Origin: Leucoraja erinacea
Taxonomy: Eukaryota
Reading direction: 5' to 3'
Assembly (NCBI RefSeq): GCF_028641065.1
Contig: NC_073400.1
Span: forward strand, 31,992,001 to 32,056,000
Length of the DNA: 64,000 bases
Part shown: piece after piece, positions 1-64,000 of the stretch
Numbering within the stretch: position 1 is the stretch's first letter
Layout: each line of letters opens with the position of its first letter
Notes under the pieces: model-generated
Told to the model about the DNA's origin: nothing
Database searches by the model: none
What the model saw: the letters and a program-made list of their open reading frames with translations, nothing else
Made by a program: the position numbers and the translations under genes

Positions 1-542
1 AATATTTCAGAGCAGCCTACCATGCGGTACCTTGTCTCATCTCTTGCTGAAACTCACATATACATCATATGCAGCTATGCCATCATCAACCTTTTTGGTC
101 ACATCTTTAAAAAAACTCATTCATATCTGTGAGACACTACCTCCTGTATACAAAACCATCTCTAATCAGCCCTTGTCCATCTAAACACATGTATAGATAT
201 CCCTCAGAAAACTCTGTAGTAACTTTCTCACCACAAATGTTCTGCTCATGGGGTTCTACATTTGTTACCTTACACCATGCTCACTGGCCCAAGTGCTGCG
301 GTGCAGCTGCTGTAGTGAAACCTGTGTGTGACGTGAGGACTAGGACTTAGATCTGACCAGATGCCCTGGACCTTGCTTCATCATTGGCTGAGATCACACC
401 AGTCACAGCAACTCCACTTTTGTTCAGCTTCTAAACATTGGCCGGTGTGGGCAAGTCGGGCCGAAGGGCCTGTTTCCACACTGTATCACCCTATGACTCT
501 AAAGATGGAAATGCCAATGACTAGAGAGCACAGTTTTAAGGT

Positions 543-1389
543 CCGGTGGGCGGCGCGACTCTCGTCAGCAGCGGCCTCTGCAGTCTGTCCGCGGTTTATT
601 ATTTTTTGTCTGTGTTTTAATGTAGTTTTTGTTATTTTTTGTTGGGGTGTGTGTGTGGGGGGAAAAACTTTTTAAATCTCTCCCTGCACTGGAGACCCGA
701 CCTTTTTTCGTCGGGTTTCCGTTGTCGTTGGGGCCGCAACGAGGAGCGGCCTCCAACAGGAAGAAGCCGGGGACTCTGGTGCTACGACTCACCGTCGCCG
801 TCGCGGGGCTGGCCGAGTCCGGAGCGGGTGGAGCGGTGGAGGAGCGCTGCTGCTGCTGCTGCTGCTGCTACCGGAGAGTCGGAGGCTCCAACGGCAGGTC
901 TGTGGACGGTGGCACCGGGAGCCCGCGGCTCCCTGGAGGGAGACCGCTTTTCAGGGCTCTCGCAACGGCGACTTCCCCCGTCCGAGTTGCGGGGTCGGAG
1001 AGCTCCTGGAGCGGGGCCTTTACAGCACCACCCCGCGAGGCTTGGAATGGCCGCGGGACTCTGCGAGCGCACGCCGGGGGCTCTAACACCAAGACCCGGT
1101 GTGCGACCTTGCACCACCCGGCGTGGCTTTAATGGCCGTGGGACAATCGCCATCGCCAGCCGGGGGCTTTGACTTTGACTCTGACATCGGGGGGGGGGGG
1201 AGAGTGCAGTGGAGAGATAAGTGTTTTTGGCCTTCCATCACAATGATGTGATGGATGTTTATGTAAATTATGTTGTGTTGTTGTGTCTTGGGTCTATTTG
1301 TTTGTAATGTATGGCTGCAGAAACGGCATTTCGTTTGGACCTCAAGGGGTCCAAATGACAATTAAATGTATCTTGTATCTTGTATCTTG
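543..1389 (+). mobile_element. Non-autonomous retroposon (GC-rich body, (TATCTTG)n 3' tail) inserted into a CR1 fragment
   Basis: AAGGT target duplication at 538-542 and 1390-1394; simple-repeat tail. Related copies at about 23968-24640 (-) and 61790-62630 (+). Confidence 0.7.
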
Positions 1390-1818
1390 AAGGTGAAAGG
1401 GCAAAGCTTAAAGCAGATGTGCAGGGCAGTTATTTGACACAGTGGGTGGTGGGTGCCTGGCACGTGCTGCCAGGGGTGGGGGTGGTGGAGGCAGATATGA
1501 TATGGCATTTAAGAGACATTTGGATAGGCACATAAATATGCAGGGATTGGAGGGATGTAGATATGTGCAGGAAGATTAGAGTTGGTCTTGGCATCATGTC
1601 CAGCACACACGTTATGGGCCGAAGGGCCTGTTCCTGTGCTGCACTGTTCTATGTTCTACAACAGTAACTAAACTATGAACCATGGATTGTTTTTGGATGC
1701 ACGAAGGACTTTAGACTTTTTGCACTAGTATTGGGGTTATAAATTAATTGATTTTTTTGTTTATTAAATGTTCTCTATGAGTACGGTGTTTCCAAGCCTG
1801 TTCTGCTGCTTCAGGTAA

Positions 1819-2132
1819 CGGCCCTGTCCCACGGTACGAGTTCATTCCAAGAGCTCTCCCGAGTTTGCCCTGATCTGAACTCGGAGATTTACGGTAATGG
1901 CCGCTCGTCGGTACTCGGGGCTCTCGTGGACTATTATCAACATGTTGAAAAATCTTCACGAGTCTTCCCGTGCTTACCTGCCGTTAGCGAGTCTTCCTGA
2001 GTACCTGCCGTTAGCGTTACAAGCCGCTAAGAGACGTCCCCGCTCCGTTCATTCTCCGTGCTTATCACGAGTTTGATTTTTTTTAAACTCGGGAGAGCTC
2101 TTGGGATGAACTTGTACCGTGGGACAGGGCCA
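1819..2132. mobile_element. PIF/Harbinger-type MITE
   Basis: About 45-bp terminal inverted repeats (GGCCCTGTCCCACGGTAC...GTACCGTGGGACAGGGCC) with TAA on both flanks. Confidence 0.8.
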
Positions 2133-3115
2133 TAAGGATTTCATAGTCCCATTGTTGGTACATACGACAATTAAACACTCTTGCCTCTAGACTCTTGATA
2201 CCTGAGACCATATGATCCACCTAACTTCACCGCCAAACATCCTCTCTTGCCCGGTTCTGTTGAAGGATCTTCATTCTGAAACGTTGCCTCTGTTGCTCCC
2301 CCTCAGATGCTGCCTGACCCACTGTGTGTCTCCCACATTCCCCTTTATTTTTGTTCCTGTTCTCAACATCTGCGGACTCCTGATTTTCCACATGTTGTTC
2401 CGTCCCCGTGTGGTCATGAACAATGTTGGACACAGCTCATAGAAGCCGGCGATGTTGCCCGTAGTGAGCAAGAGTTGCACAAAGTTCACACCCAACTCAA
2501 TGCTGGCGTACAAAGAATCACTCACACCGGCTGTCTTCGAGAGAGTTTATTTCCATTAATGATACATTTACCGGTGCAAACAGGGTCAGTTCTCCTCACT
2601 GCATGCGATCCACGCTCACACCTTCCACGCTGCTCATCTTTGTACCTTTACTATTCCCTACTTGGTATCATAGCACGAAAACAGGCCCTTCAGCCCAACT
2701 CGCCCATGCAGACCCATATACCCCATCTAAGCCAGTCCTCAGCCACCCCATCAAATAATTCCTATCCATGGATCCATCCAAGTGTCTATTAAATGTGGTT
2801 TTAGTGCCTGCCTCCACTACCTCCTCTGGCAGCTCGTTCCATACACCCACCACCCTCTGAGAAAAATGTTGCCCCTATTTATATAGAGTTTGCACGTTCT
2901 CATTGTGGATGGTTTTGTGTATGTTTGCAGGTTAATTGGTCAGTGTAAATTGTCCGTAGTGTGTGGGACAAAACTGGTGTATGGGGTGATCACTGGTCCC
3001 CATTGACTCTGTGGGCCGAAGGGCCTGTTTCCCTGCTGTACCTCTGAACTAAACTAAACTAAACTAGACTTTGCTACTGACCCTGGGGCGGGCCCTGTTG
3101 AATGAGTGGAAGCTT

Positions 3116-3625
3116 TCAATCCATTAACAGCCAGGTCTCTTCTTCACACTTCCCATAATTATAAGTGGTCCAACGGCAGGAATATATCGCCTCATCGTCC
3201 TCTTGTGCCTGTGTAAGGACCAACGAGGCGTCCCGATGCATGATGACGTTTTGATACACGAACCACCGATGGACATCAGACCTTTGATATTTCGCAAAGG
3301 TCCTAAATGTGGCAATGGAAACACCATCTTTACTCCACGAAACAGAGCCCAGTGCACCGTAATCTTTGGATATTTTACAGTACAGCGTTACAGAATTACC
3401 CGGAGATGCAATGATCACACTATGTCTAGTTAGGAGAGGCTGACCTAGCCTGCCCTGGCAGTCTGGAAACCGATCTTCATTGACCTGCCGAGGCTCCCGT
3501 GCGTTCCACCCGGGCAAGTTTGCTTCCTCTCCCCATTCTCTGGAGATCGGACCTGTTCCAGTTGCGGAGACTTGCCACACCATCTCCACAAGGACCATGA
3601 ATCCTATCCATCTCTGCAGCCCCAT
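3116..3625 (-). CDS. Predicted secreted single V-set immunoglobulin-domain protein (169 aa, single coding exon)
   Basis: Acceptor ttcacccacag at 3630-3631, then good Kozak AACATGG and a hydrophobic leader MGLQRWIGFMVLVEMVWQVSA. V-set hallmarks: GNSVTLYC, VSWSK, DASLVL, EDDEAIYSC. Stop falls directly after the G strand, with no TM segment. Confidence 0.75.
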   Translation of the reverse strand: MGLQRWIGFMVLVEMVWQVSATGTGPISREWGEEANLPGWNAREPRQVNEDRFPDCQGRLGQPLLTRHSVIIASPGNSVTLYCKISKDYGALGSVSWSKDGVSIATFRTFAKYQRSDVHRWFVYQNVIMHRDASLVLTQAQEDDEAIYSCRWTTYNYGKCEEETWLLMD

Positions 3626-3759
3626 GTTCCTGTGGGTGAAACAATGGGTCACCTTATTGCAACTCAGTAGGATTCATGATGACATTCCCTGAAGCTGCTG
3701 CCACCACACTGGGCAATGTCGCTGTGCAGCTTCTACAGCTCCCGCCTGGTTTAGTTTAA

Positions 3760-4172
3760 GTTGCTTTGACCTGTCGTGGACCAACAACATTGAAGTGGCA
3801 GCCAAGGAGGCACACCAATGTATCTACTTCCTCAGAGACAGAGGAAATACGACAAGTCTCCAATGTCTCTTAGGACCTTCTACAGATGCACCACAGAGAG
3901 CAGGCTGTGGGGTTACATCACAATTTGGTTTGGGAACAGCTCTGAGCCCAAGATCACAAGAAATTGCAGAGTTGTGGATGGAGCCCAGTCCATCACACAG
4001 ACCACACTCCCCACCAGTTACTCCATCTACAACCAAAAAAATCAAAGACTTGTCCCACCCCGGTCATTCCTCCTTCTCCCTGGTCCTGTCTAGCAGAAGG
4101 TACAGAAGCTTGAAAGCGCGCACCACCAGACTCAGGAACAGCTTCTTCCCCTCTGCTATCAGGCTTCTGAAC
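3760..4172 (+). mobile_element. Rex/Babar- or L2-type LINE 3' RT fragment
   Basis: Degenerate 'YFLR...TFYRCTTES.LWGYIT.WFGN...[11 protein letters not shown]' peptide. Similar fragments at about 7935-8140, 10410-10680 (-), 19870-20370 and 63530-63780. Confidence 0.7.
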
Positions 4173-5029
4173 TGGGGGAACAGTGAACAGAGACAATCCC
4201 ACCCCCATCACTCACAGACACTTGAAGGATCCACAGGGTTGGTTACCAGCTCCGGAGTCTCCACACAGGGTGACGGGGTCGGTCTTGTTCTCATCTCCTG
4301 CCATCGCTCGCTCCTTTTATACCGACTCCCGGCTTCTCCTGCCCCTCATTGTCTGCCCTCACGTACATTCAACCAATCACTGCCTCCCACGGAGCATTGG
4401 CCGGAGTCAGCCGCGACCTCTCCACCCTCTGCCAAACGTGTCGTTGCATCAGCCGTTAACGTTTAACAAGAACAACGTCATCCCAGCTGCCAGCGGCCAA
4501 CCAGGCGCCCCATGATGCAATGACACGTTTAGCAGAAGGTGGAGAGGTCGCGGCTGACTCCAGCCAATATGTGGGACACGTTGTCAACTGTTGGGACAGC
4601 TTTGATGACCACACTCTCGTTAGTAATTAACGGCGGCTGACTAGCAACCACACGGAGACAAGTCTGGGCACCAACCTGTGGATGACAGTGTTTGCTTGAC
4701 ACCAGTTTGTATTGGGGTGGCACAGTGGTAGCATAGCAGTAGAGTTGCTGCCTCACAGCGCCAGAGACCCGGGTTCGATCCTGACTACGGGTGCTGCCAA
4801 CCCGTGACAACGGCCAGACAACGGCCAGGCAACGGTCATTCTTCACCTGGTTATATTGTAACGTTTCATTCTTAATTGTTAACTGTATATCGTGTTGTAA
4901 CTTGTGAGCAAGGCAACAAGGCAAATTCTTGTATGTATACATACTTGGCTAATAGCATTTATTCAATTCAATTCATAGCAACTGAAATTGCTGACATAAA
5001 TTGATAAACTGTTTAGGGGAATTTTGAAG

Positions 5030-5415
5030 GATGAGAGGAGGACCTCATTGAAACTTACCGAATAGTGAAAGGCCTGGACAGAGTGGATATGGAGCGGATG
5101 TTTCCATTATTTACAGAGTCCAGGCCAAGAGGGCACAGCCTCAGAATAAAAGGAAGTACCGATAGGAAGGAGATGAGGAGGAATTTCCTTAGTCAGACGG
5201 TGGTGAATCTTTGGAATTCATTGCCACAGATGGCAGTGGAGGCCAAGTCATTGGGTATTTTTAAAGTGGAGATTGACAGATTCTTGATTAGTACGGGTGT
5301 CAGAGGTTATGGGGAGAAGGCAGGAGAATGGCGTTGAGAGGGAGAGATAGATCAGCCGTGATTGAACGGCGGAGTAGACTTGATGGGGCAAATGGCCTAA
5401 TTCTGCTCCTGAAAC
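5030..5415 (+). mobile_element. CR1-type (HER1-like) LINE 3' fragment
   Basis: Translates to 'KGLDRVDMERMFP...RGHSLRIKG...RNFLSQTVVNLWNSLP'. Confidence 0.8.
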
Positions 5416-5454
5416 TGATGCACATGAACAGATACAAAGTACGCTGTTATCTGT

Positions 5455-5555
5455 TTGAAATTATGGCTTTATTTTATTGTTTTAACAGCAACAATTCTCT
5501 TTGTGATGGACAAACGATCGGTGGTGGAAGTTCCCGGTTGTTTGTCGAGCGCAGT
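5455..5555 (-). other. Putative non-coding terminal exon of the chitinase gene with polyA signals
   Basis: Strong acceptor tctttctgttgcag (5556-5557) and overlapping AATAAA at 5468-5478 (-). Pairs with the AAG|gtgagt donor at 6956-6961. Confidence 0.55.
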
Positions 5556-6479
5556 CTGCAACAGAAAGATCATCTTAGAATTCTCACAACCAGGAAGGAT
5601 GTCTACACATCAGATCAAAAACAATATCTAAAGTACGTCTTTATTTTAAAGTTTCTAGTTTAGTTTAGTTTATTATCACGTGGACCGAGGTGCAGTGAAA
5701 CGTATTTTTGTTTGCGTGCTATCCTGTCAGTGGAAAGACTACACATGATTACAGTCCAGCCGCCCACAGTGTACAGATACAGGATGAAGGGGTTAATGTT
5801 CAGTGTGAGGTAAAGTCCGACCAGAGATAATCCAAAGTGTGATGGGGCTACGCAGCAGGGAGACAGGCCGTTCAGTGCATACCTGACCCTCACTCATTTC
5901 CCCCAACATTCCCATCAGTTCTCCCCAGATTCCAACCCTCACCTACACACGAGGAGCAATTTACCGAGGGCCTGTCAACCTACAACCCTGCGCAACTTTG
6001 GGATGTGGGAGGAAACCGGAGCTCCTGGAGAAAAACCCACGCGGTCATGGGGAGAACGTGCAAACTCCGTCACCCAGAGAGTTGTGAATCTGTGGAATTC
6101 TCCGCCACAGAAGGCAGTGGAGGCCAATTCACCGGATGTTTTCGAGAGAGAGTTGGATATAGCTCTTAGAGCTAATGGAATCAAGGGATGTGGGAGAAAG
6201 CAGGAATGCGGTACTGATTTTGGATGATCAGTCATGATCGTATCGAATGGCGGTGCTGGCTCGAAGGGTTCTAACTCCACACACAGACAGCTCCGGTAGT
6301 CAGGATTGAACCTGTCTCTCTGGAGCTGTGAGGCAGCAGCTCCACCCGCTGCACGGCTACATTTTCTGGAGTGGTCGCCTGTTTTCTGGCCCTTGCCCAT
6401 CCCCACCACCGCACTCTTCTCTCCAGGCTGCCCGTTATCAGGGGACAACTCCATGAAGCCAGGGACCCAGAGAGGAGGT

Positions 6480-6770
6480 GACACGGTGGCGCAGCGGGAG
6501 ACACACCGCTTACATATCTTACAGCGCCAAAGACCCCGGTTCCATCCTGACCACGGGCGCTGTCTGTACAGAGTTTGTACCTTCTCTCCGTGACCGCGTG
6601 GGTTTTCTCCGGGTGCTCCGGTTTCCTCCCACATTCCAAAAACATACAGGTTTGTCGGTTAATTGGTTTCTGTAAATTGTAAATTGTCCCTAGTGTGTAG
6701 GATAGTGTTAGTGTACGGGGTGGCATGGTCTCGGTGGGCTGAAGGGCCTGTTTTTGTGCTGTTTCTCTAA
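6480..6770 (+). mobile_element. tRNA-derived SINE (HE1/V-SINE-like)
   Basis: A-box/B-box head (TGGCGCAGCGG...GGTTCCATCC), conserved core and CR1-like tail. Dozens of copies in the window, e.g. 8203-8513, 12975-13272, 21265-21590, 26790-27116, 35010-35300, 56160-56480. Confidence 0.8.
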
Positions 6771-6970
6771 AGACTAGAGGTGACTCTGCTGGGTGAAAAT
6801 ACTATGACCAATGACCAGTCACATACTACTCTTGTGTTTCTTACCCCATGAGCAGTGTGGAAGGGCAAGTAGGGTCAGTATGGACTTGTTGGGCTGAAGG
6901 GCTGGTTCTGAACTGTATGACCCGATGCCCAGTATAGAGTGTGAGGTCGGCAAGCACTCACCTTCTGCCA

Positions 6971-7218
6971 TTAAGGCCAGTTGCAACATTTACAGGATAA
7001 ATCGAAGACTAATCCAGTGGCACAGCTCTTCAGGTAGGTCCGACCATTGGCGCACTGGTAGAACTTGTTCTTGTCCTTGGGATCAGCGAAGGTACCGTTG
7101 GCTTTGCCCTTACAGAAGCCACTGCCTCCACCACCGCTGCTGCCACCGCCTCCACCACCACTAGGGGCATCAGTAGGTGGAACCGCCGGCGCCAATGTTG
7201 TCTTGGATGGGACGCAAG
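6971..7218 (-). CDS. chia: chia exon 11 (linker + CBM14)
   Basis: [13 protein letters not shown]...FYQC...[18 protein letters not shown]. Confidence 0.93.
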
Positions 7219-10200
7219 CTGCAAAGAAACACAGTTCGTTATAAGTTCATAAGCTCTCCTCAATTCATAGGAGAATTAGCCCATTGGGTTTACTCCACTA
7301 TTCAATCATGGCTGATCTATCACTCCCTCTCAACCCCATTCTCCTGCCTTCTCCCCATAAACCCTGACACCAGAACTAATCAAGAATCTGTCAATCTGAA
7401 ATACCCGTTGACTTGGCCTCCATATCCATCTTAGTTCATGTAGAAACAAGGAACAGCAGATGCAGGTCTACAAAGTGTGAATATCCCAGTCAATAGGATG
7501 ATGCCACTGAACCTCCCTCTCACCAACTCCTGAGCGGGGTCCTGACCTCCCATCCACCCCAGATGCTGGTCTATAAAAAGAGACACAATGTGCTGGAGTA
7601 ACAGTTGCTTGTTCCCTATACCCACTGTGGAAAACATAGCTACATACCTAGTCCTACCACTATCTGCCTCCACCACCACCCCTGGTAGCATGTTCCAGGC
7701 ACCCACCACCCTCTGTGTGAAAGACTTGTCCTGCACATCTCCATTACCTCCAGAGATGCCAAGGCCAGAGTGCAGAGTGTTGATGAGGGGGTAGGGTCCC
7801 TGGTGACAGAAGGCACCAGAGAAGTCATCCAGAGCCAGATCCCAGACCATAGCTCCTCCAAAGTTGTTCTTCTTCAGCCACGCAACCTGGAAGACACAGT
7901 TCACATCTTTACACCAACATCCCTCAGTCAATAATGGCTTCTACAATGCGCTGTAGAAAGCTTTCTATCGGGATTCATCACAGCACGGTTTGGGAATGGC
8001 TCCATCCGAAACACGCAAGAAATTGCAGCAAGTTGCTGACGCAGCCCAGACCGTCACACAAACCAACCTCCCTTCCGTTGACTCCATCTACACCTCACTC
8101 TGCCTCAGCAAGGCCACCCGTATAATCGAGGACCAGTCTCGCCCAAGCACCAGAGAAATAAAAACAGAAATTCCACGTTTCCTCGATGTGAATCATTTCA
8201 TGAGGGCAGCACGGTGGCGCAGCGGTAGAGCTGCTTTGCTGCCACACAGCGCCAGAGACCCGGTTTCGATCCTGACTACAGGTGCTGTCTGTATGGAGTT
8301 TGTACGTTCTCCATGCGACCTGCGTGGGCTTTCTCCGGGTGCTCAGGTTTCCTCCCACACTCCAAAGACATACAGGTTAGTAGATTAATTGTCTTCGGTA
8401 AAATTCCTGGTGTGTGTAGTACAGTGCCCAGTGTGTGGGGATCGCTGGTCGGCCCGGACTCGATGGGCCGAAGGGCCTGTTTCCAGCTGTACCTCTAAAC
8501 TATACTAAACTAAAGGTTACTCCCTGCCTTCCTCACACAGTCCCGCCCCAATGGAAATATATTAAATCCCTAGAGAACAAATGTCAGACCCAAATCAAAA
8601 ATGTCCATGTTTAAAGCACATTCTAAAGAGCATAGCATCAATTTTAACGGCGACTTAAACTTGTTTGAACTGCATAACAAAGCATGATCATCACTTAACA
8701 TCCAAGGGAAGGCACAGATCTAAGGCAAATGTGACTTACTTTATAAAATAGAAATAATCATTTTATTCATGTGATAGGAGCAGAATTAGGCCATTCGGCC
8801 CATCAAGTCTACTCCGCCATTCACTCTGCCATTCACTCTAGTCTACTCCGCCATCAAGTCTACTCCGCCATGGCTGATCTATCTCTCCCTCCTAACCCCA
8901 TTCTCCTCCCTTCTCCGCATAACCCATGACACGCGAACACCATGAATTTATGGTGAGCTGGAAATTTTATGCAGAATGTTAACGACAAAAGATTCTAAGG
9001 ATTTTGAAGCATAATTCTGGAGTTCACTGTTGGAAACTCTGCAGTAGATATTGAGATAAACGAGACCACGGTGGTTCACGCAGGAAGGGTGGAACATCGA
9101 TGGTCAGATGTACCTTGTCTCCGAAGCTCTTGACGTTGTCATAGCCGACCCATATTCCACTCTTGAAGGCGTACGGGGTGTCTTGTGGGGCGTTCCATTC
9201 GCTGGTGGCACCGTTCAGGAACCCGCAGATCTGCCCAGAGACGGAGATGTTAGGGACCAATCTTGTCGAGTTGGAAAAAAATCATGAGAGGAACCGATCA
9301 GGTAAACGCAAACGCAGAGACGGCGAATCGAGAACAAGAGGACATGGGTGAGGGAGAAAGATTTAATAGGAATGGTGCTGGCTTGAAGGGCCGAATGGCC
9401 TACTCCTGCACTTATTGTCTATTAAATCTGAGGGGTAACCATTTGACTCCAAGGGTGGTGGGTGGTGATAGTGACAAAGGCTGGAGGGGAACAGGAGACG
9501 AAATAGTGTCAGATACTGAGACGAGAGGGGAAGAGAGATGTGGAGAGAGGTGCAAAGAGAGGAGGAAAGAGGTGAGAGAGATATAGGTTAAGAGAAGGGA
9601 GAAAGACATGAAAGAGAAAGATAGAAAGAGGAGAGGAGAGAAAGATGTATAAAGAGCGATATATCCAGAAAGTGGAGGAGAGATATAAAGCCGGAGGGAG
9701 GGATGTGGTGAGAAGGAGATAGTGGGGAGGGCAAAGAGGAAGGGGAGGATAGAAGGGAAATGGGGATCTCTTGAGGAGGGGAACGGAGAACATGGGTGTG
9801 CGATGTTTCGGGTGGAGATCCTTCCTCAGGCTGCAGCACCTTGTGTCCATCTATGTTGTGTGTGGTTATTCAGTATTGGATTGGAAGATAACATTGAGTA
9901 AAGAGCCACGCGGTTGGATTGGTCGGTAGGTACAGTACCTCATAGTAGGCCAGGAAGCCGGCTTGGCGGGTGAATTTGCCGGCTGGACCAGCGCCTCCTG
10001 CTGGGGCACCCACAGCCGTGCTGGACGAGGTCAGTCTGAATGTGTGTCCATAGGTGGGGAAACCCACATTCAACTTCTCCACTGGAGCCCCCTTGCTCTT
10101 CCAGTAGTTCATGGCGTATTCCTGCAGGGACACAGTTGGCATCAAAGGCTCATGTTTACGTTTAGGTTTATTATTATCACCTGTACCGAGGCACAGTGAA

Positions 10201-13200
10201 AAGCCCAAACAGATCAGATAATACCGTACATGAATACAATCAAATCAAACTCGGGTACAATAGGTAGAACAAAGGGGAAGATACAGAGTGTAGAATATAG
10301 TTCTCAGCATCGTAGTGCATCAGTTCCAGAGACAAAGTCCAATGTCCGCAATGGGGTAGAGGTGAATCGGACAGCACCCTAGCCTATGGAAGGACCGTTC
10401 AGAAGCCTGATAGCAGAGCGGAAGGAGCTGTTCCTGAGTCTGGTGGTGCGCGCTTTCAAGCTTCTGTACCTTCTGCTAGACAGGACCAGGGAGAAGGAGA
10501 AATGACTGGGGTGGGACAAGTCTTTGTTCTGTTGGCTGCTTTTCTGAGGAAGCGTGAAGTGTAGATGGAGCTAATGGTGGGGAGTGTGGTCTGTGTGATG
10601 GACTGGGCTCCATCCACAACTCTGCAATTTCTTGTGGTCTTGGGCTCAGAGCTGTTCCCAAACCTAGTTGTGATTCAACTCCACAGTCTGCTCCCCGTGG
10701 TGTATGGAACAGTTATATGGACTTGACAAAATGGGTTTATTTATTCGGAGAGAGGAGTTGAAAAAGTTGAGCAGGATTTATTTTTCTTGAGCACTTACCA
10801 CATTGAAGTAGAGGTTGGTTGTATCCTGGTTATTAGGCAGGGGATAGAGGGGGCTGTTCTCTCCAGTAACGTGGCTCCAGGGACCATAGAAATCGTAGGT
10901 CATCACGTTGAAGAAGTCAACTACCCTGCAAGAGAGGAGACGGGTCACCCTGATACTCCATGCACCAAATTAACATCAGAATGCAGAACAGTACAACACA
11001 GGAACAGGCCCTTCTGCCCACAATGTCCGTGCCAAACATGACGGCAAGATACACTCATCTCCTCCGTCTACACGTGATCCATATCCCTCCATTCCTTGTA
11101 TATCTACAAGCCTCTTAAACACCACTATCGTATCTGCCTCCACCACCACCACCCCTGGCAGCGCGTTCCTGGCACCCACCACTATCTCTGTAAAAAAAAA
11201 CATGCACATCTCCTTTAAACTTGAACATGATGCCAAGTCCATCACTTATCTACCTGCATATCACCAACATCCCTCCATGCCTGGCATGATCATGTGCCTA
11301 TCTAAAGGTCTTTTAAATGCCACTAAGATATCCGTTTCAACCACCACCTCAGCAGGTTCTGACTGTCTACACTATCTATGCCTCTAGTGATTTTATAAAT
11401 TTCTATCAAGTCTCTCCTCAACCTCTGACGTTCCAGAGGAAACAATGTAAATTTGTCCAACCTCTCCCTGTAGCTAATCCCCTCTAATCCAGGCAGCGCT
11501 CTGGTAACTCTCCTCTGAACCGTCTCTAAAGCCTCCACATGCTTCCTGTAATGGAGACGACCAGACCTGCACGCAATGCTCTAAATGCCTCCTGGCTAAA
11601 GACCTACAGAGCTTCAAGTTGGCTTCCTGACTCTCACACTCAATGCCCCGACTGATGAAGGCATTGAATGCATTAGGGTTGTGGATGGATCTCAATCACC
11701 GTGCTGGAAGCTCCCACCATTGAAATTGTGGAGCCATGAAAAACTAGTTCAAATACGACGTCAAACTCGCTAAACGCCCACAGGAAAAAGTTGGGTTTCT
11801 TTGCATGTGGAAGGACACTCACTGGCCGAGCTGAGGAACCTCGTAGCCAGTATCGATGTTGTTCTTCCCACCAGCAACGGCAGCCGAGAGCAGCAGTCGT
11901 GGCTTTCCTGCGCTTTTCCCTTCGGCCTCGAAGGCAGCCATCAGCTCCTGTGGGTCAGAGAGATCGAGGGCTCCTTTAGCAAGAGGTCAAGTCTAGTCTT
12001 AGGAAGGGTCCCGACCCGAAACATCGCCTATCCTCTTTCCTCAGAGATGCTGCCTGACCCGCTGAGTCACTCCAACACTTTGTGTCAATTTCAATTTTAG
12101 TTTAGTTTAGTCTAGAGTAACTCAGCGGGTCAGGCAGCATCTGTGGAGAACATGGATAGGTGACGTTTCACAGAGTGCTGGAGTAACTCAGCGGGTCAGG
12201 CAGCATCTGTGGAGAACATGGATAGGTGACGTTTCACAGAGTGCTGGAGTAACTCAGCGGGTGCAGCAGCATCTATGGAGCTAAGGAAATAGGCAACGTT
12301 TTGGGCCAAAACCCTTCCGGGTTTCGCCCCGAAACGTTGCCTATTTCCAGAAGGGTTTCGGCCCGAAACGTTGCCTATTTCCTTAGCTCCATAGATGCTG
12401 CTGCACCATAACTCAGCGGGTCAGGCAGCATCTGTGGAGAACATGGATAGGTGACGTTTCACAGAGTGCTGGAGAACTCAGCGGGTCAGGCAGCATCTGT
12501 GGAGATAAAGGATAGGTTTGACCTGAGTTTGGCCCATTTATTTTAAAGAAACTCATAGTGAGATGTACTTGACCGAACCTGAGCCAGGACAGTGTAGAGA
12601 TGCTTGTCAACGGGAGGACTTCCTCGAGATCCAGGATATTCCCAGTCGATGTCCAGACCGTCAAAGCCGTACCCTCTCAGGAAGGCGATGACTGACTTGA
12701 TGAAGATTTGCCGAGTTCCTGATGAGGCGACCATCGCGGTGAATCTGCAGGAGGGATGGATGTGGGGAGAGGAGTTAGAAATTAAATGGGCCGGAGACAC
12801 AAGGAACTGTAGTAACGGCCGCTGTACTCAGTGACCCAGTGAATCTGCTGTTATATCCTATCGTGTACAGATTCACCCTCGCCTTCATTAAATGTTCGTG
12901 ATAAAAAAATTACTCCTTTCTCCTGCTATTATCCCAAGTTTCATGTGAAATTATTATATCTGAAAATGACATTTAGTTCAGAGATACGGCATGGAAACAT
13001 GCCCTTCGGCCCCCCCAGTCTGCACCGACCAGCGATCCCCGCTCACTAACACTATGCTACACACACAAGGGACAATTTACATTTATAATAAGCCAATTAA
13101 CCTACAAATTTGTACGTCTTTGGAGTGTGGGAGCAAACTGAAGATCTCTGAGAAAACCCAGGTCACAGGGAGAACATACAAACTCCGTACAGACAGCGCC

Positions 13201-16200
13201 CATAGTCAGGATCGAACCTGGGTCTCTGTTGCTGTAAGCGCTGTAAGGCGGCAACTCTACCGCTGTGCCACACACTATTGAAAGGATTCTTTCGTAAAAT
13301 TATGTTCTTTTACTGTTTGGCAATCAATATTCTATATTGTTCAAATTGCAAACTGCGCTGTTTAATAATACTACTGAAACAGTTCACTGTAAAATTATCC
13401 CCTCAATATTTATCTCTGTGTATATCATTACCAAACACACCCACTGTTCACGTCAGACACATGAAACTGCAGGTGCCAGTTTACTAAAAGAAAAGACACA
13501 AAGCGCTGGAGTAAATCAGCGGGTCAGGCAGCATCTCTAGAGAACATGGATAGGTGACGATTCGGGTCAAGCCCCTTCTTCAGGCTGAGTTACTGAAGAG
13601 TTACTCCAGCACTTTGTGTCTTTCAATATTAATTCCATATCACAGTCAATTGGAAAATAACTTTTTTTAATCTAATGCTAACGTGAAAAGTTTCCATCTT
13701 ACTTCTGGGTGCCAAAGTTCCAGCCTCCAATGGACAGCAGAGTCTTGAGGTTTGCATTCCTTAAAAAATGGACAAAATGTGGTTTTAGAATGATGTTTAG
13801 AACAACAAAACATTTTCAGAACTGCTCAGGAACTTCTGTTTTTTTCGCCCCTTTGGTGTTACGTTTAGTTGAGGGGATTTGCCTTAGTCTGGATCTCAAG
13901 GGGGTCACAGAAAACGAGGTGCAAGTTCATGCAACAAGCAAGGCTTCATAAGCAATGGGCCAGTCTCACTATGTGGGCTGAAGGGCCTATTTCCTCAATG
14001 ATTTTGGTGAATGTCCAATATGTCCAATAGCTTTCTCCTGAATATCCCCCTAAACCAAGTCACCTTTCAGACAGGGGAGGTGGATGAGATGAGAAAACCT
14101 TCAACAAATGGATGTGTAACAGGGTCATGTCAAAGACCCCGCTGACCATCGATCACCCGTTCACACCAGTGCTATTTCATCCCACTTTCTCATCCACTCC
14201 CTATGCACTTGGGGCAAATTGTAGAGGCCAATTAATCTAGAAACCCTTTGGAATGTGGGAGAAAACCGGTAATCCAGAGAAAACCCTCACGGTCTTATGG
14301 CGAACATGCAAACTCCACACAAACAGTGCCTGTGGCGTCGCGAGGCAGTGGCTCTACCCGCTGCGCCACTGTGCTGCCCGGTACTTACAACAGATGGAAT
14401 CTTGCCACATACTCTTCCAAACGATAATAAACTAAACTAAACTAAATTAACTGTGGAATATGGATTTGGGGAATATCCAATACAGTGACTGGTTAGCACA
14501 CAACAAAAACCTTTCACTGTACCTCTGTACATGTGACAATGAACTAAACTGGACAATGTAAACATCGCAACAATGCCCGGCATTTGAGAAACAAGGTTAG
14601 TATTTATTCAGCGACTGTACTTGTTCTTCAGGCTGTTGATCTCCTTGTAGAGTTTTGGGTCATTCCATTCGTAGGTGGCGATCTGGTTGCTCCTCATTCC
14701 AGCGAAGGCGTAGATGATGTGTGTGCAGAGGCAAGGGTCCACGCTCTGGGGCATGTATTTACCCTCTCCTGGTCTGTACTGTGCCCAGTTGGTGAAGTAA
14801 CATACCAGCCTGTAGGCAGAGCCTGGGCAAGGGAGAGACAGGGTGGTCAGGACAATGCCTCTGTGGCACTCACACAAAGCAAAGCAAAGCAAGGCTGCAA
14901 ATGCACAAAGACTCACCCAGTTGCAGGCAGGCCAGTAAAACCACCGCTGGAACAGAAAACAGAGAACAGCGTGTTAGGATTATGACAAACTGTAATAAAT
15001 CAGGGGTTACGGCTGAACAATGGTCGGCATGGACTCCGTGGGCCGAAGGGCCTTGTTTCCATACTGTATCTCAAAACTAAACTTTTCCTATCCCATGTAC
15101 CTGTCCAAATTTCTTTTAAATGTTATTAAATGTTAAATGTCAACAAAATAGAGAGCATACAGAGGAGATTTACTAGAATGTTGCCTGGGTTTCAGCAACT
15201 AAGTTACAGAGAAAGGTTGAACAAGTTAGGGCTTTATTCTTTGGAGCGCAGAAGGTTAAGGGGGGACTTGATAGAGGTTTTTAAAATGATCAGAGGGATA
15301 GACAGAGTTGACGTGGATAAGCTTTTCCCACTGAGAGTAGGGAAGATTCAAACAAGGGGACATGACTTGAGAATTAAGGGACTGAAGTTTAGGGGTAACA
15401 TGAGGGGGAACTTCTTTACTCAGAGAGTGGTGGCTGTGTGGAATGAGCTTCCAGTGAAGGTGGTGGAGGCAGGTTCGATTTTATCATTAAAAAATAAATT
15501 GGATAGTTATATGGACGGGAAGGGAATGGAGGGTTATGGTCTGAGCGCAGGTAGATGGGACTAGGGGAGAATATGTGTTCGACACGGACTAGAAGGGTCG
15601 AGATGGCCTGTTTCCGTGCTGTAAATTGTTATATGGTTATATGGTTATTATACTTGCCTCATCTACCTCCTCTGGCAGATCATTCCATATACTCACCACC
15701 CTCTGGGCAACAGGCTAGAGTCATAGTCATAGTCACACAGCGCAGAAACAGGCCCTTTGGCCCAATTTATCCATGCTGACCATCTAAGCTTGTGCCAGTT
15801 GCCCCTGGGTTCACCTTTAAATCTTTGCCCTCTCACCTTCAGTGCCAATGCCCCTGTAGTTTTAGACTCGCCTTCCCTGGAGAAAGGCAGAGACCATCCT
15901 TCATATCTCTGCCCCTCGTGACCTTCTAAACGTCTTAAGAAGTCAAACTTCAACCTCCATCACTCAGGGGGCTCCACTCCATTGCTAGTGTTGGGACTGA
16001 AGGCTTGGGAGCAGAAGGTGGGGACACGGGAGAGTAGGAACATCATCTCCACAGAGTTCCAGCAACCTTCAACTGAAGATGGACACAGAGTGCTGGAGTA
16101 ACTCAGCGGGTCAGGCAGCATTTATGGAGCTAAGGAAATAGGCAACGTTTCGGGCCGAAACCCTTCCGGCCCGAAATGTTGCCTATTTCCAGAAGGGTTT

Positions 16201-16589
16201 CTGCCCCAAACGTTGCCTATTTCCTTAGCTCCATAGATGCTGCTGCACCATAACTCAGTGGGTCAGGCAGCATCTGTGGAGAACATGGATAGGTGACGTT
16301 TCACAGAGTGCTGGAGCAACTCAGTGGGTCAGGCAGCATCTGTGGAGAACATGGATGGGTGACGTTTCACAAAGTGCTGGAGTATCACAGCGGGTCAGGC
16401 AGCATCTCTGGAGATTAAGGTTAGATAGAGTCGAGACCCTTCAGACACCTTTATAATAAAACTTGAGAAACAATTTAACCTGTTCTCATCATTTAATGTC
16501 TAAACCTGATTCTTTCAAAAAGTATTCCAATATCAAAAGGAATTAAACAACAAAAGGCTCTTACCTGTTCCAAGAAGTAGCTTTGCCAT
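6971..16589 (-). CDS. chia: Acidic mammalian chitinase-like GH18 chitinase (signal peptide, GH18, Gly-rich linker, CBM14); 11 coding exons, 472 aa
   Basis: Exons 16565-16589, 14917-14946, 14621-14822, 13703-13759, 12579-12744, 11823-11947, 10799-10925, 9939-10121, 9114-9230, 7748-7886, 6971-7218. All are GT-AG with compatible phases and total 1419 nt. Motifs: [56 protein letters not shown]. Confidence 0.93.
7748..7886 (-). CDS. chia: chia exon 10
   Basis: [15 protein letters not shown]...; cag/gtaatg boundaries. Confidence 0.92.
9114..9230 (-). CDS. chia: chia exon 9
   Basis: ICGFLNG...[10 protein letters not shown]. Confidence 0.92.
9939..10121 (-). CDS. chia: chia exon 8
   Basis: EYAMNYWK...GFPTYGHTF...LAYYE. 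Confidence 0.92.
10799..10925 (-). CDS. chia: chia exon 7
   Basis: [15 protein letters not shown]...GENSPLY. Confidence 0.92.
11370..11680 (-). mobile_element. CR1 LINE RT fragment
   Basis: '[10 protein letters not shown]...[24 protein letters not shown]'. Confidence 0.75.
11823..11947 (-). CDS. chia: chia exon 6
   Basis: [27 protein letters not shown]...GYEV; 125 nt. Confidence 0.92.
12115..12510. repeat. Penelope-derived 66-bp tandem units with internal palindrome
   Basis: Unit GAGTAACTCAGCGGGTCAGGCAGCATCTGTGGAGAACATGGATAGGTGACGTTTCACAGAGTGCTG is repeated; inverted arms at about 12260-12410. Confidence 0.75.
12579..12744 (-). CDS. chia: chia exon 5 (catalytic DxxDxDxE)
   Basis: [18 protein letters not shown]; 166 nt. 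Confidence 0.95.
13703..13759 (-). CDS. chia: chia exon 4
   Basis: [18 protein letters not shown]; 57 nt. Confidence 0.93.
14621..14822 (-). CDS. chia: chia exon 3
   Basis: [17 protein letters not shown]...[11 protein letters not shown]; 202 nt. Confidence 0.95.
14917..14946 (-). CDS. chia: chia exon 2 (signal peptide)
   Basis: 30-nt phase-1 exon [11 protein letters not shown]; ccag/gtgagt boundaries. Confidence 0.85.
15138..15645 (+). mobile_element. CR1 LINE 3' end (young, open frame)
   Basis: [14 protein letters not shown]...[14 protein letters not shown] with (TTATATGG)n-like tail. Confidence 0.85.
16080..16445. repeat. Penelope-derived 66-bp/palindrome module
   Basis: Same unit and inverted arms as 12115-12510. 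Confidence 0.7.
16565..16589 (-). CDS. chia: chia exon 1 (MAKLLLGT)
   Basis: 25-nt first coding exon; AAGATGG Kozak and G|gtaag donor. Confidence 0.88.
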
Positions 16590-16624
16590 CTTGTTACTGT
16601 TGCTGACTAGACCTGAGCTGCCTC

Positions 16625-16747
16625 TTTTATACAATGAACTTATCACGAACAATAATCCAATGTGTTTGTCGTTCCCTTTATCAGAGTGAAAGGGCAGTCA
16701 CGATGATCCTCCTGCTATTTACAAAGGGAAAATAATAGTTCTTATCT
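16625..16747 (-). promoter_or_regulatory. chia proximal promoter: TATA box with GATA and FOXA-like sites
   Basis: TATAAAA at 16625-16631 (36 nt upstream of ATG); WGATAA at about 16640, 16678 and 16742; TGTTTG and TATTTAC forkhead-like sites. Confidence 0.65.
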
Positions 16748-17134
16748 TGACTTGAATATTTTCTCTTCAATGTCATTCAGATTGTTCACCTTCATTTTCA
16801 CCTCAATTTTGTTCCTGAGCCTGGTATGGAAAAAACATAGAAAATAGGTGCAGGAGTAGGCCATTCAGTGAATTGGCCTCCACTGCCATCTGTGGCAGAG
16901 AATTCCACAGATTCACAACTCTCTGGGTGAAAAATATTCTCCTCATCACTGTCCTAAATGGCCTACTCTCTCCTTCACCTACTTAGTTTTGAGATCCAGC
17001 ATGGAAACAGGCCCCATCGGCACGCCGGGACCACGGCAACCAGCGATCATGCGTTCACAGTAGATCGATGTTTTCCCACTTTCTCATCCACTCCCTACTC
17101 ACTAGGGTGCAATTTACAGAGGGTCATTTTTCAA

Positions 17135-17670
17135 ACATAGAAACATAAAAATTAGGTGCAGGAGTAGGCCATTAGGCCCTTCGAGCCTGCACCGCCATTC
17201 AATATGATCATGGCTGATCATCCAACTCAGTATCCCGTACCTGCCTTCTCTCCATACCCCCTGATCCCCTTAGCCACAAGGGCCACATCCAACTCCCTCT
17301 TAAATATAGCCAATGAACTGTGGTCTCAATTACTTTCTGTGGCAGAGAGTTCCAGAGATTCACCACTCTCTGTGTGAAAAAAGTTTTTTCTCATCTCGGT
17401 TTTAAAGGATTTCCCCCTTATCCTTAAGCTGTGACCCCTTGTCCTGGACTTCCCCAACATCGGGAACAATCTTCCTGCATCTAGCCTGTCCAACCCCTTA
17501 AGAATTTTGTAAGTTTCTATAAGATCCCCTCCTAAATCTCCTAAATTCTAGAGAGTATAAACCAAGTCTATCCAGTCTTTCTTCATAAGACAGTCCTGAC
17601 ATCCCAGGAATCAGTCTGGTGAACCTTCTCTGCACTCCCTCTATGGCAATAATGTCCTTCCTCAGATTTG
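17135..17670 (-). mobile_element. CR1 LINE 3' end
   Basis: 'LRKDIIAIEGVQRRFTRLIPG' through the (TTTCTATG)n tail. Confidence 0.85.
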
Positions 17671-17889
17671 GCCTACAAACCCGCACGTCTTTAGGATATG
17701 GGAGGAAAATGGAGTACTTGGAGAAAGCCCATGCAGTCACAGAACAAATGTGTAAACTCCATACAGACAGCTCCCGAGGTCAGGATTGAACCCAGGTCTG
17801 TGGCGCTGTTAGGCAGCGGTTCTACCAGTTCACCACCGAGTTGCTAGTCTCTTACAGCTTTCCTTCTCCACCTGCCCCCCTTACAATCA

Positions 17890-18176
17890 GTCTGAAGAAG
17901 AGTCTCGACCCAAAACGACACCTATCCCTTTACTCCAGAGATGCTGCCTGACCCGCTATGTTATTCCAGCACTCTGTGAAACGTCATCTATCCATGTTCT
18001 CCACAGATGCTGCCTGACCCGCTGAGTTACTCCAGCACTCTGTGAAACGTCATCTACCCATGTTCTCCACAGATGCTGCCTGACCCGCTGAGTTACTCCA
18101 GCACTCTGTGAAACGTCACCTATCCATGTTCTCCACAGATGCTGCCTGACCCGCTGAGTTACTCCAGCACTCTGTG
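17890..18176 (+). repeat. 66-bp tandem array (about 4 units) headed by a degenerate hammerhead-like core
   Basis: ATGCTGCC recurs at 17941, 18007, 18073 and 18139 (period 66). Confidence 0.85.
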
Positions 18177-18349
18177 ACTTTTAAAATAATTAAATCCAGC
18201 ATTAGTTTTTCATTTCCATGTTGCCCATTGAACACATTTGAGTCAGTGTCCCTACACTGAGTTGATATCACCGTCTATCTGCTCCTCTCTCTCCTCCCCA
18301 TCACCAGCACGTGAAACCAATCTCTCTCCCACCAATTCCCCTCTCTCTG

Positions 18350-18790
18350 TTCATAGGTTCTAGGAGCAGAATTAGGCCATTCGGCCCATCAAGTCTACTC
18401 CGCCATTCAATCATGGCTGATCTATCTCTCCCTCCCAACCCCATTTTCCTGCCTTCTCCCCATAACCCCTGACACCCGGACTAATCAAGAACCTGTCAAA
18501 CTGCCCAATGACTTGTGGCCTCCACAGCCGCCTGTAGCAAAGAATTCCACAGATTCACCACCCTCTGACCAAAGAAATTCCTCCTCATCTTCTTTCTAAA
18601 GCTACGTCCTTTTATTCTAAGGCTGTGCCCTCTGGTCCTAGACTCTCCCACTAGTGGAAACATCCACCCCACATCCATTCCATATCCAAGCCTTTTACTA
18701 TTCGGTAAGTTTCAATGAGGTTTCCCCCTCATCCTTCTAAACTCAAGCGAGAACAGACCCAGTGCCTTCAAATGCTCATCATACGTTAAC
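18350..18790 (-). mobile_element. CR1 LINE 3' fragment
   Basis: '[19 protein letters not shown]...QRVVNLWNSL'. Confidence 0.8.
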
Positions 18791-21700
18791 CATGATCCAT
18801 ATCCCTCCACTCCATGTGCCTGCCTAATCACCACTATCGTATGTGCCTCCACCACCACCCCTGGCAGAATTCTTCAGGCACCCATCACCCTCTGTGGAAA
18901 ATAAATCTACCCCACACATCTCCTTTAAACTTGCCCCCCTCATTTTAAAGCTATGCACTTAATATAAAATTCTTAAGGGATTGGACAGGCTAGATGCAGA
19001 AAAAAAACTCCCAATGTTGGGGGGAGTCCAGAACCAGGGGTCACAGTTTATGAATAAGGGGTTGGCCATTTAGGACTGAGATGAGTTTGCACATTTTTCC
19101 TGTGACTGCATGGGCTTTCTCCAGGTGCTCTGGTTTCCTCCCACATCCCAAAGACGTGCTGGTTTGTAGGCCAATTGTCCCTCTGTAAATTGCTCCTAGT
19201 GCGTAGGGAGTGGTTGACAAACTGGAAAAACCGATCCACGGTGGACGGGTGATCGCTGGTCGGCCTGGACACGATGGGCCGAAGGGCCTGTTTCCATGCT
19301 GCATCTCTAAACCAAGTTAGTGAAGGAGAGGGTAGAATAAGGGGTCGGCCATTTAGCACTGAGATGAGGAAAACGTTTTTCACCCAGAGAGTTGTGAATC
19401 TGTGGAATTATCTGCCACAGAAGGCAGTGGAGGCCAGTTCACTGGATGTTTTCAAGAGAGAGTTAGATAGAGCTCTAAGGGCTAATGGAATCAAGGGATA
19501 AATGGGGAGTAGTAGGCAGGAACGGGGTACTGATTGGGGATGATCAGCCATGATCATATTGAATGGCGGTGCTGGCTCGAAGGGCTGAATGGCCTACTCC
19601 TGCACCTATTTTCTGTGGGGTTTTTTTTCTCTGGCACGTGCAGAAAAGTTGTTTAGTTCTTATCGTTTCAGCAAACGTGTGAATGGAATAAATTGGCACA
19701 TGTTTGTCAAGAATAAAGGAAAGACCTTGGGGCTGAGTTGACAGATGCAAGTAATCTGGTGAAAGAATCACATGCCCACTTTTGCGTAAGTTGCAAGATA
19801 TCCTTTGCAAATAATGAAATGACGACACAACTTCTCACTGTATCTTGGTACATGTAACAATAATAACGTGCACCACCGATAACAACTTAAGGTTGAGGCT
19901 ACAGCAAGATAGCACACCAACGACTCTACTTCCTTAGAACCCTTAGGAAGTTTGGCATCTCCCCTACAACTACAGATGCACCACAAAAAGCATTTTATCG
20001 CGATGCATCACAGCAATGTTTGGGCACCGCTCCATCCAAGACCGCGAGAAATTGCAGCAAATTGTGGGCGCAGCCCAGACCGTCACACAAACCAACCTCC
20101 CTTCCATCGACTCCATCTACACCTCACGCTGCCTCGGCAAGGCCAGCAGCATCATCAAGGACCAGTCTCACCCTGGCCACTCCCACGTCTCCCCTCTCTC
20201 ATCAGGCAAGAGGTACAGAAGTGTGAAAACGCACGCACACACACCTCCAGATTCAGGGACAGTTTCTTCCCAGCTGTTATCAGGCAACTGAACCATCCTA
20301 CCACAACTAGAGAGCGGTGCTGTACTAGTATCGACCTCATTGGTGACCCTCGGACTATCTTTGATCGGACTTTCCTTCCGGGTTTCGGCCCGAAACGTTG
20401 CCTATTTCCTTAGCTCCATAGATGCTGCTGCACCATAACTCAGCGGGTCAGGCAGCATCTGTGGAGAACATGGATAGGTGACGTTTCACAGAGTGCTGGA
20501 GTAACTCAGCGGGTCAGGCAGCATCTGTGGGGAACATGGATAGGTGACGTTTCACAGAGTGCTGGAGTAACTCAGCGGGTCAGGCAGCATCTGTGGAGAA
20601 CATGGATAGGTGACGATTGGGGTCGGGATCTTTCTTCAGACTGATTGTAGGGGGAGGAGAAAGCTAGAAGAGGGGAGAGGCAGAACAACGAGTGGCAGGT
20701 AATAGATGGACACAGGCAAGGAAGGTTTTTGATAGGCAGATGTTTGGAACAAAGTCCAGCGGTAAAAGCAGAAGGTGTGCAACAGGACGAGGAGTTGCAA
20801 TTGTGAAGCTAGAGGGAGGAGAGTGACAGGAGGGGAGGGGAGGGAATGGAGGGGAGAATTAGGTAGGAGTCCTGGTGGGGCACAAGGAGGAGGGGGACAG
20901 GGGGGTAGAAAGGGGAGGGTATGGGGGAGAAGGGAGGGCGAGTTTGGAATTGTGGCCTACTTACCTGGGAAAAGATGGATCAGCTTTGGAGTGGTACACA
21001 ACAACAGTTCACCAGACACAACACAGGAGATGCTGGAATCCTGAGCAAAATGCAAAGTGTTGGAGGAACTCAGTGGGTCAGGCAGCATCTGTGGAAGGAA
21101 ATGGACAGGCGACCATTTGGATGGGGACCCTTCTTCAAACTGATGAAGAAGGGGCCTGACCATTCCCTCCACAGATGCTGCCCGACCCGCTGAGTTCTCC
21201 CAGCAATTTGTTTCATGTTCAACAAACTGAGATACTTGATACCGTGAGGAATATAGTGTTACAATAGGACGGTAGGGTTCAGCGGTAGAGTTGCTGCCTC
21301 GCCGTCCTTGCAGCGCCGGAACCTGGGTTCGATCCCGACTACGGGCGCTGTCTTTACGGAGTTTGTACGTTCTCCTCGTGACTGCCGTGGGATTTCTCCA
21401 AGATCTTCGGTTTCCTCCCACATTCCAAGGAAGTGCAGGTTTGTAAGTTATTTGGCTTGGTAAATGTAAAAATTGTCCCTAGTGTGTGTAGGATAGTGTT
21501 AATATGCGGGGATTGCTGGTTGGTGCGGACTCAGTGGGCCGAAGGGCCTGTTTCCGCGCTGTACCTCTAAACTAAACTAAACTAAACTGCAAAGAAACTG
21601 CAGGTAAAAAAAGTTCAAGGGTTACAATGAGGTAGATAGGAAGATCGGGAATTCATCCCTAATATATGAGAGGTATGTTCCAGTGCCTGGTTCAGAGGGA

Positions 21701-23967
21701 AAGAGCTGTTCTTGGACCTGGTAGTACATGCTTGCCTTTGTGTCTTCTGCAGATCTCACGACCTTTTGTAATCACCAACCAGCGATCGTGCCGTATATTA
21801 ACATTATCCCACACACTAGGGACAATTTTACCAAAAACAATTACCCTGCAAAGCAACAATCACCCATATACTTGTTCTATCCCACACACTGGGGACAATT
21901 TACAGAAGCTAATTAACCTACAAGCCTGCACAGCTTTGGAGTGTGGGGGGAAACCGGAGCACCCAGAGAAAACCCATGTGGTCACAGAGAGAATGTACCA
22001 ACTCCGTATGGACAGCACCTGTAGTCAGGATCGAACCCTTGTCTCTGGCGCTGTGAGGCAGCAACTCTACCACTGCGCCACCCACAGTGTGTTGGTACAT
22101 GCTCTTTTATGTATCTTATATAACCATATAACTCCTTGATCTTCTGCAGATCAAGTCTCACAACGACAACTGGGGGATTTAAATCCTGTTAAATAAGTCA
22201 ATCTACAATTATAAGAGAAGTCCACCAGTTACCGCGATCATGAAAATCGAGATCATTTAGCGTAGGTCCCTTGTCCCCCCCCTTACCTGGTCTACAGGTG
22301 TCTCCAGTTGCACCAACGTTGGTCTCTTGTCCAGTCGGGACAACTATGGGTGGACGGCTGTTGTTGGCGATGTCCGCCGTCTCCACAAAGACTCCACCGA
22401 TGTCCAGCTGGAGATCAGGAGGAAGCAGAGGGAGCCTGGAGGGAGGTGCCCAATGTCGGGTGAACAGAGAGCGAGAGTCTGAGCCTTGGTCAGATGGACG
22501 AGGGTTTTGTAAAGATTGGGGATGCGGCAATGACCTAGCGTGAGGAACAAGCCTCAGCTGACTGTGTGTGTCAACCTAACCACATCCTGCAGCAACATCT
22601 AGATGCTCAACAACAACAGTCACATCGCAACCACATTGCAACACAGTTGGTTTGGTTTGGGTTAGTTTAGTTTATTGTCACGTGTACCGAGGTACAGTGA
22701 AAAGCTTTTGTTGCGTGCTATCCGTCAGCGGAAGGACGATTCACGGTTACGATCGAGCCGTCCACAGTGTACAAGTACAGGATAAAGGGAAAAACAGGCC
22801 CTTCAGCCCATCGAGTCCGCGCCTACCAACAATCACCCGGCCACTGCTCAGGACAATTTGCCAAAGCCAATTAATCTACAAATCTGTACATCTTTGGAGT
22901 GTGGGAGGAAACCGGAGCACCCGGAGAAAACCCACTCGGGTTACACAGAGAGAACGTACAAACTCCATGCAGACAGCACCCGTGGTCAGGATCAAACCCA
23001 GGCCTTTGGTGCTATGAGGCAGCAATTCTACCGCTGCGCCACCGTGACTCTCATTACTCATTTTAGACATTTTCCTTTAGATTTCAGCAATTGCTTCCAT
23101 GGGAGCGCAGCCAGGAATCCTTACTCCTCTGATGATAGACGCAAAGTGCTGGAGTAACTTAGTGGGTCAGGCAGCATCTCTGGAGAGAAAGGATGGGTGA
23201 CGTTTGCGGTTAGAATCCTTTTTCAGACCCAGTCGGAAGAAAGGTCGTGACCCGAAATGTCTGAAGAAGGGTTCCAACCAGAAACGCCACCCATCCTTTT
23301 CCTCCAGAGATGCTGCCTGTCCCGCTGAGTTACTCCAGCACCTTGTGACTATCTTTGGTATAAACCAGCATCTGCAGTTCTTTGTTTATACAGCCTCAGT
23401 CATGTGCTAGGTAGAACAAGTTGTCTGAAAATAGTGAAAGGCCTGGATAGAGTGGATGTGGAGAGGGTGTTTCCACTAGTGGGAGAGTCTAAGACTAGAG
23501 GTCTTAGCCTCAGAATTAAAGGACTTTCCTTTAAGAAGGAGATGAGGAGGAACCTCTTTAGTCAGAGGTTGGAGAATCTGTGGAATTCTTTGCCACAGAA
23601 GGCTGTGGAGCACAAGCCCAAGTCAATGGATATTTTAAAGCAGAGATAGATAGATTTTTGATTAGTACGGGTGCCGGGTTACAGGGAGAAAGCAGGAGAA
23701 TGGGGTGAGGAGGGAGAGATAGATCAGCCATGATTGAATGGCGGAGTAGACTTGATGGGCCGAATGGCCTAATTCTGCTCCGATTACTTATGACCTTAAG
23801 ACTGCTTAATGGTTTCAGAGATTTCACTTTATCAAGGCCTTCTCTCTTCCTATTTCTCTTCCCAACATCACCCTGTAACATGCACTCTTTTATTTATGGG
23901 GGTGGACAGATGCAAAGTGGAAGATAAGTTATCCAGACCTGAAATCAAGTCGAGAGTCAAGGGTGTT

Positions 23968-24640
23968 TCAATACAATACAATACAATACAATACAATACA
24001 AATTTATTATCATTTGAGCCCCAGTGAGACTCAAACGAAATGTTGTTTCCACAGCCATACAAACAAAGACACTGTCTTACAGACATACACATAATTAAAT
24101 TCACACAAACATCCATCACAGTGAAGCCACTGTGATGGAAGGCAAGTCTTTTCTCTCCCCTGTTCTCCGTGTCTCTCCCGATGTCCAAGCCCCAGTCGGG
24201 CGATGATGAGTCCCACGGCCATTTTAGGCCGCGCGGGGCGATTTACGGCCCCGCTCCCGGTCTGAAAGTCCAAGGTTGGAACCCCCACGGGCGATGGTGA
24301 GTCCCACGGCCATGAAGCCGTGCCGGGTGATGTACTGTCCCGGTCCGGGTTGTTCCAACCCCGCGACACGGGCTGGAGAAGTCGCGTTGCGGGAGCTCCG
24401 GGAAGCGGTCTCTCTCTCTCCCCCCGGACCCGCGAGCTCCCGATGTCACAGTCCACCGGACCTGCGGCTGCGTTGCTGGAGCCTCCGAGCCCCAGGAGTC
24501 GAGTCGCAGCAGCGAGTCACCGCCGCTCCCCACGCTCCGAGGCCGGCCAGCCCCACGATGGTGAGTCCGTGTCTCTCCCGATGTCCAAGCCCCAGGCGGG
24601 CGATGCTGAGTCCCACGGCCATTTTAGGCCGCGCGGGGCC
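23968..24640 (-). mobile_element. Non-autonomous retroposon with (TATTG)n tail and internal ~70-bp duplication
   Basis: (CAATA)n at 23968-24000; 24167-24239 repeated at about 24568-24639; 3' region similar to the 543-1389 element. Confidence 0.65.
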
Positions 24641-25274
24641 TAAAATGGTGAGTGGTACTAACAAAACCACAATGACATTCGTACTTGTGGCAGTGTAACA
24701 GGTCTGTACATATAGTGCACATAGATAATGTATAATAAGCAAAATATTCAATAAATTAATAACCCTAATAGTGCAAAAAGCCCAAAGTCCTTAGTGCAAC
24801 CAAACCCAGTACCATAGTTCATCGATTAGTGACACAAGGAACTGTAGATGCTGGAATTGTGAGCAAAAGACACAAATTGCTGGAGTAACTCAGCAGGTCA
24901 GGCAGCGTCTCTGGAGGACATGGAAGGTCACAGTTCGGGTTGGGACCCTTCTTCAGACTGATTGGAGTAGGGGGGGAGAAAGCCGGAAGAGAGGTGGGAG
25001 TGTGATGAAGCCTGGTGAGTGATAGGTGGATCCAGCATTTTGTGTTTCCTTTTCATTTCTTTATTGCTCGACTTCCCTTGAAGGTCGACGACAAATCAGT
25101 TCCACCTTCACCAACCCTCAGCATGAACCGGCCTCCCACACACTATTTGCCAAACGCTATTTATGACAGTGACGATCACATGGTGGGTCCGGAGGTGGAG
25201 GACAGGTGTGGATCGTGGAAAAACAAGAACAAGTTACCCACGTCCACACCCAACGTGAAAACAATCTGAGGATA

Positions 25275-25801
25275 GACGCAGAATGCTGGAGTAACTCAGC
25301 AGGTCAGGATAGCATCTGTGGAGAACATGGATAGGTGACGTTTCACAGAGTGTTGGAGTAACTCAGCGGGTCAGGCAGCATCTATGGAGCTAAGGAAATA
25401 GGCAACGTTTTGGGCCGAAACCCTTCTGGAAATAGGCAACGTTTCGGGCCGAAACCCGGAAGGGTTTCGGCCCGAAACGTTGCCTATTTCCTTAGCTCCA
25501 TAGATGATGCTGCACCCGCTGAGTTACTCCAGCACTCTGTGAAACGTCAACTGAAGATGCTGCTTTATGCCAGAGATAGACACAGAGTGCTGGTGTAACT
25601 CAGCGGGTCAGGCAGCATCTGTGGAGAACATGGATAGGTGACGTTTCACAGAGTGCTGGAGTAACTCAGTGGGTGCAGCAGCATCTATGGAGAACATGGA
25701 TAGGTGACGTTTCACAGAGTGCTGGAGCAACTCAGCGGGTCAGGCAGCATCTCTGGAGGAAAGGAATAGGTGATGTTTCGGGTCGAGACCCTTCTTCAGA
25801 C
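25275..25801. repeat. Penelope-derived 66-bp/palindrome module ending in a hammerhead core
   Basis: Tandem units plus inverted arms; reverse strand CTGAAGAAGGGTCTCGACCCGAAAC at 25775-25799. Confidence 0.7.
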
Positions 25802-27602
25802 CAACCCGTTGCCTGGTGGCCAAAACTGAAAGACATGTAATAGATCCTTCTGCTCATGAGCTGCCACAGATACAGAATAATGGGAATAATGTTTAGTGCA
25901 AGGTAAAGTCCAGTAAAGTCTGATTAAAGAGAGTCCAAGGGGTCTCCATCAAGGTGGGTGGTCAGTTTTGGTCACCCTGCTAGAGGAAGGTTTATCTGCA
26001 GGTTTATAAGACATTGGTTAGGCCGCATCTGGAGTATTGTGTGCAGTTCATTTCACTCCATTACTGGAAGTATGTCTAGTTTATTTTGTTTTAGTTTAGA
26101 GATACAGCGCAGAAACAGGCTCCGACCATTGATCCCCGCACACTAACAGAATGGTCGATGGACGATGACACGTTGGCCTGGCTCGCCTCAACGGAGCTGC
26201 AGGTCTAAAAGACATACGACAGGTGAAGAAGAACACAATCCTACAAACACTAGGGACAATTTACACTTATACCAAGTATTCAAACCCAAACCAATTAACC
26301 TACAAGGAAGGGAGTGCAGGAGAACGTACAAACTCTGCAGAGACAGCACCCGTAGTCGGGATCGAACCCGGGTCTATGGCGCTGCAAGGCAGCAACTCTA
26401 CCACTGTGCCACCCATCAATGAGTCATAATGCATGGAAAGAGACCAAGATGTCCCATCTGCCTGTGTTCGGCCAAATATTTTTTAAACATTGCCATAGCA
26501 CCTTACCTCCTCTAGTAGCTCGTTCCAAACACCCACCACCCATTGTGTAAAAATATATGGAGGCTTTGGAGAGGTTGCAGAGGTTTACTAGAATCACGCC
26601 TCGATTACAAGGAATTATCTACATGGAGAGGTGTAAGATCTGCCATAAATTGGATATTTTCCCCTTATGTTTGACCTCTGAAAGTGTAACACCTCACCCA
26701 AGCTCGGATTAACCTCCATCTGCCATTTCCCTGCCCATTTCTGTAGCTGATCTATATCCCGCTGATTATGATATATTTATCTGTATGTTTAGTTTAGTTT
26801 GGTTTGGAGATACAGTGCGGAAACAGACCCTTCGGCCCATTGAGTCTGCGCCAACCAGCGATCACCCTGTACACTAACACTATCCTACACACAATAGGGA
26901 CAGCATTTTTACAGTTACACCAAGCCAATACACCTGTACACACCTACACACCTGTACGTCTTTGGAATGTGGGAGGAAACCAAAGAAACCGGAGGAAATC
27001 TAAGCAGGTCTCAGGGAGAACGTGCAAACTCCGTATAGACAGCACCCATAGTCGGGATGGAACCCGGGTCTCCGCCGCTGTGAGGCAGCAACTCTACCGC
27101 TGCGCCACTGTAGCGCCCATGTGTTATTGCATTAGTTAAGCTGCAGCAAGTCAAAATGTCATTGTCCATTGTTGATACATATGGCAATTAAGCACTCTTG
27201 ATTCTCTGCGTAGGAAGCAACTGCAGATGCTGGTTTACACCGAAGATGGACACAACGTTCTGGAGTAACTCTGTGGGTCAGGTAGCATCGCTGCAGAGAG
27301 GGAATGGGTGACGTTTCAGGTCGAGACCCTTGTTCAGACAGTCAGGGGAGAGGGAAACTTGAGGTATGAAAAGGTACAAAGAACAAACGAATGAAAGATA
27401 TGAAAATAACAAATCAAAGCCAGCAATGAAGATCAAGGAAAGGTGGAGCCCACAATGGTCTATTGTTGACCGTGGAACGAGTAGATACAAACAGTGAAAC
27501 TGGTAGTTTAAGAAGGAACTGCAGATGCTGGAAAAATCAAAGGTAGACAAAAATGCTGGAGAAACTCAGCGGGTGAGGCAGCAATTATGGAGTGAAGGAA
27601 TA

Positions 27603-27635
27603 GGTGACGTTTCGGGTCGAAACCCTTCTTCAGAC
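27603..27635 (-). ncRNA. Minimal type I hammerhead ribozyme core (Penelope-associated)
   Basis: Minus strand GU-CUGAAGA-A-GGGU-UUCG-ACCC-GAAACGUC-AC: catalytic boxes, stem II with UUCG loop, palindromic helix III and GUC cleavage triplet. Confidence 0.6.
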
Positions 27636-27794
27636 AGGTAGGAAGACTAGGGTGGGGGAATAAAGGAGAGAGAGGAAATGCAGGAATTACATGAAATTAG
27701 TGAAATTAATATTCATACCGCTGGGTTGTAAGTTTTCTAGTTGCCTACCATGGGTATAGAATAACTAGATGAATGGAATGTGGAAATGAGGAAC

Positions 27795-28170
27795 TGAAGA
27801 TGGGTCCTGACCCAAAACGTCACCTATCCATGTTCTCCACAGATGCTGCCTGACCCGCTGAGTTACTCCAGCACTCTGTGAAACGTCACCTATCCATGTT
27901 CTCCACAGATGCTGCCTGACCCGCTGAGTTATGACGCAGCAGCATCTATGGAGCTAAGGAAATAGGCAACTTTTCGGGCCGAAATCCTTCTGGAAATAGG
28001 CAACGTTTCGGGCCGAAACCCTTACGGGTTTCGGCCCGAAACGTTGCCTATTTCCTTAGCTCCATAGATGCTGCTGACCCACTGAGTTACTCCAGCTCTG
28101 TGAAACGTCACCTATCCATGTTCTCCACAGATGCTGCCTGACCCGCTGAGTTACTCCAGCACTCTGTGTC
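27795..28170. repeat. Penelope-derived 66-bp/palindrome module
   Basis: Same unit; inverted arms at about 27935-28075. Confidence 0.7.
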
Positions 28171-28308
28171 CTTTCCGGAATGATCAGATTGAGTGCGCTT
28201 TATTTGAGTATCGAGTATTTGCTTTAATATAAAGAATGTTGCTGTACCTTAGTACATGTGATAATAAAGGACCCATTGTCCCAGCGCCTCTTGTGCTAAA
28301 CCTGGTAG

Positions 28309-28342
28309 GCACTGCCATCTTGTGGCCATAGGAAAACTGCAG
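28309..28342 (-). promoter_or_regulatory. CTCF binding site with upstream (U) motif
   Basis: Minus strand CTGCAGTTTTCC-TAT-GGCCACAAGATGGCAGTGC: core resembling CCASYAGRKGGCRS plus a correctly spaced TGCAG..CC upstream module. Confidence 0.7.
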
Positions 28343-28365
28343 TGTCACTTACAGAACCAAAGTTA

Positions 28366-29396
28366 AGGGCCTGTCCCACTTGGCGGACATTTGCGGGACC
28401 TCGTCGTCGCGTTGTGACGCACGGGTAGCGTGTGGGCGGCACGGGACAGTCACATGGAGAAGCGCGGAGGGGTATGGAGTTACACGCGGTATCGCGCGGA
28501 GCTCCAGGATTTTGTAGTGCACAAATCTTCCCGTGCCTCCGGCGTGACGTATCGCGTACGCACGCGGACGTATTGCGGGTCGCACGCTGACGTCCTGACC
28601 TCGTACGTACAGAACTGTCGTGTACGAATCAACTATCACAAATACCTTGATTGCATATGCTTTTGATGGAGGAACGTAGGTGCATTTTGCAATGGAGTTT
28701 GAAATCAGAAAGTCCCCAGAGAATAAGTCATCTCTATTGAGTCATTTGTACCTGTATACATGTAGGTGACATATTGCCGTCGGCAGATCTGCCACGTTTG
28801 ATGCTGATGATGATTCACTAAAAATTGCAAATATTCGGACACTTGACACTCTTACAGAGTTTAAAACATTTTGTTCAACGGGCAGCTGCACCGATAATTG
28901 AGTTTGCGGCTCAAGGTTCAATGTTAATGCAAAGTCAGGGAGTCAAAGAACAATATTCGGTATTTTGATTATACGCTGAGTCGGCTCTGATTAATTTTAT
29001 TTATTTATTTTTTCCTCCAGCTTCACTCACAACGTGTCAAGTTCTCGTCATGTCGAACCCCATCTCACGCCCCCAAGGGAACGCGCAAAAGTCACTTAAT
29101 TAATGGGTGTTTAGCCATTCTCTCAGTGCAGGATACCATCCAACCGCAATACAGCATGGAGCAAACGTATATTCCGTGGCGGGGAAGGGGAGAGGGGAGG
29201 ATGGGAACATAACCCAAAGCAACCAATTTTCTGAATTACACCATAATTCGAAAGAAAAGACAGTATTATGCACGGAACAACTTTCCACTGGGTATTCAAA
29301 TGACGTCACGTGCTCCAGACGGCTGTGCTGACGCAGGAAGACGTGCGCGACTGTCGTGGCCTGTCGTGTAAATGAGGGCCAAGTAGGACAGGCCCT
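28366..29396. mobile_element. Non-autonomous PIF/Harbinger element
   Basis: TIRs AGGGCCTGTCCCACTTGGC / GCCAAGTAGGACAGGCCCT; TTA target duplication on both flanks; CpG-rich subterminal regions. Confidence 0.75.
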
Positions 29397-31649
29397 TTAC
29401 AGTAGGGATCATAGCCCATAGTTAAACCAGAATCAGAGGTGCCACATTGACATGTGGAACTAAACCGGCATTGTTCTACTATTAATACTACTATCACTTA
29501 TGACCAAACCTGAACACAATACTGGGGAGAAAGCAGGAACAGGGTACTGATTCTGGATGATCAGCCATGATCAAGTTGAATGGCGGTGCAGGCTCGAAGG
29601 GCCTCATGGACTACTCCTGCACCTATTTTCTATGTTTCTACTGTCAAACAGTTTTATACAAGGTGTTATTACTGATTGAACAGGGTTTTTTTCAGTAGTG
29701 TTAAGGTTATTAATTTAGTGAAGTCTTTTGTTTATTATATGTTATCTATGAGTATTGTGTTGACATCCTGTTCTGCGGCTGCAGGTAAGAATGTAATTGT
29801 TCCATTGTTGGTACATATGACAATTAAACACTCTTTAAAGTTTAGTTTAGTGATACAGCATGGAAACAGGCCCTTCGGCCCACATAGTCCGCACCGACCA
29901 GCGATCCCAACACATTAACACTATCTTACACAACAGGAACAAGTTTTACATTTATACCAAGCCAATTAACCGTTACGTCTTTGGAAACCCACACAGGTGA
30001 CGGGGAGAACGTACAAACTCCATAGACTTGATGGGCTGAATGGCCTAATTCTACTATTCCTTATGACCTTATGATCAACAATCAACCATATATTAATTCT
30101 ATTCTACACACCAGGACATTTCTTGCACCTGCAGATCTTTGGAATGTGAGAGGAAACCAGAGCACCAGGAGGAAACCCAGGTGGTCCCAGGGAGAACATT
30201 TATAGTGGAGCCTATTTGGAGGTTGTTGTGTCTAATTGCGTGACGTTGTAGGCCTGGGCTATTGTAAGTATCTATGAAAGGAGATCTGTTGCAGAAGCTT
30301 TGCACTGACTGAACTATCTCTGCTACAAGTGTCTGCGCTCCATCAGAAATATCAATGGCTCCTCTCCCTGCAGCAGAAGAGGAGGGGGCAAGAGAAGACT
30401 TTGTGCTAACCACATTGATGGTATGTACGGTGATCTGAGGGACCCAGCCAACGTCTATCGATGCTTTAGAGGAGAAGCAATTGCACAATATTGTGCCCGT
30501 GGATTAGTGTTTGCCAAAGAATGTAAATATTGCAACAAGCTTGCCCTCTGAAATACTGCACATGCTCAAATATCAAACTCTAACAAATCAAACATTAGAT
30601 TCCACGTGTTGCAAATAAAAATGACACAAATTAATTGACTGGCAAATTATTTATTAAAATGATTTGTTAATTTGAAAGTTTGAGTGTGGAAGGAAACCGG
30701 AGAAAACCTACACAGGTCACGGGGAGAACGTGCAAACTCTGTACAGACAGCACCCGTTGTCAGGATCGAACCTGGGTCTCTGGCGATGTGAGGCAGCAGC
30801 TCTACCCGCTGCGCAACGTGTCTGCATTCCTTTCTATACAACCAACATTCGCATTCACTCCAGGATGCTCACTGTTCTCGGCTGTAAAACTGCATGAGCC
30901 TGGATAAGTGGCTGCCGACAACGTTGAAGGTCATGCTCTTTTTTGCTGACGGTGTTTGCTTGCTGATCATGACCTGCTGATATTCTGGCCGTCTTCTTTC
31001 GGTTGCAGAAAAAAACCCAATCAATAACATTTCAGCAGTGTCAATAGCCTTCGGGAGCACTCACTGAATGATGTGCTGATATTCCAGAAATTAAAAGGAT
31101 CAACATGTCCCTATTGGGTTTTTACTGTTTAGTCCAATACGCGGAGGCTACCAGTCCCATCCAGTCATGGGAAACATATCGCAATACGTCAGAGTCAACA
31201 CCAGTTGCTGGGTGACCTGACATTTCAGAGAGAGATGTGATCGATGGTCATGGCAAGGTGACCTTGTTTACAGTGGAGCAGACACAAAGACTTGTAGAGT
31301 TCGACAGCACAGAAACAGGCCCTTCAGCCCACTGAATCATCCTACCACAACTAAAGAGCAGTCCTGCTCTGCTATCTACCTCATTGGTGACCCTCGGACT
31401 ATCTTTGATCGGACTTTACTGGCTTTACCTTGCACTAAGCGTTATTCCCTTATCATATCTATACACTGCAAATGGCTCGATTGTAATCATGTATTGTCTT
31501 TCCGCTGACTGATTAGCACGCAACAAAAGCTTTTCACTGTACCTCGTGACAATAAACTAAACTAAATTCCGTCCACACTTTTATACCAAGAAAGACAAGC
31601 CTGGAACTTTTTGCCACTTGGATAATTCCACAGACTCACAAGACAGATA

Positions 31650-32052
31650 ATTCCACAGACTCACCACTCTCTGTGAGAAAAAGTCTTTCCTCTTCTCCGT
31701 TCTAACTGGCTTACCCCTTATTCTTAAACTGTGGCCCCAGGTTCTGGACTCCCCCAACATCGGGAACATGTTTCCTGCCTCTAGCATGTCCAAACCCTTA
31801 AAATCTTTATTTCAATTAGATAACCTCTCATCCTTCTAAACTCCAGAGTGTACAAGCCCAGCCGCTCCATTTTCCAAGCATATGACAGTCCCGCCATCCT
31901 GGGAATTAACCTTGTAAACCTACGCTGGGCTCCCTCAATAGCAAGAATGTCCTTCCTCAAATTAGGGGACCAAAACTGCACACAATACTCCAGGTGTGGT
32001 CTCACTAGGGCCCTGTACAACTGCAGAAGGACCTCTTTGCTCCTATACTCAA
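31650..32052 (-). mobile_element. CR1 LINE RT fragment
   Basis: 'LQLYRALVRPHLEYCVQFWSPNLRKDILAIEGAQRRFTRLIP'. Confidence 0.85.
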
Positions 32053-32607
32053 CTATTGTTATAAAGGAGGGTCTCAACTTGAAATGTCATCCATTCCTTC
32101 TCTCCAGAGATGCTGCTTGTCCCGCTGAGTTACTCCAGCACTTTGTGTCGCACGGGTCAAGGTAGATTGGAAAGAAGGATGACAGACACAAAAAGCTGGA
32201 GTAACTTAGCGAATCAGGCAGCATCTCTGGAGGAAAGGAACAGGTGCCGTTTCGGGTGGAGATGTTTGGAGAGTCCACCACAGTCCACGGATGAGGTTCC
32301 AAGCTCCTCGGTAGCGGGGGAGAGTCAGACCCCTGGGAGAAGATGCTCCCATGTTGACTTTGCACGCTGGGTTATCTAGTACCTTTGAACTTCAAACATT
32401 TCCTGCATTTCTACCCACATTTACCTTGTTCACTATCACTGCTTAGTTGATCATTTATTGGAATTGCGGCTGCATTTCTCCCATTGCCCAGGTGACATTC
32501 TGACACTCTCCTGTTGTCGTGAGATATCCATAGGCTGGTCAGACAGAGACCAGTGCATAGTGCTAACTGGCATCAGTGGAAGAACCTTCCCTGCACAAGA
32601 GGACAAG

Positions 32608-32632
32608 ATGGTAAAGATCATCTTCTGCGCTG
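32608..32632 (+). CDS. chitinase-like exon 1 (MVKIIFCA)
   Basis: 25 nt; AAGATGG Kozak and G|gtaag donor, same layout as chia exon 1. Confidence 0.75.
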
Positions 32633-35600
32633 GTAAGAATGACATTCAACTATATATCTGAACAATCAGAAGCTCGGTTAATGGCCTTAAACCTTGCAAA
32701 CATGATGGATTTTTTAATCAATTTCTTGAACTATCCTGCACAACTCTAATCCTACCCAACCAATCACTACGAACCACACCTTGCGCTACTGTGGACTTGT
32801 TTTCTCATTGCGTATTCTCGCCCCAATGTCTTCAGATTTATTTTTCCAGTCTTTTTATTTTTCACCATCTTGTAGAGTGCTCCAGTTTTCTCCCACATGC
32901 CAAAGATGTGCGGGTTTGCAGGTTAATCGGCCTTGGTATATTGTCTCTAGTGTGTGGGGAGCCGGTGCAAAAGTGGGAAAACATAGAACTATTGCGAACC
33001 GTTGATCGATGGTCGGCGTGGACTCGGTGGGCCACAGAGTTTCCATGATATATCTTTCAATCCATTCAATTTATACCTCATTTATGTGCAATTCATCTAA
33101 TGTTTATATATGTTTTTGTCTGTTGTCTGAGTCCAAGTTTTTCTATATTTTGTTTCTATTATTTCAGTGGGATTCCTGCTGTTGTTACAAGCATACAATG
33201 GTAAGCAGCATGCACTGAATGTATCCCATACCAACACCATGAATATTTATGCCGTCATCGGTCAAAGTTAATCAAATAGCTGTCGTTTGTGGCAGAGTGA
33301 AAATCTCAAATACAGGTGTTGATAGCAATTTACTGTAGATCACAGTGAATGGCGGTGCTAGCTCGAAGGGCCAAATGGCCTCCTCCTGCACCTATTTTCT
33401 ATGTTTCTACGTTAATCATTGTACGAAAATACTTTCATTTATTGAGCACAATACTGGGGGTGGGGAGATTGCAACCTTCACGTGGTCCGCCCTGTTTCGA
33501 TTAATGCAATCAATCCGACGGGCACAGTCAAATAAGATCAAATAGAACAAGTTGTCCGACAACTTTAGGCTGTGCACACCATACGCAAGGGGATGAAGAA
33601 GAAGCACAAAGGTACACAAAATTGCTGGAGAAATTCAGCGGGTGCAGCAGCATCTATGGAGCGAAGGAAATAGGCAACGTTTCCGGCCGAAACCCTTCTT
33701 CAGACTGAATTAAGAAGAAGCACAATACTGGAGAACACAGATAGGTGACGATTTGGTGTAAGATTATTCTTCGGAATGAGCTTTGAAGCTGGGTCTCGAC
33801 CTATCCATGTTCTCCAGAAATGATGCCTGACCCGCTGGGTTACTCCAGCACTTTGTCTCTTTTTGTGTAAACCAGCATCTGCAGTTCTTTGTTTCTGCTT
33901 TCATTTACACAAAGGCTATCTGCCAGTAGAAAATGCTTCCATTTCGAAGCTTCAAATGGGTTTTCTAATTGTATTTGATAAAAAAATCAACTGACAACTT
34001 TTTTTAAACCAGTTTTAAGCCAGGACTACAAGATAGTTTGTTACTACACAAACTGGGCACATAAACGAGGAAACTGCAAGTTCCTACCAGAAGATATCAA
34101 CCCCAAGTTATGTACACATCTGGTCTATGCCTTCGCTGTTATTGGCAAGAACCATGAAATGGTCCCACAGCAGACAGAGGATGAAAGCCTCTACGAGTCG
34201 TTTAATAATCTGAAAAAACGGTACGTGAATTTACGAGACCTTGCAATGATTGTTAACTTAAATGTTTAATTCCACTGCAAATCTCTTCACAAGAAACTAT
34301 CACAATCAGTTGAGTGCAGGGGGATGAGGGGTGATCTCATTGAGGTGGATAAGATTATGTGAGGAATAGAGATGCACAGAGTCTCTTGCCGAGAGTGGTG
34401 GAATCGAGGACCAGAGGACAAATGTTTAAAGTGAAGGGGGAAAGATTTAATAGGAAGCTGAGGGGTAACTTCCTCACACAAAGGGTGGTGGGTGCATGGA
34501 ACAAGCTGCCAGAGGAGGTAGTTGAGGCAGGCACTATCCCAACATTTAAGAAGCAGTTGGACAGGTGCATGGATAGGACAGGTTTAGAGGGATGTGGACA
34601 AAGTGCGGGCAGGTGGGACTAGAGTGGCTGGGACATGTTGGCCGGTGTGGGCAGTTTGGGCCGAAGGGCCTGCTTCTGCACTGTATCACTCTATGTCTAT
34701 CTCACTTTTTGTTTAAATGAGGAATTGGTTTTCAAAATCTATGCAGGAAATTACCATCAGCTTAATATTAAATATATGTATGAACATATTGTACTGTGCA
34801 GAAATGAGTCTAAAATAATGAGAGGAAATCTCTCACGAGAAAGGTTTCCGTGGTAACCATTAAGTGTCCTGTTAAAACAGTTAAGAGTTCAATACTGAAA
34901 CTAATTAGTTAGTGTTGGCAAATAGAACTTTTTTTTTTCATAATTCACAATTGCATTAAACCACTGTGGATTTATCCATCTTTAGTCATTTCCAATTCCC
35001 AAGCCTCCTTTAGTTTAGTTTGGTTTAGAGATATAGCGTGGAAACAGGCCCTTCGGCCCACCGAGTCTGCACCGACCAGCAATTCCCACGCATTAAGACT
35101 ACCTTACCTATACACACACTAGGGACAGTTTACACTTAAACCAAGCCAATTAACCTACAAACCTGTAAATCTTTGGAGTGCGGGAGGAAACCGAAGATCT
35201 CGAAGAAAACCCACGCAGGTCACGGGGAGAACATACAAACACCATGCAGACAGCACCCATAGTCAGGATCGAACCCGTGTCTCTGGAGCTGCAAAAATCT
35301 GTAAGACAGTGCGGCCCAAAATTCTGATTTATTCAATTACTTAAATTTAAATTTTGTACTGGCTATAGTGGGACTTGAACTCATATCCCTGGATCAATAA
35401 TCCAGCTCCCAGTCCACTCATTTAACTGTTCTCCCCGTGACCATGTGGGTTTCCTCCTCGTGCTCCGGTTTCCTCCCACTCCAAAGACACGCAGGCTTGT
35501 AGATTGAAGTCGGGTTTCGGCCCGAAACGTTGCCTATTTCCTTCGCTCCATAGATGCTGCTGCACCCGCTGAGTTTCTCCAGCAATTTTGTGTACCTCAG

Positions 35601-38600
35601 GCTTGTAGATTAATTGGCTTCTATAAATTGTCCCCAGTGTGTGGGATAGAACAAGTGTACGGGGTGATCGTTGGTCTGAGCAGACTCGGTGGGCCGAAGG
35701 GCCTGTTCCCACGCTATATGCCGAATGGCCTACTCCTGCACCTAATTTCTATGTTTCTATGTTTCTATATCTCTAAAACTAAATAGATATGACGAATGTA
35801 CAAATATGCAGTCTGTATGGACTCCATGTAGATGGGGTTTACGTGTGTGCTTGTGTTATCCGTCTTAAATGGAATCTAAAAGAGTAACTTTACCCATCAG
35901 CGTGTTATTTATTGGGTAAAGGACATGGAAACTGTAGCTTCAGACGGAGGCTGTTCCAGCTACCTTGTGTTGTTACTTCACAGCACTTCAACGTGGGCTG
36001 GGCCATAGAAAGCACTTCAGAGAATTGTTGTACTGACCTCCAAAAATGAAAAGTTGTTGATGGAGTCAGATTTATTTTTCATGCCTTTGTGCTTTTTAAA
36101 AAAAAAAATAATGTCCTCTGATTTCCACAGAAACCCAAACTTACGAACACTCTTATCCATTGGAGGCTGGAATTTCGGAACTGAAAAGTAAGGCTCTTTC
36201 TTGAATGAAATTTGAGAGAGAGCGCTGCCTTACAGCGCTGGACACACGGGTTCGATCCCGACCGAAAGTGTTGTCCATGTGGAGTTTGCACGTTCTCCAT
36301 GTGACCATGTAGATTTTCTCCGGGGACTCAAGTTTCCTCCCTCATCTCAAAGACATGTTGGATTAAAGGATACTCGGCCCTCTGTAAATTGCCCCTGGCG
36401 TGTAGGGAGTGGATGAGAAAGTGGGATCACATAGAACTCGTGATCGATAATCGGCCTGGACTCGGTGGGCCGAGGGGACTCTTTCCATTTTAGTATCTCT
36501 AAATTAAACTGATGACTGGGTCAATGACCACAAGAAAATACAGAACTATCCCAGATTGTGTGCCAGTAGATATGTATGCAATCAAACCTGTCTGCTTAAC
36601 TGAGTAAAAGAGTTTAATAGATCACACTGAACTTTCGAAGACAGATAAACTGGATGTTTATTTTTATCACGTGATAAAATCCAATCATATCAGATAACAA
36701 ATGAACGCATCTATCCATGTACATATTGGTTTACAAAATTAATCCTTCAAAATGCCTAACTTTCATGGATTTGAAGTTTATTACATGGGTTTCTGTAATA
36801 AATGATCTGGAGTGAAACACAAAGCACTGGAGGAACTCAGCAGGTCAGGCAGCATCTGTGGAGGAAATGGTCAAACAATTCACACAAATTCATTCATGTC
36901 ATACACAAGTACTGCAAGAACATAAAACATAGGAGTAGAATTAGGCCATTCAGCCCATTGGGTGTACAATAGTGATGGAAGGAACTGCAGATGCTGGTTT
37001 ACAACAAAGATACACACAAAATGCTGGAGTAACTCAGCAGAACAGGCAGCATCTCTGGAGGGAAGGAATGGATGAGGTTTCAGGTCGAAACATCGCCCAT
37101 TCCTTCTCTCCAGAGATGCCGCCTGTGTTACTCCAGCTTTGTGTCTATCCATAGTTCGACAGGTTGAGCAAAGAGAAAAATACCAGGGTGCAGAATATAG
37201 TTTTTCAGCATTGTAACGTAACAGTTCCAGAGAAAAAGTCAACTGTAGCAATGAGGTAGGTTGGAAAATGGGGACAGTGCCCCAGCTTATGGAAGAAAAT
37301 AAGATCAGAGTCTGGTAGTGACCCCTTTCAAGCTTCCGTATCATCTGCCCGACATTCAATCTCGTACAATAGGTGGAGCAAAGGGGGAGATAGAGTTCAG
37401 AATAGTTCTCAACATTGTAGCGCATCAGTTCCAGGGACAAAGTCCAATGTCCGCAATGGGGTTGAGATGAATCGGACAGTACTCTAGTTTATGAATGGAC
37501 CATTCAGAAGCGTAATAACAGAGGGGAAGAAGCCATTCCTCAGTCTGGGAGTGGTGATATCAGGGTTATATCACTGGTATATTTGGGTCACCTCAGTGGA
37601 TAACCGGTGAATGGAAAATAACAACCACTAAACCTCACTCCAGGGTCCCGACTCGAAACGTGGTCTGTCCATTCCCTCCACGGATGCTGCCAGACCCGCT
37701 GAGTTACTCCAGCACTTTGTGTTTCTCTCCAGATCGTTTATTACAGAAATAAGAAACTTCAAATACTCAAAGTCTGGCATTTTGAAGGATTAGTTTTGTG
37801 GAATAGCAGCGTACCGAGCAGCCATCAGGGGCCGTGTGTGTTGTCAGGTGGGGAATATTTCACTATTATCCATCTGCTGAGTTTGGAAAACTCAATTTTG
37901 AAAGGACTTGTAAAATTAAAAAAAGACACAAAGTGGCGAAGAAACCATATAACCATATAACAATTACAGCACGGAAACAGGCCATCTCGGCCCTACAAGT
38001 CCATGCCGAACAAATTTTGTTCCCCTTAGTCCCACCTGCCTGCACTCGTACCATAACCCTCCATTCCCTTCTCATCCATATGCCTATCCAATTTATTTTT
38101 AAATGATACCAATGAACCTGCCTCCACCACTTCCACTGGGAGCTCATTCCACACCGCCACCACTCTCTGCGTAAAGAAGTTCCCCCTCATATTACCCCTA
38201 AACTTCTGTCCCTTAATGTAGCGAAACGTAGTGAGTCTCTCAGCAACATGGAATGGTGATGTTTCGGGTTGGGATCCTTCTTCAGACGTTACAGTGGTGG
38301 GGGGGGGGGGGGGGGGGCTGGATGAGGGTAGTGGGGCATGACAAAGCCTGGCAAGTGCTAGGCAGGAAAATTCTGGAGTAATTCAGCGAGTCAGGAAGCA
38401 TCTGAGGCGAATATGGATAAGTGACATCTTGGTTTGGACACTTCTACAGATGGATTGTTGTGAGGGGAGAGTGATGGGTGGATACAGGTGAAGGCATCCA
38501 GGACAGAAAGGTCAGTAGGGGATGAGAAGGGGAGTTAAAATGGTTAGCAACCAGGAACTCCAGCAGAGCCAAGAGTTCTAGTAAAAAATAAAACATCCTT

Positions 38601-41600
38601 CTCAGCCATTTATCACAAGGCCAGAAGCTTTATGCATGAAGATTATGCTGACTACCTCCTTCCCAAACATATTTCATGTCAGGTTCACCGCCATGGTTTC
38701 CAGTAAAGAAACTCGCTTACTATTCATTACGTCTGCGATCGAGCTTCTGAGGAAAGCGGAGTTTGATGGTTTAGACCTGCACTGGGAGTTCCCCGGCTTT
38801 AACCGCAGCCCACACGAAGACAAGCAACGCTACACTGACTTGGTCCAGGTGAGTGTAGACTTGGTTTATACTCTCTAGAATTTAGAAGATTGAGAGGGGA
38901 TCTTATAGAAACTTACAAAATTCTTAAGGGGTTGGACAGGCTAGATGCAGGAAGATTGTTCCCGATGTTAGGGAAGTCCAGGACAAGGGGTCACAGCTTA
39001 AGGATAAAGGGGAAATCCTTTAAAACCGAGATGAGAAGAACTTTTTTCACACAGAGAGTGGTGAATCTCTGGAACTCTCTGCCACAGAGGGTAGTTGAGG
39101 CCAGTTCATTGGCTATATTTAAGAGGGAGTTAGATGTGGCCCTTGTGGCTAAGGGGATCAGGGATCAGGGGTATGGAGAGAAGGCAGGTACGGGATACTG
39201 AGTTGGATGATCAGCCATGATCATATTGAATGGCGGTGCAGGCTCGAAGGGCCGAATGGCCTACTCCTGCACCTAATTTCTATGTTTCTATGCGAGCTGA
39301 ACGCATCACAAATCTCGAGACACAAGGAACTTGTCTGGACAAAGTTTTTACACAGAGGGTGGTGGGTGCCTGCAACGTGCTGCCAGGGGTGGTGGTGGAG
39401 GCAGACACGGCAGTAACGTTCAATAAAGAATCTGGAGAGAAACACAAAGTGCTGGAGTAACTCAGAGGGACAGGCAGCATCTGTGGAGGGAACGGACAGC
39501 CGACATTTCGGGTCGCCACCCAGAAGTGAGGTTGTAAAACGTTCAATTCATGACAGGCACATGGATATGCTGGGAATGGTGGGATATGGATCACGTTCAG
39601 GCAGAGATTAGTTTAACTTGGTATAGTGTCGGCACTGAAATACTGATAGATTTCCAAATGGAATCGGGATGCTAAAAGGTGGAGCAGTTTCCAAATGGAG
39701 CAAAGAGTTTCCATATACTCTTCACTCAGAGGGTGGTGGGCAAAGATTCTACAGCGAGCAAGGTCGACCACTCGACGAGAAAGACTGCAGTACCATCATG
39801 GGCAAATTCGTGGGTAATTTTCGGCCCCATTTCCGTAACCGGCTTCCGTCTCCGCACCAAAGATCCCGTAGCGGAGCAAAGATACTAGTGCGGAGATGGA
39901 AGCCGGTTACGGAAACATCCTCGTAAAAATAAAAGTTCTTTAGCAAAAATCTTCTCCTCATTTTCAGAATATTAATTTATTAACACAAACTGTTCCCCCG
40001 CAACGTTGATTACACTGCGAGTCGGGTCGGGTTACTGGAATGGATGAAAAAAAGGCCCACGTTCCGCTCCGTTGCATACTACATGTCAGCCCATTGCATT
40101 TAGCAGGAGTGGTCTATCTTGCTCCGCTATAGGATCATTGGTGGTGGGTATATGGAATGAGCTGCCAAAGGAGGTAGTTGAGGCAGGGACTATAACATTA
40201 TTTAAAAGATATTGGGAGAGGTACATGGCTAAAAAAGGTTTAGAGGGATGTGTGGGACCAGCGTAGATGGGGCATCTTAGTCGGCATGGGCAAGTTGGAC
40301 TGAAGGGCCTGTTTCCACAATGTCTGACCCTCCGACTCAGAGTGGAACTTCAGTGACAAACAGCAAAGAGTCACCACACTCCCGCCCCATCTAGCCTTCT
40401 GGTCAGCTGAAACAAAGCATCTTTCCCAAGACCTTCGGCCTCTCCTTCACCCTGGGGCTGGCGTATTCCACAGGAAATAATGCAACCTAGTCATAATCAT
40501 TAATGATGAGAAACATTCCTATACATTCGCTCCTCTGTCACCAGGCAACTGAGCCGGCCTCTCACCAGCTAGAGAGTGGTCCTGACCTCCCAACCTCCTC
40601 GTTAGAGACCTTTGAACGATCTTTAATCGGACTTTACCTTGCAGTAGATGTTATGCCCTTTATCCTGTATCTGTACACTGTGGACGGCTTGATTTTAATC
40701 ACCTATAGTCTAATCAATGATTGGATAGCACAGAAAAACCACTTCATTGTACCTCAGTAAACATGACCATAATAAACTAAACTAAACCGTTTGAAATCTC
40801 AATTCCATTTTGGAAATCCATCCTTATTCCCATCTGTATCTGTTCTTGTGTATGGCTTGATTGGATTCAGGTATAGTGTTATGTAATTCAATGGAATAGT
40901 AATGACCATGTTCTTGGTTCTTGGTTTCTTGGTCCTCCAAAATATTCCAAATGGAATTTAAACTGGAGGTGGTGAAGGGAGGGATTAAGCCAGAAAGGGT
41001 TATTGGGAAGAAAGAGCTACTTTAAATGTAGTTGCATCTGGTTGGGTAACTATAGTAGGGTGGAGATTATTCCATGCTTTAATTGTGCGGGGGAAGAACG
41101 AATTGCTGTATACATCTGTCTTTGTAGCTGGGATCACAAATTGGATCGAATGCCCTCGTCTTCTCCATGTTAATTATATATTCATTAAGTCCATGCCATT
41201 TGTAATCTGTCGTTCATCAGATATCATTGATGTCATCTGCCTGACAAACTCTTCACTATTTTATTAACTAATAGGAACTCCAGGAAGAATTTATAAAGGA
41301 ATCAAACGAGACCAACAAACCACGATTGCTACTTTCTGCTGTTGTAGCATCTGGAATAAGAAACATTCAAGCAGGTTATGAAATAGAGAAGATTTCAGAG
41401 TACGTTGGGAGTTTATTTTGTACCTGGTGCGGCTTTAAGCTTTGAAGATGTTCATCGTAAAACTGAAAACAATGAGGAAAGACACAAAGTGATGAGTAAA
41501 TCATCGGGTCAGGCAGCATCTCAAGAGAGCATGGATATGTTATGATTTGATCGAGACCCTTCCTCAGACTGATGAAGGATCCCATCCTGAAATGTCACCT

Positions 41601-44600
41601 ATCCATGTTCACCACAGATGCTGCCCGACCTGCTGAGTGGCTCCAACACTGTCCTTGGTAAACCAGCATCTTCAGTTCCTTGTTTCTACTGAAAATAATA
41701 ACCACGGCTTTGAATAAGGGCCAAGGCGTTACAAAACTATCCAATGAACACTTCAAACTGGGCAGGAGACACAAAGACATTTGCAACCAAGGAAAAATAA
41801 TTGAGAACAAACTTATAAACCACTATGGTGGCAATATTAGTAATGCAAGAGGAGAGGGAGTGATGTGGTGAAAGGACCAGTGAAATGGAGACACAAGGAA
41901 CTGAAGATGCTGCGATCTTGATTAAAACACAAAGTGCTGGAGGAAGTCAGCACATCAGGCAGCATCTGCGGAGGGAATAGATGTTTTGGGTCAAGACCCT
42001 TCTTCAAACCAGTGAACTGGTTGGGTTGGCAATAACTGGCTAGATGGATCTATACGGATCAATTACATTCTAATTTCCTATATAAGATTGACCAGAAGAG
42101 CCAAGGAACTGCAGAAGCTGGAATCTTGAAGGGTTTCGGCCCGAAACGTCGCCTATTTCCTTCGCTCCATAGATGCTGCTGCACCCGCTGAGTTTCTCCA
42201 ACAATTTTGTGTACCTTGGAGGAACTCAGTTGGACAGACAGCATCTGTGGAGGGAATGGGCAAGCAATGTTTTGGGTTGAGACAGTCTGAAGAACATCAT
42301 CTGTCCATTCCCTCTACAGATGCTGCCTGGCCCGCTGAGTGCCTCCAGCACTTATGTTTTGATGAAGATTGAAAGATAACCGTGGTAAATGCTATTGTCA
42401 ATCTTTGCAGCCGTGATATCAATGCCTGCAATAGCAACCTCCTTCAGTTCCATTCTCAACTAGCTGTTGTTTTTTGCAGACACATGGACTTCATCGGTGT
42501 GATGACCTACGAGTTCCATGGTCCATGGGATCTAAAAACTGGACCTAACAGTCCACTGTACAAGAGCTCTGATGACTATAATGATGACAGATACTTCAAT
42601 GTAGTATGTACTGACATCTTTCATGATTTCAATTTACATCATTTCTCCAGTTCTCTAAAGTTTAGTTTAGTTTAGAGATACAGCGTGGGAGGTACAGTGA
42701 GGCCCTTCAGATCGCTATGTCCATGCTTGACTGGCGATACGCTAGTTCTAGCCTACACACGAAGGACAATTAACCTACAAACCTGCACGTCTTTGGAATG
42801 TGGGAGAAAAATCACGCGGATAACATACGAACTCCATACAGACAGCACCCATAGTCAGGATAGAAACCGGGTCTCTGGTGCTGTCAGGCAGCAACTCTAT
42901 CGTTGCGCTACTTTGCCAATGTACATTTGGGAACACAGAGAATGAATGAATGAACGAATACTTTATTGCCACATGACAAGTCACAGTGAAGTTATTTGTT
43001 TCTGCATACGCCAGGTATGCAAAGAGTGGCCACATAAAGTGCAGCAACAAAGTTACAAAGTATCCCGCCCCACGCCCTCCTTTGTTCTCTCCAAAATGCT
43101 GCAGCTGGAATGTGTGGTGGGATCGGGACAAAGCCTGGAAAGTGATAGGTGGATACAGTTGAGGGGAGGCTTACTGGTTACTACATGGTTGGACAAAAGC
43201 CCAGAGATGAAAAGACAAAAAGTGTGAGATAAGGAGATAAGCATAGAAGAGTCAAGAATTGTGAAGCCAGAGGAAGAAATATATTTGAAATGGGAGAAGG
43301 AAGAGGAGAAATGGGTGTGTATCCAGGCGGGGCACAGGGAAGAGAGATGGGGTGGTGAAAAAAAAATGGAAGTGGGTGTTAGTAGACTAGTTACCTGAAA
43401 TTGGAAGTCAATATTCATTGCATAGGGTTGGAAGATACCCAGGCAAAGTCAGTTCCAATGTAATCCTTTCTCGTAGGAGTTTGCAACAAATTACTGGAAG
43501 CAAAATGGAGCTCCGGCAGAAAAGCTCTTGGTGGGATTCCCAACGTACGGACGGACATTTACTCTCTGCTCTGCCGACAACAAGCCTGGTTCTGCAGCGT
43601 GTGGACCTGGCACTCCGGGGAACTGCAGCAAAGCCGCTGGCATTTTAGCATACTCTGAGGTACGGTGTGACTGCAGTTTGACCCTACTATGAAAGGGAAT
43701 GCACTTCAATTATCACTACTAATTGCCACCATCACTAGCAATCGACACATTAGGCCCCTCTTGGAAATATGTAGATTTATCATAGCAACATCTGCATGAA
43801 AAGACATTTGGGCAGGTACATGGATAGGAGAGCTGGGAGGGATATGGGCCAAACGCGGGCAGGTGGGACTAGTGTAGTTACATAGAAACATAGAAATTAG
43901 GTGCAGGAGTAGGCCATTCGGCCCTTAGAGCCTGCACCGCCATTCAATATGATCATGGCTGATCATCCAACTCAGTATCCCGTACCTGCCTTCTCTCCAT
44001 ACCCTCTGATCCCCTTGGCCACAAGGGCCACATCTAACTCCCTCTTAAATATAGCCAATGAACTGGCCTCAACTACCCTCTGTGGCAGAGAGTTCCAGAG
44101 ATTCACCACTCTCTGTGTGAAAAAAGTTCTCCTCATCTCGTTATCCCTCATCATCTCCTCATCATCTAGTTGGGACATGTTGGTCGGTAAGTTGGGCCAA
44201 AAGGGCCTGTTTCCACTCTATGATTTACTTATCACAGTGACACAGTTCTCATAGAATCATAATTACACAGCACAGATACAGCCCTATCGGCCCAACCTGC
44301 CTATGCCAACCAGAAGCCCCATCTACGCCAATCCTGCCTGCCCGCCTTTGGCCCATATCCCAGTAAACATTTCCTATCCATGTACCTGTCCAAATGTCTT
44401 TGAAATCTTGTTATTGTGTCTGCCTCAACTACCTCCGCTAGCAATTCGTTTAATTTACCCACCACCCTGTGTGTGAACATTTCCAAACCCTCTATCTTCT
44501 TCCATAAACCAATTGTGTATCCAGGGAGCAAGCTCACTCTGGCTTCCATGCGATCTAACCTTATAAAATGGAAATGTTATCATTATAAATTTACCAAAAC

Positions 44601-47600
44601 AATTATCATAACAGTACCTCTCCACCATCGAAGGGATTGACAGGAGGCTTTGTCTCAAAAACGCAGTCAGCATCATCAGAGACTCTCATTTCAACCCTGC
44701 CGTCGGGAAGAAGGTACAGGAATCTGAAAAACCATGACCTCCAGGTTCAGGAACAGCTTCATCCCAACAAACATCAGGCTCTTGAACACTGCAACCACCG
44801 ACTAAACTAAGAATAACATATTGTCTTGGTTACAGGAAATTTTTGCTTTTGTTTTTACACAAATATTGCCATTTTTTAGTTTATTATGTTATCTATGAGT
44901 ACTGTGTTTACAGACCTGATATGTTTCTGCAAGTAAGAAGGGTCTCGGCCCGAAAGCATCACCTATCCATGTTCTATAGAGATGCTGCCTGACCTGTTGA
45001 GTTCCTCCAGCACTCTCTGAAACGTCACCTATCCATGTTCTCCACAGATGCTGCCGGACCCGCTGAGATACTCCAACAAGCTGTGTCATTTTTAGATTTT
45101 CATTGTTCCATTGTTGGTATTTATGAAAATTAAACACTCTCGAATCTTGAATGTCCAGTGAGGTGGAGATAAAATAACAACTATCAACAAAATAACCAGG
45201 AACATTTACATCCTCCCTGTGGAATTCTAGTAATATTAAAGAGGTCACCCCTCGTAATACATTTCCAAGGGGACACGGGCTGCATTTATGTAGCATCTTT
45301 CACTCACCGTGAAGCACTTTGAAGCAATGATAAAGGTCTTTGCTATTATTACAGGTGTGTGACTTTTTGAAAGGAGCCCATAAAGAATGGATTGAGGAAC
45401 AGGAGATTCCATACGCATACAAAGATGATGAGTGGGTTTCTTATGACAATTTGAGGAGCTTTGAGAAGAAGGTATGTATTTTTTTGGAACATTTATTGCA
45501 TGTTCCTGATATATCTTGTATAATGGATTGCAGATGTGCAGTTTACATGGTCTCCTTTTAACTGTAGGGAATTCTTCCAAGTGCTCCAGTTACATAGAAC
45601 AGCACAGCACCAGACCCTTCAGCCCACAATCTCCGTGCTGGACATACCAAGTTAAACTCTCTCTGCCTGCACATTATTTTCCTCCCGTATCTGAAAAATT
45701 GCTGCATGAGGTGGATTGGCCACTGTAGTTAGCTACCATATAGGTGGCAGGCAGGTGGTGATCAGTATGCATGTGTGACTCAATGGGCCAAATGGCCTTT
45801 TTTTTTGTATGTCATGAGAAAACCAAGAGAAAATGAGTCCAGCTGGGCTATATAATGTGCACGGCAGGTGGTTTCAGTTGGCCAAGATATTTATTTCTTG
45901 AGAATGTGAAACCAAAACTAGTTTCAATGTTGATAACATTAAGTAATTCTCAAGAAATATATCCATCATTCTTGGACTTGTGTTAAAAATTATAATTTAT
46001 CCAAATGTTTTTCTTTGCAAGGATTGAAAAAATGTGGCCATTTATTTATTGCTATACAGCAACGGGTGAACAGGTGAAACCCCTCACCTGTGTTCACCTA
46101 TCACCATGTTCTGTCCTGCCCCTCATCTTTTCCCACTTTTGTTCCTGCCCCCACCCCCCCGTGCAATATGTCCGATAAAGGGTGCCGAACCGATACGTCA
46201 CCAGAGATGCTGCCTGACCCGCTGAGTTACTCCAGCACTTTGTGTCTTTCTTTAGTACAAAACAAGCATTTGTAGTTCCTCGTTATTGCCCTTTAAGAGG
46301 ATGTTCCCACTGTGGCGGGAAGTTTTGTCTCAGGCAAGGTTAAACATAGTTGCAGAAGCAAGGTCAGAAGATGGAATGAAGATTGAGATCAACCATCCAC
46401 TCGCTGAACATGTGGACTGGACATGTTTGTTACAGAGCCTCGTGAATTCATGCTTAATTTATGTAGTTTATGTATAAATTATGTTTTGTGCATTGCCTGA
46501 ATCTATGTAACTGTGATGCTGCTGCAAGCAAGATTTTCATTGCACCTCTACCTCACTGTATTTGTATCAGTATTGGTTAAATCTATCTGATCTCCAGGCT
46601 ACCACCTAAACCAGTCCGATTTCTCGGCTACTAAACATTTTAACCGCCCCTCCTCCCATTCCCACACTGACATTTCTATCCTGGGCCTCCTCCATTGTCA
46701 GAGTGAGGCCCAGCACAAATTGGAGGAACACCACCTCATATTTCGCTTGGACAGCTTTCACTCCAGCGGTACGAACATTGACTTCTCTAACTTCAAGTAA
46801 CCTTGCTTTCCCTCTTTCTCCATCCCTCCCTCTTCCCAGTTCTCCGACAGTCTTACCGTCACCCATTCCTTCTCTCCAGAGATGCTGCCTGTCCCGCTGA
46901 GTTACCGCAGCATTTTGTGTGTATCATTGGTTTATTATTAGAGATATACAAAATGTAGGAGTAACTCAGCAGGACAGACAATATCTCTGGAGAGAAGGAA
47001 TGGGTGACGTTTCGGACGTGTACTGAGATGCAGAGAAAAGCTTTGTTAATGTGACAATAAGCAGAACGCGACTTGACTTTTTGATTTTAGAGATAACAGC
47101 ACGGAAACAGGCCCTTCCACTCACCGGTTCTGCGCTGACCAACGATCACCCCGTACACTAGCGCTATCCTACACACTAAGGACAATTTTACAATTTACAG
47201 AAGGCAATTAACCTACATCCTTGGAGTGAGGAAACCAGAGCAGCCAGAGAAATACCACACGGTCTCAGGGACAAGGTACAAACGCCTAACAAACAGCACC
47301 CGTGGTCAGGATCGATCCCAGCTCTCTGGTGCTGTAAAGCAGCAACTCTACCATTGCACCATTTTGCAGCCGTATTGCTTAGGTAATCGGACAGCAATCA
47401 AGAACAATGTTTCTCTGGCAGTTTGTTTTGTGGCTTTTGGGGCTAATGTAAGCATCTAGAAATAAGGAACTGCACGAACTCAAGGAAATGAACCTTGGTC
47501 TCCATGTGACCTTGCATGGGGTCGGTCTTGTAAATCTGCAGCTAAATATTAATTATTAAATAATCTGGATTAGCGAGATGATTTGCAATCTAGGATACCT

Positions 47601-49411
47601 ATTAAATGTTAAATTATTTTCAGGTGGAATGGTTGAAAAATAACAGCTTTGGGGGTGCAATGGTATGGACAATCGATATGGATGATTATGAAGGTACTTC
47701 CTGTAACCAAGGACAATTCCCCCTTATTAATAAACTCAAGGTTATGCTTTCGTCAGGTTCTGGACCCACGGATGAATCGTCAGGTAACTAAATTACATTT
47801 CCATTTGCATTTCAAATCAAGATATTTACATTTTCTATCAAATATTTAAGCATTAATTATGCCATTATAATCATGCTGTCTACAAAACCTTTCTGGGTAT
47901 GCAATTTTGAAAATAATGGACATTTAATAAAATTAAAGAGTTTATTATAAGTTAATGCAGGAGGGAGACATGAGATGGAAGATCACAGCACTACAGGTGC
48001 TTGGAGTTCTGAAACAATAACAGAAAGTCGTCGCAGATCAGCTAGCATTTCAGATCTTGCTCCATTTATCAGAATCAGGAAAGTGACAAAACAAGAGAGG
48101 AGACAAAATAAACTGCAGATGCTGGATTCTCGAGTAAGACAGAAAGTGCTGAAGGAACTCAGTGGGTCAGACAGCATCTGTGGGTCTGTCCATTCCCTCA
48201 ACAGATGCTGCCTGTCCCACTGAGTTACTCCCCAAAAAGGGAGAACACAAGTTAGTTTTCGGCAGAAGACAAGCTCGGAGAGAGATGGAAATATCTTGGC
48301 AACCAAATGAGTTAATACAGCAGTTTGAAGCACATTTTGCTTCCTTGTCAATATGGGCAATATCGTTAATAGGTAGGCTCTGGGATATGCACAACAAGCC
48401 CGGGGGAAGTGGGAGGTTCACTTGCTGTTCACGTTTAGAGATACAGCGTGGAAACAGACCCTTTGGCAAACAGAGTCCAAGCTGACCAGCGATCATCCTG
48501 TACACTAGTTCTGCGTCCTACACAATTAACCGACAAACCTGCATGTGGGAGGAAACTGGAGAGCCCAGAGGAACCTTAGTGTGAATGGGTGATCAGTGGT
48601 CGACATGGACTTGATGGGCCAAAGGGTCTGCTTCCATGATGGATCCTTCAATCAACAGTGGAAATCCCAAATCTTTTTTCCCCCACCTACATGTGGTAGT
48701 GTGGGAATTTCCTGCAGCTCCCGGAACACAGGTTCAGACCAGGAGAGGCATCTTGAAACATTATCATCAGTGAGCTTTGCACCATCATCATGCCGATAAT
48801 GGATTAAGGTTACGCGTGAAGATATCGGTGTAGAGTTAATCATGTTGCTGTTCGTACTTTCAGAGACAACACCACTGCCCATTTCTTCATCAGATTCACA
48901 GGTATCCGACCCCTGCCCCAATCTGGAATTTTGCGGAGGTAAAAAGGATGGTAACTATGCAGTGGAGTGTACTGCGGACAGTTTCTATCAGTGTACCAAC
49001 AACGACACCGAGATTCTAACGTGCTCCAGAGGTACTTCATACAACGCGGGCAGAGACAAATGTGTCTGGCCACCCAGGTTAATTCCAGCCATCAATTTGG
49101 CAGACAGTAACTTTTGCAAAACCAAGCTCGACGGTGCATATGCAATCCCGGTTCCCTCGTACTACAAATGCAAAGCTGGGCAGATGCGCGTGAAGAAGTG
49201 CTCCTCTGATCTACTCTACGATGCAGTCAGCAAGAAATGCATCAGTGCAAACACATTTAGTGACTACGATGTGTCCTTCTGCAGTAGTAATGAAGATGGG
49301 ACCTATCCCATCCTTGGCAGACCAAACAAATACTATCACTGCCTGAATAAGGATACCAATGTAGGGAGCTGTCCCAAGGGGAGCTTCTACAATAATTTCT
49401 GTAAATGCTGA
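32608..49411 (+). CDS. GH18 chitinase-like protein (CHIA paralog) with Asp-to-His catalytic substitution and three tandem CBM14-like domains; 11 coding exons, about 581 aa
   Basis: Exons 32608-32632, 33168-33200, 34013-34220, 36131-36187, 38683-38848, 41275-41399, 42480-42603, 43477-43659, 45355-45471, 47624-47783, 48864-49411. All are GT-AG with the same phases as the minus-strand chia and form a 1746-nt open frame. AATAAA at 49435-49440. Confidence 0.9.
33168..33200 (+). CDS. chitinase-like exon 2 (signal peptide)
   Basis: VGFLLLLQAYN; tttcag/gtaagc boundaries. Confidence 0.8.
34013..34220 (+). CDS. chitinase-like exon 3
   Basis: DYKIVCYYTNWAHKRGNCKFLPEDINPKLCTHLVYAFA. Confidence 0.92.
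36131..36187 (+). CDS. chitinase-like exon 4
   Basis: [18 protein letters not shown]; 57 nt. Confidence 0.92.
38683..38848 (+). CDS. chitinase-like exon 5 (variant motif FDGLDLHWEFP)
   Basis: 166 nt; CAC (His) at 38780-38782. Confidence 0.93.
38870..39291 (+). mobile_element. CR1 LINE 3' end inserted about 20 nt downstream of the exon 5 donor
   Basis: 'LRGDLIETYKILKGLDRLD...' to the TTTCTATG tail. Confidence 0.85.
39741..40140. mobile_element. hAT-type MITE (400 bp)
   Basis: 8-bp TSD GTGGTGGG at 39733-39740 and 40141-40148; imperfect ~33-bp TIRs CAAAGAT...GACCACTC / GAGTGGTC...ATCATTG; splits a CR1 fragment. Confidence 0.8.
41275..41399 (+). CDS. chitinase-like exon 6
   Basis: ELQEEFIKES...PRLLLSAVVASG...AGYEI; 125 nt. 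Confidence 0.9.
42480..42603 (+). CDS. chitinase-like exon 7
   Basis: HMDFIGVMTYEFHGPW...TGPNSPLY; 124 nt. Confidence 0.92.
43477..43659 (+). CDS. chitinase-like exon 8
   Basis: EFATNYWKQNGAPAEKLLVGFPTYGRTF...LAYSE; 183 nt. Confidence 0.92.
45355..45471 (+). CDS. chitinase-like exon 9
   Basis: VCDFLKG...PYAYKDDEWVSYDN; 117 nt. Confidence 0.92.
46590..46925 (+). mobile_element. Penelope-like element 3' end (GIY-YIG C-terminus)
   Basis: 'HFN...SHSHTDISILGLLHCQSEAQHKLEEHHLIFRLDSFHSSGTNIDFSNFK*'. Confidence 0.8.
47624..47783 (+). CDS. chitinase-like exon 10
   Basis: VEWLKNNSFGGAMVWTIDMDDY...; donor G|gtaact (weaker alternative donor after 47756). Confidence 0.88.
48864..49411 (+). CDS. chitinase-like exon 11: S/T linker + 3 CBM14-like repeats
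   Basis: Three FC..K/E.DG.Y...Y.C...C...Y...C units at 48929-49069, 49112-49240 and 49277-49408. Confidence 0.9.
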
Positions 49412-52400
49412 ATCTAGCGTTACGTTGAAAGAGCAATAAAACTAATTTTGACAGTTGAACTCATTTCATTGGCTAGATCTTTGTGCACTAACACAAAATA
49501 ACGTGAGTATTTCTTGGTGTAATAAGGAACTGCAGATTCTGGATTAGACCAAAGTGCTGGAGTAACACAGCGGGTCAGGCTGGAGAAAATAGATAGGCGA
49601 CTTTTAAGGTCAGGACCCTTCTTCAGTCTGAATTGAGTCATAGTCACACAGCGTGGAAATAGGCCCTTTGGCCCAACTTGCCCACACCATCTATACTAGT
49701 CCCACCTGCCTGGCCCATATCCCTCTAAACCTGTCCTATCCATGTACCTGTCTAAATGTTTCTTAAATATTGCGATAGTACCTGCCTCAACTACATTCTT
49801 GGAAGCCAGCCAGTTCCAACCTTAGTGTGAAAAAGTTACCCTTCAGATTCCGATTAAATCCCCCCCCCCCCACAAACTTAAACCAAAGTCCTCTAGTTCT
49901 CAGTTCCCCTGCTTTGGGCAAGAGACTGTGCGCCTACCCGATCTATTCCTCTCATGATTTTGTACACCCTCATCCTCCTGCGCTCCAAGGAATAGAGTCC
50001 TAGCCTGCTCAACCTCTCCCACTCACCGAACCAAAAAGCTATATAAAATCGACAAAATCATCGTAGCTTTGTACAAAGGAACAATAAATACAACTAGTTC
50101 GTAGTTTGAAAGCAGCATTTGCTTACCCAGAAGAATCAAAGCTGGAAAATACGGATGAAACGAAGGAACAGCTGCTCAGCTACCAACAATGTTTATGGCG
50201 AGTGAACTATGACCTGGGCATGCGCAGTCGCAATACCGAACTTGCTTATTAAACGCCATCAAACATTTCTCAGCCCATCTGGCCAACCGTTCAATGTTAT
50301 GGGGGGGGGGGGGGGGGGGGGGGGAGAGAGAGAACAAAGGGACTGCCTCTGATAGGTAGTTCTCTCCACTGTTGGCCTGCTCTGCAATTTAAAACACTTA
50401 TTTTCTCCATTTATAGTTTTGTTGAGGGGTTCCCGAATGGTAATGTCAAGAATTAAATAAGCTTTCAACCTCCTAAAAGTTCACATTTATTGTTAAGATT
50501 TCCTACAATCTGGAGGTAGGATAAATAACTTTTCCAAATGGGAACAACATGAGAGGTGGTGACTGCCCAAGAATTCAGTTATTGAATGTTATGCAAGTAA
50601 ATATTTCACACACCACAACTTAAAATTGTAGCAAACCAGCTAAAACCATCTTACAGCTGCAGCACAGTGATGGGGGAATGTGGGGGGGGATAAATTACCA
50701 ACCTCATTGCTCCAATAACAGTAAACATTTGCCCTGCAGGTCGCAACGCTCGAAAAACCATCATCTTAATTCATTAAACATATCACTCAGTTCACCAGGC
50801 TTTTCTCACTGTATACAAAATCAACTCCACTTTTTTGGATACTTATGAAAGTTAATTCATCTGATCGTCGGCATATTAATGTATCAAATTGGATCCTGAC
50901 TATTTCATCATACACCTGACACTGAATAATCGACGTGTAAAAAAAAGTTAGAGTATAATTACTCTCCAGACTCAACGTATTTCTTCTTGGTGGATTAATA
51001 TTTTTGAGAATTAGAATTCATACTTACTGAATCGGTTCAAGTTAAACAGAAATGCACGTCATTTCTCATACAAAGGTGACTGTTATTCTACTGAGATACA
51101 AAGGAAAGTATAACAGAAATAAACAAAATATAGAAATATTGTTAGAACAAAGAACACATTTACACTGTTAACAAAATATACCAGGCATATACCAAGATGG
51201 ATTGAAGAAAGACACAAAATGCTGGAGTAACTCAGCGGAACAGGAGAGAAGGAATGGGTGACGTTTCAGGTCAAGACCTGTCTTCACACTAATCTGAAGC
51301 AGGGTTTAGACCCGAAACATCACCCATTCCTTCTCTCCTGAGATGTTGCCTATCCCGCTGAGTTACGCCAGCATTTTGTGTCAATCCTCAGTTTAAACCA
51401 GCATCTGCAGTTCCTTCCTACACGCACCGGATTATTCTATGAAGTCCTTCCAAGTTTTTAAAAATGTATAAACCATGAGATAACTTAAAATTATGATGGA
51501 AATCAAAACCAATACAATGTTATTTTGCAACCGGTACAGTCAATGAGTGAGATCTGCATAGGAAGGCAAACGTTTCAATGAAAACCTATTATTGCCAGCA
51601 CTCTCCCCAAAGTGACTATATTCTCTCCAAGTAGAGAGCCAGAACATTTTTCTCAGGATGGAAATGTCCAAGGCTAAAGGGCATAGCTATAAGGTGAGAG
51701 GAGGAAGTTTAATGGAGATGTACAGGGCAAGTTTTTTGTTTACACAGAGAATGGTGGCCCTGGAATGCATTGCAAGGGTGGTGGTGATGGTGGAAGCAGA
51801 AATGAAATTGGCATATTAGAAGCTTTTAGATACGCTCATGGAAGTGCAAGGAATAGAGGGTTTTGTATCATGGACAGGCAGATGAGATCAGTTTAACTTG
51901 GCATCATGTTCAGCACAAACAATGTGAGCAGAGGGGTCCTTTCCTGCACTCTATGTTCTAAGTGTGATTTATCTGGAGTTAAAATCTAACACTCGCAATA
52001 TCTGAATTTTTTTGAAGCACAATGCATTTTCCTGAAATTGTATTTAAAATAAACCCCATTAAACATAAATAATCTCAGAGAATATAGTTAGTCACTGACG
52101 AGTTGACACTTGCACTTGGTTCAGTCCGAAACACCCCCTGCATTGCAATGTACATTACACAGTAGACTGGCAAACATTTCAATAATATGATTTTACAGGA
52201 CAGCATCTGTGTAACAAAGTTATGACTGCAATCCTTCAAAAGCCAATGCAAAGCAGATGGTCTTCAATTCTGGTCAGAGTATTCTGTGCAGTTTAGAGAT
52301 GTGTTTATTGAAAAATAAAGCCCACTGGAATCAATATTGATAAAGAAGAAACAAATAAATGAACTACGAGTAATTCGCCTAAAGTAGTTGGGATTGGGTG

Positions 52401-52843
52401 GTTATGGTCCATAAGAATGATGACAAGAGAGCAGACACTGGAAAGTGGAACAAAACAGCAGAAGAACTCAGTGGGTCAAGCAGCACGAAGCAGAATCTCA
52501 ACCCGAAATGTCCGCTTACATCCGTTGCCTCCACAAATGCTGCTTGACCTGCTCATTTCTTTCAACATAAGATGGAGGTACTTTGTGAATTCATAATTTG
52601 GACATGAGTATAAAGGGATTAACAATGCAGTTTGTAGAGAGTAGTGATACGAATAGTATAAACGAGGAACTGCAAAAGACAAAGTGCTGGAGTAACTCAG
52701 CTGGTCTGGTAGCATCTCTGGAGAACTTGGATAGGTGATGTTTCAGGTTGGGACCCTTCTTCAGACCGAATGTAAGGGGCGAGGGGAAATAGTCCTAATT
52801 TGCCCAGGGGCCAAGTGCATTTTCAAGAGATATGGATAAGAAT

Positions 52844-52925
<82 letters not shown>
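52844..52925. repeat. Poly-G run (about 82 nt)
   Basis: Homopolymer; its length may be an assembly or sequencing artefact. Confidence 0.8.
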
Positions 52926-52926
<1 letters not shown>

Positions 52927-55715
52927 TGTACTTAAAAGTACCTGAAATTAATGCAGTATAACCGTTAAGATTTTTTTAAAAGAAATGTAATTTTTGCAAT
53001 TTGACTTAAATCTCACATTAGCGGCGAGGCTGTCCACCAGATACAAGGCAAGTGTGAAGTAGCAATTCTACTAGCAACACAATGGCACAGCTGGAAGAGC
53101 CACTGCCTCATAGGACCAGTGGCCCTGGTTCAATCCTGACCTGTGAACATGAATATTTCCTCTCCAGGTGTACCGGTCTCCTCACACTTGTCAAAGACAT
53201 GTGGGTTCTATAAATTGCCCCATGTATAGGTGGCTAATGCAACTTGTGGTCGGTTGAGGGAAGTGTGGGGAAAATAAAATAGGTTTGAGGCTGGATGCAT
53301 AATGGTCAGCACAAACTCAGTGGGCGAAGGGCCTGCTACTGTGCTGCATCGCGACAAACCCCAATTAAACCAATTGAATTTGGCTAGATGCTGCAGAAAA
53401 TGAGGCTTTAGATTGACAGATTTAAAATCTCTAAAAGAGTAACTCAAGGATGATTAGGATCGTAAAATGCAAAAGCTCTTTTTACAAGACCCAGACACTG
53501 ATGCACGTAATCGAAAGATTAATTCTTAATTTCAGTAGTCTGCAGGTTGCAATTGCAATCACAGCAAGGCATAGCCAGGCTTTGGAGAGTGGACAGAGGA
53601 AATACAAATACAAAGAGGCCCAAATAGCTTTCATCACAAAAATTCATATTAAAAAAGTATTTAACATTACAGTAGGATGAAACAGCAGATAGACAGAACA
53701 GTTTCTGACAGAATGCCACCAATACAAAATTAAATACAAGACATGCAGTGGTGAGAACAAACAACTTTCATTTCTTCATCATACTGCTAAGGAATCACTC
53801 AAGAACAGTAATGCAGGCAAAACTAAATCAAAATTTAAAACTTTAGAGATGGTGGAACAGGGCAGCGAATGTGATTATTTATTTACTAAGAGATAAATGC
53901 CAACATGAACCATTGAGCCAAATGACCATATTTTCTTGTAACTTCCATGTATTTACTACATTTCTACCACTATTTACTCCAGCTCAAAGCTTTCTCATCC
54001 GCTCCAGATGTCCCAGGTCTATCTCCCTATCGCTTCCCACTACTCCTGGGCAACTTTGAACATACTAAATATTTCACAATGGGGGATTTGCATTATTAAT
54101 CGAAATCAATACCCGAACTTGAGTCCATTAGCTCAACCTGACAGAGGCGGGAAAATAAGGATTTCCTGCCACAGTGAAGAGAAGAACGTCCAGAAATTAG
54201 AGCTATTGCAGTGAAATTCAACAAGTACTTCAAAAGGATTTTTTTTTTACAATTTGAGGTAACAGAGAAAGTAGACAATGGCAATAAAGAAGATACACTT
54301 TACCGTAAATTTCAAAAAATCTTCGGTAAGCTACAGCATAATGAATCAATGAACAAAGTCAGAGATTGAGAAATCGAGGACAGGCAGCGCGATGGATTGC
54401 TAGCTAACTTCAGGACAGAGAGAAAGAGTAATTGCATGATGTAGAAACAAGGAACTGCAGATGCTGGTTTACACAACAGGAGACAAAGTGCTGGAGCAAC
54501 TCAGCCGGTCAGGCAGCATTGCAAAGGTTAGTTATTCAGTGGAAGGTGGAATACTTGGACCCTGCTGTTGACGATTTACATCGAGAATTTAGACTCTGAA
54601 TTCAAAGACACTGTTTCTAAATCTGATTGATATCAAGTTGATTACATATCCAATGCTGAGAAAGACTGCAAGAGTGTACGAGTAAACATGGAAAATAAGT
54701 TCCAACGATATAAACGTAAGTATCTATAGGCAGGTCACTTACTCCCCCAAAGATACTAGTCTCTAAGTGGGGTATAGTTTTGGTATTCAATAAGAATAGC
54801 ACCGCAGCTTAGCAACACCCTAAAGTAAAAAAGCAAACAAGTGAAAAGGGTTTTGTTTGACAGACGGAGGATTTAAGAGTAGTGAGGTTTTGCCGAACCC
54901 GCGTGAAACCTTGGTCAGACTACATTTAAAGTACTATGTACAGTTCTTGTCATATTATTAAAAAGGGTTTGAGGCACTGGAAGATTACAGAGAACATTTA
55001 CAAGACTACCAGAAAGGTGAAGGAATATATATCAGCAAAGGAAGTGTAAACTGGACCGCATTTCTCACGAAAAAAGGTTGAGAGGTGACCAAATGAAAAG
55101 GTTTTTTGTTTAATTCTGAAATACTTTGGATAGAGAATATGATTTTGCCACTAAGAAGAACTAATGGTCAACGCTACAATAACACCAACAGGGAATTTAA
55201 AAAAGTCTTCTGTACCAAAAGAGTGGTGGGAATGCAGAACTCGCTACTGTCGGGAGAATCAGAAGTGTACAGTATAGATGTTGAGAGATTTAATAAGACA
55301 AGAAAAGATTTAAGTGAAACATAAACACAAGCATGGTCTGATCAGGCTGAATGGCCTGTTTTCTGTGCAGTTGTAAATAAACTGTTGGTAGAGACCTAGC
55401 ACTCGACATTCCCAGCCTATATTTAAGGACCTGGACAGCAGGTGCCGACTTAGACGTAAAATAATTATGGAGCATGTTCATGAAAATCATCAACATTACA
55501 CAATTGATCTTATAACAGAGGCATTATTGGCTGCGTGCCTTTAAAGATGATTTGAAAATCTATTCAGCTGGAATTCTGTGTAGAAGATGCTAGACTGAGT
55601 CATCACTGTAGACATATTTACAAGATATTCAGTGTGTATATTCATTTACAAGATATTCAATGGTTTTACTATATATAACATATTGTCCAAAATGACAAAA
55701 TCAACACACATACCA

Positions 55716-58700
55716 TCAAAACTGGTACTTTCTATCCTTTTCTTGTTTTCTGCCAAAATATTTTTCTGGACTGTAATCTTGTCCTTTTCCACTCTTTTCA
55801 CAATAACCACTCCAAGAGTCTATATTTCTAGAAGGGTATCTGGTAGAGTCACAAGCACTTTCTTGGCCAAAGCTGTCTCTGTGATCTTGGCTTCTGTCTG
55901 AGTGGTGATCTTCATGAGGAGAATATTCACAACGAAGCCTTTGATGGGGTTTTTGCCTATCTTGATTATAATCCATTTTATTCTCTTGATAATGGCCATC
56001 ACTGGAACACGGACTCCTGGAACGTTCTCTCACCGATCCACTTCTCTCCCCAGATCTGCGATTTTCTCTGTGCGTTGAATATTCATGCTCCCTTATGGAG
56101 ACATAAGATGCAATCTCATTTGTACAAACCATTTACTGTATTTATATGCCTGAACATTTTAGTTTAGTTTACTTTACAGATACAGCTTAGAAACAGGCCC
56201 TTCGGCCCACCCAGTCCGCGCCGACCAGCGACCCCCGCACATAAACACTATCCTACACACACTAGGGACAATTTTACACTAATACCACGTCAATTTACCT
56301 ACATGCCTGCACGTCTTTGTAGTGTGGGAGGTAATCGAAGATCTCAGTGAAAACCTACGTGGTCACAGGGAGAATGTACAAACCCCGTATAGACAGCACC
56401 GGTAGTTGGGATCGAACCCGGGTCTCCGGTGCTGCAAGTGCTGTAAGGCAGCAACTCTACCGCTGCGGCAACGTGCCACCCTTTCTTTCTTTTCTTTCAT
56501 ACTTTTTCATGACTTTCATACACTTGGCAAATTACCAGGATGCACATCTTTAATCACTGATTTTTACCAAGCTATGGACAATAAAATTCAGTTCAAATAT
56601 AAAAAGAAAATTTAATAAACAATGTGTATTCTACAAGAAATATAAATTACCGTAATCCTGAAGAAACCTTTTTAGTTTCTCCCTCCTGCCGCTGATTTGC
56701 AGGACAATTTAACGTTTCGTTGTCCTCATCGTTTGCAACTGATTTTGACTTTTTAACGAAAGAAACAAGCCGAAGGAGACTCCCAAAATCTTCCGATGAG
56801 TCATCTGAAATAGAGTGGCAAAAACGTTCTCAGAAACTATTTATTGATTCACGTTTGAACAAAAAAATTATGGATATGAAAACATGAGGCAGAGGTTCGC
56901 CTGCACCTCCTCCAACCTCATCTATTGCTCTATTAAAGGCCATTTTTATACATTTTGGTTTCACCATGTAGAAATTACAGCTGTGTTTATACAGAGTCCC
57001 CCATTTCTTGGCGATCGCTTCGTTCGCATTAACCTACCTGATCTCCTGGTGGCCCCAGCACTTCAACTCCCCCTCCCATTCCAAATCCGAACTTTCTGTC
57101 CTGGGCCTCCTCCATGGCAACTTTCATTTACACGGCATTGCTGTGTCCCAACCATTTTGGTGCCCTGAAATGGGGGAACTATGTATAAACACTGCTGTAA
57201 TTTCTACACGGTGAAACCAAAATGTATAAAAATTAAAATCTGACAATGTGCACTTTAACCACATGTGATTTTTTTTTTCTATTACAAATCTCAAATTGTG
57301 GAATACAGAGGCAAATAAATAAATGACGGGTCTTTGTCCCAAACATTATGGAGGGCACTGTATATACCTAGCATTATCCTTGTTTTCAGATCTGCAGCAT
57401 CTGTAGTTTTTTGTTTTAGGTTAGTATTTAGTTGATTGAGAACTTACCTTTGCTCTTGTTATTACTGGTTAAAATAAGCTCTTTTGTCTCGAGTTCTTTT
57501 GTGATCGGCCTGCTTTGAAGTGTTACCTGAAGATCTGCTTCCCTGTGAAATAAACAGCCTTAAATTAGCAGGATTTGAGAGTTCAATTTGCAGCAGGGTA
57601 AGTGGTGCAGGATCCGAAATGCTGGACTGAGGGTGCAAGTTGTTTATTGAAAATCTGCCTCCCTATGATATCTCAAGACATCAATAGAAATACTTACAAG
57701 TTATGAAAAAGAACTTGGTCTGGATAATTAACAAGGTCGTAAAAATGTACAGGTTACAGGATAAATGCTGATGTGCACTGAATCACCAGGTTACAGGGCA
57801 TGCAGAATTTATTGAGATCTCCATGGCCAGGCAAGATTGTAGTCTAGTTGTAAAATCGTGCCACCTCACATTTACGGTGGAACAGCAAAATGGTAATTTC
57901 TCCCATGCTCTCCGTCAAAACATGCATGCATAATTGGCAACAGGTAACAGAAATAAATCCACGAGTGGGTTCAAACTGGAACCATCACCAGGTTTTCATT
58001 CAAATTTAGATTTTCATCCATTTTCTCAAGCTCTTTTAACACTTCATCATTAAAATCTTCCATAACTTGTGCAATGATTGAACTTTGGTTTAGCGAGTTT
58101 CTCACAGGTGCTCTATCCGGTTTCCTCCTCCATCCCAAGACGTACAAGTTTGTATGTTGATTGGCCTTTGTAAATTGCCTTATGTGTAAGGAGTGAATGT
58201 GAAAGTGGGATAACATAGAACCAGTGTGAATGGGTGATCGATGGGAGTCGTGGACTCAATGGGCTGAAGGGCATTTCCATGCTGTATCCTTCAATCAAAT
58301 CTGCAAAATACTGAATCAACTATTGAAAACATGCTCTAGGTACACTTTGTGATTTACAAAATATATTCATCTTAACAAAAGGAAAATTATAGATGAACAA
58401 TTAAATGCTGCCTCAGTTGTGAAGCCCACATCCCCGAATAAACAAGAGAAATATGCAAGAATAAAAGTCATTTTTACAATGTCACAACCTGTAAAGCCAA
58501 TGTTTATGCAAAAATAACCATGTTACCTGAACAGGGAGTGGCTTTGTAATTGCTTAACAATCTTTAAAAGTACCACAGTTCTCTATTAAATGAAATTAAT
58601 TCAATTAAACCAATTGTGCAAAAAGATTTTGAACTTAAATAGATAAATTTGCAAATTCTCACCTTCCAGGTATTCTGTAATCTTGATAGCATGGATTAAA

Positions 58701-59852
58701 CATAGGTGGGGGTTTCTGGTGCTCCATAGCAGAGAGGCTGGTGATGAATGGTGGATAGAAGGTTGCAGGAACTCCACAAACCGTTTGCAATGTCTGAATG
58801 TGTCTGTATTCACCAATACCTAGGGCTGGGTTCCCAGGAGTAGAAACGCCCAGCGAAATGAAATCTTGCATCACAAAGTTTGGAGAAATAGTAGAACCAG
58901 GTTGGAGTCTGTGGTCAATGGGTGAACCCATCGGCTGCACGAAAGGTGAAAGGATTTGGTCTTCAACCGTAGGATCATCTGTCATTGAAAAGAAATGTTA
59001 ATGTGACACCATGCAATTATGCTAGATCTGCAGTGAAATCTATTCTTTCTCAAAGAAAATGTTTTGCAGGATCTATATAAAAAGTGAACTAAATATAACC
59101 TCAAATAGTTAATCATTTTTCACCCAGACTTTGGATAAAGAAATTTGCGAGATCTTTCTAGTGTATGGAAATGTTCCAGGTTTCAGATGAATATGGATAT
59201 CGTACATAAATCCCCAAATCATCAAATAAACATCTCAGTTGATCAAAACACCCAACATCCACCAATTAATCCAGCACAATGACAAACATACCCAATGCCA
59301 TCACTTCTTTAGTTTACAAAGAAATTAATTCATTTTTCCTCAGGTACAAGCTGGGCCCATTAGTGGAACCATTAAAAACACTTCATTGAAATTAAAGCCA
59401 CCAAAAGCTAAGCCGTTGTTAAACAAATGGTTAAAATTTAAAATATAATTCCATTTATGGTTATAGACGAAATAGCCAGGAATATGGCTAATGACGTAAA
59501 GGTGGTAGGGAAAAGGATTATTTGCACTTTATAGCATGTGTATTAACAGCATGCCAATAAAACCCATAGTAAATGCTGATAATCAAAATAATGACCTCCA
59601 GGTAATGTGATGGAGGAAACCCACAACTTGTTGAACCCAAACCCAACAATATCTTCGAGAGAAGAGCAAAATGTAATCAAAACAGATGAAAATGTTAAGC
59701 TTGGTCATGCAAGGTAGCATACATCAGTTGCAGGTAGGGTTAAACACACCTTGAACCATCTCTTTTGAAGAATCAAATGCAGATTCGTTGTCATTTCCGT
59801 CATAACCTTCAAAAATGTCATTCTCTGCTGAATGCAACTTGGATTTTTCCAT
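55716..59852 (-). CDS. Uncharacterised low-complexity protein (Pro-rich middle, Arg/Ser/Asp-rich C-terminus), at least 347 aa, 5 exons; 5' end uncertain
   Basis: Exons 59750-59854, 58663-58978, 57448-57542, 56651-56804 and 55716-56091 have GT-AG ends, and their phases (1,2,1,2) chain into one stop-free frame. No recognisable domain. Confidence 0.65.
56884..57120 (+). mobile_element. Penelope-like GIY-YIG fragments
   Basis: 'RQRFACTSSNLIYC' and 'HFNSPSHSKSELSVLGLLH'. Confidence 0.65.
57125..57362 (-). mobile_element. Tc1/mariner-type terminal fragment
   Basis: Ends in ...TTTGTCCCAAACATTATGGAGGGCACTG-TA (CAGTG-type TIR with TA target); partial inverted copy at about 56940-57005. Confidence 0.65.
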
Positions 59853-62800
59853 TGCTGCAAGACAAAGAATATTGTGCTGATTTAACATTTGCAGTGGACA
59901 GATGCAATGCAATAATTTACTAATTTCCAAGTATTAAAACTAGCAATCCAAAATGAACTCCACTTTCTCGTTGTAAAAACAAAGAATTGCAAATGCCGAT
60001 TAGTACATAAAAGGACACAATGCTGGACTAATGTTTTGATATGTGTCTGCTTACGATATAGGTAAAACTTGCACATATTAGACGGTGAAAGATGGCTCAT
60101 GTCACACTCGTATTGGAATCAAAGTCAGGAACGATTTATTTCCAAGTCAAAGGTCACTGACCCGATTTACATAATTATATGTGCGAGTGTGAGTACAGCT
60201 CATATGCATAAATTACATGGATATTGACACAACTAAGTCAACAGGTCAGTCTGAAGAAGGATCTCGACCCGAAGCATCACCTATCCATGTTCTTCAGAGA
60301 TGCTGCCTGACCTGCTGACCTGTCCTTCTGTCCATTTTCTCGTTCTCTCTTTAGGCTAGTTTTCACTTAAAATACTCTGTCTAAATTATGCTGAGAAAAA
60401 ATTCAATGTTTACTCCAAAAATAACCCATCAATTAAGCATTTCAATCAGATCTCAATTTAATCTTTGGGCAATGATAGACACAAAATGCTGGAGTAGTAA
60501 CTCAGCGGGACAGGCAGCATCTCTGGAGAGAAGGAATGGGGGGGGGCGTTTCAGGTCGAGAACTTTCTTCATCTTGGGGCATATCTATAATATTTTGCAT
60601 TTAAAATGCAAAATGTGTTTTTTTCTTCAAAACTACTCATTCTATTTAAACAAATGGTACAAATGAAACTGAAGGCAAGAGGCAGTTCCAGATATTCAAT
60701 GGGCCCCAACCTCACAGGGCTTTGATTAGACATGGAGATATTTATTGGGTGGGTTAGAGAGTCGAGATTTGCCAGCTCTGAAAGCCGTTCTGTGCCTCCA
60801 GCGACCACCTGAGCTCAGATAGCCTCTACGCTGCTCAGAAGGTGGGAGTTTGCACACAACTCTGCCAGGTTCCTCGCTGAAACAAACAAACAGAAGCACT
60901 TGGCCAGCAATTTAGTGCCAATTCTCTCACCACTAACATTTACTCATTTTTCCTGGGTAATGAGTCCTCATGCCTCACTGATTCATTATTTTTCCAACTT
61001 AGCACCCCTTACCTTTGTCCTCATTATCCAGTCATATTTACAGCACAGATGCGTTGTGGTAATTGTTTATCAACTGGTCTCCAACTCCCCTAGGCGATGC
61101 TTGTTTTCAAGACCAAAACCAAACAGATTCGATAAAAGCACGTTCCCATTCTGGTTATGTTTACTACCTTTATACAAATCCAAACTTGACTGCTCCAATT
61201 TATTACCCTGAACTTGCTCCAATCCGTCATTAATCGTTTAAATAGTCTGTTAAGGAGAGAATATTGACTTTTCACTTTTACTCCTTAACAGGACTCTATT
61301 CAAATCTAATCCTTACCCTCGGTGTTATGACTGAATAATGTCACTCCTTGTTCTTGTTCTTTCTCTCAATCACACAATATTCCCAGTTGTTACGCTTCAC
61401 AGGAATAAAATTCACCATCCTATTTGAATTTAGGTCAGGTCATAGGGTAGCTCAGTGGGGTAGCTGCTGGAGCTGCTGCCTCAGTGCCAGAGACTAAGTT
61501 TGATCCTGACCTCAGGTGCTGCCTGTCTGGAGTCTCCCTGTAAATGCGGGGTTTCCTCCGGATACTCCCGTTTCCTCCCACATTCCAAAGACTGGCGCAT
61601 TTGTTGATTAATTCGCCTCTGTAAATTACCCCTAATAAGCAGGGTGTGAATGAGAATGTGGGATGACATAGAACTAGTGTGAACGGGTGATTGGTCAGCG
61701 TGGCTCCGTGGGCCGAAGGGCCTGTTTCCATGCTGTATCTCTAAACGCATCCCTTTATAATTACTACCACTTTCAGATAGACCACCAGGGGGCGGCGCAC
61801 GATGGCAGCCTCGCCAACCGTCTGTCTGTCTTTTCGTCTTTTTTTATGTGTTTTAAAAGTTTGTGTTAATGTTCTTTGGTTTGTTTTATGTGGAGGGTGG
61901 GGGAGGGGGTCGGGGGGAAACTTTTTTCAATCTCTTACCTTGCCGGAGCTGCGATTGTTTTCCGGATCGTATCTCCGGTCGTTCTGCAGCCTAACATCAT
62001 GGAAACATAGAAAAATAGAAAATAGGTGCAGGAGGAGGCCATTCAGCCCTTCGAGCCAGCAACGCCATTCATTGTGATCATGGCTGATCGTGGGCCATGA
62101 TCAGCCATGGAGCTGGAGGCCTTGTTCGGGACTGACATTGAGCCCCACAGCGGCAATGTGGACCTACCATCGGAGTCCATCCCTTGCCTGGGATCGATGC
62201 TCCAACCACGGCCTGCGGATGTCACCATCGAGGAGCTCACAGTCTTGGGTAGATACCGAGTCGGGAAGCTCCAAAGTCGCAGAAGGTTCGTCCAACCCCG
62301 ACCAGGGGTCGATTGCCCGGCGCCGGGAGCTGATGCAGGAGCTGATCGCCCCAACGCGGAGGCCCGCTGCCGGCTGCGGGAGCCAAGATCGTCCCGTCAA
62401 CAGAAGGCTCGAGGCCTTCGACCGCAACCGCAGGAGAACAAAGAAGGGAAGGGATTTAACTTTTTTTCACCTTCCACCACAGTGAGGAATGTGGAGGAGT
62501 CACTGTAGTGGATGTTCATGTTAAAATGTTTTTTTTGTGTTTTGTTGGTTTTTCATGGTATGGCAAGTCAAATTCCTCGTATGTTGCAAAATATACTTGA
62601 CTAATAAAAGTATGATTATTATGATCATGATTATTATGTTTTGCAAGTTAAACACATACAGATATAGTGCTCACGTTAATGGACAGATATCCTGAGAGCT
62701 GGATCAGAGAGTGAGAATTCTACCACAGCATTTCACAAGCTATAGGAGTAGTATTAGGCCATTCAGCCCATCGAGTCTACTCCGCCATTTACCCATGGCT

Positions 62801-64000
62801 GATCTCAGCCACCTAATCCCATTTACCTGTCTTCTCCCCATAACCCTTGACACATGTTCTAATCAAGAACTTGTTTAGCCCTCTGACTAAAGAAGTTCTT
62901 CCTCACCTTTTTTAAAAGAGCGCCATTTAATTCTGTCACCTCTGATCATAGACTCTCCCACCAGTGGAAGCATCCTTTCCACAACCACTCTATCTATGCC
63001 TTTCATTATTCTAACCTGGAATTTGGGGAGCTAAAAGGAATACATTGGAATAAAAACTAATAGTCATAGTTTCATGTAGTCCATTATATCACAATGGTTC
63101 TTGTTCTGACCTGTGATAAAGTATTGCATAGAAAGGCACCTCAGTGCTTTGTCCATTATGTTCTGATGGAGCAGTATCTGATATAGGCAAACATAGCAAG
63201 CATTCTACAACTATATTCCAAACAAATATTCCAAACTTCTGCAGAAGTTTAGTTTAGTTTAGAGATACAGTGTGGAAATAGGCTTTTTGGCCCACTAGTT
63301 CTATCCTACACACTAGGGACAATATACAGATCCCAATTAACATTACCAAATACACATCTTCGGAATGTGGGAGCAAACTGGAGCACCTGGAGAAAGTTCA
63401 CAGTCACAGGGAGAACTTCTGGTGCTGTAAGGCAGGAACGCTACTGCTGCGCCACTGTGAAGACTAAAGAAGTTTGGTACATCTCAACCGACTCTTATCA
63501 ACTTCTACAATTGCACTGTAGAGAGAATCCTATGAGAATGCATCTTGATTTGGCAACAGCTCTGACCAAGAATGAAATAAATTTCAGAATTGTGGCTGTA
63601 ACCCAGTCCAACACACAAACCAGTCTGCCTCCCCACCTGCACATTACATTGCATTGGAAATGACCATTTACAGCCCAGTCATTTCCACTTCTCATTCTCC
63701 CGTGTGTCAGAAGATACGAAAGCTTGAAAGCACATACCACCAAATTCAGGAAAAGCTTATTCCCCGTTGTTATTAGAGTACAAAAGCATTCTCACATAAA
63801 CCAAGGGTGTAGTGCCGATATTCCAACCTATCTCACGTTGGCCCTAGCATCTTTTAAAAGATCTGTACTTTTGTCGTAGCCCTAACACTATGACGGTGTA
63901 ACATTAAATTCTGAGCTGTGGTATTTTTTGCTTTGTACTACCTGTGTACTTGCGTGGGACTTGGTAGTACTTAATTTTTTTAACTACTCTTGTGCGTCCC

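What the first reader, a model, noticed from the sequence alone, without database searches (positions are those of the whole stretch)
3116..49411. Candidate chitin-barrier gene module: active chitinase, multi-CBM14 pseudo-chitinase and secreted V-Ig protein
Seen: three adjacent genes for predicted secreted proteins. They are a catalytically intact chitinase, a head-to-head paralog with an altered active site and three chitin-binding repeats, and a soluble single V-set Ig protein 3.3 kb downstream of the chitinase stop. Established: amphioxus and tunicate VCBPs fuse V-Ig domains to a CBM14 and act in chitin-rich gut mucus; endogenous chitin has been reported in fish gut and in chondrichthyan ampullae of Lorenzini gel. 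Inference (speculative): this locus could be a 'split' jawed-vertebrate analogue that builds, cross-links, remodels and surveys a chitin hydrogel.
Basis: inference. Interest (0 to 1): 0.75.

Follow-up and report, generated by a model that had tools for sequence, protein, structure and literature searches.

The report
Skate chitinase cluster with Ig array
In a skate genome, a standard chitin-digesting enzyme gene, a shark-and-ray variant with a changed active site, and one of ten highly divergent genes for small antibody-like proteins predicted to be secreted lie inside one large chitinase gene cluster; they likely work separately, and the proposed joint chitin barrier is untested.

Summary
The three genes are real, but the 'three-gene module' is an effect of where the window was cut. 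In little skate they lie in a ~440-kb cluster with 13 GH18 catalytic exons. The Ig gene is the edge member of a nested array of nine intact copies; a tenth lies elsewhere.

Gene 1 is an intact AMCase/CHIA-type chitinase.

Gene 2 is not shown to be a pseudo-enzyme. It keeps the catalytic Glu, with DxxDxHxE and YD-to-YE invariant in 37 of 37 sequences from 21 sharks and rays. Only CBM14-1 keeps the chitin-binding Trp; CBM14-3 leaves one predicted free Cys.

The Ig family is prepro + single V. Promoters are 99.6% identical, V exons 64%. Homologues turned up only in skates and an electric ray, where accession adjacency suggests the same linkage.

No V-CBM14 fusion exists. Co-expression and binding could not be tested. 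Best reading: positional linkage of a digestive chitinase, a retuned GH18 and an independent, diversifying secreted-Ig family. I found no description of either new family in ten searches. Split-VCBP module about 12%.

The parts
3116..3630 (-). Exon 2 of the secreted prepro-V-Ig gene (RefSeq LOC129708946). It encodes the whole 169-aa ORF from ATG 3625: signal-like N-terminus, propeptide ending REPR|QV, and a V domain with four Cys.
4048..4512 (-). Promoter, TATA (4321) and exon 1 (ends 4216) of the Ig gene; this 465-bp block is 97.9-100% identical in the other cluster copies.
6971..16589 (-). Intact AMCase/CHIA-type chitinase, 11 exons (16589-16565, 14946-14917, 14822-14621, 13759-13703, 12744-12579, 11947-11823, 10925-10799, 10121-9939, 9230-9114, 7886-7748, 7218-6971); TATA at 16631.
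12579..12744 (-). Catalytic exon of the chitinase, [11 protein letters not shown] (DxxDxDxE intact).
6971..7218 (-). Last exon of the chitinase: Gly/Ser linker and one canonical CBM14 ending CKCCNWP.
30309..30551 (+). Orphan, degenerate CBM14 reading frame (5 Cys, no terminal Trp) with a polyA signal downstream; likely a relic terminal exon of a broken GH18 gene.
32608..49411 (+). His-variant GH18 with three CBM14 (XP_055510971.1, 581 aa), 11 exons.
38683..38848 (+). Catalytic exon of the paralog, FDGLDLHWEFP: middle Asp changed to His, catalytic Glu kept.
42480..42603 (+). Exon 7 of the paralog, VMTYEF: the Asp of the YD motif changed to Glu.
48864..49411 (+). Last exon of the paralog, three CBM14. 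Only the first keeps the terminal Trp; the third ends at CKC with five Cys.

Best explanation
The window is a slice of a skate chitinase (GH18) gene cluster with a nested array of single-V Ig genes, and the three genes likely work separately: a likely stomach-type digestive chitinase, a conserved His-variant GH18 that is likely a slowed, chitin-anchored remodelling enzyme rather than a dead one, and one of ten divergent Ig proteins predicted to be secreted recognition molecules.

Shown: gene structures, cluster layout, motif conservation, and the mosaic of identity across Ig copies.

Inferred for the chitinase: it hydrolyses dietary chitin in the stomach, as CHIA does in fish and mammals.

Inferred for the paralog: Glu still protonates the glycosidic oxygen. 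His replaces the Asp that orients the acetamido group, which lowers hydrolysis, shifts the pH optimum and favours transglycosylation. CBM14-1 holds the enzyme on chitin; CBM14-2 and -3 act as spacers or protein-contact modules, and one unpaired Cys allows disulfide dimers or a tether to mucin.

Inferred for the Ig family: gene conversion keeps promoters and leaders nearly identical, so the copies are made together in one cell type. They are secreted and cut at PR|Q, releasing a set of ~125-aa V domains with different surfaces, likely for microbial or parasite ligands.

The linkage reflects insertion of the Ig gene into the cluster in a batoid ancestor, followed by block duplications that carried chitinase pieces along.
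For: 13 catalytic exons between 31.83 and 32.26 Mb with nine different motif strings. 17 Ig matches: 9 intact cluster ORFs, 1 dispersed, 1 frameshifted, 2 broken. A block duplicated at 97-99% identity carries half a chitinase and Ig copies together. The dispersed Ig copy carries a chitinase exon-10 remnant. Exon 8 of gene 1 scores best on AMCase (81 bits; CHIT1 59), and teleost CHIA genes are stomach-specific (PMC10234404, passages). LDLHWE and VM[TS]YEF are present in 37 of 37 paralog sequences; orthologues are 72-97% identical and form their own clade (99/100, stem 0.58). Middle-Asp mutants of GH18 give transglycosylases (PMC10536575, PMC5505975; passages). 26 of 37 sequences have 23 mature Cys, and 32 of 37 end in CKC, i.e. 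before CHIT1 Cys463 and Trp465. Ig copies: promoter+exon 1 99.6%, leader 96.5%, mid-intron 70%, V 64%; V dN/dS about 0.84 over 45 pairs. A spliced-form family member is held from a 900-nt Logan contig.
Against: No expression, enzyme or binding data for any of the genes. The paralog could be inactive: two catalytic-site residues are changed at once, and no His mutant was found in the papers seen. Apparent conserved linkage in three batoids also fits a functional module. Pooled close pairs lean to excess amino-acid change (80 of 92 changes non-synonymous, p 0.016), but the pairs were chosen after the fact and are not independent; only 13 of 45 pairs have dN>dS. Two copies lack PR|Q, and the Narcine site is not RxxR. 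An upstream in-frame ATG may add 31 residues before the signal.
Confidence: 0.55

Rival explanations
1. Split-VCBP module: the V proteins dock on the CBM14-rich paralog or on chitin and trap microbes in a chitin gel that the chitinase remodels.
For: Accession adjacency of Ig and paralog in Rhinoraja (XP_078276355 / 356-357) and Narcine (XP_069798310 / 312-314), on contigs of equal length. Diversified, predicted secreted V domains. VCBP-C tethers bacteria to chitin (PMC6109156, passages). Little skate makes chitin in its ampullae (10.1101/687301).
Against: No fusion, and only weak splice donors at the V exon ends (scores -7.5 to +0.6, against -2.2 to 8.1 for 20 real donors). Two of three CBM14s lack the binding Trp. 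The paralog is elasmobranch-wide, but the Ig family was listed only in batoids. The genes do not share a promoter. PMC6109156 has no occurrence of shark, skate or cartilaginous in its main text.
Confidence: 0.12
2. The paralog is a true chilectin: Asp-to-His and YD-to-YE abolish catalysis, and it only binds chitin (this rival concerns gene 2 alone).
For: Two substitutions at the -1 subsite relative to CHIT1 and AMCase. The same cluster holds Glu-less paralogs (DWQ, DWA, AWH), so loss of activity recurs here.
Against: The catalytic Glu, the Tyr of the YD motif, GGW and AMVW are all kept; Glu is present in 37 of 37 sequences. The other altered paralogs lose the Glu itself. Known chilectins typically lose the Glu (recalled).
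Confidence: 0.3
3. The Ig family is not immune but a diversified secreted ligand set for reproduction, skin or egg-case biology, sitting in the cluster by chance (this rival concerns the Ig genes alone).
For: A conserved leader with a fast-evolving mature part is also typical of reproductive and venom-type secreted families (recalled). The best structural matches are adhesion-type V domains (nectin, CAR). The copy number looks much higher in this skate than in the other batoids listed.
Against: No tissue data either way. Secreted multigene Ig receptors with innate roles exist in fish (SITR; PMC3031540, abstract).
Confidence: 0.2
4. The V domains are chitinase-binding regulators or inhibitors that co-duplicate with their CHIA targets.
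For: Ig copies are interleaved and co-duplicated with CHIA copies.
Against: The co-duplicated CHIA copies are about 96% alike in the exons compared, while V domains fall to about 30% identity; one target would not need that range.
Confidence: 0.06

Closest known systems
Acidic mammalian chitinase (CHIA/AMCase) and fish stomach chitinases
   Same: Gene 1 has a signal, GH18 with DxxDxDxE, a linker and CBM14; 11 exons; PTYGH motif; exon 8 is closest to AMCase in the PDB.
   Different: Asn instead of AMCase's His before the MTYD motif (role in acid activity recalled). Several near-identical tandem copies.
Vertebrate chilectins (CHI3L1, CHI3L2, Ym1, OVGP1) and fish CHIO
   Same: Gene 2 is a secreted GH18 paralog with an altered catalytic motif in a chitinase cluster.
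   Different: It keeps Glu, has His at the middle position and Glu in the YD motif, and carries three CBM14. It scores higher on AMCase/CHIT1 (466-469 bits) than on chilectins (381 or less). Its relation to CHIO was not tested.
Engineered hyper-transglycosylating GH18 mutants (SmChiA D313N, SmChiB D142N)
   Same: The same position of the motif is changed while Glu is kept.
   Different: His, not Asn/Ala; natural and fixed across 21 species; no assay.
VCBPs of amphioxus and Ciona
   Same: Secreted V-type Ig domains, a diversified multigene family, CBM14 encoded nearby.
   Different: One V, no CBM14 in the chain, a propeptide, and no shown gut expression or binding.
Fish innate Ig receptor families (skate MDIR, recalled; carp SITR; CD300-like)
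   Same: Tandem multigene V-type Ig families; SITR is soluble.
   Different: Single V encoded with its leader in one exon, a PR|Q propeptide and an extra Cys pair; best folds are nectin/CAR type; homologues were listed only in batoids.

Membership tests
VCBP | Two tandem V domains | tested here: not met
   One V domain, then a stop, in 10 of 10 intact copies
VCBP | C-terminal CBM14 in the same chain | tested here: not met
   Pfam finds only Ig families; no good donor before the stop
VCBP | Secreted (signal peptide, no membrane anchor) | tested here: met
   N-terminal hydrophobic stretch only, judged by hydropathy; no signal-peptide predictor was run
VCBP | Gut expression; binds bacteria and host chitin | not testable with these tools
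   Run tissues are coded; no binding assay
CHIA/AMCase (gene 1) | Intact DxxDxDxE, YD and AMVW motifs | tested here: met
CHIA/AMCase (gene 1) | Signal + GH18 + linker + six-Cys CBM14 with terminal Trp | tested here: met
CHIA/AMCase (gene 1) | Closer to AMCase than to CHIT1 | tested here: met
   Exon 8 only: 81/77 bits against 59; no tree with mammalian sequences
CHIA/AMCase (gene 1) | Stomach expression and acid activity | not testable with these tools
   No tissue-labelled RNA; Asn at the AMCase His position
Chilectin / pseudo-chitinase (gene 2) | Loss of the catalytic Glu | tested here: not met
   Glu kept in 37 of 37 sequences
Chilectin / pseudo-chitinase (gene 2) | No hydrolytic activity | not testable with these tools
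   Needs an assay; the structure model was unusable (pLDDT 44.5)
Canonical active GH18 (gene 2) | DxxDxDxE and YD | tested here: not met
   DxxDxHxE and YE in 37 of 37 sequences
Functional CBM14 (gene 2 repeats) | Trp equal to CHIT1 Trp465 | tested here: inconclusive
   Present in repeat 1, absent in repeats 2 and 3
Fish CHIO clade (gene 2) | Groups with teleost CHIO in a tree | not tested
   No teleost sequences were in hand for the tree
Antigen-receptor V segment or germline-joined VJ | Open-ended V, or a J motif (FGxG) followed by a C region | tested here: not met
   Complete G strand without FGxG, then a stop; RSS looked for by eye only
MDIR / CD300-type receptors | Transmembrane and cytoplasmic signalling parts | tested here: not met
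   None in the ORF; family definition recalled and from the abstract of PMC3031540
MDIR / CD300-type receptors | V domain closest to CD300 | tested here: inconclusive
   Top rows are nectin/CAR; many V domains score within a narrow Z range

The most novel reading that the evidence does not exclude
Sharks and rays evolved a natural chitin transglycosylase/cross-linker: a His-for-Asp GH18 with a chitin anchor and a free C-terminal Cys. Rays and skates added a germline repertoire of co-expressed secreted V domains inside the same cluster that dock on it or on the chitin gel. Together they would be a two-part VCBP analogue in jawed vertebrates.
Probability: 0.1. Interest if true: 0.82.

Novelty: new variant of a known kind. 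Interest (0 to 1): 0.5.

Why it matters
Two testable things come out even without the module. First, a GH18 lineage fixed across 21 sharks and rays carries a change at the position that enzyme engineers mutate to obtain transglycosylases. One recombinant assay would show whether a vertebrate has a natural chitin-extending or cross-linking enzyme, in animals known to make chitin gel. Second, skates carry an unannotated family of predicted secreted single-V proteins with homogenised promoters and leaders but V domains down to about 30% identity, a candidate non-rearranging recognition repertoire. If both act on the same chitin gel, the protochordate Ig-chitin barrier would have a jawed-vertebrate counterpart.

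Tried and rejected
RNA evidence: no RNA holder was listed for the Ig exon. Four RNA runs of coded tissue (1-25% of each read) gave depth of at most 1 over the Ig coding exon in one run and 0 in three; the other depth sat on repeats. This says nothing on expression. Chitinase and paralog expression were not measured, so co-expression stays open.

AlphaFold model of the paralog orthologue: pLDDT 44.5, unusable for the active site or disulfides.

Parent gene of the orphan CBM14: 0 of 34 candidates passed; no exon 9 or 10 was found upstream in the window or after the DWQ gene. A spliced V-CBM14 fusion from + strand Ig copies to this exon was considered: two copies have an in-phase GT at the stop, but the scores are weak (-3.2, -1.0) and the distance is about 100 kb or more; rejected.

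Shark Ig homologues: none among the 150 listed of 1,922 profile hits. The list is dominated by multi-Ig proteins, and single-domain hits under about 72 bits would not show, so absence is not established.

ESM Atlas gave only generic V-set clusters. One search is circular (the target is in the alignment) and is not used. The bacterial promoter scan is irrelevant. The gene at 55.7-62.4 kb had no Pfam hit at E 0.01 or better in 71 ORFs scanned. Earlier scan findings: none. Hussain and Wilson 2013 is not held. Ten paper searches listed no description of this locus, the His-variant or the Ig family. Most subscription papers are outside the library, and no supplements were read.
Full report
Source and scope. 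The V-Ig protein of the window is identical to a RefSeq protein of Leucoraja erinacea on a contig of the same length as G000:C24, so the window is little skate DNA, C24:31,992,001-32,056,000. I fetched 40 further 10-kb stretches to see the surroundings.

Observation. All three genes exist as described. The Ig ORF (3625-3116, -) encodes 169 aa with a V-set domain. It folds as a V domain with pLDDT 76-90 from residue 71 on, closest to nectin-1 D1 among many near-tied V domains, and has no membrane anchor. The chitinase (16589-6971, -) splices into an open frame with [17 protein letters not shown] and one canonical CBM14. The paralog (32608-49411, +) splices to XP_055510971.1 exactly. The two ATGs are 16 kb apart, and a degenerate orphan CBM14 exon lies between them.

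The window hides a large cluster. The catalytic exon has 13 matches in the genome, all on C24 between 31.83 and 32.26 Mb. Their motifs are DIDWE (5, one in a partial copy), DLDWE (2), ELDWE, DLVWE, DLHWE, DLDWQ, DLDWA and DLAWH. The Ig gene has 17 matches: nine intact ORFs within 31.90-32.00 Mb including the window gene, one intact copy at 12.89 Mb, one frameshifted and two broken copies. Ig and CHIA copies are interleaved. A block duplicated at 97-99% identity carries half a chitinase with Ig copies. The dispersed Ig copy took a chitinase exon-10 remnant with it. So the trio is one edge of a cluster reshaped by local duplication (shown); that the Ig gene first inserted into the cluster is inferred.

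Gene 1. Exon 8 scores 81 and 77 bits on mouse and human AMCase against 59 on CHIT1, and it has AMCase's PTYGH. CHIA genes are stomach-specific in the teleosts surveyed, whereas CHIO and chitin synthase are proposed to remodel gut chitin (PMC10234404, passages). A stomach chitinase was cloned from blue shark (cited in PMC4728518, passages). A digestive role is the likely reading; it is not tested here.

Gene 2. A search with its last exon returned 12 proteins: 11 elasmobranch orthologue entries and one unrelated cnidarian CBM14 protein; no chimaera was listed. With cluster members, 37 sequences (isoforms included) from 21 named sharks and rays plus one unnamed entry were examined. LDLHWE and VM[TS]YEF are in 37 of 37. 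Identity to the skate protein is 72-97%. In a tree of cluster exons it forms its own clade with a long stem, not a sister of gene 1. Against CHIT1 and AMCase, the middle Asp of DxDxE is His and the Asp of YD is Glu, but the catalytic Glu, the Tyr, GGW and AMVW remain. Mutating the middle Asp yields transglycosylating chitinases (PMC10536575 and PMC5505975, passages); those mutants are Asn-type, not His. I therefore read the protein as a retuned enzyme (about 0.6), with a true chilectin as the rival (about 0.3). Of the three CBM14s only the first keeps the Trp equal to CHIT1 Trp465, without which binding is lost (PMC4844120 and PMC5459812, passages). The third ends at the Cys equal to Cys462 and lacks Cys463, the partner of Cys450, leaving one predicted free thiol. 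32 of 37 sequences end in CKC and 26 of 37 have 23 mature Cys; the other 11 have 8-25, mostly short isoforms or truncated models. Disulfide dimers or tethering are inferred only; the structure model failed.

The Ig family. Each copy has a TATA box, a short exon 1 and one coding exon: signal-like leader, propeptide, PR|Q-type site and a V domain with four invariant Cys. Nine of 11 proteins examined have PR at that site; two do not. Among the nine cluster copies, mean identity is 99.6% in promoter and exon 1, 98% in the first 150 intron bases, 70% in mid-intron, 96.5% in the leader, 64% in the V part and 58% after the stop. Mean dS is 0.06 in the leader and 0.63 in V; V dN is 0.53; 13 of 45 pairs have dN above dS. 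This mosaic points to gene conversion that keeps expression and secretion signals uniform while V domains diverge (inferred). Evidence for positive selection is weak. RefSeq models add 31 residues from an upstream ATG 17 bases after the TATA box, and a 900-nt Logan contig encodes that spliced form. The extension is absent from the Rhinoraja model, and Narcine has an unrelated 28-residue one, so the conserved start is the second Met. Homologues: six more among 19 candidates (five Leucoraja, one Rhinoraja). A profile search of 1.84 billion representatives added one full-length hit, from Narcine (89.9 bits; next single domain 40.5). No shark member was listed, but weaker single-domain hits would be hidden.

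Linkage. In Rhinoraja the Ig is XP_078276355 and the paralog XP_078276356-357. In Narcine they are XP_069798310 and XP_069798312-314. Each pair sits on contigs of equal length. This suggests conserved linkage in three batoids; it is indirect, since accession order is not always positional. The window gene groups with the Rhinoraja gene (90/86).

Against the split-VCBP idea as stated. VCBPs have two V domains and a CBM14 in one chain, and tether bacteria to chitin (PMC4757023, abstract; PMC6109156, passages). The skate protein fails both architectural tests, and no splice route to a CBM14 is credible. Chitin in skate ampullae is supported (10.1101/687301, first of two parts read), but PMC6109156 does not mention cartilaginous fish in its main text. 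Co-expression and binding could not be tested. Failing membership does not exclude working like a VCBP; I put that at about 0.12.

Novelty. GH18 clusters and tandem Ig families are known kinds. Ten searches of the held library (listings only, apart from the papers named above and PMC3031540, abstract) showed no account of the His-variant lineage or this Ig family, which RefSeq calls uncharacterized. Hussain and Wilson 2013 could not be read, and no supplements were opened. MDIR features, the role of AMCase's His and the usual loss of Glu in chilectins are recalled, not from calls. The confidences of the rivals concern different genes and do not sum to one.

Verdict. Observation confirmed with corrections; interpretation partly supported; new variant of a known kind; interest 0.5.

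Noticed in passing
G000:C2:132,701,999-132,720,796 (L042-L044), - strand: Five CBM14 exons with Thr/Pro-rich stretches and no GH18 exon in the 30 kb fetched: a peritrophin/mucin-like gene, arguably a better chitin-barrier candidate than the window's genes.
   Followed up: partly
G000:C24:32,255,699-32,268,556 (L039-L040): GH18 gene with DLVWE (middle Asp to Val, Glu kept) and two CBM14 that both keep the terminal Trp.
   Followed up: partly
G000:C24:31,867,037-31,875,000 (L027-L026): Glu-to-Gln chilectin-like gene; exons 3-8 found, exons 9-11 not found nearby. The exon-10 remnant at 31.92 Mb and the orphan CBM14 in the window may be its scattered end.
   Followed up: partly
G000:C24:32,175,585 and 32,209,220 (L037, L038): Two further Glu-less GH18 paralogs (DLDWA, DLAWH), i.e. 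independent chilectins in skate.
   Followed up: no
G000:C24:12,888,395-12,890,722 (L025): Dispersed intact Ig copy 19 Mb away, with a broken chitinase exon 10 about 1.7 kb upstream.
   Followed up: partly
G000:C24:31,932,550-31,954,000 versus 31,964,040-31,986,400: Segmental duplication at 97-99% identity holding a partial CHIA copy and Ig genes; recent duplication or uncollapsed haplotype.
   Followed up: partly
window 55,719-62,400, - strand: Probable unidentified gene with a CpG-rich 5' end near 62.3 kb and an Arg/Ser-rich last exon; no Pfam hit.
   Followed up: partly
window 12,115-12,280; 16,252-16,414; 17,913-18,177; 20,436-20,615; 25,581-25,779: Dispersed arrays of a 66-bp repeat unit.
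   Followed up: no
window 52,844-52,925: Run of 82 G, possibly a sequencing artefact.
   Followed up: no
G000:C144:25,797-26,138 and G000:C32:3,038,762-3,039,103: Weak matches (E 5e-4, 3e-3) to the V part of the Narcine homologue; possible distant relatives.
   Followed up: no

What the first reader, a model, noticed from the sequence alone, without database searches (positions are those of the whole stretch)
38762..42515. GH18 paralog with an unusual DxxDxHxE catalytic motif and YD->YE: candidate independent chi-lectin or altered-chemistry enzyme
Seen: FDGLDLHWEFP (His codon CAC at 38780-38782, one base from GAC) and MTYEFHG in an otherwise fully open 11-exon gene. The catalytic Glu and the cleft aromatics in TNW, GGW, GPW, PTY and MVW are kept; those of QYR and EWND are lost. 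Established: the last Asp of DxxDxDxE (D138 in CHIT1/AMCase, D142 in Serratia ChiB) is central to substrate-assisted catalysis, and D213 supports the -1 site. Mammalian chi-lectins (CHI3L1, CHI3L2, OVGP1, Ym1) lose the Glu and have no CBM14. Inference: a separately evolved chondrichthyan pseudo-chitinase, or a low-hydrolysis, transglycosylating or pH-shifted enzyme.
Basis: partly seen in the sequence, partly recalled or inferred. Interest (0 to 1): 0.85.

Follow-up and report, generated by a model that had tools for sequence, protein, structure and literature searches.

The report
Shark-and-ray chitinase with altered catalytic site
This skate gene encodes a secreted chitinase-family protein in which two otherwise invariant active-site aspartates have become histidine and glutamate; the same pair is fixed in all 11 other sharks and rays examined but not in a chimaera, so it is an old, selected change of unknown chemistry, not an error.

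Summary
FDGLDLHWEFP (His codon CAC, 38780-38782) and MTYEFHG (Glu codon GAG, 42511-42513) lie in an open 11-exon, 581-aa gene (32608-49411, + strand) encoding a signal peptide, a GH18 domain and three CBM14 domains. His aligns without gaps to D138 of human AMCase/CHIT1, and Glu to D213.

It is neither an error nor a private allele. An independent read-contig matches the His exon exactly. All 11 orthologues found, from sharks and rays, carry DLHWE plus M[T/S]YE.

The sister protein in the chimaera Callorhinchus has the same GH18+3xCBM14 build but keeps DLDWE and MTYD. The pair was therefore fixed on the elasmobranch stem. Since then the domain has been more conserved among sharks than a canonical paralogue.

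The catalytic Glu and the core -1/+1/+2 subsite residues are all kept. The distal aromatics Y34 and W71 were lost earlier.

My best reading is a chitin-binding protein with strongly lowered or altered hydrolysis. A rewired but active enzyme is not excluded. Expression was not shown, and dN/dS could not be run.

No paper in the library describes DxxDxHxE. The D-to-His change also recurs independently in insects, a snail and salamanders.

The scan had already noted the CBM14 exon and the chitinase cluster on this genome.

The parts
32608..32632 (+). Coding exon 1: start codon and first part of the signal peptide (MVKIIFCA + 1 base)
   Evidence: Found by ATG/hydrophobic/donor scan. Matches the N-terminus MVKVIFCA of the Rhinoraja orthologue P0156. 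Donor is gtaaga.
33168..33200 (+). Coding exon 2: 33-nt micro-exon, rest of the signal peptide (VGFLLLLQAYN)
   Evidence: AG/GT-flanked and in phase. Peptide matches P0156 VGFLLLLQAYS.
34013..34220 (+). Coding exon 3: start of the GH18 domain (DYKIVCYYTNWAHKRGNCKF...). W31 kept, Y34 replaced by K, W71 lost.
   Evidence: Pfam GH18 E 2.5e-8; alignment; splice sites.
36131..36187 (+). Coding exon 4: [18 protein letters not shown] (GGW: W99, N100)
38683..38848 (+). Coding exon 5: catalytic-motif exon, FDGLDLHWEFPGFNRSP
   Evidence: Pfam GH18 E 2.6e-11. Gapless alignment to AMCase/CHIT1. X1 contig covers 38600-38884 with 0 differences.
38780..38782 (+). CAC = His at the position of D138 of AMCase/CHIT1 (last Asp of DxxDxDxE)
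   Evidence: His in 12 of 12 elasmobranch sequences, Asp in 40 of 40 other vertebrate chitinases compared.
38786..38788 (+). GAG = catalytic Glu (E140), retained
   Evidence: Glu in 12 of 12 members of the clade.
38801..38809 (+). AAC CGC AGC = N-R-S, a possible N-glycosylation sequon made by clade-specific R145N and G146R just after the motif
   Evidence: N in 11 of 12 clade members; R/G in the chimaera and at least 93% of the others. Glycosylation itself is not shown.
41275..41399 (+). Coding exon 6 (ELQEEF...EKISE)
   Evidence: Donor gtacgt, phase fits exon 7.
42480..42603 (+). Coding exon 7: HMDFIGVMTYEFHGPW... (M210, Y212, E213, W218)
   Evidence: Pfam GH18 E 8.4e-9. PDB alignment puts E on the D of MTYD. 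X1 contig covers 42332-42681 with 1 unlisted difference.
42511..42513 (+). GAG = Glu at the position of D213
   Evidence: Glu in 12 of 12 elasmobranch sequences, Asp in 40 of 40 others.
43477..43659 (+). Coding exon 8 (FPTYGRTF: Y267, R269; three clade-specific Cys)
   Evidence: Pfam GH18.
45355..45471 (+). Coding exon 9 (VCDFLKGAHKEW...)
47624..47783 (+). Coding exon 10 (GGAMVWTIDMDD: W360) plus start of the linker. An alternative in-phase donor about 30 nt upstream was not excluded.
   Evidence: No RNA reads to decide between the donors.
48864..49411 (+). Coding exon 11: linker, three tandem CBM14 (peritrophin-A) domains, stop TGA at 49409-49411
   Evidence: Pfam CBM_14 E 5.4e-19, 3 stretches. 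Same three-domain build in P0156, P0007 and chimaera P0171.
6974..14862 (-). Neighbouring head-to-head canonical chitinase gene ([19 protein letters not shown], one CBM14). It is the CHIA-type comparison within the same window.
   Evidence: tblastn and ORF reading. Groups with amniote AMCase at 100/98.

Best explanation
Shown:
- The window (from a skate, 96% identical in the GH18 domain to Rhinoraja longicauda) carries an intact gene for a secreted GH18 protein with three C-terminal CBM14 chitin-binding domains.
- The gene belongs to a cartilaginous-fish lineage separate from CHIA and CHIT1.
- On the elasmobranch stem, after the split from chimaeras, the second catalytic Asp (D138) became His and D213 became Glu. 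A few other changes at conserved sites came with them (D47N, A95S, R145N, G146R, A186S, F300I, N331D).
- All of these have stayed fixed in sharks and rays under strong protein-level constraint.

Inferred:
- In GH18 enzymes, D138 polarises the acetamido group of the -1 sugar and stabilises the oxazolinium intermediate. Its replacement therefore most likely lowers hydrolysis strongly.
- E140 and the whole -1/+1/+2 pocket are kept, so GlcNAc-chain binding should be preserved.
- The protein then works mainly as a chitin or chito-oligosaccharide binder and cross-linker through its three CBM14 domains, with at most slow hydrolysis or transglycosylation.
- Its target could be dietary, microbial or the animal's own chitin.
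For: - The motif and the open 11-exon gene are confirmed.
- His aligns to D138 and Glu to D213 of solved AMCase/CHIT1 chains.
- The AlphaFold model of the 96%-identical orthologue superposes on AMCase at 1.2 A over 367 columns.
- All 11 orthologues, from nine elasmobranch orders by general taxonomy, have DLHWE plus M[T/S]YE. The chimaera sister has DLDWE/MTYD.
- Careful ML tree: His clade 100/99, His clade plus chimaera 100/100, long stems (0.37 and 0.21) and short inner branches.
- Shark-to-shark identity is 86-89% in this clade against 73-81% for a canonical paralogue in the same species pairs.
- Y27, W31, F58, W99, N100, D136, E140, M210, Y212, W218, Y267, R269 and W360 are invariant in the clade. 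Y34, W71 and E297 are lost.
- Only about ten clade-fixed changes fall at otherwise conserved sites, among them D138H, R145N, G146R and D213E.
- Three CBM14 domains are present.
- ChiB-D142N and ChiA-D313N, engineered at the equivalent Asp, bind tighter and transglycosylate more (PMC5505975).
- Mammalian lectins that lost D138 still bind chitin (PMC11190707).
- Skates and other cartilaginous fishes make chitin of their own (10.1101/687301).
Against: - No biochemical data exist for any DxxDxHxE GH18 in the searched library.
- The invariant retention of E140 and D136 for the whole history of the clade is more than a pure lectin needs, and mammalian chi-lectins lost the Glu. This favours some chemistry.
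- Neutral His could accept the acetamido N-H as Asn does, and the longer Glu213 could carry the lost negative charge, so activity may be substantial.
- No RNA cover of the exons was found in three RNA runs, so tissue and expression in this species are unknown.
- dN/dS could not be computed.
Confidence: 0.55

Rival explanations
1. A fully competent chitinase with a rewired catalytic centre. Neutral His138 orients the acetamido group, Glu213 reaches in to supply the negative charge, and E140 remains the acid/base. The result is a shifted pH profile or a preference for transglycosylation or remodelling over hydrolysis.
For: - E140, D136, Y212, M210 and all core subsite residues are invariant in 12 of 12 sequences.
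- The two substitutions arose on the same branch and are never separated.
- Glu at 213 was seen nowhere else among about 380 GH18 domains scanned, only in the 14 proteins of this clade.
- The clade evolves more slowly than a canonical paralogue.
Against: - Replacement of this Asp in studied GH18 enzymes strongly reduces hydrolysis (general knowledge; PMC5505975 reports the changed kinetics).
- Independent D-to-His lineages do not carry the Glu213 change, so the pairing is not a general rule.
- Protonated His would oppose the positively charged intermediate.
- The distal aromatic subsites are lost.
Confidence: 0.27
2. A lectin for a glycan other than chitin (for example a glycosaminoglycan). 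The GH18 cleft has been re-tuned and the CBM14 domains serve only as anchors.
For: - Loss of Y34, W71 and E297 changes the minus-side cleft.
- There are new Cys pairs and a possible N-glycan site next to the motif.
- Mammalian chi-lectins are reported to bind other ligands (general knowledge).
Against: - The residues that hold the -1 GlcNAc are all kept.
- Three CBM14 chitin-binding modules are conserved from the chimaera to skates.
Confidence: 0.1
3. Sequencing or assembly error, private allele, or a decaying pseudogene.
For: CAC is one base from GAC. No RNA reads were found on the exons in three runs.
Against: - An independent read-contig is identical over the His exon.
- His and Glu are present in all 11 other elasmobranch species.
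- The 581-aa frame is open with canonical splice sites.
- Conservation is higher than in a canonical paralogue.
Confidence: 0.01

Closest known systems
Acidic mammalian chitinase (CHIA) and chitotriosidase (CHIT1), e.g. PDB 3FXY/3FY1, 1HKK, 5HBF
   Same: GH18 (beta/alpha)8 fold with the alpha+beta insertion. About 53% identity in the GH18 domain. The orthologue model superposes at 1.2 A. The exon layout matches what I recall of CHIA. D136, E140, Y27, W31, W99, N100, M210, Y212, W218, Y267 and W360 are kept. There is a C-terminal CBM14.
   Different: D138 is His and D213 is Glu. Y34, W71 and E297 are lost. There are three CBM14 domains instead of one, four extra Cys, and it forms a separate clade. 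The true CHIA-type gene is the neighbour on the minus strand.
Callorhinchus milii chitinase V9KD90 (P0171)
   Same: Sister in the tree (100/100). Same GH18+3xCBM14 build, same extra Cys, same loss of Y34 and W71.
   Different: Keeps the canonical DLDWEYPGS and MTYDFHG. It therefore marks the state before the change.
Mammalian chi-lectins (CHI3L1/YKL-40, CHI3L2/YKL-39, OVGP1, Ym1)
   Same: GH18 proteins with a broken catalytic motif. YKL-40 and YKL-39 retain sugar binding (PMC11190707).
   Different: They lose the catalytic Glu (A138/L140 in YKL-40) and have no CBM14. This clade keeps Glu and carries three CBM14 domains, and it arose independently.
Engineered Serratia ChiB-D142N / ChiA-D313N
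   Same: Same catalytic Asp replaced while the Glu is kept. They show lower Km and more transglycosylation (PMC5505975).
   Different: Asn rather than His; bacterial enzymes; laboratory mutants with no compensating change at the D215/D213 position.
Other natural DxxDxHxE GH18 domains (Halyomorpha P0074, Rhynocoris P0371, Ladona P0015, Molorchus P0431, Babylonia P0092) and salamander DLHFQ proteins (P0056, P0057)
   Same: Independent D-to-His change at the same position.
   Different: None carries Glu at the D213 position. The salamander proteins also lost the catalytic Glu. All are uncharacterised, as far as the searched library shows.

Membership tests
GH18 (Pfam PF00704) | Significant match to the GH18 profile | tested here: met
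   Exon-wise hits above the curated cut-off on exons 3, 5, 7 and 8. Full-length orthologues score 328-346 bits.
GH18 (Pfam PF00704) | (beta/alpha)8 fold like solved chitinases | tested here: met
   Model of the 96%-identical orthologue P0156 against 3FY1/2YBU: rmsd 1.2 A, TM 0.94-0.95 on the target. The window's own spliced protein was not folded.
Active GH18 chitinases | Complete DxxDxDxE motif | tested here: not met
   DGLDLHWE: the last Asp is His.
Active GH18 chitinases | Catalytic acid Glu (E140) | tested here: met
   GAG at 38786-38788; invariant in the clade.
Active GH18 chitinases | Tyr-Asp pair (Y212-D213) at the -1 subsite | tested here: not met
   Tyr kept, Asp replaced by Glu.
Active GH18 chitinases | Chitin hydrolysis | not testable with these tools
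   Needs recombinant protein.
CHIA / CHIT1 orthology groups | Falls inside the clade in a tree | tested here: not met
   Separate cartilaginous-fish clade (100/100). The neighbour gene, not this one, joins amniote AMCase (100/98).
Vertebrate chi-lectins (CHI3L1, CHI3L2, OVGP1, Ym1) | Loss of the catalytic Glu | tested here: not met
   Glu kept.
Vertebrate chi-lectins (CHI3L1, CHI3L2, OVGP1, Ym1) | No CBM14 | tested here: not met
   Three CBM14 domains.
Vertebrate chi-lectins (CHI3L1, CHI3L2, OVGP1, Ym1) | No hydrolytic activity but sugar binding | not testable with these tools
   Inferred only.
CBM14 / peritrophin-A | Profile match and six-Cys pattern | tested here: met
   PF01607 E 5.4e-19, 3 stretches. 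Six Cys counted in the first repeat of the translation.

The most novel reading that the evidence does not exclude
His138 with Glu213 is a working alternative catalytic centre of GH18. A neutral His replaces the Asp that steers the acetamido group, and the lengthened carboxylate at 213 takes over charge stabilisation. This would give elasmobranchs a dedicated chitin-remodelling or transglycosylating enzyme, held on its polymer by three CBM14 domains. It might act on the animals' own chitin, for example the gel of the ampullae of Lorenzini or a gut lining.
Probability: 0.2. Interest if true: 0.8.

Novelty: new variant of a known kind. Interest (0 to 1): 0.55.

Why it matters
The second Asp of DxxDxDxE is a textbook essential residue of substrate-assisted catalysis in GH18. 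Here nature replaced it with His, kept the catalytic Glu, changed the neighbouring D213 to Glu on the same branch, and then held all of this fixed across sharks and rays. By general knowledge that is on the order of 250-300 million years.

A chimaera sister protein preserves the ancestral state in the same domain build. This gives a clean natural pair for testing three things: what His can do at this position, whether D213E compensates, and how chitinase-like proteins arise without losing the Glu.

It also adds a multi-CBM14 chitin binder to a group of animals now known to make their own chitin.

The sequences themselves are already in public databases, annotated only as 'acidic mammalian chitinase-like'.

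Tried and rejected
- **RNA evidence.** The single read-laying run gave zero depth on the bins 38600-38770 and 43559-43700, and at most about 0.8 on the bins holding exons 7 and 8 (42362-42532, 43388-43558), in one raw oligo-dT RNA run and two presumed RNA contig sets. No exon-exon joints were seen and the intron signal is all interspersed repeats. Expression and the splice model are therefore unconfirmed, and only about 5% of the raw run was read.
- **dN/dS and synteny in other species.** Protein-level conservation was used instead.
- **Literature.** Searches for the motif strings and for D-to-His mutants of the catalytic Asp found nothing relevant. Papers on ampullae of Lorenzini gel name no chitinase-like protein. 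The chitin-barrier paper does not cover cartilaginous fishes.
- **A general His138/Glu213 coupling.** Rejected, because independent DxxDxHxE lineages keep Asp at 213.
- **Error, private allele or pseudogene.** Rejected.
- **Side-chain geometry of His/Glu.** Not available, because the structure tool returns no coordinates.
- **Joined model.** The joined spliced protein was not given to any search, fold or look-up tool. Exons were searched one by one by reference, and the joined translation was used only inside scripts for alignment and trees. The Rhinoraja orthologue P0156 stood in for it in the fold.
Full report
**What is there**

Reading the window and six-frame scans show FDGLDLHWEFP at 38762-38794. 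The His codon CAC is at 38780-38782 and the catalytic Glu codon GAG at 38786-38788. MTYE lies at 42502-42513, with GAG at 42511-42513.

Around these I built an 11-exon coding model: 32608-32632, 33168-33200, 34013-34220, 36131-36187, 38683-38848, 41275-41399, 42480-42603, 43477-43659, 45355-45471, 47624-47783 and 48864-49411. Every intron has GT/AG, the phases fit, and the frame is open for 581 aa. The two small signal-peptide exons were fixed by their match to the N-terminus of the Rhinoraja orthologue. The donor of exon 10 has an in-phase alternative about 30 nt upstream that I could not decide between.

Searched exon by exon and by reference, Pfam gives GH18 on exons 3, 5, 7 and 8, and three CBM_14 hits on the last exon.

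The joined protein was never sent to a search, fold or look-up tool. It was used only in scripts.

**Which residues changed**

phmmer of the motif exon against PDB sequences aligns it without gaps to human AMCase and CHIT1. His sits on chain position 117 of 3FXY, which is D138 when the chain starts at residue 22. Exon 7 aligns MTYE on MTYD.

In a MAFFT alignment numbered on macaque AMCase, the window protein keeps Y27, W31, F58, G97, G98, W99, N100, D133, D136, E140, M210, Y212, W218, Y267, R269 and W360. It has K for Y34, T for W71, A for E297, H for D138 and E for D213.

**Not an error or a private allele**

A Logan contig assembled from DNA run X1 (same organism label, depth about 20, consistent with single copy) covers 38600-38884 with no difference. 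Another covers 42332-42681 with one difference whose place was not listed. X1 may be the sample the assembly came from, so this excludes an assembly slip rather than giving a second individual.

The stronger evidence is comparative. An HMMER scan of 1.84 billion representatives with the 55-aa motif exon returned three proteins with DLHWE plus MTYE. A search from one of them listed named orthologues ('acidic mammalian chitinase-like'):
- Sharks: Chiloscyllium, Rhincodon, Mustelus, Scyliorhinus, Heterodontus, Heptranchias, Pristiophorus.
- Batoids: Rhinoraja, Narcine, Pristis, Hypanus.

Every one has F[D/N]GLDLHWEYP and M[T/S]YEFHG.

The window protein is 95.7% identical to Rhinoraja longicauda over the GH18 domain, so the window comes from a skate.

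**When it happened**

The nearest relative outside elasmobranchs is Callorhinchus milii V9KD90. It is 64.5% identical to the window protein in the GH18 domain. It has the same three CBM14 domains, the same extra cysteines and the same loss of Y34 and W71. It keeps the canonical DLDWEYPGS and MTYDFHG.

A careful IQ-TREE analysis (58 rows, 370 columns, LG+C20) gives:
- the 12 His sequences as a clade, 100/99;
- that clade plus the chimaera, 100/100;
- stem lengths of 0.37 (whole lineage) and 0.21 (elasmobranch stem), with inner branches of only 0.01-0.09.

No bony-vertebrate sequence joins this lineage in my sample. The best non-chondrichthyan hits (lungfish, 58-59%) fall elsewhere.

The neighbouring minus-strand gene (6974-14862; [12 protein letters not shown], one CBM14) groups with amniote AMCase at 100/98.

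So D138H and D213E were fixed on the elasmobranch stem, after the split from chimaeras and before sharks and rays diverged.

**Constraint**

Among four shark genera, GH18-domain identity is 86-89% in the His clade. A canonical chitinase paralogue in the same or congeneric species shows 73-81%.

I compared the 12 clade members with 40 other vertebrate chitinases. Only ten positions carry a clade-fixed residue against a residue that is at least 85% conserved elsewhere: Y34K, D47N, A95S, D138H, R145N, G146R, A186S, D213E, F300I and N331D. D138 and D213 are 40 of 40 Asp in the others.

R145N plus G146R create an N-R-S sequon right after the motif. Whether it is glycosylated is unknown.

**Structure**

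The AlphaFold model of Rhinoraja P0156, built from a 46-sequence alignment, has mean pLDDT 81, with most of the GH18 core above 90 and a dip to 69 over residues 141-150, the HWEYPGFNRSP loop. It superposes on AMCase (3FY1, 2YBU) at 1.2 A over 367 columns with 55% identity, and on CHIT1. No coordinates are returned, so the geometry of His and Glu could not be examined.

**How unusual the motif is**

Among 367 fetched proteins (roughly 500 GH18 motif matches), DxDxE dominates with 425. There are 17 DxHxE matches, 14 of them from this clade. Glu at the D213 position occurs only in the 14 proteins of this clade.

Other D138 replacements with the Glu kept also occur:
- DLVWE in a second Heptranchias paralogue and in Umbra;
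- DLAWE repeated in a 5937-aa Esox protein;
- DLCWE in mites.

Independent DxxDxHxE domains exist in Halyomorpha, Rhynocoris, Ladona, Molorchus, an unnamed JGI protein and the snail Babylonia. Salamanders have DLHFQ. Within one arthropod group His and Asp alternate between orders. None of these has Glu at 213.

On the vertebrate tree, position 138 changes state four times: to His twice and to Val twice.

The library holds no paper with the motif strings or with D-to-His mutants of this Asp.

**Mechanism: shown versus inferred**

Established knowledge of GH18 (ChiB D142, CHIT1/AMCase D138) is that this Asp turns toward the Glu, hydrogen-bonds the acetamido N-H of the -1 sugar and stabilises the oxazolinium intermediate. 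D215/D213 supports the -1 site and tunes the pKa values.

ChiB-D142N and ChiA-D313N bind tighter and transglycosylate more (PMC5505975). Mammalian lectins that lost D138 and E140 can still bind chitin (PMC11190707).

From this I infer that hydrolysis is strongly lowered while binding at the core subsites is kept. With three CBM14 domains, the protein would act chiefly as a chitin binder or cross-linker, or as a slow or transglycosylating enzyme.

Against a pure lectin stands the unbroken retention of E140 and D136, together with the linked D213E. These fit a rewired but working centre, to which I give about a quarter of the weight.

Possible substrates are speculative. They include dietary or microbial chitin, or the animals' own chitin, which is documented in the ampullae of Lorenzini along with chitin synthase expression in little skate (10.1101/687301).

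**Expression**

The three RNA or presumed-RNA runs gave no usable cover of the exons and no splice joints. The depth seen lies on intron repeats. Expression in this species is therefore not shown. Only about 5% of the raw run was read and the tissue is unknown, so this is not evidence of silence.

**Verdict**

The sequences are public but unremarked in the searched literature. The thing is a new variant of a known kind, a GH18 chitinase-like protein. It offers an unusually clean evolutionary set-up for experiment: an ancestral-state sister protein, a canonical neighbour gene, and two linked active-site changes.

Earlier scan notes on this genome had already flagged the CBM14 exon, a 'chitin-barrier module' spanning this window and further chitinase paralogues upstream. 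I confirmed only the CBM14 count and the two genes in the window.

Noticed in passing
window 6974-14862 (- strand): A canonical chitinase gene ([19 protein letters not shown], one CBM14) lies head-to-head with the target, about 17.7 kb from its start codon. It groups with amniote AMCase (100/98) but on a long end branch (0.52).
   Followed up: partly
window 38789-38791: The window has Phe (TTC) after the catalytic Glu (WEFP), where all 11 orthologues, including the 96%-identical Rhinoraja, have Tyr (WEYP). This is a change private to this skate lineage at AMCase Y141, and the X1 contig confirms it.
   Followed up: partly
window exons 3 and 8 (34013-34220, 43477-43659): Four extra cysteines (GNCKF, TLCS, AACGP, GNCS) are shared by all elasmobranch orthologues and the chimaera sister but absent from other vertebrate chitinases. 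They may form two added disulfides.
   Followed up: no
P0346 (Heptranchias perlo), P0060 (Umbra pygmaea), P0001 (Esox lucius): Other fish GH18 proteins replace D138 but keep the Glu: DLVWE in a second shark paralogue and in Umbra, and at least six DLAWE GH18 repeats in a 5937-aa pike protein.
   Followed up: partly
P0056 (Pleurodeles), P0057 (Lissotriton): Salamander GH18 proteins carry DLHFQYP (His at 138 and Gln for the catalytic Glu). They sit on a very long stem (0.76) inside the amphibian/tetrapod chitinases and look like an independent chi-lectin.
   Followed up: partly
P0074, P0371, P0015, P0431, P0435, P0421 against P0372, P0394, P0406, P0412: Within one arthropod GH18 group the same position alternates between His (true bugs, dragonfly, a beetle) and Asp (stick insects, cockroaches, thrips). 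A planthopper has DLHWQ.
   Followed up: partly
window 38856-39625 and 42020-42360 (introns): Interspersed repeats in the introns draw summed contig depths up to 3.4e7 in the DNA run (1.8e6 to 3.4e7 across those bins) and thousands of reads in RNA runs. They swamp any read-laying on this gene, and they include an inverted pair joined as 'opposite strands' at 39442/41658.
   Followed up: no
same genome, upstream of the window (scan notes s1-876352, s1-876291) and window 3116-3629 (s1-877144): Earlier scan notes report a Glu-to-Gln chitinase paralogue about 119 kb upstream and secreted single V-type Ig genes inside the chitinase cluster. I did not check these.
   Followed up: no

What the first reader, a model, noticed from the sequence alone, without database searches (positions are those of the whole stretch)
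48929..49408. Three tandem CBM14 (peritrophin-A-like) domains in a single vertebrate exon
Seen: three diverged repeats of FC-x3-(K/L/E)DG-x-Y...YxC-x9-C...Y...C inside one 548-nt exon. Established: vertebrate CHIA and CHIT1 carry one CBM14, whereas tandem CBM14 arrays typify arthropod peritrophins and obstructors that cross-link chitin fibrils. Repeats 1 and 2 lack the vertebrate CxC pair, repeat 1 has a possible extra Cys pair (DPCP, VECT), and only repeat 1 keeps the terminal Trp needed for chitin binding in CHIT1. Inference: an old intra-exonic triplication turned the enzyme into a multivalent chitin-matrix protein.
Basis: partly seen in the sequence, partly recalled or inferred. Interest (0 to 1): 0.8.

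Follow-up and report, generated by a model that had tools for sequence, protein, structure and literature searches.

The report
Shark-ray chitinase with three chitin-binding domains
The last exon of a little-skate chitinase-family gene encodes three chitin-binding-type (CBM14) domains instead of the usual one, and this layout is conserved in sharks, rays and a chimaera, so it is real and old, though whether all three domains bind chitin is untested.

Summary
Window 48864-49411 (+) is a 548-nt terminal exon, and each of its three repeats passes Pfam's CBM_14 threshold on its own.

It is spliced to GH18 exons. All 11 coding exons (32608-49411) match RefSeq XP_055510971.1 (Leucoraja erinacea, "acidic mammalian chitinase-like", 581 aa) exactly and in order.

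The same GH18 + 3xCBM14 protein exists in at least 17 other sharks and rays and in the chimaera Callorhinchus. Each repeat forms its own clade that includes the chimaera, so the array predates the crown of cartilaginous fishes. All 15 tail cysteines are invariant in the 11 elasmobranch sequences aligned.

- The array is a hybrid. R1 and R2 have four core cysteines. R3 is chitinase-type but cut short before its last Cys and Trp, which leaves an odd cysteine count.
- Triplication in place is compatible with the data but not shown.
- The chimaera has the same tail with a near-canonical active site (DxDxE kept), so the tail did not convert the enzyme.
- Tandem CBM14 arrays are not arthropod-only. 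Fishes and cyclostomes have them, and some teleosts carry them on GH18 proteins, independently.

I found no paper describing this architecture. The scan has noted this gene before on the same window.

The parts
32608..32632 (+). Coding exon 1 (ATG, start of signal peptide MVKIIFCA)
   Evidence: Exact match to XP_055510971.1 residues 1-8; donor G|gtaaga
33168..33200 (+). Coding exon 2 (rest of signal peptide)
   Evidence: Exact match to residues 10-19; tttcag| and |gtaagc
34013..34220 (+). Coding exon 3, GH18 (DYKIVCYYTNW ... CTHLVYAF)
   Evidence: Exact match to residues 21-88
36131..36187 (+). Coding exon 4, GH18 ([10 protein letters not shown])
   Evidence: Exact match to residues 90-107
38683..38848 (+). 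Coding exon 5, GH18 catalytic motif, here FDGLDLHWEFP (Asp to His)
   Evidence: Exact match to residues 109-163; the same His is in all elasmobranch orthologues
41275..41399 (+). Coding exon 6, GH18
   Evidence: Exact match to residues 164-204
42480..42603 (+). Coding exon 7, GH18 (MTYEFHG, Asp to Glu)
   Evidence: Exact match to residues 206-246
43477..43659 (+). Coding exon 8, GH18
   Evidence: Exact match to residues 247-307
45355..45471 (+). Coding exon 9, GH18
   Evidence: Exact match to residues 308-346
47624..47783 (+). Coding exon 10, end of GH18 (GGAMVWTIDMDD) and start of linker; ends with 1 nt of a split codon
   Evidence: Exact match to residues 347-399; ttttcag|GTGGAA ... CGTCAG|gtaact
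48864..49411 (+). Terminal coding exon (548 nt): Ser/Thr-rich linker, three CBM14 domains, stop codon
   Evidence: Exact match to residues 401-581; phase fits exon 10 (G+AG = Glu400)
48894..48894 (+). Alternative in-frame acceptor used by RefSeq isoform X2 (10 residues of linker lost; all three CBM14 kept)
   Evidence: P0295 vs P0296 alignment; tcatcag|
48905..49075 (+). CBM14 repeat 1 (protein 414-470): four core Cys, an extra pair (C417, C435) and Trp468
   Evidence: Pfam 36.9 bits; HMM envelope; AF2 pLDDT about 80-90
49088..49252 (+). CBM14 repeat 2 (protein 475-529): four core Cys, no CxC pair, no Trp
   Evidence: Pfam 29.4 bits; HMM envelope
49253..49408 (+). CBM14 repeat 3 (protein 530-581): chitinase-type with CKC, cut short before the sixth Cys and the Trp; most conserved repeat
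   Evidence: Pfam 25.2 bits; aligns to CHIT1 ChBD 6so0/5hbf; 81% mean identity among elasmobranchs
49435..49440 (+). AATAAA polyadenylation signal 24 nt after the stop codon
   Evidence: Sequence read directly

Best explanation
The region is the terminal coding exon of an intact 11-exon gene of the little skate (Leucoraja erinacea; RefSeq XP_055510971.1, 'acidic mammalian chitinase-like').

The product is a secreted 581-aa protein with four parts: a signal peptide, a CHIA-clade GH18 domain, a Ser/Thr-rich linker, and three CBM14 (peritrophin-A) domains. The orthologue group is found in cartilaginous fishes. The three domains were already distinct before chimaeras and elasmobranchs split.

Shown:
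- Domain identity and exon structure.
- Conservation of every cysteine in the tail.
- The hybrid make-up of the array. R1 has the two universal CBM14 disulfides, an extra Cys pair and the chitin-contacting Trp. R2 has only the two universal disulfides and no Trp. R3 is the chitinase-type domain with the CxC pair, but it ends before the sixth Cys and the Trp.
- An odd cysteine count (23 in elasmobranchs, 21 in the chimaera).

Inferred:
- The tail tethers the GH18 domain to chitin mainly through R1.
- R2 and R3 add avidity, or have taken on another conserved role, such as a different ligand or disulfide-linked pairing through the unpaired Cys569.
- The tail arose in an active chitinase. The elasmobranch active-site change (DxxDxHxE, YE) came later.
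- The target could be dietary chitin or the fishes' own chitin. The tissue of expression is unknown.
For: - Pfam CBM_14 hits all three repeats above threshold.
- GT-AG sites and splice phases are compatible.
- Every exon translation is found exactly and in order in XP_055510971.1. A second RefSeq isoform uses an acceptor 30 nt downstream.
- Orthologues of 556-588 aa carrying PF00704 + PF01607 and the full tail are listed for Chiloscyllium (2 species), Rhincodon, Heterodontus, Scyliorhinus (2), Mustelus, Heptranchias, Pristis, Hypanus, Hemitrygon, Mobula (2), Narcine, Rhinoraja, Amblyraja and Callorhinchus.
- All 15 tail Cys and Trp68 are invariant in the elasmobranchs aligned.
- R1, R2 and R3 are each a clade including the chimaera, with SH-aLRT 96, 96 and 99.
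- The GH18 tree places the group (support 100) as sister (95) to CHIA-type sequences.
- The AF2 model of the tail matches the CHIT1 ChBD (rmsd 1.0 over 49 residues), Der p 23, tachycitin, Avr4 and the three-domain EHEP.
- CHIT1 disulfide map and binding residues come from PMC4844120 and PMC5459812.
- Small 'RNA?' runs hold contigs confined to the exon with 1 mismatch each.
Against: - No read or contig spanning the 47783/48864 junction was seen. The one raw RNA run gave about one read, so splicing rests on RefSeq models and homology.
- The tissue of expression is unknown.
- No binding data exist. R2 and R3 lack the Trp, and R3 lacks one universal disulfide whose cysteines are each essential in CHIT1 (PMC4844120).
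- CBM14 folds such as EHEP and Der p 23 do not bind chitin (PMC10619976).
- The AF2 model is only moderate (mean pLDDT 67; R2 53-68). I could not read coordinates to check disulfide geometry.
Confidence: 0.8

Rival explanations
1. R1 and R2 were not copied from the chitinase's own domain. They were captured from, or share descent with, the 4-Cys CBM14 arrays of fish and cyclostome 'cbd-1-like' proteins and inserted ahead of the original domain (R3).
For: - R1 and R2 have the 4-Cys pattern and a C-terminal segment (YNAGRDKCVWPP, LYDAVSKKC) like Polypterus and lamprey repeats (YNAAGDFCDWPL, FNQRLGACVWPS).
- All 12 species score R1 and R2 5-6 bits higher on the 4-Cys profile, and R3 14 bits higher on the chitinase profile.
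- In Polypterus a 22-CBM14 gene lies next to a GH18 gene; the two are fused in one model.
Against: - The front two thirds of R1 score 8 bits better on the chitinase profile, and R2 is neutral.
- With long branches removed, the best tree puts R1+R2+R3 on one side of a branch, with no support.
- 57 alignment columns cannot resolve the question.
Confidence: 0.3
2. The protein is a non-enzymatic multivalent chitin-matrix cross-linker, a vertebrate counterpart of obstructors and peritrophins.
For: - Elasmobranch GH18 has DGLDLHWE and MTYEFHG.
- There are three CBM14 domains.
- The odd cysteine count could give covalent dimers.
- Cartilaginous fishes make chitin in the ampullae of Lorenzini (10.1101/687301).
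- Teleost GH18 proteins with 4-16 CBM14 have also lost the catalytic Glu (DGINLDWR, DGLNLDWR).
Against: - The chimaera has the same tail with the DxDxE core intact (NGLDLDWE), and the catalytic Glu is kept in all species.
- Only R1 has the binding Trp.
- There are no expression or binding data.
Confidence: 0.2
3. The exon is a separate small peritrophin-like gene, or a decaying relic wrongly joined to the GH18 gene by automated annotation.
For: No junction-spanning read was seen. A 189-aa ORF starting at an intronic ATG (48842) is called on short Logan contigs.
Against: - That ORF has no signal peptide, and its start lies upstream of a good acceptor.
- Splice phases fit.
- Independent models in at least 18 species, plus a UniProt chimaera entry, join the exon to the GH18 exons.
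- All Cys are conserved, which excludes decay.
Confidence: 0.03

Closest known systems
Vertebrate acidic chitinase (CHIA/AMCase) and chitotriosidase (CHIT1)
   Same: - Signal peptide, GH18, Ser/Thr linker and C-terminal CBM14 in the last exon.
- The GH18 groups with CHIA-type sequences.
- R3 aligns to the CHIT1 ChBD.
- A canonical paralogue with one CBM14 lies on the minus strand of the same window.
   Different: - Three CBM14 domains instead of one.
- R1 and R2 lack the C460-C462-type pair.
- R3 lacks the sixth Cys and Trp465.
- In elasmobranchs the motif reads DxxDxHxE.
Teleost GH18 proteins with several CBM14 (Channa argus XP_067381966.1, 4 domains; Siganus KAM3617867.1, 16; Esox XP_034146378.1)
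   Same: One polypeptide with GH18 followed by tandem CBM14 domains, and a degenerate catalytic motif.
   Different: - They sit in a separate teleost GH18 clade.
- All their repeats are near-identical 6-Cys chitinase-type copies, so they are recent.
- They are not orthologous, so the similarity is convergent.
Fish and cyclostome multi-CBM14 proteins ('chitin-binding domain protein cbd-1-like', 'chondroitin proteoglycan 2-like', 'mucin-like') of Polypterus, teleosts, lamprey and hagfish
   Same: Tandem CBM14 domains, many of the 4-Cys type that R1 and R2 resemble. They give the best total scores to the exon.
   Different: They have no GH18 domain, carry 7-22 repeats, and their repeats are homogenised within each protein.
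Arthropod obstructor/CPAP3 proteins and peritrophins
   Same: Secreted proteins with tandem CBM14 domains. From my own knowledge, obstructors have exactly three.
   Different: They have no catalytic domain, and each domain has the 6-Cys C1-C3, C2-C6, C4-C5 pattern. No close sequence kinship was shown here.
EHEP of Aplysia kurodai (PDB 8IN3/8IN6)
   Same: Three peritrophin-A domains in about 200 residues. It is the best Foldseek match to the tail model (E 5e-9).
   Different: - It is a stand-alone protein that binds phlorotannin, not chitin (PMC10619976).
- The overall rmsd is 16 A, so only the domains match, not their arrangement.
Insect group II chitinase (ChtII/Cht10)
   Same: A GH18 enzyme that uses several CBM14 modules (PMC11402056 title and abstract).
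   Different: It has several catalytic domains, an invertebrate-type CBM14, and a different lineage.

Membership tests
CBM14 / peritrophin-A (PF01607) | Profile match above the curated threshold for each repeat | tested here: met
   36.9, 29.4 and 25.2 bits against a 22.1-bit cut-off
CBM14 / peritrophin-A (PF01607) | The two universal disulfides (CHIT1 C420-C440 and C450-C463 equivalents): R1 and R2 | tested here: met
   All four Cys are present and invariant in R1 and R2; disulfide map from PMC4844120. Bond formation itself is not tested.
CBM14 / peritrophin-A (PF01607) | The two universal disulfides: R3 | tested here: not met
   R3 ends at CKC, or FRKF in the chimaera. The partner of Cys569 is absent in all species.
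CBM14 / peritrophin-A (PF01607) | Distorted beta-sandwich fold | tested here: met
   The AF2 model matches 5hbf, 6so0, 4zce, 1dqc, 6bn0 and 8in3. Model confidence is moderate.
CBM14 / peritrophin-A (PF01607) | Binding to chitin | not testable with these tools
   The Trp465 equivalent is present only in R1. EHEP and Der p 23 show that the fold does not guarantee binding.
Vertebrate GH18 chitinase, CHIA clade | GH18 domain and CHIA-type placement in a tree | tested here: met
   PF00704 at 328 bits in the orthologue; sister to CHIA-type sequences with SH-aLRT 95 (quick tree).
Vertebrate GH18 chitinase, CHIA clade | Catalytic motif DxxDxDxE | tested here: not met
   Skate and all elasmobranchs have DGLDLHWE; the chimaera has NGLDLDWE.
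Vertebrate GH18 chitinase, CHIA clade | A single C-terminal six-Cys ChBD | tested here: not met
   There are three domains with 6, 4 and 5 Cys.
Obstructor/CPAP3 and peritrophins | Non-catalytic protein made only of tandem six-Cys CBM14 domains | tested here: not met
   The tail is attached to GH18 and its Cys patterns differ.

The most novel reading that the evidence does not exclude
Cartilaginous fishes have kept, for over 400 million years, a dedicated GH18 protein whose hybrid triple CBM14 tail and conserved unpaired cysteine let it form disulfide-linked multimers. These multimers would organise the animals' own chitin, for example in the gel of the ampullae of Lorenzini or in a gut membrane. 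It would be a vertebrate analogue of obstructors, evolved in parallel with the teleost proteins that join a GH18 domain lacking the catalytic Glu to multiple CBM14 domains.
Probability: 0.12. Interest if true: 0.7.

Novelty: new variant of a known kind. Interest (0 to 1): 0.45.

Why it matters
Vertebrate chitinases are taught as one catalytic domain plus one chitin-binding domain. This is a conserved exception that spans a whole vertebrate class, with three non-equivalent domains.

Two further points raise its interest. Teleosts have independent GH18 proteins with multiple CBM14 domains, and fishes and cyclostomes have free CBM14 arrays. Together these show that non-tetrapod vertebrates hold a repertoire of multi-domain chitin-binding proteins, which fits recent evidence that they make their own chitin.

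The protein also offers a natural test of what each CBM14 feature contributes: the Trp, the CxC pair and the last disulfide. It is not a new kind of molecule, and the sequences are already in RefSeq under a generic name.

Tried and rejected
- Reads. No junction-spanning record was seen. Two small runs hold contigs only on the exon. One relative's contig covers intron plus exon at 95% identity with no indels in the exon. The one raw RNA run I laid had about one read.
- All-against-all ORF BLAST in the window. It was swamped by interspersed repeats and was replaced by motif and tblastn searches.
- CBM14 domain tree. The deep nodes are unresolved, so it cannot settle the origin of R1 and R2.
I therefore could not check that the tail is a single exon in sharks or the chimaera, nor check synteny.
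- Literature searches found no description of GH18 + 3xCBM14 in cartilaginous fishes.
Exons were handled one by one, and the public RefSeq protein was used instead.
- Rejected readings: a separate gene, or a pseudogene relic (see rivals).
Full report
**What is there**

Window 48864-49411 on the + strand is an open 548-nt stretch. It is preceded by a good acceptor (tgttcgtactttcag|AG) and ends in TGA, with AATAAA 24 nt further on.

Its translation (181 full codons from 48866) has a Ser/Thr-rich linker followed by three repeats of about 50 residues. Pfam CBM_14 (PF01607) matches at E 5.4e-19 with three stretches. Scanned alone, the repeats score 36.9, 29.4 and 25.2 bits against a cut-off of 22.1.

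- R1 and R2 lack the CxC pair.
- R1 has two extra cysteines (DPC, VEC).
- Only R1 keeps the Trp (CVWP).
- R3 stops at ...FCKC.

**Which gene it belongs to**

The window holds two GH18 genes. One lies on the minus strand (about 14973 down to 6974). It has the canonical [11 protein letters not shown] motif and a single six-Cys CBM14 (46.7 bits). The other lies on the plus strand and ends in the exon under study.

I placed the plus-strand exons by homology and splice sites. There are 11 coding exons, all GT-AG, totalling 1746 nt. Exon 10 (47624-47783) carries GGAMVWTIDMDD and ends with one base of a split codon. The terminal exon supplies the other two bases (G+AG = Glu).

Handled exon by exon, every exon translation is found exactly and in order in RefSeq XP_055510971.1, 'acidic mammalian chitinase-like isoform X1' of Leucoraja erinacea (581 aa). 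The terminal exon gives residues 401-581. The window is therefore little-skate DNA, and the gene is already annotated. Isoform X2 uses an in-frame acceptor 30 nt downstream (48894) and keeps all three domains.

The public protein served instead.

**Direct RNA evidence is weak**

- Two small runs of uncertain type hold contigs confined to the exon: 381 nt and 156 nt, with one mismatch each.
- A relative's contig spans intron and exon at 95% identity, with no indel in the exon.
- The one raw RNA run I laid gave about one read.
- No record crossed the junction.

**How widespread and how old**

An exhaustive HMMER search with the exon found one orthologue representative, a 585-aa Chiloscyllium protein. 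Its residues 407-585 align to the whole exon at 59% identity.

Word searches and cluster look-ups added full-length orthologues of 556-588 aa with PF00704 + PF01607. They come from Rhincodon, Heterodontus, two Scyliorhinus, Mustelus, Heptranchias, Pristis, Hypanus, Hemitrygon, two Mobula, Narcine, Rhinoraja, Amblyraja and the chimaera Callorhinchus (V9KD90 and XP_007897731.2, 582 aa).

In the alignment all 15 tail cysteines and the R1 Trp are invariant in elasmobranchs, and every protein ends CKC. The chimaera ends FRKF, so its R3 has only three cysteines.

In a tree of 122 CBM14 domains, R1, R2 and R3 are each a clade that includes the chimaera (SH-aLRT 96, 96, 99). The three domains were therefore already distinct before chimaeras and elasmobranchs split.

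Mean identity among elasmobranchs by region:

| Region | Mean identity |
|---|---|
| R1 | 67% |
| R2 | 65% |
| R3 | 81% |
| GH18 domain | 84% |

All three repeats are under constraint, R3 most of all.

**Anatomy of the three domains**

The CHIT1 domain has three disulfides: C420-C440, C450-C463 and C460-C462. The first two are shared by all CBM14 structures. The third is typical of chitinase-linked domains (PMC4844120). Alanine scanning shows Pro451, Leu454 and above all Trp465 to be key for binding (PMC5459812).

Mapped onto the skate protein:
- R1 keeps both universal pairs and the Trp (W468), and adds C417 and C435.
- R2 keeps only the two universal pairs and has no Trp.
- R3 keeps the first pair and the CxC pair. 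It lacks the partner of C569 and the Trp, because the protein ends there.

The mature protein has 23 cysteines in elasmobranchs (8 in GH18, 15 in the tail) and 21 in the chimaera. At least one is therefore unpaired or bonded to another molecule. The chimaera pattern points to C569.

An AlphaFold2 model of the tail (mean pLDDT 67) gives three small beta domains. Foldseek matches the three-domain EHEP (E 5e-9), the CHIT1 ChBD (rmsd 1.0 A over 49 residues), Der p 23, tachycitin and Avr4.

**Origin of the array**

Fish CBM14 domains fall into two types. One is a six-Cys chitinase type (...SCKCCxWP). The other is a four-Cys type (...xCDWP), found in Polypterus, stickleback and lamprey arrays.

Profiles of the two types score R1 and R2 5-6 bits higher on the four-Cys type, and R3 14 bits higher on the chitinase type, in all 12 species. 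Restricted to the first two thirds of the domain, R1 prefers the chitinase type by 8 bits and R2 is neutral.

With long branches removed, the best tree puts R1+R2+R3 together but with no support. Triplication in place followed by loss of the CxC pair, and capture of foreign repeats, both remain possible. I lean towards the former, about 2:1.

**Relation to the active site**

All elasmobranch orthologues read DGLDLHWE and MTYEFHG. The chimaera reads NGLDLDWE and MTYDFHG. The triple tail therefore predates the active-site change and evolved on what was probably an active chitinase.

In a quick GH18 tree the group (support 100) is sister (95) to CHIA-type sequences.

**Not unique among vertebrates**

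The highest total scores to the exon come from long CBM14 arrays of Polypterus, Siganus, Channa, lamprey and hagfish.

Among the 150 best hits, six contain GH18. Besides the two shark entries these are teleost proteins: Channa XP_067381966.1 (GH18 + 4 CBM14), Siganus (GH18 + 16; and 2 GH18 + 33) and Esox (6 GH18 plus many).

Those teleost proteins sit in a different GH18 clade. Their repeats are near-identical six-Cys copies, and the Channa and Siganus proteins have lost the catalytic Glu (DGINLDWR, DGLNLDWR). They are an independent, more recent invention.

**Function**

The safest reading is a secreted GH18 protein tethered to chitin through R1, with R2 and R3 adding avidity or serving another conserved role.

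Caution is needed, because EHEP and Der p 23 have this fold and do not bind chitin (PMC10619976).

Cartilaginous fishes make chitin in the ampullae of Lorenzini (10.1101/687301). Hagfish and ray-finned fishes have chitinous gut membranes (PMC6109156). An endogenous target is therefore conceivable, but nothing here links the gene to those tissues.

**Verdict**

I found no paper describing this architecture. It is a new variant of a known kind, of moderate interest.

Noticed in passing
window 30372-30551 (+): An isolated CBM14-like terminal exon (…LCANHIDGMYGDLRDPANVYRCFRGEAIAQYCARGLVFAKECKYCNKLAL-stop; Pfam CBM_14 28.2 bits) lies 2 kb upstream of the plus-strand gene's ATG. Its CxCC is degraded to CKYC and the Trp is lost. 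No GH18 exons were found upstream of it on that strand. It is probably the relic of a third chitinase gene.
   Followed up: partly
window 3119-3673 (-): An open frame with an immunoglobulin V-set domain (Pfam 35.2 bits, cut-off 26) lies downstream of the minus-strand chitinase. No CBM14 exon was found beside it within the window, so a VCBP-like layout is not shown. It is also mentioned in scan note s1-877129.
   Followed up: partly
window about 6974-14973 (-): A canonical CHIA-like paralogue ([18 protein letters not shown], one six-Cys CBM14 ending CKCCNWP) sits head-to-head with the three-CBM14 gene.
   Followed up: partly
proteins P0135, P0009, P0002, P0013 (Channa, Siganus, Esox): Teleost GH18 proteins carry 4 to over 30 near-identical six-Cys CBM14 repeats. 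In Channa and Siganus the catalytic Glu is replaced by Arg. These evolved independently of the cartilaginous-fish protein. Some may be fused gene models.
   Followed up: partly
protein P0160 (Polypterus senegalus KAG2467919.1): A 1692-aa model has 22 CBM14 domains followed by a GH18 domain with DGLDLNWM. This suggests that a multi-CBM14 gene lies directly beside a chitinase-like gene in the bichir.
   Followed up: no
window 48842-49411 (+): A 189-aa ORF starting at an intronic ATG (MLLFVLS…) is called as a protein on three short Logan contigs (937-973 nt). This is an artefact of ORF calling on unspliced or genomic contigs, not a separate gene.
   Followed up: partly
window, throughout the introns (e.g. 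48110-48250, 48430-48530, 49490-49600): Interspersed repeats reach very high depth in all runs laid, with inverted joints. They are typical SINE/LINE-like elements of the skate genome and flank the terminal exon.
   Followed up: no
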